A DNA stretch of 64,000 nt from Chamberlinius hualienensis (lineage: Eukaryota). The notes below the pieces were generated by a model. The model did no database searches and was not told the DNA's origin. It worked only from the letters and a program-made list of their open reading frames with translations. Positions 1 through 64,000 of the stretch are shown here, piece after piece. Numbering within the stretch: position 1 is the stretch's first letter; every line of letters begins with the position of its first letter. The position numbers and the translations under genes were made by a program. The stretch covers positions 1,238,979-1,302,978 of the forward strand of contig BAAGAE010000031.1 in NCBI GenBank assembly GCA_054772095.1. The letters are read 5' to 3'.

Positions 1-369
1 CTGGTGATTGCTTAGAGAACATGTCTAAACTCCAACGCTTTTCAATAATAAAACTGACAAGAAATCATTACTATACTAAAAACATTACTTTTAACAAGTT
101 AGCGCATATTGTATAATAACAAAATGAAAAAAGCTATGCTGCCCAATTGTTTAGACAAAAAGTAAACCTAAATGTTTATCCTAATATATAAAAGAAAATT
201 GATGATCTCCACTATTGTCATAGAACTAATGGGCTGTATGACACGATGACTGCGTTGACTAACTCGAGCTTAATTGGTCAGCTACCTTCTATTAGAAAAT
301 TGCCATTCGACTAACTAATTAGTTGAATGATAAAACTGGCTATGATTAACTACATTGAACAATTCTTAC

Positions 370-2564
370 CATCTCGAGATTTATACACTTGGATATGTGC
401 GATACCTGCAAAACGAATTATAAAAAAAAATTCATTATGTTAACTATGCACATGAAAACTTGATATGCTTACCTCCACTCTTGAGTACGGTTCAATAATA
501 CGGCACAAATTTTGTTCCAACATGTTGTCATACAAGGTATCCAAGTGAGCTCTAATAATTGAATCGTCTAATAGTTCCTTTTTATACTGGACAAGTGTCT
601 GTAACAGATATGTATTAGTTGAAAACAATTTAGAAAAGTTGCAGAAACGAAATAGCCTAAACCTTTTGAAAGTCGGCCAGAGAGCGTTTACTACTGGCAT
701 TGGCAATACTTTTCATTGCATCAATTTCAGGTCCAGCATAACGAAGTGCTAATTTTCCACTAACAATTCCTTGGACTTCATCAGCACTATAATAGCGTTT
801 TATTTATATTTCGTACACAGAAGACAGTTCCTAAAAGCTTACCCGTTCAGCATTATTTTTGATAAAAGCATGTACTTCAAAGCCACAAGTGCTTTTGGAT
901 TATCGATGGAATCGTAGCCCTCAAAAGCTTCATAAAAATATGAATAAGCAGTTTTGAAATCCTTTTCATCAGCCGCGTGAAGAATTCCTAATTAAATGGA
1001 TTTTCAGCCAGTTGTTCAAGTTATTGGTGTTATAAAATTAAATCTTACCTGATTGAAGATCCAGTGAAGCCTGCAATTTTGGAGGACAATAAATGGAGTT
1101 GGCAGTTGTCCTAGCCGATGTTAACGCAGCTCTAAATTTATAAGTATGTTAGCCAATTTATGGCATAAAAGTGTTAGATACACAGTTACCTAGCTTTAGG
1201 AAGGTTTCCAAGAGCCAAATAGGTTTTACTTTCCAACAGTTGGACTTCAACTAAAAGATTTTTATCATCCAACTTCTTCAATTCCCTTAACAGTAATGAT
1301 CCTAGAAAGAACATACAACAATCAATAAAATGAAAAAGAATTCAGTATAGTGGTTCGACATACCTAATTGCAATGCTTCAGTGTATTTCTGTGTGTCGTA
1401 ATAAAGAGCCACTAATCTCGCCTGAAAATACCAATTTAAGTTCGTGATTAGACATCAGCAACATCAAAAGCTACTCCAAATCTGCTAAATATTAAGTAAT
1501 AAAATTAACGATAATGATTGATCTAGAGACCTTTTTTTCCGTTAACGAGCATTAAAACTGACTCATTAAAAATAACTTGAAGTACTCAAAGTTTGCTTAA
1601 AGTTAATAATATAGTAATTACCTCAAGTGATTGTCGTAAAAATGTCCTTTTTTCTTGTTTAGCCCACTCAATACAATCCTGACATAGTTCAACCTACAAT
1701 ATATTTCACATTAGTAAATACTTAGCTAACCACTTACATTCATACTTCATAACCGATGCCGGCTTCCATGTCTAAGAACAAATCAACTAAAGTCCTGACT
1801 AATTTTGCTGCCTTGGCTTTGCTGATTAGACCAAAAAATGGCCTGCTGTTCTTGATCAGTTGGCATAGCTCTGAAAAATCATTTTAAACAACTCGCTTAT
1901 ATAATTATCGTATTTATATACCTTCAGCTTTTCCAGTTTTACTGTACTTTAACCCTAATTCAAGAATTTGTTGCTCTTTTTCAGAAATATTTGCATCTTC
2001 GGCATTTCCATTGTTTTCCTTTTCCTTCTGCTCAGACTCCCCTTTAATGAAAAAAAATGTAAATAAGAAATCAAAACCATGTCATTTAGCATAATTTAAT
2101 ATTTTAGTAGCTACTATTTCAAAATGTATGGAAAAATTCGATTTCAAGCCAACTTTGTTAACATGAGTAAGCAGAATTGAACGTACACAGTGGGCAAATG
2201 GGAAAATGTCAAATTCAACCATTCATAATTTGTAACATATACTTGCTGCTAATAAGCACAATTTCAATTAAAGGTAGACTTTCACCGGCATTAATAGTAA
2301 TGAAAATAATGATTGAATGCCCGTTAAAAGTTTAAGTATTCGATTAGGCAATGACACATTGCCTTAAATTGTGGCCAATGACAATAAGACCAACAAACGG
2401 TTGATAGATACATTCATAAATAGTTACCCTTTAAGTATTATGAATAACGTGACTCGTATAAATGTATTTATTAAATACATACCTAATTGGGATAATGGTT
2501 TGAATGGAGTCTTTTTATCCATTGGTAAGTAAGAAGATCTCTCAACTAAGACTTTAGTCGCCAT
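370..2564 (-). CDS. Rpn6: 26S proteasome non-ATPase regulatory subunit 11 (Rpn6/PSMD11), partial (3' end beyond window start)
   Basis: Minus-strand exon chain built from GT/AG sites with frame continuity: 2483-2564 (ATG at 2564), 1922-2041, 1746-1870, 1622-1693, 1364-1421, 1190-1301, 1049-1131, 843-987, 663-786, 473-598, 370-405 (36-nt microexon); 1083 nt = 361 codons. Translation (..[42 protein letters not shown] / [24 protein letters not shown] / [19 protein letters not shown] / ..[28 protein letters not shown] / [47 protein letters not shown] / ..[20 protein letters not shown] / ..[25 protein letters not shown]) matches the Rpn6 PCI-domain protein as I remember it residue-for-residue over long stretches. 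The last ~60 codons (LSQMILDKKF...KAKKL) are not found in 1-369, so the terminal exon(s) must lie left of the window. Confidence 0.85.
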
Positions 2565-2961
2565 GTTCGAACACTAAACGTACGTACTAATGGTAAAAAT
2601 GGGCAATGACGTATGGGTGGTAAATTTAGCGCACTTGGCAAGTCAGTTGGCATGAGATGCAATTTTTCATGGACAATCGCCCCAATGTTTTGCCCCTCCG
2701 CAATTCGCCCCGGAATAATAATAATAATTAATCGATATCGTCTTGCCCTTAAATTCACTAAGCGAGTTTTTATTATTTGTCGTTTTATTTTGATTATTAA
2801 AAAATTCAAATATTTTAAAAATAAATATTTCCATCAAAAAAAATTAACAATTTTTAATTAGTTCCAATTGCCACTTTGGGTTTGCCATTCAGTAAAATTT
2901 TAGAGCCAAATCGATGTCAATTACTGTACTTTATATTAATGTTGGGGCGATTTGTATGAGA

Positions 2962-3012
2962 GACAACTCGCCTCAAGGCTTAATATAACATTAAGCCTTG
3001 AGGCAAGTTGTC
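2962..3012. repeat. Near-perfect palindrome/hairpin (23-bp arms, 5-nt spacer)
   Basis: gacaactcgcctcaaggcttaat-ataac-attaagccttgaggcaagttgtc; one C/A mismatch on the plus strand (a G.U wobble if transcribed from the minus strand). Lies ~400 bp upstream of the Rpn6 ATG. Confidence 0.7.
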
Positions 3013-4671
3013 CGGATCCTGATGAAATGGTGAACGAAATGAATAGCGAATTTGGAGAACTTTCAAAAAATGCTAACTAATTTAACTAATCACAAAAATT
3101 ACCGTTCAAAAGAGATATGCAATATGACATTTTTTTTTTTGGCAGTTGTAACAGCTATTATACTATATTGGATATTTTATAAAATGACCATTCTAGTTTA
3201 CAGTACTGTAGATAGTAAATCGAAATTACACATTAGAAAACTTTAAAAAATGGGTACAGACAGATAAATAATGAAGTCATCTTAAACCCCTAAATTTTAT
3301 ACTCGTAGATCTTAGAAATCAGAAGATGAATGATTCTGTAAATACAGTAGATTCGATCCACCACTACATGAATGGGCTTGTAGATCTTAATTTCAAAGCA
3401 TAGACCTGTGAAGTTCAGTCGGTCCCGAGAATATAAATTCCACATGTTGTATTAAGTTATTGGATTGCGGCTATTTGGATAAAACTTTCAAATAAAGCAC
3501 GAACTCGCGATAAATTTACGTTTAAAAATTTATTGGTCACTGATATACGTGGGCTTCAGAAATAATTACAATGCCTTAGAAAGCAATTAACTAAATTTCC
3601 GGAATGATACTAAATCATATTGCGACTGTCGTATTGGTCACACTTTGCGTAACTTTGTTTTTGCTTCAACGTGGTTTACAACGTACAAAATAACATTTAT
3701 AGTTCTCGAGCACTCAAGTTGGTTCTACAATTTCAGAAATGGAAATGGAGAGGAACCTGTGCAAAAAGTGGGCATCGACTGATATGACATCAAAACACAA
3801 TTTTTCCCAAATTAAAAAAAAAAAATGTGCATTGGGGATTGTTTTTAAAGTTGCGTTTAACATAACGCTCAAAACATTAAACAGACAATCCGTGCTGTTA
3901 ATTTCGTAATAATTTTGGAATGTGACAAACCAAAAACACTGATTAGAGATGCCAGAATTTACATTAGTTTCAATCAAAAAACTTTTTTTTAATAAACAAG
4001 TTTTCATTATGGTGCAAAAACTAAGGGCAACGAAAAGAAACTATGAAAATATCCAGAATTTTTTTTATACCATACGATCTGGAAAGAATTTGAAACTTAC
4101 TTTTTTTTATATCAAAGTTGTAAACAATTTTAAAGACAAGTAACCACATTCACCTATCACCAGACACAATAAAGAAACGTTCTCAAGATGCATTTGGATA
4201 AGAAATTCTTTTTGTATTATTATTTGAAATTTAACCAAATTTAGGTGGACATTAACGTCCTTTTTATAAGATAATTATCCTCTAAGTTAGGGGCACTTGA
4301 GGCATATTCACAAAAGTTTGAAACGTTCAATGGGTTGTTCCGTGTGCACTATCAAATTATTTTTCACCTTTTTTTTTTTACTTCTATCGAAGCAGAGAAA
4401 GCAAAATTTTCCATACACTTCATCAAACATACATACGCTTATTAACATCGAAAAAACGTAAGGTTTGCAGAAAGCCCCATCTGAAATAAATAACCAACCA
4501 ACTAAACAAGATCCTGCAACAAAAACATACAAAAAAAAAAAAAAAAATATCCTGGATAAGGAAAATTTTGCACTCTCGTTTCAACACAAAATACAATGTT
4601 CAAGTTACTGGTGACAGCTGTAAATTAGAGAGAAAAAGTATTGTATATTTTTCAGAGGTTTGTAGACGCAG

Positions 4672-6480
<1,809 letters not shown>

Positions 6481-7214
6481 TCACGGTTAAATATTTCCTT
6501 TGTTATACAATCTGAAAATAAATAAAATTACATGTGATATTAAACAGTAATAGTAAGAGAGAAATTATTTGAAAATGTGTCGACGTAAACACTTAACAAC
6601 GCCCATACGACTCGAATTAGCTTACAGTTTAATAGCTACACATAAATGACTAACTATAAAATATAGTAGAAATTAAAATGATCATCTTGAATGGTACGAG
6701 TACTTTAATCTATCTGACAAATCTCAACATAGTTGAAGAATTGAAAAGAAATCGAAGCCGGATATGCAAAAACAAAATGTCAATGCTTCATCCGTAATGC
6801 CACTTGAGGTTGACTCACGCTATGCCGCGGTTTACTATCAACTCCATCATCACCTTTCAGTATAAAGCTCCATTTTGATTAATTAATTATAATAAAAATC
6901 GTCACTTGATATATAATCGCGTTGTATAGTCTTGTTCAAAGGTTCGCCATTAAAAAGAAGAACAATATCGACGTTCTACAGATTACAAACATGGCGGAAA
7001 AGCCGGTGGCTACATTAACATACCTTTCTAATAATTAAATCTTCAGCTTCAAATATAACTTTCAAACACAAATACGGTTTATACTCACATGTACACTTTA
7101 TGTGTTTGAAATCCAGCTAAGAATTTAAACTGAATATTAAATTCGAGTCGTGCGATGTACGTATAGCTCAATAAATATAAGCTATCGATAAAATAATCCA
7201 GATAACGTACCTAC

Positions 7215-7405
7215 ACGTACAACCACTATTCAACAACCGAAAAATGGCGGACGTGGAAAAGAACCCGTAACCTCTGCCACGTCTCCCTAAATGAGTACGT
7301 AAATCCCGCAACAGCACAACAAGCGAGAGCGGACAGTTCGATGTGCTTCACGACTTTATGCTCGATGGGATTTACAAATGATTTAGTCCATCGCAGCTGC
7401 CATTT
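7215..7405 (-). promoter_or_regulatory. Putative 5' non-coding exon / core promoter of Arf1
   Basis: Locally GC-richer island in an AT-rich spacer ~750 bp upstream of the Arf1 ATG. On the minus strand it ends in gtaggtacg (donor-like), and a cag acceptor sits immediately 5' of the ATG at 6474. Positional inference only. Confidence 0.3.
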
Positions 7406-8805
7406 TGTTTAGTTACAGAATAATGATCAATAAACTCTTTATTTACTCGGCTTATTTTTAATTAAATATTGAGTTTTAAATCAGAAAATGTTTGGTGTAT
7501 TAATTAATATTTTTTTATTATCTTTTTATCAAATGATGGTACTAATTTGTTTTTAAAAGTATTAATTTAAGACTAGTATAGATGTAGTGTTTAGGAATGT
7601 AACTTTGACAAAATGGCACGGATAAACGTTTAATTTTGGGTTTTATAAATCGATTTACAGAAAAGCAGTTGCTGATACTGATGTAACAAACCACATGGAA
7701 CCATGGGCTTTCGAAGTTCTAAACCACATAAAATAGCAACATTTTAAATTTAAGTATGGCGAAATATTTAAAAAATATCACTGTTCTGTATTATGTCATA
7801 ATCAATTCAAATGATATTCAATGATTTAGATCTATTGTCTTAAACATTATCTTATAAACCCAAAAAAATGTTTTAAATAAAAATTCTAGAAAATCCGAAG
7901 TAAATAAAAAAATATCTACTGCAACTAATACTACTTCATTCAAAATTTTAAAATGGATTACATTTTTTAATAATTTAATATTTACATTTATCACTCAACT
8001 CACATTACACAATTTTTCCAAAATGACAAAACACTCGGAACTTTCATCATTATATTGTTTTCATCACCATATAGTGTAAACAATGGTTGATTGGTCGTAT
8101 TAATTCTGTATTAACTTTTAGCATCTATTTGATATTTACCATTGTTTAAATAAATATAATGCGGCATGAAATTTTAATGTTAACATAAAACCTCAACAAC
8201 AAAGCAGTTTGAAAATTGTTTATCACTGTTTGTACTGTTTTCCACCGCTTCGTAATAAAATTTCCCAAATCACACCCTGAAGGAAATGTTTCTTCTACAA
8301 AAAATTACTCAACACTATAATTGCTTAGTTATTTTTTTAAGCTTGTTTTCCTTTAATAAAATGAAAAACATAAACAACATTACGAAAATAATGTTTCTTC
8401 GCTTCCAATTGGATGACTTTTATGTTCGACGGGCGTTCTTAGCGGGTTACTTCTGTAAACAAAATGCTTAAATATTTACTATTTCAAAAATAAATGCTGG
8501 CTCAGCGCTGCTTGGCGTATTCGCAATCGTAATAGCGCTTGCACGCATGCGTATTTTATATTAAGAATATATTTGATGTTTCTGCGCATGATTGTAATAT
8601 CGACATCTACCATTCTTTAAAGTATTTCAGCTTTTGTATAAGCGCTTATGTAAGCGCTGAATAATTTATTACAGTGTTGGTGAAAGCTCCCACTAAAGGT
8701 AAAAACATAAGCAGACGCCATTTGCACCGTGTTTACTTCGGAAAATATGTTGTAAACAAGAAAAACATTGTTTTCTATCTGTATTTTGCGTGTTGCAAAT
8801 GTGAA

Positions 8806-10162
8806 ATGTGGTCGACCGAAGCAACTGTTCAACTAATCGAACTACTGGAGTCCAAGCCTATACTGTGGAATGTAAAATGCGAGGAATATAGAGATAAAGA
8901 GAAAAAAGCAGATGCTATTAAGGACATAGCCAACAACTTATCAAAAGAAGTGTATGATGTTGAGAAAAAGATTAGATCATTGCGAGTGCAATTTAACAGA
9001 GAGCATCAAAAACTGGTGGCAATACAAGAAAAAGGAGGGTTGACCAATAAAAGGATTCTATGGTTTGGGTATAATCTTATGAAGTTTCTTGTTGAAGGCA
9101 GTCGAAGTAGAAGAAGTCGTACAACCACTGATGTTACAACGGTAAGTTGTTTCCAACTATTTTACAGTGTCAACGAAACTTTCTATTTGACATGTTACGC
9201 AAAAGTTTAATTTTTGAAATTACTTTAATACATTTTTTGTCAATTTGAAAGTGGGTGAGTGGGACTGTTCCATTCAATTTAAATTTCAATGGACAAATTT
9301 GAGGAATTCCAGCAAGTGTCAACGTCAGTTCTCCTACTAGTACAGTCGAAAACAAACATTACGTTAAAAACAATAAAAAAGTTGAAACGGCAAAAATTAC
9401 ACGTAGTTGGGGAAACTACACAGTGATATAAAAAAATGTATTGTAGGCGAACATAATTTCAGGAGGATTTTACCCTTGATAAGTTGAAATGTTTAGAAAT
9501 GGTCGTTTGACAATTTACTGTATCTTTTCTATTTAGAATTACTCAGAATTTATTATTTTTTAAAAATATTTTTCGTTTTTTTATATTTGTTTTGATGGCA
9601 TAAGATCTTGACAACGGAGATTTGATTTCAATTGACAAAAAAATTAAAATAAAATTTTATGTTGGCTACACTTTCGGTATTTCAATTTTTTAAGCTATAC
9701 GATGCGTAATTAAACTTTTGATTATTTTAGGTGACTGAATTGGACGCTGTTGAAGAAAACGTTGATATTGTTGATCAAGAATCTCATAGTGCATCTGAAT
9801 GTGACCAATCTACTGTCAGAACATCAATTTTAGAATCAGCTTTGAAAAAGAAATCGCCAGTTTTGAAAAAGCAGCATTTCAAAAATGCCAAGAGCAAAAA
9901 GCTCCTGTTTTCACCGGTTAACCCCGTTAAAATACCACACGAGAGGTTAAATAGCCGTGACAAATATGAAATTTTTGGTGAAAGTGTTGCCATTTCTTTA
10001 AGAGAGTCTGGAAGAAATTCAAGAGAAATATCAATTGCCAAACATAAAATTAACCAAGTTTTATTTGACCTGGAAATGGGCTACTATGCGCATGAAGTGG
10101 AACACCGTCCAGCTTCTCCAAATGGTGAACTATCTCCTATAGTTCTCATGACAACTGAGTGA
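8806..10162 (+). CDS. MADF-BESS domain transcription-regulator-like protein, 2 exons
   Basis: Exons 8806-9141 (donor gtaagt at 9142) and 9731-10162 (acceptor ttttag; stop TGA 10160-10162); 256 codons. The N-terminus MWSTEATVQLIELLESKPILWNVKCEEYRDKEKKADAIKDIANNLSKEVYDVEKKIRSLRVQFNREHQKL is a MADF domain (LIELV..P.LW.. plus W..RYRR.. pattern). The C-terminus ..DKYEIFGESVAISLRESGRNSREISIAKHKINQVLFDLEMG fits the BESS motif. The ATG at 8806 lies inside the longer ORF 8674-9210. Confidence 0.8.
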
Positions 10163-11276
10163 TCCGAGTTAATCTAACATATGGCATTTTAATGATGTAT
10201 TTTTATAGGTTAATTCTATGTCGGCTACCTTGGATTATTAAGTGTATTAAACCACTGAAAGACTTCGCTTAGAGCTGTTATGTATAAAATGCAAGAACAA
10301 ATTGAAATGTGAAAGTCATCAAAAACGAGAATGCTATGAAATTAATCAACTGAACTACCAAGTAGACTGAAGATATTTATCCGCGTCTGTTTTCTATTAG
10401 TAGCCATTAGATCTGAATTAAGATTAGATATTAATTTGCGTAAAATATCATTAACTGAAGTAAATGGTTCCTGATACAGTATCATGAAAAAAATCGGTAA
10501 TTGAAATCATTTTTCAATCTGAACATTTTGAAGAAAATAGTATGATATAGAAGTGAGTGAAGTGTATTGATATCATTACAAAGTGTGTTTTCTTTGGGTG
10601 AGTTTCAAAGCTTAGAAAATCAGAATATCTTGTGCACTGTATGTGACTTGCTGATCTATGTTGGAACTTTTCATCAATCGTATTTAAAGGACGATCGGAT
10701 TACATGTAACGATCGGATGATGTATTTACAGTAGGTGAGTTTATATTTATAGTTATATCGGTACTTTCTTCTATCACAAGTTTATTCTATCAGTCATGCT
10801 GTTATATGTTTTTCTCTTTTAGATAAATAAAATACTGATTATACATACTGTATTCGTAGAGTCTTTTACTATACAGACGAACCATGTAAAACAGTATAAT
10901 TGTATACCGTACAGTATCTCTAATCCGAACTAATGTCGTTCGGATTACCGAACATTTGGAATTGCGAGTTGTCAATTAAAAATCCTCAATCACATTTTTT
11001 TAGAAGCATAAACTTTAACAAAGATTGAGAACAATATCTTACTGGTCTAATTTTGTTTTCTTTTGGTCAGTATTGTAATCAGATAGCATAAATAAGTTGA
11101 AAAACCATATGTACTGTAGAAGTCGATAATTTAAATAAACAGCATGGCATTTAGCTACGTATTCAATTTTATTTGATATAAAACCGTAAATATTAACTTT
11201 AATTATTCCCCTTACCATCTTTTTAAATGCTAACTGTTGTTTGAATATATGTTGTTATGAAACTATATATTAGACA

Positions 11277-14200
11277 CTACGAAGGTGAAGCGTTTAATTT
11301 TCGTAGAATGCCATTGTTACTATCAAGATGAACATGATCTCCTGAAATAAACAGTATTCAGTTACATCATATCCTTAACATACAAAACTGCTAATAATTA
11401 AGCATAATTATGATGTATACCCGATTTAAACAGCTGTGTTGCTTTTGTTGCAGCTATTAAACACGGTAAGCCATATTCTCTCGCTACCACTGCACCTGTA
11501 ACAACACAAATTACTACAAGTTGCATCTGATAGTGATAAATCAGATGTAGTCAAGTGATCGTTTTTAAATGCCATGTTATTTTGGTTTTGTGTTAAAATT
11601 TCATTCTAATTTTAAAACTTAAGAGGGGAATGAGTTATACAATGAATATAATACCGTTTTCATAGGTGAAATATTTTTTTTACCGTGAGATATTAGACCC
11701 CCGAGTTCCGTAACAATTCCAGAAAGCAATGGAAAATACGGGCTCCAACCAATATCAGTGGAATGAGTGATCAGAATGTCTCCTTTCTAAAAATATTCGT
11801 GTACAATGAAAATGACTATATAAGCAATCAATGGCTAAAACGTACCTGAATTTGATGAGCATCATCGAGTGAAGTTATCACTCTGACTATCCCTTTCACA
11901 CTGCCATGGCACACAGGATAAGCTGATCCATCATGAATCCAGATTCAATATATGAGTCATGAAAATAAATTTAATTTCGATCATTTACCTTTCAATTCAA
12001 GAGTGGAATTAGATATATCATCACTTTCTTCTTCTTTATCCCACTAGAAACAATATTGTAACAAATTTAAAACTCAAAGGGATTTCCTTAAAATTACATG
12101 ATCTGGGAATCCAGAGCCACATTCATCAAACTTTATTGAATCCATTTTATCGTATAAACGTCTTCTTCTTTGAGCTCTTGAGTTTCCCACCCAAAAAAAA
12201 ACCCGAATTAAAAAAACTGGAACGTATGCTAGTTTTATTGACGATAATGTTTAATTCTACCTGGCTAATAGTGAAGATGAACGGGTGTTCAATACAATTC
12301 CTACTTCTTCAAATGTTAAGAAATAGATTAAGTCAGTGTCTGGTAAAAATCCCTCATTTACCATCAATTTAGCCAAAAGACAAAATGACATCTTAAGGCG
12401 TTCTTCCACTTTTATCATCATTGACTGAAAATAATAGTATTAATTTTATACTAGTATACATTTTGTTTGAAAATCTAATTCCATAGAATATACTTTTGCT
12501 TGTTCGCGATAGCAAACTCCACTTTTACATCGAGATATTGCGAAGGCTAACAGTTTTCTTGTCAAAATATAAACAAGTAAAATGTTAATATGATTGGGTT
12601 TGAATAACATTAGCGTTCTGTTTACCTTCTGAAAAATCCAATTTTAGTTTTGATGTTATTAATGGCTTCGTTCACTGTAAGTATAGGATTTTTGAGAGAT
12701 AATTGACCAGTGCTTCCTCTTACGGTGTTCTGTCAATTCCAAGCGATTAATACAAAAATGATAATTCCAGTTTTCAGTTCTATTTACTTGTAAAATTTTA
12801 ACAAATCCTTCTGGTTCCATTCCCCATGATGGGCTACGCATTTCAAACTAAACCAAATTGGAATTTCAATATTGTAAATGAGTAAAACTATAATAGTCCA
12901 AATTTAGCCAACTTCTCTTATTCCTCTATGGCCATGGCGTTCAAGAAATTGGCGAAATTTTTCACCAATCGTTCCTTTATCTTCATTCAGCTTATTCAAC
13001 GCTTCCTAAGTTACAAAAATTATCTTAAAATTCTAAACGTATGTGACGGAACGAATATTATACTTGCGGTTTCAGTTGGCTAAAATTTTCGTAGTTTGTC
13101 GATTTTATCACCAAGTTGGCCAATTCCTTATAATATAAATTGTAAACGTAAATTTTTATTGAAAAAAATAGGATTTACTGTAATGCTGAATGGCACATCT
13201 CCACTTTCTGCTCCATTGCAGCTGCCAACTAACATAGCAAAATCATGATAATGATCCATTGTAAAATCTAAAACCAAAATATCGACTAATTATTTAGTAA
13301 GGATTTAAGAAAACGTATCTCTCATACCTGGGCTGTTGCCAGCTAGAAGTTTTAGTATAATAAAATTCCACAGATTTGATCCCATTAGGACTTGAACGTG
13401 ACCCGTTAAAATCTAAATTGGCTTTTGTAATGAAACGTAGTTGATAATGCCAGTTAGGATAATGAATTACCTCGTCGATGTTCATAATTTTTTCACAAAT
13501 CAAATCGAAAGCTTCTTTAGCTGTTTTAGCTCCTTCGGCATGTACTGGGAAATGCCTGTATTTCACTTCAGCTCCTCTCAAAAATCGTTTACCAATTACC
13601 ATTCCCTTTGGGAAAATAGTTTGTTTTTACATTTTAAGTTAATTATAATAATAGTATACCAGGAAAGGAAAAACCATGCTCATAATCTTTTGAATGTATC
13701 CAGGAAATGGAAATCTTTCCAGGGCAATTTTTTCCAGTTCCTCATCATCGTCCATAACTCTCCCGAAGAAACCAAGTTCAAACGACTTGGTCATTAGACT
13801 TTTTTTCTCTTCGATATGCCACGTTTTTTGCTGTTTTTTAACATAAAAATTATCAAAGTGTTAGTTATTGAAAAAGTCCTTGTACATACAAATATGCGAT
13901 CAAAAAATTGGTGATTATAATAAAACACGGTAGGTCCTGAAAACGTTGGATCAAATTCGCCTGGTGAAGCAAAGAAAGGATTTTTCTAAAATAAATTTTA
14001 ATTAGAAATTTCAATACAAAATGCAAAAATTAATTATGAACATCACTTGAAAGCAAGCTCCATGAACCCTACGATCAGCTGTTTGAGTAAGAGGAGTCAA
14101 CGCCCCAGGCATCACTTCCCTAAAATTTAAAAAAAGTAAGATTGAAAACTTTGCCAATGCCAAAATCAATTTTATTTTTACGAATTATTCAAACCTTCAT

Positions 14201-17200
14201 GTTGTAATGCAATACAAAACTTACCCTATGTTCGCTTTTGTCCTTGCTTCAAAATCGGTTCGTAACCCACTGTCAAATTCATGCATGATTTCATCGTCGG
14301 TTATTGCAGCACCTGTGGTCACTGGTCTCGACTGAATCAGATTATTGTAATCTGATTAAAACTCCATTTTATTGATAAATATCATTATCGAACCTGTAAA
14401 ATGTAGAGATGATCTTGAATGATCGCCCATTCAAGATCTCGAGCATTTCCATAACGTTTTTCCAAGTAAATGGCAATTTGAGCTAATTTTAATATTAAAT
14501 GATCGTTTATAGAGCACTGTGCTTTCTCGGAATGTGAAATATCTTGGTTTATTGTTCCACCACTTTCTAAATTAAAAAATGATTAATTTTTGTATGGTTT
14601 AAAAAAGGGCTAGTACTGACTTACCAGAGATAATCATTTTTAGATTTTTAGCTCCAATTTGTTTCTGGGCAATTTCTAAGTCGTCCTGAAAACTTCTTCG
14701 CACAACAATTGTGTCTGGGTCAGATAAAGCAGATACGACACTCTATAGTAAAATTTAGTTGTTCATTCTTAAAAAATCATTATTTGTGTTTTAAAAAGTA
14801 ATACTTCTCCCAGGCCATAGTTAGACGTGATGATGATTGAGCTACTGTTGCCTGTTAGTGGATCACGGCTAAATAAAACGCCAGCTGAATCAGCTGGTAT
14901 CATCACTTGAACAACAACTCCCATTTCACCATCAATTATTTGCCCATTTTGTCTAGCAATTTAATGAAAATTTATTGTATCAAATACTGTATTGTAAAAT
15001 AAGTCAAATAAAAGACCTTCGATATTCCACTGAACGAAATGAAAACTGAGATGCCCAACATTTAACAATAGATTCGCAAATCTGAAAATATTTTCGGAAA
15101 TTAACTTCAATATTACCCGTAATAATATTAAATGATTTAATTTACGTTGTCAATCCCTTGTATTCCTAAATAAGTTTCATTTTGTCCAGCTGATGACAAG
15201 TCTTCGCCATCCTCACCTACAACAATATATTAATTAAAGAAAATTATGAAATATGTATCGACGGTACCAATAGCTGAAGATCTGATTGCAAATTTGTTGT
15301 TATCAACATCTTGTCCAAATAATTTTTCTAACTCTTTAGCAACGTCTTGTCTGACTTCATCTGGGATTTGAGTTTTTGATATCAACTCTACACAGCTTTC
15401 AAATAATACAAAATAGCAATTTAGAAACACAATTCGACATATAAATGCGAAAAATACCTCTTGCAAACGTCTTCTAAAGAGATGCAAATTTTCCGTCTAA
15501 AAGACAAAAGAATTTAGATTTAAGTATCAACAGTACTTTCAACTTTTTTTTTTATAAGGCTAGATATTTACCCAGCAACATCTACTAAATGTGATATGGC
15601 TGATTTGACTTTTTCGTTTCGATTGAGCAATAATTCAAATCCATATTTTGTGACGCAGACTCCATCTGGTATTGAGAACTATTGCAAATCAAAGAGATGA
15701 CTGATTAATAGTTTAATAAACAGTTAATTTCAAGACCAATAACCTTTTTAATGTCGTCATCCAACAACTCTTTTCTTATTTCCTTAAGATGAGCTAAGCT
15801 GGCTCCTTTGCCACCAACAAGTTGACCACCCTGACATAACGAATCTTCCAAATTCACCACTAATTTTGTTGTTTTGGGAAGGTCTAGATAAAAGAATAAT
15901 TGGTAAAACACTTTATTCAAATAAAGTAATTTTTACCAGGTTCCTTGATAAGTGGTAGAACAGGGGGCCTGATAATTGGACATATTTTTTCGTGAGGTTT
16001 GGCAATATAAATAAATCCGTAGCCACTGTCCCCATTATGCAATTTAAAACTAATAGGAGAAACCAAAATTTCGGATTTCCATTGAAGTCCTCCAAATACC
16101 CGAAATCCCTGATTATTATCTACTGTTGCGCTGAATTTGTAGAGTTCTTTACCTGTTATAAATTCTACTGTAATAATTATTTTACAATGAAAAGTTAATG
16201 TTGTGCCATTTACATGAAGTTTTAAAGTCAAATTTGATTGATGAAGGAAGATGAGCACTGGATGTCCAGTTGTCAATGTCCCAATTAAGTTTAGTTATGT
16301 AGGGCTTTGTCACGTCAAAAGGAATTGTAACATATCCATTAACAATACTACAAAAATAAAATTCGAAAGTTATTTGTGAAAAGATGATTTTAAGCCACTA
16401 CTTACTTTTTAACAAGCTTATTATGCGGTTGACCATTTAATACGTTTGTAGAGTTTATAGTGTTGTTGACTTCAATATGTAATCCGGTACCTTTCTGTAA
16501 ACAGTTGAAACTTGTTTCAGAATAAGTCATTACTGAATAAACATCATCATATAACTTTCACCTTAGTATAGCCTTTAATTACAGCCCACTGTTTAACATT
16601 ATTCCAGTCTAAAACACCTAATAAATGTTTAAGATATTAATTAAAAATGCAGTCATTTTTTAAAGACAGAATTACCATATCTTCTTTCCCTTGATCCTCT
16701 CAGAAGTAGTCGCTGCTCTTTATCATTTTCAATATTTATTCTTCCGTACCAGTGACCCCAGTTTTCAAAATTTTCAAAAGGAACCCTATTAAAAATTTAA
16801 ACCGAGATTATTAATTTCATTTTTAACAATAATATTATTTTACGTACAATTGCGGATTCTTTAAGAAATCTTTTGTCCATTCTGATTGAGCTAAAAAATC
16901 AGCTACCATTGAAGCATCATAAAAATTTTGGAATGATCGATAATAAGAGCTAGGATGATATCTATGAAATAATGAAAAAAACATGCCAAAATTATATTCC
17001 TATTCAGCAGTTTTTTCTGTTCATATAATTTATTTCTTACGTAAAACAAAATCTGACATTAACAATGTTGTCGTCATCAACTTCAGCCCACTTTTGCTTA
17101 ATTCCTTTCCTTAAAAATTACAATACAATTAACTGCAATACTTTTTGGAAAAAATTTCAAAATTTGACTTTCAACCTGAGTTGACCGTTAAATGTGATTC

Positions 17201-17680
17201 GGCATCGTCGAAGTGGTTCATGAACTTCAACGTTAAGTCCAGCTGCACTGAAGGATTTGCCATCTGTATGACATACTACAGTATCCGGATGGAATGGCAG
17301 TTGATAAATGTCACCATTTGATAACTTTAAATATAAACTAACTTCAGAAACGCGATTTGGTCGACGCCATATGGAAATCATTAATAAGTTTCCTTTTTCA
17401 TCACCACCCCAAATATCAATAATGTCCGCTCCCTAAAAACTGAAATGTTAATAATTATACTACAATCAATCGGAGGACAACTTACATGCGGATGAGCAGG
17501 GATGGGTCTTGGACGGTCTTTTTCCCAAACATCTTCAGGATTAAAAACTCCCAATTTTCTAAGATCATTTGTGCCGATGGCATAAGAAAGTATAGGCTGC
17601 TTCTGCTTTATGATTTTTCGAGCTTTATAGTATATGGCGATATATTTTATCCAGTACAATAAACTGTCTGAAAAATACAA
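11277..17680 (-). CDS. PEP-synthase/pyruvate-phosphate-dikinase-like protein (PPDK_N + PEP-utilizers domains), paralog A
   Basis: Putative ATG at 17680. Exon 1 ends ..DLRKLGVFNPEDVWEKDRPRPIPAHPH|gtaagt. Exon 2 (17159-17460) GADIIDIWGGDEKGNLLMISIWRRPNRVSEVSLYLKLSNGDIYQLPFHPDTVVCHTDGKSFSAAGLNVEVHEPLRRCRITFNGQL ends at donor AG|gttgaa. ATP-grasp exon DLPKTTKLVVNLEDSLCQGGQLVGGKGASLAHLKEIRKELLDDDIKK (ORF 15705-15920). Region 13294-13602 aligns to the GIxxxKxLxxAVxxYQNYTDPSL exon of B/C. C-terminal swivel domain GDILITHSTDIGWSPYFPLLSGIVTELG and VVTGAVVAREYGL at 11460-11790. Terminal exon ..DHVHLDSNNGILRKLNASPS, stop TAG 11277-11279. Only partly reconstructed; more diverged from B/C than they are from each other. 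Confidence 0.7.
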
Positions 17681-18140
17681 TATCGATACAAAATTTAAAA
17701 AATGACGAATTCAATAGGTCTCACGTAATGTTATTCTTTATGGGTGGCATACAATACTTGCGAGATATTTATTAATAATATAATTGATTAACATTAACAT
17801 GCGGTGTCACTGGGAAAATTCTGATACTGAAATCCAAATACAATCATAATAATTGTTTTATCAGCATTCCAACCACTAGTTATTTTATTGTGGAATTACG
17901 ACATTTGGCACATGTCGCTTGGGCGTATGTCAAGTACTGCAGGGTCTTCAAGATGTGATTTCGTAACATGCCCATGCCACTTAACAATGACTTTTTTAAA
18001 AGTTTAATCACTGAGTTATGACAACAGATTCACAACATTTCACCAGTTTCAAAAAATTGTTTAAACCAATAACTTTATTATAAATATTAGTAGATTAGGC
18101 CACTTTTATCTTTAAAAGTTTTAGTATAGTTTATGTTACA

Positions 18141-18190
18141 CTATAAATTTGAGTTGAATCAAACACTATAAATTTGAGTTGAATCAATGT
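18141..18190. repeat. Tandem duplication, ~25-bp unit (cactataaatttgagttgaatcaa) x2
   Basis: Read directly; intergenic between PEPS-like A (5') and B (3'). Confidence 0.7.
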
Positions 18191-19246
18191 AGGCATTGCA
18201 TATCGTATCTACAGTAGTTTTCGCCAGGAATGAAGAACTCAGAAATACTACTGAAACATTGAAATGAAGCCTGCATTAAGAAATCATGGCCTTGATATAA
18301 CATACAGTGCATGTAACTAAGTAAATGTGTCAAGTTTTTAGGCTCTAGCACACGAATGGAAAACTTTATAGTACTCAAATACACATCTAATCATTTATAA
18401 TAAGTTAATTACATACTGTGCTGTACATTTTGCCAGTTGGGGGTCGTCCATAAATATATATAACGTTGAACATTATTATAACGGCGAACATTACAATAAG
18501 TTATAGTGGATTTGCTTACTTCGTTTTGTTTCTTTAATTAAAACCTTCTTAAACAGCCAGCCAAAAAAACTGATGAGCATTATTCCAATCATTCCCAATT
18601 TTCAAGTTAGTTTTTGATACTGTAGCTGTTCCAATCTTCAGGAACTTTACTAACTGTCTGTTCGTTGTTTCTTCACTTGCGAAGTTGCTAAATCACTTTT
18701 GTAGGAGGTTCAACAAAGCAAAAGGACTACACGACCTTGAATTTAACCTACCCAGCTGACTACAGTGATTTTCTTAGAGGGGCTGTCTTAGAGGAGAATT
18801 TTAAGAATTACGAGAGAAGTCACAATCCTCGTATGCATGGAATCTTTTGCATGTACAAACTCGAATAAAACAACATTTACCAAATTTGAAATGAGTTTCC
18901 AAGTGAGAGCGATAACCTTTTTAATGATAAGATATGGTCTGTTCAATCCTACATTTATTATTTATCTATAGGAAGTTCATATTTTAAAAGTTCATATTCA
19001 AGACAATAAACAAACATTTAACAAAAAAAATCGTGTTTGTTGATATAATAGTGGCAAAATGATTTACAGCCTAGTCCATTATTTCAAAACTTATTCAGTT
19101 ACAGTAATTTAATAATTCTGAATTATGACTTTACAATATATTACCGCAATTTTATTACCATTTCAAGATATATACAATTAAAATTGATTATAAATATCAA
19201 AGTAGTCGAAATTTCACCGTGATCAAAATGTAATATTTACGGAAAA

Positions 19247-22200
19247 TTAGAGCTCATTATTTTCATGTTTTTCTAATTTTGTTATTGTTCCTTTTGACGC
19301 ATCCAATAACACCATATCTCCTATAATTCAAAAAAAAAAATACTGGTTATCTGTTAATTATCTAATAATACGAGTAACCGTATCTACGTAAAGTACCGAA
19401 TTTGATAGTGTTTACCTGTTTGAAATACTCTTGTGGCATATTGTGCACCAATTACGCAAGGCAATCCAAATTCTCGAGCAACTACAGCTCCTAACGCATA
19501 TAAAAATGATTGTACTTAATTTAGTAATTCCGAGAATCATAAAAGAATATGTAAACTTACCGTGTGAAATGAGTCCACCTATTTCAGTTACAACTCCCCC
19601 CAACATAGGAAAGTAAGGACTCCAACCAATGTCAGTGGCATATGTAATTAAAATTTCTCCAGGCTGATTTAATTAACAGAGTTAATGTGCAAATTAATTT
19701 TCAGTGATAACCTTTATTACGCACCTGAATTGTGTGCACATCGTGAAACGATGTAATTACTCTGGCTCGGCCTTCGATTATTCCTTGAGAAACTGGATAA
19801 CCTAAAAAAAACCAATTATATCTTGATAAAAGAAAGGACTTTGTAATAATTTTCTCAACCCACCTTTAATTTCGACGGCATCATCAGATAGTGGCAATTT
19901 GACATTATCATCAATCTAAAAGTTAGTTAATAATCTTTATTCTTTTATAAAAAAAAAAAAAAATAGCTCTAAACGTGATGCTTACTGGAACCGGAAATCC
20001 TGTAATCATTTCTTCAAACTTCAATTTATCCATATATGAATGTAGACGCATACGTTGTTTAGCTCTGGAATATTAATAATTTGAAAAGTTTAAATCAACA
20101 CACTTAAATCAACCATTAATCGAGTCACCACCTTTGAATTAGTAGGGGGGATCGAGTTTTAAGTAGCCGATCAATCTCGTCTAAACTTAAAAAAAGGATT
20201 AAATTTGCATCGGGTATTAATCCTTCTTCGACCATTAGTTTCCCAAGACGACGATATCCCAAACGTAAGCCGTGGTAAACTTTAATGACCATTGACTGGA
20301 AAATTTGAATTGATATATCCAATAGGTATTATATGAAAATAAAGAACTATAAAATAATTATACACTGTATACCTTTGTTAATTCTCTATTACAAACACCT
20401 CGTCGACCTTTTGCAAGTACCCATCTTAAAAGTCTTCTAAAAATCAATATAACATTTTGAAATTGCTATATTTAATTATCACTCAATCACGGAGAAAATA
20501 TTCATAGCATTGTATATTGACCGTTGTATTGGACCTAATGGCGTTTTAATACCACTAATTACGTCATCAAGCGTTTTTTCCTTCTTATCAACTGAAAGAG
20601 TCGGAGCTTTTAACATATTCTGAAAATTTTGGAATTACATTTATACGAACCGTTTAATGGAATGAAAAAAGATATTTGGCTGTTACCTTAACAACTGTTA
20701 CTATTTGTGTTGGATCCAATGCCCAAGTTACGCAACTCATGTCAAACTACACAAAATCAATAAACAATTAGACAATGCGAATTAAACGTTTATTGAAATT
20801 TATATACTTCTTTCAATCCCCTGTGTCCATGGCGCTCAATGAAATCGTTATACTTTTTACTAACTTCACCGTCTCCATTTTGCAACCACTTCAGCGCTTC
20901 CTATGAAAAAAAGTTTAATAATTGGTCAATTTTGGTATAAACTTAATACTCACAGTTGAATCAAGAGCAATAAACTGTGACGGATCCATCTCCTTTGAAA
21001 CTGCATTAGCTAATTCCTAATAGTTGTTTAATCCGTTATCTGAATATATCTTAATTTAATTATAAAATTTACTTGCAAACTAAACGGCACATTTCCACTT
21101 TCAGCACCATTACTACTGCCAACTAAATAAGCGAAATCTGAATACTGGTCCAGACCAAAATCTACAATAGTTTTAAATTTTGAGTTATATTTAACGCTAA
21201 ATTTAATTAAACGTTAATTAAACGCGAGTTATATTTAATTGGTAATGCCTACATACCACCATCTCCTTTAGAAAGAATGTTTAAAATCATGAAGTTCCAC
21301 GTTGTTGACGACATTGTTATGTACATATGTGCTAACATTGCCTACAAAATGTTAAAAAGTATTTGTTAGTTTTAAAGTAAATCAAATAATTAAAAAAATT
21401 ATTACTCGTTCTACGTCAATTAAATGCTGACCAATGAGGTCAAAGGCTTTTCAGCTGTGTCACCACTTAATGAAGGATCAGTGTAATTTTGATATTGTCG
21501 AACTGCATCATTTAAAAATTTTTTTCCATTAAAAATACCCTATAAATAACATCTGAAAATCAGTCATCGTCTTGACTATACACATAATATTTAGACTTAC
21601 TTTAAGTCCCATAGTCATTAAAAACATTTGACTTTTCAAGGGGGGTTTTGTAAAGCGTTCACTTGCAATTTTGGCCACATCGTCATCATCTAAAACTCTA
21701 CCATAAAAAGCAACTTCAACTGCTTTTGACAAGGCAGATTTTTTCTTTTCGAAATTCCAAGCTTTCAACTGTTAACATAGTATTTATTTTAGCATAAATA
21801 AGTGTGACAGTTAAAACAAAATCACGTGTTTACCTGGACACGTTCATTCATAACATGACCGTAAAATAAACCAACCGCATAAGGAATCGTTGGATCATAG
21901 CGATGATAAGGCATTTTCCATATAAACATTTTCTAAATCAAGTTCACAAATATATTAATATAAAGCAATGAAATGTTATTAAGTATAACTGTTTTACGTG
22001 TATCAATGAACCTTGAGCCTTCATAGCTGAGGTAACAGTAACAGGTGTCGACGCACCAGGCATCACTTCTCTGCGTTTTTAAATAAATATTAATAAACCT
22101 TAATTATCAATGCAACTGCATATGTTGTTAAGTCATTTTATTATAAAGCTTATATCGACTTTAAAAAAATCAAAAAGACTTTCAGCATTCGAAGTTGAAC

Positions 22201-25200
22201 TAATTACTCACCCAACATTGGCAGTACTGAATGGCTCTTCGTCTACTCTTAAAACAGTATCAAACTCATGCATTATTTCAAAGAAGGTCAAATTGTTGTT
22301 GCCAGTAATCGGCCTCGACTGTTCAAATACAAAATAAATAAGTATAAAAGAATCTAATGGCTATTGCAGAATTTCATACTTGTAGAAGATAAATGGTTCC
22401 ATTACAAACTGCCCATTCAATATCTCGACCCGTGCCAAAGCATTTTTCCAAATAAAGCGCAATGTTTCCAAGTTGAACAGCCAATTCATTATCGACTGTT
22501 AACTTTGAGCATTGATCAGCGTCTAGTTCAATTGCATAAGTGCCTCCATCCTCTGCAAGATGTAAAAAAAACCATTTGAAATGAATAACTTCTCGATATT
22601 AAGAAAATGTACCGTTCATAGTTATCATATTTTTCTTGCTTCCAATTACATTATCGTCAGTTGTATGCAGTTTATCATTCCACGTTCTGCGAAGTATTAT
22701 GTAGTCTGGCTCTGCACTGGCTGACACGACACTCTTCATTGACGCAATTCATAGCCAAATAAAGACAATGTTACAGCAAAAAATCACACTCAACAAATGT
22801 TTGTTTACCTCTCCAAGACCGAAATTAGACGTTATAACCATTTTGGCCGAACTGCCAGTAATTGGATCTCGGCTGAATAAAACACCTGCAATTTCAGCAT
22901 TTACCATCTCTTGGATTACAACTCCCATACCAGCGTATAACGGCTGACCGTTTTGCCTAAGTATTTTGACTGCGTTTTAAGTATAATGGAATTAAAACCT
23001 CACACCTACTATAATATCCATACCTTTTATATTCGATTGAACGATAGGCAAACTGTGAAGCCCAACAATTAACAACTGCTAAAAAAATCTGTTTAAAAAC
23101 ATTTAGCCAATAATGAGAAAGTTACATATAACGTGCAATTAGTAGTTTTTTACATTTTCAGTCCCTTTCACTCCTAAAATGGTATCATTCTGTCCAGCGG
23201 CTGATAGTTCTTCTCCATCTTCGCCTTCAATTAAATATTTAATATAGCATTACAGCCTAATTTAAAGAAAAAAATTTAATTTTAAATTCTTTTACCGACT
23301 GCTGAAGACCGAATTGCAAATCTTTTAGTTTCGTAGTTTTCACCAAATAAGTCTTCTAGTTTAGTAACTATAGTCGTTTTAAGAATTTCTGATAAAACAG
23401 TAGCAATCACTGCAGCATACATGCTAATTAATCACGAATAACATGATAATATTAACATGATAAATCGATCGATTCAATAAAAAATAAATAGTTACTTTTT
23501 GCACTCATCTTCTAACGATCCATGATTATGTCTGTTAAATTAAAATATGATTAAAGAAATTTCATTTTGGTGAGTAGTGGCAAAAAACAAACCCAGCTGT
23601 GTATTTTAGCTGTGCGATAGAGTTATTCAAATGGGAATTATTTTTCAAATGTAAATCAAATGCTGTCTTCGTTAAACAAAATCCATCCGGAATGCTAAAC
23701 TGTAATTGCGATTAGTTAAATATATATATAAAATATATGCACCTCAATAATTAAATTATTACGTTTTTTAGTTGAGAATCCAACGAACTCATCAATGCTA
23801 ATGATGAACCTTTGCCACCAACAATTTGGCTACTTTTACAATTTTCTTCGCTAAAATCCACCACTATTTCATTGCACTGTGTTATATGAGCTAGAAGTTT
23901 TTTAAAAATGAGTTCAGTGATTGAATCACTTAATAATAATATTTTCAGCGACAATAACTAACTTAAATCCAAAAGCTGTGGTACGGAATCCCGAATAGTG
24001 ACAGGACAATGTGTTTGATTTTCATTTGGCACTGAAATTTCAACAATTCCTTCTCCCTCCGATGCATTTAGGTTTACTTTCACACTGAAAATATTTACAA
24101 TTCGGTTCCACTGCTGACCTGAATAAACGGTCATTCCAGAAACGCGTTCAACTTTTAGCGTATATTTAACACCATCTAAAGTTTGACTTATTTTTTATTC
24201 ATAAATTTAAAACACCTGAATTTGATTTACAAACCAGCTATAAAATTAATGACCGAATTATCTGGAAATGTTTCTGGATTTTTCTTTAGCATCTCAAAAT
24301 CTATATGGTAATCATTGACAGGTAGTATTCTTATACTGTCGGGACTGCAAACGTAGCCATAAACAAAACTATAAAAATGTAAGAATTTAATGTATCAAAT
24401 CTCTTTTTCTTAATCCTGCAATGGGCAGTAATATTACTTTTGCAAAATATTATCACATTCTGCAAACAAATGAAAAGTCGTTCCATTCTGTAAAATACAT
24501 AAATAAACCAAAAAAAAGTTCTTTTGAATAATGTTTATAAACTCATGGAATATGAAACGTACGTGGAGAACTCCTTGATAGGAAAATGTCAATTGATCTC
24601 CTTGAGGAATGCCTATTAATGGTAATTTTTAAGTTATAATGTCTTTGTTAACGCAATGTTTATTTTGTCACCATGTTTTCTGGCTTTTAGCCCTCTTAGC
24701 AACAGTTCAGTGTTCTGGTTATTGATCGTTATTACACCATGTAATTGACCAAATTGCTCTTGCCAATCCTGAGTAAATCTTTTTTAAAAAAAATTGAAAT
24801 GGTTATTTTCGCTGGTTGATCGTCATTATATTTGACTTACAAATCATATGGGGATGGTGGCTCTGTTTTTTGTTTAGCAAACAATTTCACCATACTAGGA
24901 ACACTAAAATCTTCAGGAAATCCCATATAACCGTGAATAGGATGCCAACTGTATCAGACAAGAAATATTCATGTTAAGTAAATTTTAAGTGATCAGCAAT
25001 TATTACAGCTAAAGCCTTTAAAACGGATTTTACATTTTATCATTTGTGATTTGTGATATCTTTATCATATACGATCATCCTATTTTTCCAATATCATTAT
25101 TTAAACACTTATAATATTACTATCATTTGATAGTGAAACTCCATGTCCATACCTTTCCATACAAAAAAACACCAATTATTAACAGTTAGACTAAATTGTA

Positions 25201-25954
25201 AAAGTTAATGCCGATATAATATATTTTTAAAATATATTATATGAATTGGAAGTGTTTCTTGTGACCGCTAGTTAGACTTATGAATGAACTTACATAAAAT
25301 TAAATCGTACTTCGACTACATCTGATTCGCTTTCATCCCAAGTCGAACGTACTCCTTTCCTATAAGAATAAGAAAAGCATTAAACTATTTCCACCACCTT
25401 ATGAAGTTTAATTATAGCGTATTTGCCTTAGATAACCGTTGAATATTATTCTCCATATTCGTAATGGTTCAATAACTTCAAAAGTCAAACCTGCAGCTGA
25501 AAAACTTCTACCGTCTGTATTATAAGCACAGACATGTGGGTGATGTGGAAGTTGATATTGTACACCATCGCTCAGTCTTAAATACAGCATAACCTCAGCC
25601 AATCTGTTATTTTTTCGTGTAATTCTTGTGAACAGGACACAACCATCACGACGAACACCACAAAAACCAAGCGAATCAATAACCTACATCATAAAAAGAG
25701 CCAAATTACATTAATTAATAGATTTTATTAAATTTCCTTTGATACTTTTATTTGCAGGTTTTTAGATCAATACTTTATTAATAACTTACATGTTCAGATG
25801 ACAGTTGTCTTGGACAATCTTTCTCCGAAGCTTCAGGTAAAGTTAAAATTCCTTTCTTTCGTAAATCACTCGCTTTAATGTCAAAATCAAACGTCGGTTT
25901 TAGTTTCTTTTTTAAACTGCTAACATAGCGATTGGTGAAAAATGTCTTCTTCAT
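19247..25954 (-). CDS. PEP-synthase/PPDK-like protein, paralog B (tandem duplicate of C; possibly frameshifted)
   Basis: Reconstructed exon chain: 25790-25954 (ATG 25954; MKKTFFTNRYVSSLKKKLKPTFDFDIKASDLRKKGILTLPEASEKDCPRQLSSEH), 25427-25683 (ends AG|gcaaat, a GC donor), 25294-25359, 24841-24948, 24672-24778, 24563-24612, 24438-24487, 24235-24368, 23963-24175, 23763-23890 (..QIVGGKGSSLALMSSLDSQLKN), 23593-23699 (FSIPDGFCLTKTAFDL..), 23496-23531 (36-nt microexon), 23296-23423 (..RFAIRSSAV), 23164-23234, 23024-23088, 22809-22956 (QNGQPLYAGMGVVIQEMVNAEIAGVLFSRDPITGSSAKMVITSNFGLGE), 22613-22733 (SVVSASAEPDYIILRR..), 22380-22552 (..CFGTGRDIEWAVCNGTIYLLQ), 22212-22318 (SRPITGNNNLTFFEIMHEF..), 21998-22070, 21834-21932, 21601-21768, 21406-21539 (134 nt versus 135 nt in C; a 1-nt deficit that shifts frame), then several C-terminal exons (..GGVVTEIGGLISHG.., ..AVVARELGLPCVIG..) to stop TAA 19247-19249 (..DMVLLDASKGTITKLEKHENNEL). 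Every splice phase closes onto the recognisable PPDK_N frame. Confidence 0.7.
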
Positions 25955-26883
25955 TGTGGTACATCGAGATAAATAAAATCCGTTGAAACTGAAATGATTA
26001 TGTCATGACCGTCATTTAATACGGATGCTACCAGGATACAATAAAATGACGAAAAATCTCACAACTCAATGTAAGCTAATAACCAGTTACTGTATATTAT
26101 GGGAACTGTTGACTTGAGGGCATCTTTGGGTGTTGCTGACCTTGTTTTCTGCACTTCACTTTTGATAATAGTATCCGGTTGGCAACTGGGTTGAAATGCA
26201 TTCACGTACACGATCTGTTTAATCTAACCTGTCTTTTTTAAAGCGTTTTCTGAAATTGAATCAGAAGCTTCTTAAGTTGTTTTGACACATTGCACTTGTA
26301 CTGGAAAACGTAAAAGCGTACTCAGTACTGTATTTTTATTTTCAGCATCCATCAAAAATCCTTAATTAATTATACTCCGTCCTTCGAATAATTAAAACGT
26401 TAATTTTACGAGGGACTTTTATAAGGGAATTCCAAGAAGTGGAAATAATTTCGTATGTTTTGAATTTTTTGGCATGTACAAATTTTAATGGCATAATTAA
26501 TCCTGAAATCTAAATGATCATGTAATGAGTTGTCAAGGCTAACGTTTCCATCCGAGTAAAAACTATTTACTAATGGAATATAATAACATAATATAGTCTG
26601 CTTGCTTATAATTCGTTTTGACATTACGTTTATAATAATAATACAGTACTAAAGCAACTTTTTAACAAGTTCAAAAAATAAAAGTTTGAAAATGTTATCC
26701 GTCTTAGACCGTTTTAATAATAACTTTTACTACTACTCCTGTTATTTTAAAAGTTTTAAGAGATAGATCGTGAGACTTCGCAGTCCGATATTAGAGAAAT
26801 TAATTTCGTTAACATTGGATTCAAAACATTTATTCAATATTTAAATTCGCTACACCTTAATTAATAGTGATAACATTAAATTT

Positions 26884-29800
26884 TTAATGTTCATTATCTT
26901 CACATTTGGAAATTCTTGTTATAGTTCCTTTTGAGGCATCAAGTAACACCTTATCTCCTATAATAAAAAAAAATACATTTCAGTTGAACAGTAAAAACAA
27001 AGAACTAGTAAGTACAGTATATCATCTGATGAAATGTATACCTGTTTGAAATACCCTAGTAGCATTTTGTGCACCAACTACACAAGGCAATCCAAATTCA
27101 CGAGCAACTACAGCTCCTAATTGTCGCCAAGTCAATTCATTTAAAAATAACTATCGGTATAGTAATATGGAGAAATTTAAAAAAATATATTTGAATTTAC
27201 CGTGTGAAATGAGTCCACCTAATTCGGTTACAACTCCACCTAACATAGGGAAGTATGGACTCCAACCAATATCAGTAGCATGAGCAATTAAAATTTCCCC
27301 AGGCTGCTTAATTGAAAATATTAATGTGATGAATTAATTTGTGTGATGACTTATTATGCACCTGAATTGTATGCACGTCATGAAACGTTGTAATTACTCT
27401 GGCTCGTCCTTCGATTGTCCCTTGAGATACTGGATAACCTAAAAATCAATTTTTTTCGTAATAACCAATAAATAAATACTGTTTAAGTTGCTGTAATTAC
27501 TCTTAACACACCTTTAATTTCAACGGCGCCATCAGATAGTGGCAATTGGGCATTTTCGTCAATCTAAAAGATATCACCATTTTTCTGCATATATATATAT
27601 ATATATTTTTTTAAATTTTTTTTGGAAAATAACTCTTACTGGTACTGGAATTCCCTTAATCATCTCTTCAAACCTCAGTCTGTCCATAAAGGGATGAAGA
27701 CGCATACGTTGTTTAGCTCTGGAATATTAATGTTTAAATCGACTCTCTTAAATGGATGATTAATAGAGACATCACCTTTGAATTAGTAGGGGAGATCGAG
27801 TTTTAAGTATCCGATCAATCTCGTCAAAAGTTAAAAAAAGTATTAAATTTGCGTCGGGTATTAATCCTTCTTCGGACATTAGTTTTCCAAGACGACGATA
27901 TCCCAAACGTAAACCGTGGTAAACTTTAATGACTATTGACTGCAAAATTTGAAATAATATTATCCAATAGGTATTATGCAATAATTAAAAGAGCAATAAA
28001 ATACTTATACACTGTACACTAACCTTTGTTAATTCTCTATTACAGACACCTCGCCGACATTTTCCTAGTACCCATCTTAGAAGTCTCCTAAATCAGCGTA
28101 ATTATATGGTAACTGTTATTATTTAATTATCACTCAATCACGGGGAAAATATTCATAGCATTGTATATTGACCGTTGTATTGGACCTAATGGCGTTTTAA
28201 TACCACTAATTACGTCATCAAGCGTTTCATCCTTCTTATCAACTGAAAGAGTTGGAGCTTTTAACATATTCTGAAAATTTGGGCATTACAGTTATACGAA
28301 TCGTTTAATGGAATGAAAAAAGATATTTGGCTGTTACCTTAACAACTGTTACTATTTGTGTTGGATCCATTGCCCAAGATACGCAACTCATGTCAAACTA
28401 CACAAAATCAATAAACAATTAGACATTGCGAATTAAACGTTTATTGAGATTTATATACTTCTTTCAATCCCCTGTGTCCATGGCGCTCAATGAAATCGTT
28501 ATACTTTTTACTAACTTCACCGTCTCCATTTTGCAACCACTTCAGCGCTTCCTATGAAAAAAAGTTAATAATTGGTCAATTTTGGTATAAACTTAATACT
28601 GACAGTTGGATCAAGAGCAATAAACTGTGACGGATCCATCTCCTTTGAAACTGCATTAGCTAATTCCTAATAGTTGTTCAATCCGTTATCTGAATATATC
28701 TTAATTTAATTATAAAATTTACTTGCAAACTAAACGGCACATTTCCACTTTCAGCACCATTACTACTGCCAACTAAATAAGCGAAATCTGAATACTGGTC
28801 TAGACCAAAATCTACAATAAAGTTTGAGTTATAGTTTTACGCTAAATATTTAATTGACAATGCCTACATACCACCATCTCCTCTAGAAAGAATGTTTAAA
28901 ATCAAAAAGTTCCACACAGTCGATGACATTGTTATGGACATATGAGCTATCATTGCCTACAAGTGATTTGAAAAAAAATATATATGGGTTGATTATAAAT
29001 GTAGACCGAACATAGTAAAATGTGTAATACTTGTTCTACATCAACCAAATGCTGACCAATGAGGTTAAAAGTTTCTTCAGCCGTTTGGCCACTTAATGAA
29101 GGATCAGTATAATTCTGATATCGTTGAACTGCATCACTTATTAGACTTTTTCTGCTAATGATACCCTTTGAAATAATATGTATAAATCATTAATTCCATT
29201 GAATAAACGTAAATTAGTAAAAATTACTTTAAGCGACATATTCATTAAATAGATTTTACTTCTGAACGGAGGATTTGTAAAACGTTCAATTGCAATTTTT
29301 GTTACATCGTCATCGTCTAATACTCTTCCATATATTCCAACTTCCATTGCTTTTGTCATAGCCGATTTCTTCTTCTCCAAATTCCATGCTTTCATCTATT
29401 AACCAGTTATAACATATTACGTAAATGACAATAACATTTCGCTTTAATACCATGACAGTTTCTTGCATAACATGGCCATAAAATATTCCAAACATTTCAG
29501 TTATTGTCGGATCATAGCGATGGCATGAAACTCTCCATGAAATCATTTTCTAAGGTAAATTTACAAATAAAATACTAAAAACCAGTAAATTGTTAATACA
29601 TATGACTTTTTACTTGTACGAATGGAACTTGAGCCCTAGAAACTGAAGTAAATGTAACAGGAGTGGTCGAACCAGGCATCACTTCTCTTTTAATTAAACA
29701 AAATATTAAAAAAACAAAGTACTGTATCAATAACTAATTAACGTCAATTCCAAATGTTGCAAATCATTTGATTACTAAGCTTATTAAAAAAAACTATGCA

Positions 29801-32800
29801 AATATTGCGTGAAAAGAAGACTTTCAGCATTCGGAGTTGAAGTTGAACTAATTACTCACCCAACATTGGCAGTACTGAATGACTCTTCGTCTACTCTTAA
29901 AACAGTATCAAACTCGTGCATTATTTCAAAGTCGGTCAAATTGTTGTTGCCAGTAATCGGCCTCGACTGTTCAAATACAAAATAAATAAATATAAAAGAA
30001 TCTAATGGCTATTGCAGAATTTCATACTTGTAGAAGATAAATGGTTCCATTACAAACTGCCCATTCAATATCTCGACCCGTGCCAAAGCATTTTTCCAAA
30101 TAAAGCGCAATGTTTCCAAGTTGAACAGCCAATTCATTATCGACTGTTAACTTTGAGCATTGATCAGCGTCTAGTTCAATTTCCTTAGTGTCTCCATCCT
30201 CTGCAAAATGTGAAAAAAAAACCATTTGAAATGAATAACTTCTCGATATTAAGAAAATGTACCGTTCATAGTTATCATATTTTTCTTGCTTCCAATTACA
30301 TTATCGTCAGTTGTATGCAGTTTATCATTCCACGTTCTGCGAAGTATTATGTAGTCTGGCTCTGCACTGGCTGACACGACACTCTTCATTGACGCAATTC
30401 ATAGCCAAATAAAGACAATGTTACAGCAAAAAATCACACTCAACAAATGTTTGTTTACCTCTCCAAGACCGAAATTAGACGTTATAACCATTTTGGCCGA
30501 ACTGCCAGTAATTGGATCTCGGCTGAATAAAACACCTGCAATTTCAGCATTTACCATCTCTTGGATTACAACTCCCATACCAGCGTATAACGGCTGACCG
30601 TTTTGCCTAAGTATTTTGACTGCGTTTTAAGTATAATGGAATTAAAACCTCACACCTACTATAATATCCATACCTTTTATATTCGATTGAACGATAGGCA
30701 AACTGTGAAGCCCAACATTTAACAACTGCTAAAAAAATCTGTTTAAAAACATTTAGCCAATAATGAGAAAGTTACATATAACGTGCAATTAGTAGTTTTT
30801 TACATTTTCAGTCCCTTTCACTCCTAAATAGGTATCATTCTGTCCAGCGGCTGATAGTTCTTCTCCATCTTCGCCTTCAATTAAATATTTAATATAGCAT
30901 TACAGCCTAATTTAAAGAAAAAATTTAATTTTAAATTCTTTTACCGACTGCTGAAGACCGAATTGCAAATCTTTTAGTTCCGTAGTTTTCACCAAATAAG
31001 TCTTCTAGTTTAGTAACTATAGTCGTTTTAAGAATTTCTGATAAAACAGTAGCAATCACTGCAGCATACATGCTAATTAATGACGAATAACATGATAATA
31101 TTAACATGGTAAATTATTAGATATCTTATTCATAAAAATAGTTACTTGTCGCATTCATCTTTTAACGATTCATGATTATGTCTGTTCAATTAAAACTATG
31201 ATTAAAAAAAATTCGTTTTTGTAGGTCATGACAATAAACTAACCCAGCTGTGTATTTTAACTGTGCGATGGCATTATTTAAATGGGAATTATGCTTCAAA
31301 TGTAAATCAAATGCTGTCTTCGTTAAACAAAATCCATCCGGAATGCTAAACTGCAATTGCTATTAGTTACAGAAACTGTATATATAATATATGCACCTCA
31401 ACAATTAAATTATTACGTTTTTTAGTTGAGAATCCAACGAACTCATTAATGCTAATGATGAACCTTTGCCACCAACAATTTGGCTACTTTTACAATTTTC
31501 TTCGCTAAAATCCACCACTATTTCATTGCACTGTGTTATATGAGCTAGAAGTTTTTTTAAAAATGAGTTCAGTGATTGAATCACTTAATAATAATATTTT
31601 CAGCGACAATAACTAACTTAAATCCAAAAGCTGTGGTACGGAATCCTGAATAGTGACAGGACAATGTGTTTGATTTTCATTTGGCACTGAAATTTCAACA
31701 ATTCCTTCTCCCTCCGATGCATTTAGATTTACTTTCACACTGAAAATATTTACCATTCGGTTCCACTGCTGACCTGAATAAACGGTCATTCCAGAAACGC
31801 GTTCAACCTTTAGTGTATATTTAACACCATCTAAAATTTGACTTATTTTTTATTCATATATTCAAAACACCTGAATTTGAGTTACAAACCAGCTATAAAA
31901 TTAATGACCGAGTTATCTGGGAATTTTTCTGGATTTTTCATTAGCATCTCAAAGTCTATATGATAATCATTAACTGGAAGTATTTTCATACTGTCGGCGG
32001 TGCAAAGGTAACCATATACAAAACTGTAAAAATGTACGAATTCGATAAATTAATTTAATTTTTAATTTAATGGGCAGTCATATTACTTTTGCAAAACATT
32101 ATCACATTCTGCAAACAAATGAAAAGTCGTTCCGTTCTGAAAAATACAAAATTAAACCAAAAAAAAGTTATTTTGAATAATGTTTATAAACTCATGGAAT
32201 ATGAAACGTACGTGGAGAACTCCTTGAAAGGAAAATGTCAATTGATCTCCTTGAGGAATGCCTATTAATGGTAATTTTTAAGTTATAATGTCTTTGTTAA
32301 CGCAATGTTTATTTTGTCACCATGTTTTCTGGCTTTTAGCCCTCTTAGCAACAGTTCAGTGTTCTGGTTATTGATCGTTATTACACCATGTAATTGACCA
32401 AATTGCTCTTGCCAATCCTCAGTAAATCTTTTTAGAAAAAATTGAAGTGGTTATTCACGCTGGTTGATCGTCATTATACTGTATTCGACTTACAAATCAT
32501 ATGGGGATGGTGGCTCTGTTTTTTGTTTAGCAAACAATTTCACCATACTAGGAACACTAAAATCTTCAGGAAATCCCATATAACCGTGAATAGGATGCCA
32601 ACTGTATCAGACAAGAAATAATATTGTCAAGTAAATGGACAATTATGAAATGATCAACAATTATTGGAAATACAATAGTAAATCAAATTGTGTGGCTCAT
32701 ATGTGATATTAATGGACATGTTAACATATTGTTGGTTATTTTTAAATTTTGGCAATATTTCTACTAAGCCGTTTAGAAACTACTATTGTTTTATATGTAC

Positions 32801-33650
32801 ACCAATTTGTAACTGTTAGAACCGATTTGTAAAATTAGATACCGATATGTCGAAATTAACATTGACTTACATGAAATTAAATCTCACTTCGACTACATCT
32901 GACTCGCTTTCATCCCAAGTCGCACGCACTCCTTTCCTACGTGGATATAATAGAAAACATGAATAATGATTCCAACACTCTATACATTTTATTTACAGCA
33001 TGCTTGCCTTAGATATCCATTGAAAAATATTCTCCATATTCGCAATGGTTCAATAACTTCAAAATTCAAACCTGCAGCTGAAAAACTTCTACCGTCTGTA
33101 TTATAAACACAGACATGTGGGTGATGTGGAAGTTGATATTGTACACCATCGCTCAGTCTCAAATACAGTATAACCTCAGCCAATCTGTTATTTTTTCGTG
33201 TAATTCTTGTGAGCAGGACACAGTCATCACGGCGAACCCCACAAAAGCCAAGCGAATCGATTACCTATATCATAAAACGAACCCATTGGCATTAATAGAC
33301 TGCGTTAAATTTCATTTAATATGTTTATTTTTTATGTCTTGAAATCAGTGGTGTAGTCGAGGGGAAACGGGAGGAGGGAAGTCGTTCCTGTACTTTTTTG
33401 AATGTCCCTAAGTATGATGGAAAATTAGCGTTCTACCACTATTTAACTTAGCACTACACCACTGCTTGAATTAAATATAGTGTCTTACGTGCTCGGATGC
33501 AAGTTGCCGTGAACAGTCTTTCTCCCAAGCTTCAGGTAGAGTTAAAATTCCTTTCTTTCGTATATCACTAGAGTCACAGTCGAAATTAAACGTCGGTTTT
33601 AGTTTATTTTTTATGTTGCTAATATAACGATTGGTGAAGAATGTCTTCAT
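26884..33650 (-). CDS. PEP-synthase/PPDK-like protein, paralog C (tandem duplicate of B)
   Basis: ATG at 33650 (MKTFFTNRYISNIKNKLKPTFNFDCDSSDIRKKGILTLPEAWEKDCSRQLASEH|gtaaga). ORF 32989-33183 (MAEVILYLRLSDGVQYQLPHHPHVCVYNTDGRSFSAAGLNFEVIEPLRIWRIFFNGYLR, ends AG|gcaagc GC donor). 31380-31500 (..IVGGKGSSLALMS..). 30022-30225 (..LEKCFGTGRDIEWAVCNGTIYLLQ). 29141-29395 (MKAWNLEKKKSAMTKAMEVGIYGRVLDDDDVTKIAIERF..). 29000-29160 (GIISRKSLISDAVQRYQNYTDPSLSGQTAEETFNLIGQHLVDVEQ, 135 nt, intact). 27772-27981, and swivel-domain exons near 27050-27300. Terminal exon ..DKVLLDASKGTITRISKCEDNEH, stop TAA 26884-26886. Colinear with B at an offset of ~7.58-7.65 kb. Confidence 0.75.
33346..33465. mobile_element. 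MITE-like insertion (12-13 bp terminal inverted repeats CAGTGGTGTAGT / ACTACACCACTG) in an intron of PEPS-like C, absent from the homologous intron of B
   Basis: cagtggtgtagt at 33346-33357 and its reverse complement actacaccactg at 33454-33465 bracket ~95 bp with no counterpart in the aligned B intron (25700-25790). CTTGAA occurs on both flanks (possible target-site duplication, not perfectly adjacent on the left). Confidence 0.45.
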
Positions 33651-34738
33651 TGTGATACACTTAGATCCGTAAACTCGGACAAAGTATCGAAATTATGGCA
33701 TACAAACTTAATTCGTTTAATGGATGTAACCAGGATGTGATAAAATTACGAAAACTCTCACAATTTAATTAAGTGTTGTAAACAACTAGCAAGTCATTTC
33801 AAGGAAACGTTAAGTGGAATGTATAGTATGTGTGTGTATGATCGACCTTGTCCTTACGTATAAGCCTGATTGTTACCATACATACAGAACAGATAACAAC
33901 TGATAGGTGTAATCACCGATGTTCTTTTACAGCCAATGGTAAAATATCGATTGAAGATTCTTTTTATTAACAGTTAATCATCAGCATGACTTTAACAAAA
34001 TTAAGTATGACTGTAAAAAAATAAAGTTTAGAAAACAATATTCATTGAATAAATATTTTCTCTTTGAAATACTTCCTACCATCACTTGTGCTGGCGGTAA
34101 TCGTGTCACCAGGAATAAATTATGATGGCAAACAAAAATATCTTTAGGTCACACTCTATTCAGACAGCCTTGATAGCTGGGAATATTCATTGCAAAGTTG
34201 AATAAAATGTTTAAAGTTGAATATTGGTAAAAGTGATAATGGTCAACGATTCATTGCCGTTTTCATTGGACGCAAAGTAGATCAATAGACCCTTTTAGTT
34301 TAGCAACTCGATAATGTGTGTAATAAACGTATTTTCTAATCAAAGTATTAAGGAATAATTACCAAAAGTTACCAATTAGTATTAACATTAATTGTGATAA
34401 ATTTTAATCGGTAATACCATTGTATTATATATAAAAACATTTGAAATGCCCTGGCATAATCTTATAAACCTTGACCATTCTTAATGCACTACTTAACAGT
34501 TTAAGTTCTTATGAACGACCCACAAAAAATTAAATCACTACTGAAGAAATACTAAATCAGATTAAGAATAAAATTTTATTTAATAATAATGCGTGTTATG
34601 CATGCGTAAATGGTTAATTAATTATTCATTATTATATATATAAACAACATCGTTTACCAATGGCCTTATATCCAGGTTTTATTTATTTATTACATTATTT
34701 ACTGTATGTCATCAAATAGACATACTGTAATTGTATAA

Positions 34739-36272
34739 TTAGTCGATATTTAGCTTTCGGAAAGATCCGTCAACTCCAAAAAGATCTTCTTGGGTTTTTG
34801 GTTTTCCTGGTCTCTTCGATTCATCTACGTTGTACTTTTCATCATCCAAAAAGAAATCTCGATATGTTAGAAGATCTTTCAAAGTTCTCTCTGTTTGTGT
34901 GGTCATAATTAACATTTACAATATTATTTTAAGTTTAGTTGTTTAATCTAATACCTGCAATAGCCTCGATTGTCCCTCCTGTACCACCATATTCTTGAGG
35001 CAGAATTTCCTTAGAAAAAGCTGATTGTAACGACTCAACGTTGGAGCCATGCATCTGGATCTTTTTTTAATGAATCGAAAGTTAAATAAACAAGTGATGT
35101 TTTTAAATGTGACTGTACAGTATAAGACTGTAATAAATCATTTAACTTTTGGCATTATGCTTACTCTCTTCAGCATCTTCTCTTTCAGAAAGACTTTTAC
35201 CATCGCAAATATAGCGTCAAATAATTTAGGTGCTTTCCAGTAGTGAATAGCTTTTGTACGAATTGGCATACATTCCTGAAAATTCGCATGAGTAAAATTT
35301 AAAAAAAACCGGCGTTAGATATTAACTGATATACAGTACCTGCCAGAAAGTGGCAGCTTTCTTAGCAACGGTTGGTGTAAATTGCGCTGCGTGCACTCCT
35401 GTCATGTTGCTTAGATCATTGATAAAAACTATTCCGCAAATTTGAGTTTGCTCATCAAATAATATCCACTCGGTTAAAATATTATTCAATCTAGACAACT
35501 CGTTCAGCGAAAACTCATTTGGATCCGATTGGCCTGTGACAAAGATGAGTTTAAGTCGTTAAGATGAATTTAATCGACCTAGGAATATTCAACTTATTGA
35601 TTACTGTACCTACTCTCCCTAAAACAACTCGCCTGCCCTCTTTGTCATATCCCAAAGGAAGAAAAGCTCTGAATTGCGAATAAGAAATGAGCATTTTAAC
35701 TGAAACGAAGAATACAATGCTAGATGATGTGTTCCTACCCAGTTTTTACAAGCTTAACAAATTTGGGATTGGAGATGTCTCGTTGAGTAAACCATTCGGG
35801 AATAGCCGTTCTCATCGTATAATAACTATCAATTCGTTGTTTGGCCTTTTCAATACTAAATTTCGCATGTCGCAAAAATTTCAGTAAAAACACGTCATCT
35901 GCAAAAAAATGCATAAAAGTTAACTTTTTATTTATAAATGGCTAAATTCTATAATAAATTCGAAGCGATGTATAATTATTTTAAGGCTGTTAAACTGAGT
36001 TTAAGTTAATAATGCAAATTTCCACTATTTGTATTATTTTTTCCAGATGCCTAACTTGCCACTTTAAAGCAGCTATGTTATTAATAAAATAAAGCTATAT
36101 GGGGTGGTCGATTACCTGTTCTGCCATTAATATGTGGCTGTTTGATTATCCATTCTCGCAGAATTTTGATTGAATCTTCTCGACGTGATGGATCTTCATT
36201 CAATTGCTCTTCCGCGAGCTTTTGCAGCTCTGGACTTAAATGACAAACGTATTTACCTTCGTTGTAAGGCAT
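34739..36272 (-). CDS. CRAL-TRIO domain lipid-binding protein (alpha-tocopherol-transfer-protein/clavesin-like), 7 exons
   Basis: Exons 36116-36272 (ATG 36272; [52 protein letters not shown], the CRAL_TRIO_N signature), 35739-35898 ([44 protein letters not shown]), 35610-35668, 35340-35533 (..[62 protein letters not shown]), 35165-35275 ([37 protein letters not shown]), 34955-35060 ([36 protein letters not shown]), 34739-34890 (stop TAA 34739-34741); 939 nt = 312 aa. All phases consistent. Confidence 0.85.
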
Positions 36273-37371
36273 GGTAATTAAATTGCAAAAACTCGATCAC
36301 CACAGTGAACAAAGATTTCAAACGACAAATGCATGAACTTATTGACAAATTGATAACTTATCGCCAAATTAAAAAAAATACACCGTTATCACACTGAACT
36401 AACATCAACAGGTTTGATAATTTCATACGAGTATCTGATTATATTTTAAGTTGCATGACGAAAGCTTACATAATAAACTTAATTGAGAGTTGTGTGCGAA
36501 CTACTGAATTGATATTCATCGGCTTTTTTTTTTTTAATTTTTTTAAGTTTATGAGATACCGGTAGTTTCAGGCTACTTTATTTTTTTGTTAACCAAAAGG
36601 GTAGAAAAAGAATCTATCTCTTCCCTCTATGTACAGTAGTACTTTTATAAGGCGCCATTATCATTAAGATTATCGTTACGATTTGTTTGAAAGGTATAAC
36701 TTATCTATAAATAGATTCGAGTTTTCGAATATTTTTTTAAAATTCGAGGGTACGACGATTTCGAATGCTCCTTTCTTATTAAATGCACTTCCAAGACATC
36801 ATAATACTATACGAAAAAAATTGGCTCAGTTTACCTCAAAACTCTTTTTGGTATTTTTGTTACTGAATTATATCAATAAAAAAAATACCAAAAAGGAAAT
36901 TTAATTGGTCTATAAAGTAAATACCTCAGATGCAAAGCGAAAGAGAATCTAACTACAGTCTATAAAGCGACACCATAAAATAAATTGTAAATTATAATAA
37001 AAAAAGTAGAAATAAGAAAATTAAATAATAATCATAATATTAGTAGTATAACACTGATATACCATATTATTATGGTGATGTCCATATTATTATGAAAACA
37101 GAAATGAAGCATCTACGTTTATTGTTTTTTTTTTTACAAAATTTATCCAAATTGTTCATATGATTATATATTCTATATTAAATATACAACCTGATATCCC
37201 CATACCGTACTTATAAGGCTATGTATAAAGTCTAAGAAATTTTATATTGCATTTCCTAGATTATACAGCATTTAGTAACAATTTCAGTTACTGTTATCTA
37301 AACGTTCCACCTTAAATCAAGACTTTTGGTTAAAAGATCACGAGTTTATCAAGATGGTGTATATTACTTGC

Positions 37372-38655
37372 TTATAATTTCGCACCAATACTTCCGAATA
37401 AATTGATGGGTTTAAAATGTCCATCTCCCATTTCGATGTTTACGTCTGACATCCACTCGTTATTTTCGTCAAGTGCCATTCGGTTCCTATTGACACTCAT
37501 AGCTTTAAGTTCGGCCAATGTAGAATCATATTCAATAGGTGGTAAGGATCCCGTATAATCAGTATCTTTCGGATACAAATCATCACCTAATCAAGAAAAA
37601 AGACAAACATGTGCATAACGTTAAATTTAAATATTAGTGATATTTTACCTGGCAAGAAATGAATAAAACCATCTTTAGTATAAGCTCTAAGAGGACACAT
37701 CATTGGCAATGGTTTATTCTCTCTAGCCTTCGAAAAATCTCTTAACTCATCAAACTGAACAAAATTTAATAAACGACTCAACTCGTACACCTGAGGTGGA
37801 GGAAGAAATAACTGCTGCATTCCGGCCATGGCGAGAAACTGTAACGATGTACACCACTAAAAGTAAAATGTCTAATTAAAAATTAAGTAATAACATTTAT
37901 CGTCAATAATAAAAATAATACTTTACTAGATGGTTGCTGACTTCACTACTGTAATTGACTTCTGGTGTTTCATCTAGAGAACAAAAGTAAAATATTGAAT
38001 CGAATCTCGGCTTCAAGTATGTTGGAGTTAGCCAATTTGACCATGGCTGTAAAGCCCAAACGTCAGGTGAGCAGTCCATCTCTTCACACAGTTTAATCAT
38101 TTCGTTAGCATCCTGCTGAATTCTTTCCTGCCATTCCGATGAATTTTTCACAATTTGAGGAACTGGCGGGGAGTCGATAGGCTCTTTATTTGGTCTTGCT
38201 ATTAAAATTCCACTTTCTTCAAAAGTTTCTCTAATTGCCGTCACTTTCAAAGCAATTTCCGGAGAAAGAAATCGACCATCTTTCACTCCTTGCTCAATAT
38301 CTGGATCAATCCGTTCGTAGCTTGATGGGTGAAGAATAGCCGGAATATCTGCCATATGCTTGTCTGTTAATAATTTGATATCATTACTAGAAGAACGTTT
38401 TCGAAAAACGTCCCACCATTTGCCAGAAAAATCCGCTTTGCTCACTAAGCCTCCGGGAAAAACGTAAGCATTTGCCATAAATCCCATTGTTTTCGCTCTT
38501 TTTAACATTAAAAGTTTGAAGTGTTGGTAATCTGCTTGCGGTCCACCTAGACGCAAAATCTCGGGTGGCTTTATTTTTGAAAAATCGATGGATTTGATAC
38601 TGTTTGATCTTGTAGCAATTATTAAAGTTGATGCTTCTCTCCAAGACCGAGCCAT
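37372..38655 (-). CDS. Nudix hydrolase NUDT19-like (peroxisomal acyl-CoA diphosphatase), 3 exons, C-terminal PTS1 AKL
   Basis: Exons 37927-38655 (ATG 38655; ..ANAYVFPGGLVSKADFSGKWWDVF..AIRETFEESGIL.. Nudix box), 37649-37856 (alternative in-frame acceptor at 37838; ..MAGMQQLFLPPPQVYELSRLLNFVQFDELRDFSKARENKPLPMMCPLRAYTKDGFIHFLPG), 37372-37586 (DDLYPKDTDYTGSLPPIEYDS..MGDGHFKPINLFGSIGAKL, stop TAA 37372-37374). Mouse NUDT19, as I remember it, ends in a PTS1 tripeptide and shares the ..LPPPQFYE.. and ..HLLPGDELY.. blocks. Confidence 0.85.
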
Positions 38656-40682
38656 GCTTCCAAAGAATTAAAATTCAAGTTTAATCTGTAAACATATAAA
38701 ATGAGCTCGACAAGTAAATACTCTTTCAAGATAATGCTGCAGCTGTTATTTTGGACACTTTAGTACCCTATTTTTCAAATGAATGCCTCACAAATGTATA
38801 AATATTTCAATGAAATATATACTAGCACAACAAAATTGTTAAATATATTTTAGAGTTCCATTGTGTCACTTTTGCTTGATTCAGGCACCTTCAACAACTA
38901 TACTGTATGTCATGCTTCACAAACTTACTATACGAATGCAACGAATACACGTAACGATTTACATAAAAAGCTTTAAAAACATGCAACGTATACAAACTAC
39001 AGTAAAATAACTGTTAAAAGTTTGTAGTCACCTTCTAATTACCATATAAGCATACAGTATACTCTACTGTATTTCGACCTCTTTAAAATAATAAAATTAA
39101 GAAGAAAAAAATCGTCAAGTGCATACAAGCACAAAATCTAACTTTATGCACTATATACTGTAAGTTTACAATCAAAACATTATAACTTTAGTAGCCACTT
39201 TCGGTTTCTTTTAAATGTCTTTATTTGTATAAATCACAAACTGGAAATAAGTTGTAAGTTGTAGACAGTGGGGAGGTTTGTGTTTAATGGTTTAATTTTG
39301 AAAGTGACTTTAGACAGTACTATATGGTTTGTATGTCGACGACCGAAATGTTTGTTAAGTGTTTTTACAGTTATACAGTAAGTTAAAACTCTATATGAAC
39401 TTATTTATTATTCTAGAAATCTGATTGAAGGATGTCACAAAGGTCAACCAAGTACTTTACAGAGACCTTGGCATATTTTGTGTTTCTACGCTCGATAATG
39501 ACCAAACAACACATGGCTTGCTAAGTACAGTACAGTATATTTAAGTCATAACTAACACCGTCTACTCACGAAAAAAGTTGACAAAATAAATAGTTACATT
39601 TCGAAAATTTACAATGAGCTCAATTACCGTATTTTATGGGGTAATCCAAATGCAACGTGTACCAATAACATACAGCCAAAACACATGATGATTCAGCTGA
39701 TGATTACAATGTGCCCAGATTTCCCCCATTAAAATGATAAATATAATCTTATAAATTTAAACAAAATTATAACAACATTTTCTTTACATTTAATAATATT
39801 CGAAATGTCACAAAACAATAAAATACTAATACAAGTATAAATTGATTTTAATTCCAACATTTATTATATTGTATTTACTGTTTCGATTAGGTGGAACACT
39901 GTTCGGTAATGAAGTAAAAACTGTGGTAATAGGCAGAGCCTAGCATTCGTTCGTTTATTTTGGTTTCTAATTTGGTAAATAAGGGTTAGCTGTGTGTAAT
40001 GTTGTTTCTGTGATTATATAACAACTTACATCGTTCCGTTTTGTGGGCAACTTACTAAAAACCTTGAATTAGCATCTTTAAAGGTACAACATTACAGGTA
40101 AGATTGCAATTAAACTGGCGATTATGTAATAAGTATAGTACATCACCAAGCAATGGAAAATGAAAATTGGTAGTAGTTGAGGATAATGTTGATGTTAGAA
40201 TAATATGGGCGGTATCTTTACAAGTTTTTAGTCTATACACATTTGTTGCAATAAAAACTAAGCTATGAAGCAGATTACACATTTTGTTTCTAAAGCCTAC
40301 ACTATATTTCATTTCTTTTATAACTTAATTGGCTCAGCTGCTTGATTTTTTGCATTTGTAGCAATTTTTCACTGCCATATCACAGGTTTATCGTTTTGAA
40401 TTGATTCATATACTGTGCATAGATATACCGAAATTCTACTATTTTGTTTATCATTTCAAGCACGAAAGAGATTTCGATTTATTTTCGATTTATCTAGTAA
40501 CTGCCTTATCAAAATGATTTAACTCTAATTTAAAGTAAAGTTTGAGAATGGTTCTACGTTTAGACAATTAAATTAGGTATGTGTTTATGAATTACATTCA
40601 AATCTGACGTCTTGACAGTTGCCTTTGAGCTTTTTTTAAATGCCAAAAATGAAATGAGTAATAGTTGTTTGTATTTAACAGG

Positions 40683-42846
40683 ATGAATGTGCTAGATCTG
40701 CCTATTCGTTTGGTTGTTAAAGCTCCAAACCAGCAATTCGACGATCAAGTGATTGAATGTGCTATAACTTGGACTGTGAAAAAACTAAAAACATATCTGT
40801 CAGAAGTTTATCCTAGTAAACCGGTACGTATAGATAACGCATACAGTGTATCAAATATCAAGTGTTAATTTACAAGTAATATTTGTCAAACGTCAGAATG
40901 CAGAAGATCAGAAACTGATTTATTCCGGACAGCTTTTGCCTGATAATTTAATGCTCAAAGACATTTTGAGACAGGTAATATATTTAATTGATTTTACCAT
41001 ACACCAGTAAGTGAATGAATTGATGACATTAAAATAAATCCATGTTTAAGTAATATATATGATGTGCATAGAGAGTATATCAATTTGAATTGTTTGAAAT
41101 TATTGATATTATTTAATATGGCATCGGATTCTCATTGTGCACATAACTTTCGATATGAACTTCGTCACATTATTTTTTCCAGTGCACAGTTTATGGGGTA
41201 ATCAGCAGTCGATTTCGATTCTTAAATTTTTACGTCAGATATTATGTACCAATCTAAATGTAGTTCTGCAGTTTTAGAAATTTTAGATTAGCGCTAAATG
41301 TGAACGGCTGACCGCTTTTTATATGGTCACTTAGCGAAACTTTTGTGAAATGTTTACGTTTAAAGTTTAAACATTTCATGTTATGATATGGTACACTGAA
41401 CGATCTTTAATTGTGATCTGTTATTTTTTAGTACGACACCGAAGTTGTTCATACAGTTCATTTGGTTTGTATGCCTCCTAAAGACAACGTTAAAAGTTCC
41501 TCCCCATCCTCATTGTCATCACCGTCAGCAGCAACGTCACCGTCGACATCAAGTAGATCTTCACGAACGGATAACTCACCTACATATAATAACAGTAATA
41601 ATAGCAGCGATGGTTTGAGGCACCGAGGCACAATTGCGGCTAATAACAATACCAGCAATTCCGAACAGTAAGTGCCCTTTTACAATATAGCAACTGCGTT
41701 TCGCACAAATTGTCATTCTACGATGCTAAATATTTCATATAAACATTCACAATATAGATATGCCAAAGATTATATTTGAAATGTTTCTTTTTTTTATTGG
41801 AAAGGACACAACACGGTCAACCTGTTGTTGAAACTCGTCCTAATTCTTTGCCAAATTCATACGGTTTAACACCTGAGCAGTTAAATCAACAGTTAGCCTG
41901 GATGCGCATGTATGGCCAGTACATGAATTATTATATGCAACAGTAAGTAGTAAAAATTATTCTTTCAATGACAGTTTTAAGTTTTACACTAACACGCCAT
42001 TGATAAAGGTACCAAGGAGTTTATGGAGTAAACTTACCTGGTGTACAGCCACAGGCACCCATCTCGTCCCCTGAGGTTCAACCTGTTGCCGATCAAGCTA
42101 ATCAAAATCTCGAAAATGTTCGAGATAGGCAAAATGAAATTCGACGGATGAATGCTCAGGGTGGACCTGTAGACGATGATGATGAAATGGGAGGAAATCG
42201 CGACTGGTTGGACTGGGTTTACGTATTTAGCAGACTATCGGTGTTATTTGCGATCGTTTATTTCTACTCTTCGTTTAACAGATTCGTTATGGTGGTTTTA
42301 TTTGCAGTTTTTTTGTACATGTAAGTATACAAAGGAATTGCACATAGCGTCTTAAACTCGAATGCAGTTGCAGTTAAAACGTGTATTTATTTGGAGTTTT
42401 CGGCGCTTTATATTTTTCAAGTTGAATGCCATATAAATGTTCTGCTTATATATAATAGATATCAAACTGGTGTTTTCTGGCGCCGTGACAGGCTGCCAAG
42501 GGCTAACAACAATAATAACCAAGAAAGAAATGACCATCGAGTAGTTGAAAATCCGCCAAATGAGAACCAAAATGTACAGGACCAACCACAAGCACAGGCG
42601 GAACAGGAACTGGAGCAGGTGAGATGCAAAAATGTTCAACTTGTATAATAAATATAAATAAATGTGCTATAATTTCAGATGCAGAGAGAGACAAGAGAAC
42701 TAGAAGAAACAATGGATCGTGATACGGAACCAAATAACAGAGTAACTCAACAAACTGTTTCATTTTTACACATTGCCTGGACATTTGTTGCCACTTTTTT
42801 TTCATCTTTACTTCCTCAGCAACAAGAGGCTGCCAATTTAAATTAG
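40683..42846 (+). CDS. HERPUD1/2-like (homocysteine-responsive ER-resident ubiquitin-like domain membrane protein), 7 exons
   Basis: Exons 40683-40823 (MNVLDLPIRLVVKAPNQQFDDQVIECAITWTVKKLKTYLSEVYPSKP, UBL domain), 40897-40974 (NAEDQKLIYSGQLLPDNLMLKDILRQ), 41432-41667, 41805-41942 (TQHGQPVVETRPNSLPNSYGLTPEQLNQQLAWMRMYGQYMNYYMQQ), 42009-42320 (..NRDWLDWVYVFSRLSVLFAIVYFYSSFNRFVMVVLFAVFLYM, the Herp transmembrane hairpin), 42459-42618, 42679-42846 (stop TAG 42844-42846); 1233 nt = 410 aa. An acceptor immediately 5' of the ATG (tttaacag|gATG) implies an upstream non-coding exon. Confidence 0.85.
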
Positions 42847-43454
42847 CCTTTTTGTCCCCTAAAAAGAACGATTTGTACATAATTGTAATTTTTCCCAACT
42901 TGTATACAGCATCGCTAAATAACGTTTCGAAATCAAGAAGGGGCATGGTTATGTATTATAGTTGATAATCGTAAAGAGAAAAAATATATACAAAAGTGGC
43001 TGTCCTAACTGCCATTTTATGTCTTATCGGTATATTATATATTTTCCCGTATCCCTCACATGTTTAAAAAATTGAAACTACACCGAATTAGCATTTTAAA
43101 CGAGTCTGCGACTTCAAATGTAGAAAGTGAAAAAACGCTATAAATTGGTATTAAATGGTCGAAAAGTTGATTTTTTTCGCAGTTTAAATAACCAGACGTT
43201 GAATTTTTTTCGAAGTCCAGTTATGCGATAATTTGGACTTAAATGTTTATTTTAAGTATATTTTATAAATGACACGAATATTAAAATTATTCGTAATAAA
43301 TAGTTTTGAACGATTTTACTCCAAAAAGAAATGCTTTTATTAGGCATTCGCTTCAAATGCTGAAATTTGCAAGTCAAAATGAGAAATTCATGGAAATTAA
43401 ATTTGATCCCATTTGTTTTATTAGAAAAGTCTGCAATGATAACTACTTTCACTT

Positions 43455-48403
<4,949 letters not shown>

Positions 48404-49235
48404 GATTGAAAATTATTCGAAAACAACTTCAAAATACAAAATAACTCCTGCAAATAAATTTAAAAAAAAAGTCATAAGTTGAAGTAAAGAAACACTATAC
48501 TTAAACAATTATTTGGATGCTTACGCGTCCAAAAATTACACTGAGAAAAGCGAACAAGTTTCATAATGATCATATATTTATAGTCAGCATAATCATGGAT
48601 CAACTTAACATGATTAAATGCAAAGAATAGGGGTGTATTTCAGTTAACAGGGCAATTTGTACAACAATTGCATCAGTATTGCATACTGTCAACCGATTGC
48701 AATGATCATCTAGGACCACCGATAAATATTTCACATTATTGCATCATTTACCCCCAAAACATTGCAAAAAATAATTTTAAAATTCGACCACTTATAGTAA
48801 ATTTGACTTATGATCGTTCGTAACTGCATAATAGCAATTTAATTAGCTAAACAACATTAATAGCAAATTAAGCAACATACCGGCAATGGAAACCACGCCA
48901 CGCTGCAAAAGCGATACTTTTGGAAATTTGGACTTCAAAAAATTAATCCACAGTTCAGTCAACGTAGAAAGGAAGAATATTCGATACTCGAAACGATTGT
49001 TCGATACTTAATGTTATTATCATTAAATAAAATTGTCGTTGTTTCTTTATCGATGATAATCGATCAATATTAAATATTGACTACTTTTCGGTATTAGCGC
49101 GATAGCACTATCGTATTTATTTCGATGCAAAACAAATGACCATGAGGCATACGTAACGCCCTCTAAGTTCTAACGCCTGCAGCCCTACACTGTGATTGTT
49201 TTGGAATTTGGATCGGTTTGGCGCGTGTGTTTTGT

Positions 49236-49306
49236 GTATTGTGTATAAAGTGAACTTATATTTTGTGTGTTGTGTATGAAGTGAACTTATATTTTGTGTG
49301 AAAACC
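49236..49306. repeat. Tandem duplication (~33-bp unit x2: ttgtgtat(t/g)aagtgaacttatattttgtgtg)
   Basis: Two adjacent near-identical copies seen directly in sequence upstream of AlaRS. Confidence 0.6.
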
Positions 49307-51642
49307 CACTATTTATCTGGTTCTTGTAACGTTTTATTGTGATTAGTGCTGACAATTAACGCGAATGACAAAGTCGCGAAAGTTTTTTCGGAAAAAGTTT
49401 ATTTCATGTACAGGTGCGACGGCCATCATTAGACACTGGTAAGGAGATTTTGTAATTTACAGTATGCTAAATTACTTTTATTGTACGAATCTGGGGAGTT
49501 CGTGTATACGATTGTTAATAAAAATACAGGAATGCCTGAGCAGATTTATGTTTGATTGATGTCAAGCTACAAAGACAAAAGAATTTGGTGAAAGTTTAAA
49601 CTGCTGACAGTAAATTGTAATACAGTAGTACTGTTGTCGTATCTTAATGAGGATTTGTTGATAATTCAATTTACAAAACGCATCAATCCGAATTATGATA
49701 CATTTTTATTTAAAAAATGACGTTGATTTTTGTTTTCTATTTATAATATTTAGGATTTCATTTAACACACTTAATATCGAAAACACGTTAGCAACACTTA
49801 ATCGAATTTGTTTAGTTTTATATATATTTTTTAAAAATGACAATTAGCTAATCATGTAATTTTAACATCTACGTACATTAAATTCAAATTAAGCAAAGGA
49901 AATACGTTTTGCAACGCAAGTTGAATAGTTATAAAACGATTTAAAATACAAAAAAATCAACAGTTTTAAATGTTACCGGTTGATATTTCGCAGTTTTCAG
50001 CTTGTTTTAATGTATTTTAACATATACGATGATTAAATTATTCTACATGACAATAAAAATGTAATTTGACAAAATCTTTTTTTTTTTAAATTTTTCTTAT
50101 ATGTGGCAGATGTAGAGCAAATACATGTTTAAAATATGGTCGCTGTTTTTGAGCTCATAACTTTAGACATTTTTCTTATAATTCATTGTTCAACATTGCA
50201 AAATAAACGATAAAGTCAAAGGTGTCTTACCGTGTCTAACTTAACAAGAAAAATTTGAAATTTCTATAAAAATCTTAAAGCTAAATGAACTCTGTTTGCA
50301 GCTTACGGTGAACTTTTCTATGTTATTAGATTTCTTTTGAATTCGGTTAGAAAAACAATATAATTTGGTTATTGATGATCAAATGTCTACTGATATACTG
50401 TATAAAATAACTCGAATGCGATAAGTCACAGCATTTTATGTTTGGTAATAATGTTAATGAACATTATAAATTTATAATTTTTTTTTACAGTACTTCAAAT
50501 GACAAATTTGTTTACTGAGATGTTTTTATACGAAAAAAAAATCGCAATTTATAATCGCAATATTAGCTTTTGGTACAACATTACGTCAAATTCAGCAGTT
50601 ACAAACAGAACTATTTAGTCACTTAAAATCAAATGATGTAAGCATCGCAAACTAGACACATCGTATTTAGATTATTTGTTGTAAATGGCTATCAATTAAA
50701 CATCGATTAAGGGATCCGAATTAAAATTGTTGAGTAATAGATAAGGATAATTATAATGATGTACTACTACATTTGTGTCTATAAGATTTTTTTTTTGAAG
50801 GGTAATTATGGAATTGGCGGGTTTTACTATTAGAAAACGGCACACACACCCACGCACACATATACACTAATTATCTTATACGAATTAGTAAATGCAAAGC
50901 GAGCTCTCATTGGCTGTCGGTTAAAATTCATTGCTAAGTGATAAAAACCAAGCAAATGGATATTACAATTACCACAGCCACTCATACCATTTATTTGAAA
51001 ATTATATTAATAACAAGCCTAAATATAGGCTACAATTACTGCGAAGATTCACTTTATTCAAGCTAACTTCGCAGTAAAGAACTGTTAAGTTCAAAGTTTA
51101 TGTTTATTTTCTCAAGTTTACAATCGAAGTCATCGTGATGAGCAGATGTATTGATATCGCTACAAATGAAAATACAATTATTAAAATTAGGTGAAGTTTT
51201 GGTTGGAATTGAAGGTGGCTAATGCTTAATTACTGTATGTCGAATTACACAGGGAGTTAATAACGCCATTAATTTCACAGGGTAAACAATGTTATTTTTT
51301 GCCGTGCCATTAGTTTTTTTATTATTATTATACGGCTAAACGGTAGGTTACCACTTAACTAGATTACAGAATAGGTACTGTATGTAAGCAATCCTAAAAT
51401 GATGCAAAATTGGTAAAAAATAAAAAAATAATTCGAATGTGGAAAAATATGTACATGATTTTGAAGATTTGTTTGTATTATTTGATATTGGTCATAAATG
51501 GGTTATTTTTGTTTTATTTGGTCAAGTAGCTACATTTTAATGAAAATGTCTATTTGTAACTTTTTAATCAGTTAACGTTTCAGGCTGAGATTTTATCTAA
51601 AAATGTATTTTATGGGCTTTTTTGTATTTTGGTGGCTTTTTT

Positions 51643-51772
51643 GGGGATAAATTTTGGGTGTTTGTTTGGGGATAAATTTAGGGTGTTTGTTTGGGGATAA
51701 ATTTTAGGTGTTTGTTTGGGGATAAATTTTAGGTGTTTGTTTGGGGATAAATTTTAGGTGTTTGTTTGGGGA
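51643..51772. repeat. Minisatellite, 25-bp unit GGGGATAAATTTT(G/A)GGTGTTTGTTT x ~5
   Basis: Five head-to-tail copies with 1-2 substitutions each, in the AlaRS-Galphao intergenic desert. Confidence 0.85.
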
Positions 51773-54272
51773 TTAAAAATTGCAAGTGACTTAATATACA
51801 GTAGCACCTCGTTATATACTACATAAAGTTTTTTAGTTTTGATATTATTTTTGAAGTGACATACACTTCAAAACTACATACACTTTACTTTTCTTGAAAA
51901 TGGTTTTCTCCATAATTAAGCTCTCAGGAAAGTAAGTGGACGTAGATAATTTTAGTTGAATTTTGTACATATTTTTCCACATAAAAAGTATTTTTGGAAC
52001 CAATTTTGTTCTCATTTGTTGCGGATATTTCTCTCAGTAAATTTCTGTCACTAATGTCTACTTTTTGATTTTGGGTTTAATTTTATTTAACATTTTTTTA
52101 ATGATGGCAGTTTATTAATAGGAATTGTAACGGATCTTTTTTTTTTTTTAAAGACCTAGTTAATTTTTTAGCGTTTGTCGAATAAATGTTAACTATTCGG
52201 TTTTGTTGCGTTTCAATTCACACGTTAATTTTTTTCTTCAATTTTTTTTTTACTAAAAAAACATTTAATTTTATCCAATAACGACAATCATTTTACGCTT
52301 ACAAAACAGGAAAAAAACGACTTTTTTCTTATTTTTAAAGGGTTCATAAAGAGCTGATACACTGATTTTTAGCACATTATTTTTTTTTTCCATAATAATA
52401 GTAATAATATGTATATGACGGAATTTGTAAATAAAAAATTAGCATAAACATAAAACACCAACCGTGTTGTTTTACCATATGAAAAGAAAATAAGGAAAAG
52501 GGGTTTATTTGAAAGTTTACATGTTCTGTACTGGATGAAAACAAAAATTTTTTTTTGGATAACTTTCTTGTCCCCTTACAATTTCAGTCATACAAACAAA
52601 ATAAAATTATTATCACATAATAGTAGACATCATTTTCCTGCTAAAAACACATGAAAATAAATTATATAAAGGATGATAAGCGTTGTTATATTTGTCATAA
52701 ATTTATTATTTTTTGTTTTTTGTGGCAAGTTCACTTGATTTCTGAAGCAATTACACGTATACCAATCAGATTCTATGTACCGAGCAAAATCAGTTGTAGA
52801 TATTACGCTATGACGTTACAAACTTAATTTAAAAAAAAGTTTTTTTTTTTTTTTTGGAGGGGAGAGAAATTCTTTCATATTATAATATTATACTCATAAT
52901 CACAAATTATTATTTAAAAGCATTAAACATTTTTCTACACAGTGTATTTTAAAATTCTTCTCGTCTAATTTGAGCATTTTATAAATTGAACGTTTTTTTA
53001 TTTTTTTTTTATTAATTAAATGAAGTGAAAAATTGGTTCAAATTTCTTAAACGTTAATACGGTGGATATCGAAAATACTTCAACAACAGTAACCGACTGT
53101 TTTGTTGTGTTTATAGTTTTTATAGGAATCATTTTATGACCAAAATATTGAACTTATATTGAAGTTTGGTTAAACCGATCAATGAAAAACAAACCATAAA
53201 CTGGCTTGGACAACATTTCAAGATTCGAACATATCTTTAAACATACAGTGTAGTTTTTTAAAAATAAATTTGAGTTGAAGTAGTCATGTCAACAAATCGT
53301 TTCACAGTTCTAACAAGGTCTGTATTTATTATTATTATTATTATTTTTGTTGAAACAAACGAAATTTCTTAGTTGGAGAAATGGTTTATCTTGTTTTAAT
53401 GATAATGTCGAATCTGGAAATTGGGTACCGAACCTTTCGAAAATTACATATAAGCTCAATATTTTTTTTTTTGCGTGGCCAATTCGACGTTTCCATAAAC
53501 TATAATCAAGTGAACAATTTCATCACTTGTCTTGACTGATGTCTAAATGAAGCATTCTCGTATTTTTTTTAATTCAGCTTTTTAATAATTTTTTTTTCAT
53601 ATATTTGTGTTATAATCGATGCCCTTTTGCACAGCTGGAATGATGGAAATATTTGGAAATAAAATTTAGTTTCATTTTTGTCTTAAAAATTTCTAATGTA
53701 CGTCATGTTAAAACCAAATTGACGACGAACATCACGATTTTTATGTAATTTTTTTTTTATCTAAATGCAAACATCGTCAATATTATTAGTATTGAGCGTT
53801 AAATTTTGCCATTTCATCAACACGTATAAAACATTTTTTTTTGCAGTATTAAATTTTAGATTTAAAATTAAAAAAATTTCAAACAATTTTATTTCTTTTG
53901 TGTTATTAAAAATGGCAAGTTAACGCGTATTTTATGGAAAAATGACCAACAAATTATATCTTATTTTTCACACTTTTGACAACATTTTTTTTTTTGTGGA
54001 GTAAAAGTAAGTTTTTTTTTTTTTTTTTGGTTGTATTTTTACATTATGGAATTATAATAATTGATAGTTTGACTGAGGGATTATTCTGAATTGTTCACAC
54101 ATTAATATTATCTGTTGTTTTCTTCATCTTTAATTTAAATACAGGTTACAAAAGAGCACAAAGCTTTGGTTTATTTTGGTAACTTTATCTTAAAGGATTA
54201 AAAAAAACAAAAACAAAATGAACAAAATACCACCGAAAAACACGGATTTTTTTCTTCTTCAATTATATCAAT

Positions 54273-54298
54273 AGAGAGAGAAAGAGAGAGAGAGAGAT
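54273..54298. repeat. (GA)n microsatellite
   Basis: agagagagaaagagagagagagagat read directly. Confidence 0.8.
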
Positions 54299-56422
54299 AG
54301 TTAATAGCAGGCGACAGGAAGCGGAATTTTAAACAGTAAAACGCAGGCGTAAAAATATTTTGGAGGTTATTTTTTTATGTTACTTTTTTAAGGTTTTTTA
54401 TTTTATTTTGACTACTTCTACAGTTGTGCACTTTGTTTTTCTATAGGAGAAAAAATGGAGAGATAAATAGTTTTCGTAGCGATGAAATAAATGATTTGAA
54501 AATAAAAAAAACCAACAGAGCTTCATTTTTACCATGAGAAATAATTTTGGTTTTACAATATTCAAGACGCTGTTAAATTGCACCGATTTTATATTTATGG
54601 AATTAATTTTTTAACTGCGCCATCAACATCTATTGAGCAGCTAAAGGTTTTAAGTTGGAAAAGTTGACCATTTGGAATCAATTTAATGTGCTCCGTTCAA
54701 AAGCTGATATTATACTTTTGGTTAAACTTTACATTTGCTCTACAACTTTTTCCATTTTATACGTTAATTTGATTAGTCAAATTTGTTCGATTGGCTTTTC
54801 CAACAATAACGTTTTAACAGCTTCGATAATAAACGGGAATGTGAGTTTCTTTCTAGTTGATTTCGGTTTGTCGAGTATTTTATGCTTTAAAATTGTTCAT
54901 GGTAAAAATTCGACAAATTACTATGAAGCGAATGTTATGTCGATGATGATGGTTAATGGTTTTATGGTTTTCTTCAAATGTTAATAACGAAAAAGTAATG
55001 GGGTGGTGAATATAGGGGAAATTTCAAAAAAAAATAAGCGGGCTCATTCGTTTCCATTTTTATCAGACAAATTAAGAATTGAATGTTCCCGAATTGTCTA
55101 ATTTATTTGAAATGCTACATCTGTTGAAAAACATTGACGTTGTTGGCAGTTTTGTTTTTGGTAATTTTTTTTTTTTTTTTTCCACAATTGTTAGTCTTCT
55201 AAATTAAATTAATTTGGAGAGAAAGTTTATTAATTATTGTTTGCTTTATTTCTTTCAGGTAACCAAGGTATTAAAGTATGAAAACGGTAAGTCGTTCGGT
55301 TTTTGATACCTAACAAATTTGGTTTCATTTTTGTTACGTGGTATTTTGTTCATCTTCTACATTTAACTTCCTAATTATATTTATGATCGATTACATAATG
55401 GATTAGATTGGAAACTTTTGGATGATTTATTAAGGAAATAGGATTTGGGATTATTTTAATTATTAATTTTTTTTTATGCAAAGGAGAATATTAACAAATA
55501 TGGCTTTAGGGAGAAGAGGGAATTAATTTATACACAAAGTAAATTCCGATCCTTTAAAACGAATGTCGATTATATTTTGATAATTGTTTCATAATAAATG
55601 TTTACAACGAATAAACGACTTATCAAGTGTAATTTCCTATGATATACAAATGAAGGAAAATAGACTTGATAAATTGTCCACCTATTGTATTTTACACGAG
55701 AAAAGTGGAGAACTATGAAGTTTCGTACACTCGTCAAAAGAAATTTCGGGATCTTCCTCACCAAAAAAATCTAATTAAAAGTGTGTTTTTTTTTTTTATA
55801 CATTGTGTCGCCTTCGTTACGTTTACAGTTCTGCTTGTTGATGGAGGTAATCACGGTCATTTGTATAAAATTGAATAATCAGCTGTTTATGCCGCCTTAT
55901 CTACAGCAACTCACAGATTCGATTGACCGTTATGACGTTGCAAACGTTCAAAATATGACACTTTGTATAGTTAAAATGGTAAAGCCCACCCGTCTGACAA
56001 CTAAAAGTTGATTTGAATTTTTTTTTACTCTTCCCCTTCACACACTACCAAACATATTGAGTTAATTAGCAAAAGAAATAATAATAAAACAAGTGTTGAT
56101 AACACTTAATACAGTATGTCAATATGTGTTGTTGATCACTCAGTAAGATTTTCATTCAATACATTCATTTCGTGGTTTAATTCATTCAAATCGATTAAAA
56201 TTAACGAAAATGTTGTTACGTTCATTCGGAACCCCCATAAACAGTACTTTTTTTTTTTTTTTGGTTTTTATAAGATATCCATTGGCAGAGAAGATAGATA
56301 TACATAGAGAGAGCACACAGCACTTTTTTTTTTCCTTTAAAGCGTTGTTGTAGTTGAAGTTGTTGAATGTCCTCAAATTTTTGTTTTGTATCTTGTATGA
56401 TGTTGTTGCTGCTGTCGTTGTT

Positions 56423-59400
56423 TTAATACAAACCACATCCACGCAAATTGTTGGCGATGATCACATCTGTAACCGCGTCAAATACGAATTGGATATTGGT
56501 CGTATCTGTTGCACATGTCATGTGACAGTAGATCTCCTTTGTTGTGCTTTTGTTTTTTGCTTCAAACTGCGCTTGAATGTATGCAGCTGCCTCCCCATAC
56601 TCCTGAGCACCTGAAAAGCAAGACAAACAAGTATCTGTATTATCAAGTATTGATGTTAATTATTTATACAAAAGTTTAACTTTAGAGATCATTTATGCAA
56701 GTAGACAGCTTATCGTGGAGTATATTAGTTGTTGTTTTCTTTACGATATCCAAAATACTTAATTTAAAAAATGGAAGATTTACTGCATTATGGAAAGCGG
56801 AGAACTTTTGTTTGTAGGAACCAACAACAGCACTTTATAGTACAATAGTTATCAATGGGTATTTATAGTTACTGATGTATAGTACGTTGATGTCGACAAC
56901 ATAACATTTGTTTAGGATATCATCTATCTGATAAGCATATTTAATTAACATTACCTAATATAACTTGACATTTTGCTGATTTGAAAATAGAAATTAACTT
57001 AAAATAGTAACTGATACTAATGCTGTTGGCATTAGCTAAAGTTCCTTCATGCCAATTTTTTGATAACTGAATTCAGTTATGGTTTTATCAGTACAATATA
57101 TAATATATTTATCACAAGTACAGTATGTTCCTGGCTCTCAATGGCTTTGTTTTTATGAAGGACAGTATCAAGCTCAATTTACAGTACAGTATCAAGTTAA
57201 TTTAAGAACAAGTCAGGTTCCTAATCGATAGAATTAATACCGAATTTGCAAAGTAACAAATAATTAAAAAATGAAATTAGTTCTACTTTTCTAATCAACA
57301 CTTTTGATGTCAATATGTCACATTATTTGATACTAATGATTTATGTATTAGTTATTAATTAGACACACCAGTTTTGGAGATGGTTCTTGGGAGATATTTA
57401 TGTTTCTTACTCCTCGTAAGGCTTTCAAATACAGAGAACTCTCCCTAATTTCAGCCTCTATATTTTCACAATCTTTATAATTTCACAGTGTGACTGTAGC
57501 TCCATCTTGGGACCTGTGCTAAGTATAGGCGCTAATTTCACACCTCTATATTCTCACTGTGCAATTGAGTATCACAGTCCCGATGCATACTTTAGTATCC
57601 CTGTAATTTCACATATTTTCAAAAATGGGCAGAAAAGGTGGAAAAAATGGTTCACTGATAACTAAGCAGAAACCGAATTTGAAATGTGAGGAATATAACC
57701 CAAGAATGACACAGAAAGACTTGAAAAAGTGGGTAAAAAGTGAATTCAATGTTGACATCAACAGAATCACTATTTCAAAGATTCTTAGCGCCACAAAGAA
57801 TCAACAGTTAAAGAGCCTGATAGTGAGGCATCGTTTATAATAAGTCTGCTTCTCAAAAACAGGCAATAATTAACGATTACTTTACGAAAATTTAATTTTT
57901 TAAATATTAAAAAAATTCTCTCTATTTTCACACAATGTTGCCGGTCCCGAGAGTGTGAAATTAGGGAGAGTTCTCTGTATCAGATTTGAAGAACAACGTT
58001 TTCTCACCTGTATACTCGGGAAAGCATATCGTCAGAGGTGACTTTTTAATTTTTTCTTCGAAAAGATCCTTTTTATTGAGGAACAGGATTATGGATGTGT
58101 CGGTGAACCATTTGTTATTACAAATGGAGTCGAATAATTTTAAACTTTCCTGCATGCGGTTCTATATTAAAGTACAGACAAAAATACAAATTAATTAGTT
58201 GCACAGCGGCCAGCTAGTTACAGAAAAAGTGAAGTGCATGTTATGTTAGTAGTAGTAAATTAAAAGCGAGAGAAAAATGTTACTGTTGTTTCGTCTTCAT
58301 GGAGGACTTGGTCGTATTCGCTCATTGCTACGCAGAAAATAATGGCTGTCACATCTTCGAAACAGTGAATCCATTTCTTCCTTTCTGATCTCTGTCCACC
58401 CACGTCGAATAATCTAAGTGGAATCGAAACAAATTAGTATTTTTTTTTTACAAAAATTAAAAGTAAGTTGAGGAGTAGAGGTTTTGTCTCATTTACTTGA
58501 AATTTAAATTCTTGAATGAAAAATGCACTTCGACAATTCCTGTTGTTTTAACACGCGTTCGAAGGATGTCTTGCTCTGTTGGTTGATAATCTTTAGCTCC
58601 TAGACGATCCAAGTCATCTAAGAAACTGATAACAACAACATATGTTACTTAAAATGATAGCACGGAATGCTAAACATAATCTCTGCCGGTACCACATTTA
58701 TCAGATTTACAAGCTACTGTTAATTCAGTTCCGTTAAACCACCGGCATTACACGGTATTGCTGTTTCATTGTTTATACAGTCTGACAGCAGAGGACCATG
58801 AATTTGAGATAGAAAGACTTAAATCAAGTCATTATATGATTTTTAAAGTTCGATTGTCAAGCAACATACTGACAACCGTTTTATCTCAATTTTAGACATA
58901 GAAGTTTGTTTACTTATAAAATATTGGTAAAAATTTAGGAAAACTGTTCAGCACCAAAGCAACATAATTCATCTACTAACAACAACTCTTAACAGTGCAA
59001 AATTGTTTGATTATAGTATGTCACAGAAGCTGATGGATTGTGACAAAGTTGAGCACTTGAATGTCAGTTAGAAAATAATACAGTAGCATACAACATATCA
59101 GATTACTGAATTCTGGAGTCACCGTATGATCTGCTCTCGGTAGTCATCATCTATCATTTTTCAGAACCTTTCGGTATCTTAGCGCTTTATTGTAAGTGAA
59201 TAGCTTAGCAACGAAATATCATTGCTTAAGATTCAAGTACTTTTGAACATCCTCGTAAAATGTTCACTATTTTAATTCAAGTGAATTCTGTTAGAGTTAC
59301 AAGTAAGAATAGGCATTTTGACAAATTCAACAAATATTGGTCCTAAGTTTATTACTGCCATTTGAAACAGTACTGCTGTTGTCATTACCGTTATTAGTTA

Positions 59401-59579
59401 TGTGAGGGTGTGACTTACTATTTGGCGGAGTCATTGAGCTGATATTCGTTGGATCTTCCAAAACATTCTTGAACGCCACTGTCTGACCATAACCTTTTCA
59501 TGGCTCCTAATAATTCTTCAGAGAAAGGCTCCGTGTCTTCCATGCGAGCAATTACGTCCATTACCATTTTCGCATCAGG
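56423..59579 (-). CDS. Galphao: Guanine nucleotide-binding protein G(o) alpha subunit, partial (3' five coding exons; 5' exons not located)
   Basis: Exons 59419-59579 ([54 protein letters not shown]), 58497-58625 ([42 protein letters not shown]), 58284-58413 ([43 protein letters not shown]), 58008-58161 ([51 protein letters not shown]), 56423-56610 ([62 protein letters not shown], stop TAA 56423-56425). [10 protein letters not shown] is the Go-specific C-terminus. The exons encoding the P-loop and N-terminal helical domain (MGC..GAGESGKST..YSNT..) were not found in 59580-64000. Confidence 0.9.
57432..57977. mobile_element. Non-autonomous pogo/Tc1-mariner-superfamily DNA transposon remnant (22-24 bp terminal inverted repeats, TA target-site duplication) within a Galphao intron
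   Basis: Left end CAGAGAACTCTCCCTAATTTCA (57432-57453); right end TGAAATTTAGGGAGAGTTCTCTG (57955-57977) is its reverse complement with one extra A. TA at 57430-57431 and TA at 57978-57979 flank the element. Internal 71-codon ORF 57625-57840 (..[40 protein letters not shown]..) resembles the CENP-B/pogo N-terminal helix-turn-helix. Several subterminal AATTTCACA repeats. Confidence 0.6.
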
Positions 59580-60268
59580 CTGAAATTATAAGGCAAAAAA
59601 AGAAAAAAAATTAATTACCTGTACACATTGTCAAACGAATAATTAGCTGTAAAAACATTGTTTGAAATAATTAGTCGGATCTCAAGAGAAAATTATAATG
59701 TTTTGTTGATGCCGTAATTGCGTCAGGCTGGTTTAGGCGTCGCCTTTTAACAACAAATGCGCTTATTGAATGCAAACTTCTGTATTGGTTTGTTAAACAT
59801 TACTAAGTGTTGGAAAATATATGCATTGATTTTTTTTAGCTAGCCATTTTTTTTTAAATTAATACATTTCCTGGATTTATATAAACACCATTCACCAGTG
59901 TTTAACATATGGTAGCCGAATTGCAAATTAGGAGAAGCCCTTTAAAAATTGTTTATAAACATTTAGAGCAGATATATGTCAGTTAAATTTGCGTGTTTAA
60001 CGACTTTCATGTGAAATATATTAATACTGTACATTTGAGGGTGTCTACTGCAAGAGTAAACATTTGCCAACTTTTCAAATATCGATTACTGCTCGCTCAA
60101 TAGAAGTAAATACTTTCTCATTATGTTCGTCAGTCAGCCTTACGCTCCATTTTCCATCAACATTGTAAACGCCAATGAACCAACAATACACGTTGTATTA
60201 TACTCTTTTTTTTTTTTTTCTTTTTAGTTTTTCTGTGTTATTAATTTTACCCATTTTTACTTTTATAG

Positions 60269-60293
60269 TTTTTTTTTTTTTTTTTTTTTTTTT
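60269..60293. repeat. Poly(T) tract, 25 nt
   Basis: Homopolymer read directly; a second 27-nt tract at 61829-61855. Confidence 0.8.
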
Positions 60294-63200
60294 GATGGTT
60301 GAATGGATCCAAAATATATATAAAAAAAGACATTGATATCGACACCAGTTTGATATCAGATATAAAACGAATGTTTGTATCGCCACCAGTCAGTTGTGAA
60401 ACATAACAACAACAGACGAAATAAAAAAAAAATGTAATTACAACGCCATTATGAAACCGCAAATAACACCATAATCAATCAATAGGGTGAAATTAAGGTT
60501 GAAAAAGAAGGATGGTTGATTATATTTTGATATATACTGTAGTACTGTATTTCAAATAGACGAGGCAAACAAAGTATACGTCGCGGACATACACGTACTG
60601 TCCTTTAGTAACGGTATTAATATTGTCAAGATCTGGAAAAGATTTATTACATGTTTTTTTTAAAAACGTTTTTAATAGGGTTAATTAAGTAGCAATATTA
60701 CTCCGGGCGATTTATAAGATTTTTATTGAGGGTATAAGGGAGGTGTGTGTTATTACGCCAAGTCTAAATAGTCCAAAGTCGTTTGGCATATAAAAAAACA
60801 AATGAGAATCTTAACTTTCCATTATTTCAGAATCATATGCCTCACGCATATTTACATTAGTAATTTTATTTTTTCATAGTCTTCATTTAATTTACTAAGT
60901 GATGTGAACGCCGCTGAGTGTAGTTTGTCTACGCTTAACATTTTATTTTAATATTTTTTAAGAAAGATTTAATACTTTGAATACTTTGAAAATGTGATTG
61001 AACATGAGCACTGAGATGTACACGTTGAAGAAAGTAATAACTCCCGTGTCTTGTTTATATTTTTGGCTACAGGATTATTGATTTAATTGAGGACACAATG
61101 TTCGAATGATAAAGCTTATCGAGAAGATCACGGATGCATGGGTGGCACATTTGTTACTGCTGTTGCAAATATCAATAATCTTTTAAATACCGCACTTTAC
61201 GGTATTTTAAATAATCCGGTGAACTTTACAGTCTCGTTGACTAATTGGTCTACTCGCAAGTTATTGATATACCAAGCAGTATAAAACCTGCGCTTTTAAA
61301 ACTTAAATTAAGTGAGACCAATTTTACGGTCGTCATAGTTACTAATTTTAGTAACCTTATTCTGTGATGATTTAAAATTTTTTTTTTTGTTTCACAATTG
61401 GCTCTTGCGTAGGTAGCGAATGTTTTAGTATAAGTGTTAATCTTTGAATATGCATGAAAACAAAGACGTCTCTATTTGGTTACGTCAACAACCAATTCAT
61501 GGCCGTTGAAATTCATTCGTATCCAGCCATTTGTAAAAATAGTTTGTGCATGACTTCCATGCATTTTTCACGTGGAAAATGGCAGCTGCATATCAACCAA
61601 TCTGAAAGGATGATTGCAGGGATTTTTGCGTGGGTTTAACCAATAATAGGAATTCCTTTTCGATATATAACCCTTACTTCTGTTACCATTTCAAAAGCGT
61701 ATACAGTATAAGCATGTACAATATGGAAGCGCAGAAAAAAAAATTATTTCATAGAAAATATTTTTTCATGAGAAATAAATCGAATTATCACTTCCGCTGC
61801 CTAGAAATGCCAACTGCCAGAGATTTGATTTTTTTTTTTTTTTTTTTTTTTTTTTGGTTGTTGTTGAATATATAGCGATGTTTAAACTTTTTTAATACTT
61901 TCAAACACTGACGGTTAAAATCTGACTTCAATTTGGCTGGCATCAAATTGACACCATGCTTTTCTTTTTGTTTGCTGAGGAAACCAAAATGGATTGTTAG
62001 CTTCTCTTTTCTCTTAATCTTAAAATTCAGTTTCTCGCTAGAGAAATCTAGCAACTATTTTTTATTCATTTCGAAAGTAGAAAAAAGAAAAAAAACCCAG
62101 CTCAACTTTATGCTTTGATTCTCGTATAGAGAGCAATCGGCTAAAAGACGCTTTGAATATAAATACATACTTTCTGCACTAGGCTGTACTTGCTATATAG
62201 CAGTTGTAAAGGCTTTTTCAAGTGTATTACTTGTTATGTAGCCTAGGAAATAAGATGGGTGGGAAGGAGTGAAAGGGGTCATAATGCCAACATAGTCAAT
62301 GTGCCTTACTTAAACCTCAAATAAACGACTTTGTGGATGTGGAATACTAAGCAAACGATGATGGACAGTCTTGCTGGTACCGAAAATTGTTTTTATGATG
62401 TTATTTAGGCTACCATCTGCTAATGCTTAAATGGAATCAGCTGCTGATTAACCGATGAATAAAATCGGCAGCGAAGCATCAGGCTGCGGCTATTTTAAGC
62501 AACAGCAAATGCATAAAAAGACTAAATAAAAAAATTGGACAAATGCGATCAACAAAGGGGAAAAAAAAAACTGAAGAATTTTGTGGGCGAACGAAATACT
62601 GTATGTTTAGAAGTATAAAAAAGCAATGTTTTCTTAGTCTTATGTTGGTATTAGCTTTTTCGATACTGTTGAATTTATCATCAAAAGTGAGCGTTGACTT
62701 GCATGTAAAAATGTCAACGTTTGCCGAGGGTTTTTTTTTTGTTGTTGATATTTTTTTTGTTATTATTAATATTCAGTGTATGATGTCGAACTCGGTTAAC
62801 TGTCATTAATAAAGATATCACTTTTAGACATGTGCTCAATTTATAGTAGAGCGAGTTAGCAGCTATGTTTAAAAAAAAACAACTTTGCAACTCCTATCAT
62901 CAATCTTTAATGTAGACATATGTCTTTTCTTAAGTCAAACAACGGCTATCTATTTGTTTATCAAAAGAAGTAAAAAGATTGAACATCAAAATCTAAATTG
63001 CGTTAAGAGTTCGATAAACCGACGCATGCGCACTGTTCAATGTCATCGGTTGACGAATGCGAGGGAAAAGTATCAATATATGCACAATTTTATATGGTGG
63101 GTACGTGTGTACATGATTAAACGAAATTGACTGAACTGGTTGGCATCTTCAATCATTTGTAATCGACGTTTTGATTATACTGTATGCGGGAATAGCTTAA

Positions 63201-64000
63201 GAAGTGTTTTGATGTTTGGAGAAATCAAATTCCCCCACTTTGTATTTCATGAGGTGACTTTTAGTAGCAAATAAGTAATAGAGATAAGTGAAGAAATAAC
63301 AGCTTCGTATTTTTATTTGAAAGTACAACACACCCAGAAAAAAATTATTTTTTCATTTTAATGACCAAATTAGCGATCACATCGAAATCGATTAAGTTCT
63401 CATAATATTGTGATTTTAGCTGAAAGCGAAATAAGTTGAAATGTCGTTGTTTCATTACATCGACGCCGACATCCTCAGATTGTTTTCCCCCTAATCGAAT
63501 TCTTTGTTTTTGCCTTTGATCTGGCAAGCATCAGTTCATGTAAGCCATTTTCCCTATTTCATCATTCGACTTATCACTTCATGACACAGCTAATCAGTCT
63601 CTATCGCATTCTGCCTCAAAGTGACAAAGTTCGCTGTTAGTCAAGTTTGCATTATGTCATGGTTCCAGATCTTTAGTGGATAACCACTCTACCTACCACC
63701 AATCCTACTTGTACGAACGTGGGGATAGTAGTTTGCCGATTAACTATATTAGCAAAAAATGTGCTGAATTGTAATCAGAATTACCGAATTTAATGATAAC
63801 ATTAGGGAGGGTGGCACAAATCTTGATTCTGAAAATGCACATGTCGCATTTCACACGAATTTAATTATATAGCGCCCTACTTGGCATAATAAAAATTATC
63901 CAGAAACACTTGAAGAAGGAAAATGCTCATCAGAGTTGCTTTCATGTAATATTATATGACGTTGTCGGATTTATTAACTCCTATTATCCCAACTTCAGAA

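Follow-up and report, generated by a model that had tools for sequence, protein, structure and literature searches.

The rifampicin phosphotransferase of Listeria monocytogenes (RPH-Lm; PDB 5FBS/5FBT/5FBU and 5HV1; model NF041857) is the closest solved relative, in sequence and in fold, of the three millipede genes described here (A, B, and C). Domain order and catalytic residues are as in A–C: an ATP-grasp domain, a helical substrate domain, and a C-terminal swivel domain that carries the phospho-histidine. Mutagenesis of this enzyme has shown that K22, R117, T136, R666, E667, K670, and H825 matter for function (PMC4844700). The same superfamily and three-domain logic include PigC, RedH, HapC, the hydroxyphenylethanone kinase HpeHI (a two-subunit enzyme), and zearalenone phosphotransferase, all without an N-terminal barrel; in PigC/RedH/HapC and RPH-like kinases the scaffold takes diverse hydrophobic hydroxyl or carbonyl substrates. 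Phosphoenolpyruvate synthase (PpsA) and PPDK (TIGR01418, TIGR01828; PDB 2OLS, 1DIK) resemble A–C in their ATP-grasp domain, phospho-His swivel domain, and AMP-forming dikinase chemistry (predicted for A–C), but possess a PEP/pyruvate TIM-barrel and have the His domain in a central position.

For the N-terminal part of the millipede proteins, the relevant comparison is with the AttH/CrtC-like set, represented by a putative AttH (2ICH), kievitone hydratase (7A0Q), the fungal Diels-Alderases Fsa2 and CghA, and 25-phosphosteroid lyase (25-PSL; 9FZN), together with the Pfam families DUF7064 and DUF7065. To our knowledge, kinase-lyase chemistry has so far been described only from the anaerobic breakdown of sterols by bacteria, where separate enzymes carry out the two steps.

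The window, a 64-kb stretch of the Chamberlinius hualienensis genome, contains A, B, and C side by side. We consider it likely that they encode four-part phosphotransferases of the RPH type (barrel, ATP-grasp, helical domain, and swivel His), and we propose a lipophilic alcohol as their acceptor.

A tandem array of millipede genes

Spliced protein mapping placed the deposited proteins P0008 (A, CHUAL_007365), P0002 (B, CHUAL_007366), and P0001 (C, CHUAL_007367) on the window at 100% identity via GT/GC-AG introns, head to tail on the minus strand in the order C, B, A (Table 1). A–C are thus genuine, adjacent millipede genes and tandem paralogs, as a preliminary description made from the DNA letters had proposed; its limits for B and C were exact, while its start for A, at 17680, was wrong and missed the first coding exon. 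This exon encodes a hydrophobic N-terminus resembling a signal anchor or transmembrane segment, with a helix at residues 2–18 in the AF2 model, and no counterpart of it was found upstream of B or C. The amino-acid identity of A to B and C is only about 42%, and no fourth copy of this gene type was found elsewhere within the window. The three proteins are already in the database, as “hypothetical proteins”.

Table 1. Features of the array, in window positions.
Feature	Position	Strand	Details	Basis
Gene A (CHUAL_007365, P0008)	11277..18592	-	1348 aa, 38 coding exons	exact spliced mapping
Gene A, first coding exon	18520..18592	-	73 nt, encodes MIGIMLISFFGWLFKKVLIKETKR, beyond an 852-nt intron	
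Gene A, N-terminal double beta-barrel (AttH/CrtC/Diels-Alderase/25-phosphosteroid-lyase fold)	15941..17503	-	aa ~80-432	
Gene A, ATP-grasp	14272..15863	-	aa 441-783; Lys459 codon 15807-15809	Pfam and RPH-Lm alignment
Gene A, helical middle domain	11996..14271	-	aa 784-1240; counterpart of RPH substrate-binding domain	
Gene A, swivel phospho-histidine domain	11295..11995	-	aa 1241-1343; His1302 codon (CAC) 11685-11687	
Gene B (CHUAL_007366, P0002)	19247..25954	-	37 coding exons; 1252 aa deposited, 1285 aa corrected; His1236 codon 19562-19564, Lys410 codon 23811-23813	
Gene B, segment omitted from deposited model	22380..22478	-	99 nt, 33 aa, VQLGNIALYLEKCFGTGRDIEWAVCNGTIYLLQ	
Gene B, exon 23, 1-nt deletion relative to C	21438..21458	-		B/C alignment
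Gene C (CHUAL_007367, P0001)	26884..33650	-	37 coding exons; 1260 aa deposited, 1293 aa corrected; His1244 codon 27202-27204, Lys409 codon 31465-31467	
Gene C, segment omitted from deposited model	30028..30126	-	99 nt, 33 aa, including the RDIEW motif	
B/C near-identity tract	C 30000..32600 / B ~22350-24950	-		sliding identity, introns included
Second B/C near-identity tract	C 28200-28830 / B 20550-21180	-		sliding identity

Each gene is divided into 37–38 coding exons by 36–37 introns of mixed phase and about 60 nt (in A all GT-AG, median 62 nt), which bears out the intron-rich structure first described, and the exons and introns have GC contents of 0.38 and 0.25, respectively. The characterised relatives are all bacterial, as would suit bacterial contamination or recent horizontal transfer. 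Set against this are the spliceosomal introns of every gene, a base composition like that of the flanks, and neighbours encoding Arf, MADF, PCI-domain, NUDIX-like, and alanyl-tRNA-synthetase proteins, so that we give this origin practically no credence. The introns also speak directly to the long residence in the genome that had been argued earlier, because 33 of the 36–37 positions are common to the ortholog of the starfish Patiria miniata; the fused gene is therefore older than the protostome-deuterostome split. Contamination or recent transfer is refuted by these intron data.

Automatic annotation also assigns this architecture to proteins of spiders, ticks, horseshoe crabs, crustaceans, many insects, molluscs, annelids, echinoderms, and hemichordates, where numerous copies are frequent, and this millipede has at least eight paralogs. 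Proteins from arthropods, molluscs, echinoderms, and hemichordates are collinear with A–C over more than 1250 aa at 34–49% identity, and by these similarities A–C can be assigned to an old and widespread invertebrate family of four-domain proteins. To call the architecture unusual in an animal, as was done at first, was an overstatement: the family is large, conserved across bilaterians, and often multi-copy, and since it is common in invertebrates, a tandem array of it is ordinary. Its members bear database names such as PEP synthase, rifampicin phosphotransferase, PigC, and YvkC, which are misleading. The view that function is not established in animals held, in that full-text literature searches aimed at the animal family found no functional study. 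The array genes are under purifying selection (dN/dS of 0.30 for B versus C and 0.20–0.25 for A versus B or C), with values of up to about 0.4 at codons 800–1000.

Kinase part and catalytic residues

Both kinase domains expected from the preliminary description were recovered in all three proteins at levels well outside chance: PPDK_N (PF01326) at E 2e-52 to 5e-73, with 179–247 bits against a gathering cut-off of 27, and PEP-utilizers (PF00391) at E 3e-19 to 2e-22, with 69–79 bits against a cut-off of 23 (in A, 5.5e-73 and 3.2e-19, respectively). The motifs read GGKG[AS]SLA, GLGESVVSA, RD[IL]EWA, LQSRP[IV]T, and TE[LI]GGLISHGAVVARE[YF]GLP; the motifs quoted earlier are thus present, except that the final G of “GLGE.VVSG” is A here. 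The swivel histidine (A His1302, B His1236, C His1244) lies within GGLISHGAV and aligns with RPH H825. Conservation of this residue and of the ATP-grasp Lys and Arg (K22 and R117 equivalents), posed earlier as a check, was found in A, B, and C, which in the residue alignment also retain RPH T136, E297, Q309, R666, E667, and K670. The seven residues known from RPH mutagenesis are invariant, or nearly so, in 56–58 animal homologs. In gene A, the triad R1139-E1140...K1143, inside the helical domain, corresponds to R666-E667...K670 of RPH. A–C can accordingly be classed, from their sequences, as RPH/PPDK-type proteins that keep the full RPH catalytic apparatus.

Among solved proteins the best sequence match is Listeria RPH (phmmer, E 7.7e-72), covering the ATP-grasp region and residues 572–864; the ATP-grasp domain of A aligns with RPH-Lm residues 18–317. 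By fold, the best match is again RPH-Lm (5HV1; Foldseek, E 1.4e-42), which is full-length over about 950 columns, and Pfam PF27448 “Rph_4th” is a precomputed annotation on members of the animal family. The domain order, with ATP-grasp, helical substrate domain, and C-terminal swivel His, is likewise that of RPH. Compared with RPH-Lm, the millipede proteins have about 22% identity, an extra barrel of about 350 aa, and a leader of about 50–80 residues before the barrel, within which gene A has its hydrophobic anchor.

Many homologs are automatically named “putative phosphoenolpyruvate synthase”, and the ATP-grasp and swivel-His domains are common to PpsA, as would be the case if A–C were true phosphoenolpyruvate synthases (pyruvate, water dikinase, EC 2.7.9.2) serving gluconeogenesis. 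The TIM-barrel (PF02896), however, was not found in A–C at E ≤ 0.01, the swivel domain lies at the C-terminus and not in the middle, scores are low (TIGR01418 245–305 bits against a cut-off of 740; NF005057 261–319 against 598), and in fold PEPS and PPDK match only in part, at E 1e-17 to 1e-8, far more weakly than RPH. For these reasons “PEP synthase” is a misnomer. RPH itself shares the architecture of A–C and works without pyruvate (PMC4844700), and we regard a role as PEP synthases as extremely improbable.

A better case, though still an unlikely one, can be made for RPH orthologs or dedicated xenobiotic or antibiotic phosphotransferases, that is, a detoxification family in which the N-domain is a passive accessory. 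Besides the closeness of RPH, bacterial relatives phosphorylate zearalenone (PMC11768653) and hydroxyphenylethanones (PMC12167813), this millipede, like spiders and horseshoe crabs, has multiplied its paralogs in a pattern typical of detoxification families, and a homolog in a tick shows strong regulation in the midgut (PMC5099782). Orthology to RPH is opposed by the equivalog scores, which for NF041857 (285–340 bits against a cut-off of 999) are a third of what is required and for NF000283 are 195–242 against 1700. In addition, the half of the helical domain that contacts rifampicin cannot be recognised in sequence: residues 772–1050 of gene A, the first half of this domain, have no pairwise sequence similarity to RPH, so the acceptor pocket is not readable from sequence. 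A detoxification role would also leave the conserved extra N-domain unexplained. A version with a generic xenobiotic alcohol or phenol as acceptor overlaps with the lipophilic-alcohol explanation.

The PigC/RedH models score nearly as well as the RPH models (249–300 bits), and the barrel fold takes in Diels-Alderases and hydratases. One may thus think of activating enzymes in which phosphorylation makes the oxygen a leaving group for condensation or cyclisation, and in which the barrel carries out a pericyclic or carbocation-type step. Those scores are nevertheless far under the cut-offs of 1300 and 1350 (NF052631, NF052632), and the neighbours in the animal genome are housekeeping genes that offer no pathway context; we hold this reading to be improbable.

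Returning to the RPH-type phosphotransferase, the mechanism of A–C is most likely as in RPH, with an acceptor that is not pyruvate and probably not rifampicin either. ATP would be bound at the ATP-grasp domain, the swivel His would attack its beta-phosphate, and AMP and Pi would leave. The phospho-His domain would then swing over to the helical domain, where the Arg-Glu...Lys triad would place the phosphate for transfer to the hydroxyl of a small molecule. The barrel may hold or deliver a lipophilic alcohol, or process the phospho-ester, possibly through phosphate elimination that leaves an alkene, which would amount to an ATP-dependent dehydration.

The N-terminal barrel and a proposed acceptor

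The “long N-terminal region” of the preliminary description does exist, but it is a defined domain, with a two-barrel, lipocalin-like fold of the AttH/CrtC/25-phosphosteroid-lyase type. Its identity to AttH/CrtC-like enzymes is 7–18%, and the millipede barrel differs from these in being fused to a dikinase. Although 25-PSL is the top PDB match for two N-domain profiles, the matches are weak (E 0.016 and 0.005), and DUF7064 was matched at E 1e-7 in seven of 26 N-domain members, gene A not being one of them. Kinship to 25-PSL is therefore weak in sequence (E about 0.01) and comes mainly from the fold. Since the characterised enzymes with this barrel fold have lipophilic chains of the sterol, isoprenoid, or polyketide kind as substrates, the acceptor would be a lipophilic alcohol. 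Our best guess at the reaction is an ATP-dependent phosphorylation of such an alcohol, possibly followed by elimination of the phosphate. The analysis shows how the genes are built, which domains they contain, that the catalytic residues are conserved under purifying selection, how old the gene is, and what fold the N-domain has; how many molecules react, which acceptor is used, and whether the barrel takes part in catalysis are what we infer. With the conserved RPH apparatus and the ancient barrel fusion, the loose annotation of the family gives way to a concrete hypothesis open to bench tests.

A more specific proposal, which we put forward as an unlikely one, is that the animal family is a fused kinase-lyase, in which a (tertiary) hydroxyl on a sterol, ecdysteroid, isoprenoid, or polyketide chain would be phosphorylated by the RPH-like module and the 25-PSL-like barrel would eliminate or substitute the phosphate. 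The bacterial partner of 25-PSL is an unrelated, ADP-forming kinase (PMC8449060), and the analogy is therefore functional and not homologous. That a variant structure exists with Asn in place of the Asp of SRDRSWG (9G4C) leads us to infer a catalytic role for this Asp in 25-PSL. The equivalent position is Glu265 in A and Ala in both B and C. Stand-alone animal proteins have Asp there, as do the fused members from lophotrochozoans and deuterostomes, and the residue varies in many arthropod paralogs, so not every copy can be a lyase. If the kinase-lyase proposal were true, copies that no longer have the acidic residue, such as B and C, would act simply as phosphotransferases or as ligand-binding proteins.

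Stand-alone N-domain proteins of about 420 aa occur in birds, hemichordates, starfish, molluscs, nemerteans, shrimp, and a mosquito. Examples of this DUF7064 type, such as Gallus gallus LOC776594, Patiria miniata LOC119745233, and Aplysia LOC101853644, are without a kinase part and homologous to the N-domain over their whole length (E 1e-70 to 1e-106). All nine introns of the starfish stand-alone gene are common to the fused starfish gene, and eight to the millipede genes. Vertebrates have the stand-alone barrel, and none appeared among the best 120 of 727 homolog matches for the fused form. The present comparison brings these uncharacterised vertebrate proteins to attention, and under a kinase-lyase they would be the orphaned second half.

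Gene models, possible damage, and apparent conversion in B and C

The deposited models of B and C each omit a conserved segment of the ATP-grasp domain (Table 1). In B the segment is in frame and has a canonical AAG|GTATGA donor at its end, leading into a 61-nt intron, and without it the PPDK_N match stops at profile position 268 of 328, compared with 325 in A. The situation in C is the same, with conserved residues and an open frame in the genome. Each model is thus likely to be in error by 33 skipped residues.

Within exon 23, B lacks one nucleotide that C has, and reading through to the ancestral donor leads to a TAA stop. The deposited model instead uses a GT 27 nt upstream, which gives an exon of 108 nt (135 nt in C) and loses nine amino acids. 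The frameshift may be real damage that makes B a non-functional copy; it could also be a long-read assembly error, or be bypassed via the upstream donor. This deletion, the segments missing from the deposited models, and the dN/dS of about 0.4 at codons 800–1000 would fit the decay of some or all copies into pseudogenes, which we think very unlikely: A and C are open throughout with every catalytic residue, overall dN/dS of 0.2–0.3 indicates constraint, and the missing segments are intact in the DNA. The practical outcome is that two likely gene-model errors and a possible frameshift in B are flagged.

Local expansion had been read as ongoing diversification, a view partly offset by apparent gene conversion between B and C. 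In the main tract of near-identity (Table 1), most 200-nt windows are 94–100% identical, with dips to 83–89%, and identity in the flanking tracts is only 60–77%. Local dS is 0–0.03 within the tracts and 0.4–0.6 outside, a mosaic that is consistent with gene conversion.

Three tandem genes and their deposited models

The main interest of this locus lies in the gene family that it contains, an ancient and conserved four-domain animal enzyme that goes under misleading names. Each protein consists of an AttH/CrtC-type barrel (N-domain), an ATP-grasp domain, a helical domain of the rifampicin phosphotransferase (RPH) type, and a C-terminal swivel domain with a phospho-histidine. With a rough concatenation of the conserved minus-strand open segments as query, the best full-length homologs were CHUAL_007367 (C), CHUAL_007366 (B), and CHUAL_007365 (A), three “hypothetical proteins” from Chamberlinius hualienensis, a polydesmid millipede, that are all encoded on a single 8.55-Mb contig. 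All three map to the window at 100% identity with a spliced mapper, and their genes lie head to tail on the minus strand with gaps of 0.65 and 0.93 kb between them. Introns have GT–AG boundaries, apart from one GC donor in B and one in C; the median intron is 62–67 nt and the median exon ~95 nt long, and GC content is 0.38 in exons vs. 0.25 in introns, within a window that is AT-rich throughout (~32% GC). The genome paper (PMC12671775) and its supplements make no mention of A, B, or C.

The preliminary description recognized three paralogs here and read them as PEP-synthase/PPDK-like; this observation and the core of its interpretation are correct, and spliced protein mapping returned exactly its coordinates for B and C. 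For A, it had the right locus and the wrong start, since the first coding exon was missed. A hydrophobic N-terminal stretch similar to that of A also opens many homologs of other species. Upstream of B and C, a search for an exon like this leader found none, which suggests, from gene structure, that the paralogs may be differently localized. A fourth paralog in the window was ruled out, as a tblastn search turned up no additional copy. The long first intron of A holds a perfect 25-nt direct duplication (18138–18187).

Features of the array and its flanks (window positions)
Feature	Position	Strand	Remark
Gene A (P0008)	11277–18592	minus	1348 aa, 38 coding exons
Gene A first coding exon	18520–18592	minus	hydrophobic anchor-like N-terminus, beyond 852-nt intron
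Gene B (P0002)	19247–25954	minus	37 exons
Gene C (P0001)	26884–33650	minus	37 exons
Segment dropped from B model (CHUAL_007366)	22380–22478	minus	33 conserved ATP-grasp residues
Segment dropped from C model (CHUAL_007367)	30028–30126	minus	33 conserved ATP-grasp residues
Near-identity tract 1	C 30000–32600 / B 22350–24950	minus	identity comparison
Near-identity tract 2	C 28200–28830 / B 20550–21180	minus	identity comparison
PCI-domain protein fragment	440–706	minus	flanking ORF match
Arf GTPase first exon	6256–6474	minus	flanking ORF match
MADF-domain protein fragment	8674–9210	plus	flanking ORF match
Weak NUDIX-like ORF, 250 aa	37903–38655	minus	flanking ORF match
Alanyl-tRNA synthetase exons	45903–46897	minus	flanking ORF match

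In the deposited models of B and C, exon 18 stops at a weak internal GT, a truncation that removes 33 residues (VQLGNIALYLEKCFGTGRDIEWAVCNGTIYLLQ), the conserved DIEW motif among them. The dropped stretch is an open frame up to a canonical donor, AAG|GTATGA, which leads into a 61-nt intron at a position identical to that of an intron in A. Without the stretch, the PPDK_N match in B and C ends at profile position 268 of 328, compared to 325 in A; the corrected proteins are 1293 aa (C) and 1285 aa (B) long. In addition, exon 23 of B (~21438–21458, minus strand) carries a 1-nt deletion relative to C, and when read to the ancestral donor it runs into a TAA, which the deposited model avoids through a GT located 27 nt upstream, with nine residues lost. 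This deletion may be a real lesion that shifts the frame, may reflect a new splice form, or may be a long-read assembly error.

An RPH-like kinase module

Both Pfam domains implied by the PEP-synthase/PPDK reading were recovered in A, B, and C, PPDK_N at 179–247 bits and PEP-utilizers at 69–79 bits; no further Pfam domain was found in them at E ≤ 0.01, and the PEP/pyruvate TIM-barrel is absent. NCBIfam models for PEP synthase, RPH, PigC, and RedH match the three proteins at a quarter to half of their curated cut-offs. Precomputed Pfam annotation also places PF27448 (“Rph_4th”) on members of the family. The best solved relative by sequence is the Listeria monocytogenes RPH (RPH-Lm; E 7.7e-72), matched over both the ATP-grasp domain and residues 572–864. 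An AlphaFold2 model of A residues 436–1348 (pLDDT 89.5) aligns full-length with RPH-Lm 5HV1 (Foldseek E 1.4e-42), whereas PEP synthase and PPDK align only partially (E 1e-17 to 1e-8). Given this domain content, these profile scores, and these sequence and fold matches, the architecture resembles that of RPH and not that of PpsA, which makes the common database name “putative phosphoenolpyruvate synthase” a misnomer. We rejected a true PEP synthase because the TIM-barrel is absent, scores fall below cut-offs (TIGR01418, 245–305 bits vs. 740), and the fold match is partial; an RPH or PigC equivalog was rejected on scores of 285–340 bits vs. 999 and 265–300 bits vs. 1300, respectively.

In RPH-Lm, ATP is positioned by K22, R117, and T136, the second phosphotransfer is served by R666 and E667 with K670, the phosphate carrier is H825, and the reaction yields AMP, Pi, and the phosphorylated drug (Stogios et al., PMC4844700). 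All of these residues, together with E297, Q309, and R311, are conserved in A, B, and C, including the swivel His and the ATP-grasp Lys/Arg whose conservation the preliminary description had left to be checked. The equivalents in A include K459, R567, T586, E751, R1139, E1140, K1143, and H1302, and across alignments of 56–58 animal homologs the catalytic residues are either invariant or conserved to 90% or more. At the level of sequence, it is established that A, B, and C keep the full RPH dikinase-type machinery. Because this machinery is retained, the most likely chemistry by analogy would be ATP + acceptor-OH + H2O → AMP + Pi + acceptor-O-phosphate via a phospho-His, in which a swivelling phospho-histidine would carry phosphate from ATP onto the acceptor hydroxyl. 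The acceptor itself is not deducible from RPH, since no pairwise similarity links the first half of the helical domain to the region of RPH that binds rifampicin; in pairwise searches of the PDB, this half matched nothing beyond the ATP-grasp tail.

The N-terminal barrel and the acceptor

The barrel domain of this animal family was previously unremarked, and it has stand-alone vertebrate relatives. An AlphaFold2 model of A residues 1–466, built from 58 sequences (pLDDT 89.7, pTM 0.87), has a helix at its N-terminus and a beta-rich domain after it. With a profile of 26 N-domains, the top match in the PDB was 25-phosphosteroid lyase (25-PSL), at a weak E of 0.016 over three collinear stretches, and a second profile made of stand-alone relatives only again placed 25-PSL at the top (E 0.005). 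Pfam DUF7064 was matched by seven of the 26 N-domains (best E 1e-7), that of A not being among them. For an alignment-based scan of bacterial genomes, no part of the N-domain proved sufficiently conserved to serve as a query. Against 1.84 billion representative proteins, the N-domain profile had 1445 matches at E ≤ 1e-3, many of which are complete proteins of ~400–420 aa without the kinase part. These stand-alone proteins, all uncharacterized, occur in birds including chicken, a hemichordate, a starfish, Aplysia, a nemertean, a shrimp, and a mosquito (P0126, P0134, P0137 for the chicken LOC776594 cluster, P0138, P0140, P0148, and P0163; locus L002). All nine introns of the starfish stand-alone gene recur in the N-terminal part of its fused counterpart in starfish, and eight recur in the millipede genes. 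The stand-alone proteins and the common introns show that the barrel is an autonomous module; a literature search found nothing on it.

Characterized members of this fold carry out hydration, cyclization, or elimination on lipophilic isoprenoid, sterol, or polyketide chains; 25-PSL, for example, takes the phosphate off a tertiary sterol phospho-ester that is made by a separate kinase (PMC8449060, PMC11061730). That such a barrel is fused to a phosphotransferase suggests, by analogy, that the substrate of the family may be a lipophilic alcohol, which the barrel would present to the kinase module, or whose phospho-ester it would process. The bacterial 25-hydroxysteroid kinase was considered as a dikinase homolog, in a classic Rosetta stone relationship, and rejected as an unrelated kinase: it belongs to a “phosphotransferase family”, is ~40 kDa, and the reaction followed in its assays is ATP-coupled and fully reversible (PMC8449060). 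The kinase–lyase analogy is thus functional only, and the sequence link between the N-domain and 25-PSL is weak. The Asp in the 25-PSL motif SRDRSWG differs between PDB entries (SRDRSWG in 9FZN vs. SRNRSWG in 9G4C); that it is catalytic is our guess, drawn only from the existence of this variant structure. At the aligned position, the stand-alone, lophotrochozoan, and deuterostome proteins have Asp, A has Glu, and both B and C have Ala.

A serious alternative is that the family consists of generic xenobiotic phosphotransferases, as bacterial relatives phosphorylate zearalenone and hydroxyphenylethanones, and the multi-copy pattern of the family fits detoxification. A full-text literature search found no functional study of the animal family, for which the AMP-forming phosphorylation of a putative lipophilic alcohol gives a concrete and testable mechanism.

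Age, expansion, and surroundings of the array

We aligned the millipede proteins with a starfish ortholog (P0106, from Patiria miniata), whose genomic locus has 41 coding exons, and counted introns of equal phase no more than two alignment columns apart as matching. By this measure, 33 of the 36–37 millipede introns match starfish introns, 28–30 of them at the exact position. The common introns are distributed over all four domains, and the intron-rich fused gene is therefore older than the protostome–deuterostome split. This confirms directly the long residence in the genome that the preliminary description had read from the introns, and excludes contamination or recent horizontal transfer.

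A is ~42% identical to B and C, with saturated dS, while B and C share 89% identity overall, in a mosaic. In the near-identity tracts, introns included, identity is mostly 94–100% with dips to 83–89% and local dS is 0–0.03, vs. 60–77% identity and dS of 0.4–0.6 between and beyond them, the pattern that gene conversion would be expected to leave in tandem paralogs. Values of dN/dS (0.30 for B vs. C, 0.20–0.25 for A vs. B or C) show that the coding sequences are under constraint. C. hualienensis has at least eight paralogs of the family among the best matches, and many copies are also found in spiders, horseshoe crabs, and ticks. The three genes that the preliminary description reported are real, but they form an ordinary tandem expansion, already deposited, of a family common in invertebrates.

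The surroundings of the array read as an ordinary animal chromosome with a housekeeping context, and scanning the window for tRNAs, Rfam families, and tandem repeats returned nothing relevant. AT content in the window peaks at 50000–56000 (GC 0.25–0.29, positive GC skew), a stretch in which no gene was recognized. Tandem repeats lie in or near it at 49230–49300 and 51640–51773, and it holds 5.4 copies of a 25-nt repeat (TTTGGGGATAAATTTTAGGTGTTTG).

Follow-up and report, generated by a model that had tools for sequence, protein, structure and literature searches.

Mosaic identity between two tandem millipede genes points to repeated interlocus gene conversion

Two tandem genes for putative PEP synthases

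The 64-kb stretch of Chamberlinius hualienensis DNA analysed here (the window) contains a direct repeat, 19275-25963 and 26911-33659, whose units are 83-89% identical overall by self-BLASTN. The repeat has a period of 7,637 bp and carries two tandem paralogues on the minus strand, gene B (19247..25954) and gene C (26884..33650). Gene B consists of 37 exons with an intact ORF (3858-nt CDS, 1285 aa). Its 36 introns are mostly 53-141 bp long, with one of 345 bp, and intron 2 has a GC-AG boundary. We curated the gene models by hand from B/C indel patterns and splice-site conservation, setting aside automatic exon-chain dynamic-programming models that contained wrong frames and intron read-through. 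Gene C was projected from B through the alignment and also has 37 exons (1288 aa); all 36 splice-site pairs of gene B are conserved in it, and the two proteins are 88.6% identical. A frameshift in exon 23 would have made gene C a pseudogene, but this reading does not hold: moving the exon 23 donor to a GT 11 nt downstream, at 29045, gives an intact ORF in frame, and the peptide obtained in this way agrees with paralogue A. Both genes are intact and under purifying selection, with a dN/dS of 0.18 between them in the unconverted background.

Paralogue A (gene A, 11277..17626, minus strand) is an older third copy in the same orientation, for which the model is incomplete. It served as outgroup for B and C by means of a dynamic-programming exon model and a three-way alignment. 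Gene A matches the exon peptides of B at 32-73% aa identity (tblastn), and no similarity of A to B or C was detected by BLASTN. Its dS to both genes is saturated (>1.4) and its dN is 0.42-0.67. The 64-kb window yielded no tRNA genes, and a look-up of public gene calls around the array had nothing on record for the neighbouring annotated protein P0121. Tandem repeats in the window have no bearing on the B/C mosaic.

By sequence comparison, B and C encode rifampin phosphotransferase (RPH)-like proteins of the type named "putative PEP synthase". The closest named relatives belong to spiders, a centipede, a horseshoe crab and mites (41-49% identity), and the top PDB matches of B are Listeria rifampin phosphotransferase structures (5HV1, 5HV2 and 5FBS; E about 5e-77). 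Pfam recognised only PPDK_N (PF01326, aa 416-729) and PEP-utilizers (PF00391, aa 1225-1287) in gene B, and the middle region aligns weakly to residues 562-719 of 5FBS. The B protein is collinear with an 898-position PEP-synthase-type profile and has the three-domain architecture of RPH (ATP-grasp, substrate-binding and swivel His). Like the bacterial enzyme (Listeria monocytogenes, 5HV1, 5FBS), the millipede protein contains an ATP-grasp PPDK_N domain and a long middle region; the C-terminal swivel PEP-utilizers domain of B and C bears a GGxxSH motif, as in RPH and in arthropod PEP-synthase/RPH-like proteins. Unlike RPH, it has an extra N-terminal extension of ~390 aa. A PEP/pyruvate-binding TIM-barrel domain was not found in B by Pfam. 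Unlike members of the RPH and PEP synthase families, the millipede protein scores far below every NCBIfam equivalog cut-off: 285 bits against 740 for TIGR01418 and 303 against 598 for NF005057 (both for PEP synthase (PpsA)/pyruvate phosphate dikinase), and 325 bits against 999 for NF041857 and 226 against 1700 for NF000283 (both for RPH). The protein is RPH-like in architecture, not a demonstrated RPH.

Step-wise divergence along the two genes

Divergence between the copies was followed in 100-column windows of a global MAFFT alignment of B and C, with interval identities computed without gaps. On this alignment divergence is not uniform, and of the features reported in the initial annotation, the 7.6-kb tandem repeat was recovered by self-BLASTN and the step-wise identity by the MAFFT windows. 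That annotation gave about 99% identity for 20480-21180 and 22330-23480. These intervals are near-identical but slightly below that value (97.6% and 98.2%), since both extend past the edges of the tracts, in whose cores identity is 98-100%. The adjacent interval 19400-20300 is more diverged, as had been described (81.4% identity). The same description holds for 23480-25950 taken as a whole (87.9%), but this interval is not uniform and comprises three near-identical tracts and patches at background level. Finally, 21180-22300, which had been called more diverged still, is 77.8% identical over all sites, but it is not older at neutral sites.

Intron divergence between B and C spans 0% to 45%, with significant heterogeneity among the 36 introns (chi2=378.5, df 35, p=3e-59). 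A Sawyer-type runs test was applied to all sites, to introns only, to introns plus third positions and to third positions only, and in none of these site classes did any of 5000 permutations match the real data in longest run or in sum of squares. The longest identical run over all sites is 508 bp, against a permutation maximum of 121; the corresponding values are 339 against 66 for intron sites only and 109 against 87 for third codon positions only (n=5000 in each case). Change-point segmentation returned 9-12 segments, with silent divergence alternating between 0.008-0.04 and 0.21-0.35. The background stands at one level of silent divergence, about 0.28-0.35 raw, and is broken up by no fewer than five near-identical tracts, each about 0.2-1.3 kb long (silent divergence 0.008-0.05), and by one intermediate tract. 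Inside the tracts dS is 0.006-0.073; background blocks that span 48 or more codons have a dS of 0.26-0.60, and a patch of 24 codons reaches 1.08. The tracts are sharp-edged and cross exon-intron boundaries, and within them introns and synonymous sites are as identical as constrained sites. Unconverted blocks hold 11-12 indel events each, versus 1-5 in the tracts.

In the direction of transcription (minus strand; coordinates of B, then of C), the mosaic begins with an unconverted 5' block (24968..25954 and 32621-33650; silent p=0.307, intron divergence 0.357). This block is interrupted inside exon 2 by tract H0 (25447..25631 and 33028-33212, ~185 bp), delimited by all-site segmentation, where pS is 0.048 (2/41 synonymous sites) against 0.43-0.56 in the remaining exon 2 (P=7.5e-5 given a background pS of 0.30). 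Tract H1 (24420..24967 and 32069-32620) extends over 548 bp between the 3' end of intron 3 and intron 7; it has a silent p of 0.033 and a dS of 0.016, with exon 4 and intron 5 100% identical. Between H1 and H2 lies a patch at background level (24299..24419 and 31954-32068; silent p=0.348). Tract H2 itself (23732..24296 and 31386-31951; 565 bp, exon 8 to intron 10) has a silent p of 0.040, a dS of 0.073 and a 100% identical intron 9, and is separated from H3 by a less converted patch that includes the 36-bp exon 12 (23460..23731 and 31109-31385; silent p=0.21).

Tract H3 (22175..23459 and 29817..31108; 1285 bp, intron 12 to intron 19) is the youngest conversion tract. It shows 6/742 silent mismatches (p=0.008), 15/1284 mismatches over all sites and a dS of 0.006; introns 13-16 are 100% identical, and the perfect run of 508 bp lies here. 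Copy-specific differences amount to 15 substitutions and 9 indel columns. It is followed by the unconverted central block (21290..22174 and 28905-29816; exons 20-24, aa ~746-925), with a silent p of 0.32 and an intron divergence of 0.316. Tract H4 (20467..21288 and 28117..28903; 822 bp, exon 24 to intron 29) has a silent p of 0.032, an all-site p of 0.027 and a dS of 0.034, and holds 21 copy-specific substitutions and 39 indel columns; its upper ~140 bp are transitional, with indels of 30 bp and 6 bp in intron 24. The intermediate segment (20044..20466 and 27698-28116; all-site p=0.117, dS 0.184, intron divergence 0.185) is probably an older conversion. The unit closes with an unconverted 3' block (19247..20043 and 26884-27697) at an all-site p of 0.242, an intron divergence of 0.365 and a dS of 0.49.

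GC-biased gene conversion was also considered and left no signature in intron GC or GC3: converted and unconverted introns have 24.7% and 24.0% GC (p=0.68), and GC3 is 28.8% in the tracts versus 26.5% (p=0.40).

An old duplication and probable later sequence exchange

At intron sites, divergence does not differ significantly among the three large unconverted blocks (chi2=2.2, p=0.33), and this homogeneity fits a single duplication age; a history with three age tiers was rejected for the same reason. Silent p in the end blocks of the unit is about 0.28-0.31. Upstream, on the promoter side, sensitive BLASTN found only a spacer remnant (26012..26145 in B and 33713-33851 in C, unstranded; 68.5% identity over 143 bp, E=2e-10), with no alignment for the remainder of the two spacers. 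At the other end, identity between B and C is 77% in the last exon and 43% over the 47 bp just downstream. Since the 5' flank, the last exon and the downstream sequence are all diverged, the duplication itself is old.

This old background is interrupted by tracts of different ages, and thus we consider it highly probable that one old 7.6-kb tandem duplication was followed by repeated non-allelic (interlocus) gene conversion between B and C. Every test run favoured the non-allelic conversion including introns that the initial annotation had put forward. B and C form an alignable paralogous unit with clustered identity that extends to silent sites, tracts blind to exon-intron boundaries and diverged unit edges, as expected for this process. 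The probable mechanism is misaligned homologous repair between B and C, resolved without crossover, by which one copy would repeatedly have overwritten stretches of about 0.2-1.3 kb in the other. As such repair is blind to exon-intron boundaries, introns and synonymous sites in the tracts would be reset to near-identity, and unconverted blocks would keep the original divergence. The reset would have happened at different times for at least five tracts. As a fraction of background divergence, relative ages would be about 2% for H3, about 8-12% for H0, H1, H2 and H4 and about 30-40% for the 20044-20466 segment, while the unit ends and the 0.9-kb central block would have escaped conversion. These estimates come from a single haplotype, and the nearest external proteins are at most 49% identical.

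In tract size and in mosaic pattern, B and C agree with published accounts of interlocus conversion in tandem paralogues (bioRxiv 10.1101/2025.10.29.685298; PMC3924837, a review of the theory). The first of these reports describes mosaic divergence through interlocus conversion in the HMA4 triplicate of Arabidopsis halleri. As in HMA4, B and C are tandem copies in the same orientation with step-wise divergence, homogenised introns and less converted unit ends. In contrast to HMA4, their duplication is much older (silent divergence about 0.3, dS 0.26-0.60) and is known from one haplotype.

An assembly artefact, which the initial annotation had named as the other likely cause, be it repeat collapse, a chimeric paralogue consensus or short-read polishing with mis-mapped reads, is an improbable source of the mosaic. 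The published C. hualienensis assembly, obtained from male millipedes, is a PacBio Sequel and Illumina hybrid (PMC12671775); this matching public genome is compatible with polishing effects, which can erase true paralogue-specific variants where copies are already very similar. However, the tracts are 0.2-1.3 kb long and flanked on both sides by ~30% diverged sequence with indels, so long reads would anchor uniquely, and bringing 30% divergence down to 1% is beyond what polishing can do. Moreover, H3 and H4 keep copy-specific substitutions and indels, the tracts fall at several distinct divergence levels and both 37-exon ORFs are intact. We also rejected the idea that misassembled alleles or haplotigs had simulated a duplication, because ~30% intron divergence and unique spacers are incompatible with alleles.

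The reverse history, a young duplication of ~99% identity whose diverged blocks were imported from distant paralogues, seems less probable still. Potential donors are conceivable, as paralogue A lies next door and the genome may contain further members of the family, but the unit shows its age at both edges (in the upstream spacer, in exon 1 with introns 1-3, in the five last introns and at the 3' end) and a homogeneous background across blocks is not expected from different donors. Gene A is equally distant from B and C in every block (central-block dN of 0.602 for A-B and 0.598 for A-C); with dS saturated as well, it was rejected as the donor of the diverged blocks.

We give a similarly small chance to repeated unequal crossing-over, by which array contraction and expansion, and not non-crossover conversion, would have made the chimeric pattern. 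Tandem copies in the same orientation are a substrate for it and a single event can give a hybrid gene, but at least five alternating internal tracts between unconverted ends would call for many crossovers in pairs, each pair bringing copy number back to its former value. Such paired crossovers are formally equivalent to conversion and indistinguishable from it on one haplotype. Heterogeneous selective constraint in place of sequence exchange can practically be dismissed: exons of the background blocks are generally more conserved than introns, but runs of introns are 98-100% identical where others in the same genes are 55-72%, synonymous divergence falls about 50-fold in the same places and the runs test remains significant when restricted to intron sites.

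The B/C mosaic is a real but well-known phenomenon, textbook gene conversion between duplicated genes, which leaves the general understanding of conversion as before and offers caution and a small case study. Dating the duplication by whole-gene identity (88%) or by near-identical exons would be badly wrong; its age can be read only from the unconverted blocks (dS about 0.3-0.6). To our knowledge, there are almost no data on interlocus conversion in myriapods, for which this locus provides a clean single-locus example of conversion tracts of several ages.

Protein divergence of the central block

The central block has a dN of 0.218, a dS of 0.60 and a dN/dS of 0.36, against a dN of 0.06-0.09 and a dN/dS of 0.18 in the other unconverted blocks. 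Nonsynonymous to synonymous counts are 75:43 in this block and 50:64 in the end blocks (Fisher p=0.0037). It looks more diverged than the remaining background only because of this extra nonsynonymous change. By collinear position, with anchors to 5FBS, the block falls in the part equivalent to the substrate-binding domain of RPH.

It is tempting to propose that selection kept the block unconverted while B and C diverged in substrate specificity, but we regard this as rather unlikely. The dN/dS stays below 1 and the introns of the block are at full background divergence; therefore simple escape from conversion is sufficient and selection is not required. If true, the proposal would make the array an example of sub- or neofunctionalisation that proceeds under pressure from conversion, in a family of arthropod proteins that resemble xenobiotic phosphotransferases. 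Chamberlinius hualienensis is a chemically defended (cyanogenic) millipede. An unconverted block with raised protein divergence could in any case guide functional work on the uncharacterised RPH-like enzymes of arthropods.

A "peak of divergence" under selection against conversion is described for human red/green opsin exon 5 and for RHCE/RHD (Teshima & Innan 2008 and Innan 2003, both by way of the review PMC3924837). Similarly to that peak, exons 20-24 of B and C are diverged between two strongly converted tracts, with a doubled dN/dS. Unlike the opsin case, where the exon alone is diverged and the flanking introns are homogenised, the introns of the B/C block are diverged too. B and C also differ from it in having further unconverted blocks and a dN/dS under 1.

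Mosaic identity of two tandem genes

Self-BLASTN of the window returned a single substantial direct repeat (19275-25963 versus 26911-33659, 83-89% identity), whose units are minus-strand genes. Stop-free segments and tblastn delimited three collinear paralogues, A (about 11.3-17.6 kb), B and C. Gene B (19247-25954, minus strand; 37 exons, CDS 3858 nt, 1285 aa) was modelled by hand from splice signals, B/C indel patterns and paralogue A. Projecting this model onto C (minus strand; 1288 aa) gave 26884-33650, exactly the coordinates of the initial annotation. Splice-site pairs are conserved in 36/36 cases between B and C, and the C ORF is intact after an 11-nt shift of the exon 23 donor. Neither gene is disrupted, and both evolve under purifying selection.

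B/C identity switches between about 65-80% and 98-100% (global alignment, 100-column windows), and the step-wise pattern described in the initial annotation was recovered. Computed gap-free over its own intervals, identity is 81.4% at 19400-20300, 87.9% at 23480-25950 and 77.8% at 21180-22300. The intervals 20480-21180 and 22330-23480 are indeed highly similar, but measure 97.6% and 98.2%; the proposed ~99% was slightly overstated because both extend past tract edges. Divergence is not uniform on proper alignment: introns 5, 9, 13-18 and 25-27 are 98-100% identical, in whole runs, while introns 1-3, 19-23 and 32-36 are 55-72% identical, and the 36 introns are heterogeneous (chi2=378.5, df 35, p=3e-59). 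The longest identical runs (508 bp at all sites, 339 intron-only sites, 109 third-position-only sites) were reached in 0/5000 permutations in all three site classes.

Penalised-likelihood segmentation at intron and third-codon sites divided B (minus strand) into near-identical tracts, H1 (24420-24967), H2 (23732-24296), H3 (22175-23459) and H4 (20467-21288), with silent divergences of 0.033, 0.040, 0.008 and 0.032. The background comprises 24968-25952 (0.307), a patch at 24299-24419 (0.348), a central block at 21291-22174 (0.32) and a 3' block at 19247-20466 (0.277), of which 20044-20466 is intermediate (all-site p=0.117); 23460-23731 is a less-converted patch (0.21). Tract H0 (25447-25631, ~185 bp, minus strand) lies inside exon 2, where its pS of 0.048 contrasts with 0.43-0.56 over the remaining exon sequence (P=7.5e-5). 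Nei-Gojobori dS is 0.006-0.073 within tracts and 0.26-0.60 in background blocks of >=48 codons (1.08 in the 24-codon patch). Unconverted blocks carry 11-12 indel events each versus 1-5 in tracts, a contrast that could reflect heterology limiting exchange, or age alone.

Residual differences in H3 are clustered and mostly nonsynonymous (11 N versus 1 S, plus 3 intron substitutions), and include two dinucleotide changes. At the intron 17/exon 18 junction (22534-22563), four substitutions, a 2-bp indel and one further substitution fall within 30 bp. This cluster, which is not statistically compelling, could be a repair-escaping patch, a junction of two tracts or multi-nucleotide mutations.

Duplication age and exchange

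The history best supported is that B and C arose by tandem duplication long ago and have since undergone repeated interlocus gene conversion. Introns and synonymous sites are near-identical in the tracts and the unit ends are old; the mosaic is real, and the initial annotation was correct in reading it as non-allelic conversion that includes introns. From this pattern we infer the mechanism, how often sequence was transferred and in which direction. Non-crossover exchange inside the gene body would have reset tracts of 0.2-1.3 kb, at least five in number, on separate occasions: ~2% of the duplication age for H3, ~8-12% for H0, H1, H2 and H4, and ~30-40% for 20044-20466. The unit ends and the central block would have escaped. 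Converted tracts bear no detectable trace of GC-biased conversion.

Serial unequal crossing-over is formally indistinguishable from conversion, and less parsimonious. An assembly artefact is conceivable in a PacBio Sequel and Illumina hybrid assembly but unlikely: the tracts are short, each is bounded on both sides by ~30%-diverged sequence, and copy-specific substitutions and indels persist within them; at most, collapse or polishing could have trimmed differences inside already similar tracts. A young duplication with imported diverged blocks is contradicted by three observations. First, the unit edges are old: the upstream spacers share only one 143-bp stretch (68.5% identity), and the last exon is 77% identical with the first 47 bp downstream at 43%. 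Second, intron divergence is homogeneous among the three large unconverted blocks (0.357, 0.316 and 0.365; chi2=2.2, p=0.33), raw values that are lower bounds because such diverged AT-rich introns are near the alignment limit; thus, one old duplication age fits all unconverted sequence. Third, paralogue A, which is far older (dS saturated, dN about 0.42-0.67), is as far from B as from C in each block. Differential constraint is incompatible with the results at intron-only and synonymous sites.

The central block (exons 20-24 of B) had been called more diverged still. Its neutral sites are no more diverged (introns 0.316 versus 0.357/0.365); the block looks so only because of added amino-acid change. 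There, dN is 0.218 versus 0.06-0.09 in the end blocks, dN/dS 0.36 versus 0.18, and N:S counts 75:43 versus 50:64 (Fisher p=0.0037). Selection-kept "peaks of divergence" are described in opsins and RHCE/RHD in a review of interlocus conversion theory (PMC3924837). The block resembles them in raised dN/dS, but differs in that its introns are fully diverged and dN/dS is <1. Consequently the block can be explained without invoking selection. Selection-maintained divergence in this putative substrate-binding region is improbable. Mosaics that include introns are known from the tandem HMA4 genes of Arabidopsis halleri (bioRxiv 10.1101/2025.10.29.685298), and the B/C mosaic is an ordinary case of an already known process. 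The C. hualienensis genome paper (PMC12671775) makes no mention of gene conversion, tandem duplication or this gene family.

Splice boundaries, protein family and neighbours

Intron 2 has a GC-AG boundary in both genes (B 25360-25426, AAG|GCAAAT; C 32937-33007, AAG|GCAAGC). B has a single GT nearby, and its absence from C favours the GC donor being the one used; in paralogue A the matching position, near 17175, reads GT. About 20 nt ahead of the exon 23 donor, B lacks 1 bp that is present in C (B 21432-21450; C 29046-29075), leaving six frameshifted codons (KPLTSL versus ETFNLIGQHL in C). The frameshift appears to be compensated by a donor shift: C has to use a donor lying 11 nt further downstream than the GT at which B is predicted to splice. 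The state in B appears to be derived, because the corresponding A peptide (EAFDLICEKI) is similar to that of C. In A, the region homologous to exon 1 (17486-17626) has no in-frame ATG, and the exon model found no counterparts of B exons 4-9 at 15900-17040; its 5' part may be organised differently, or the gene may be partly degenerate.

C. hualienensis is a cyanogenic millipede. The B and C proteins carry PPDK_N and PEP-utilizers domains and an N-terminal extension of ~390 aa, and their nearest solved structures are of Listeria rifampin phosphotransferase (RPH; 5HV1 and 5FBS). Since they score far under every NCBIfam equivalog cut-off searched and the domain search returned no PEP/pyruvate-binding domain, their sequences place them as RPH-like putative PEP synthases. 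Among named proteins, the nearest come from chelicerates and myriapods (41-49% identity). The B ATP-grasp region had no match above 49% in the protein collection searched, where the neighbouring NUDT19-like Nudix hydrolase (37906-38667, minus strand) matched an annotated C. hualienensis protein at 100%; A, B and C thus seem absent or mis-modelled there.

ORF translation also identified an Arf-family GTPase exon (5959-6243, minus), a MADF-domain-like ORF (8665-9207, plus) and alanyl-tRNA synthetase exons (45549-46930, minus); all four neighbours are unrelated to the array. Window GC is 32%, and that of the genome 31.9% (PMC12671775). A tandem repeat at 51640-51773 (25-bp unit, 5.4 copies, 97% matches) lies within a low-GC stretch (50000-56000, 25-29% GC) with positive GC skew.
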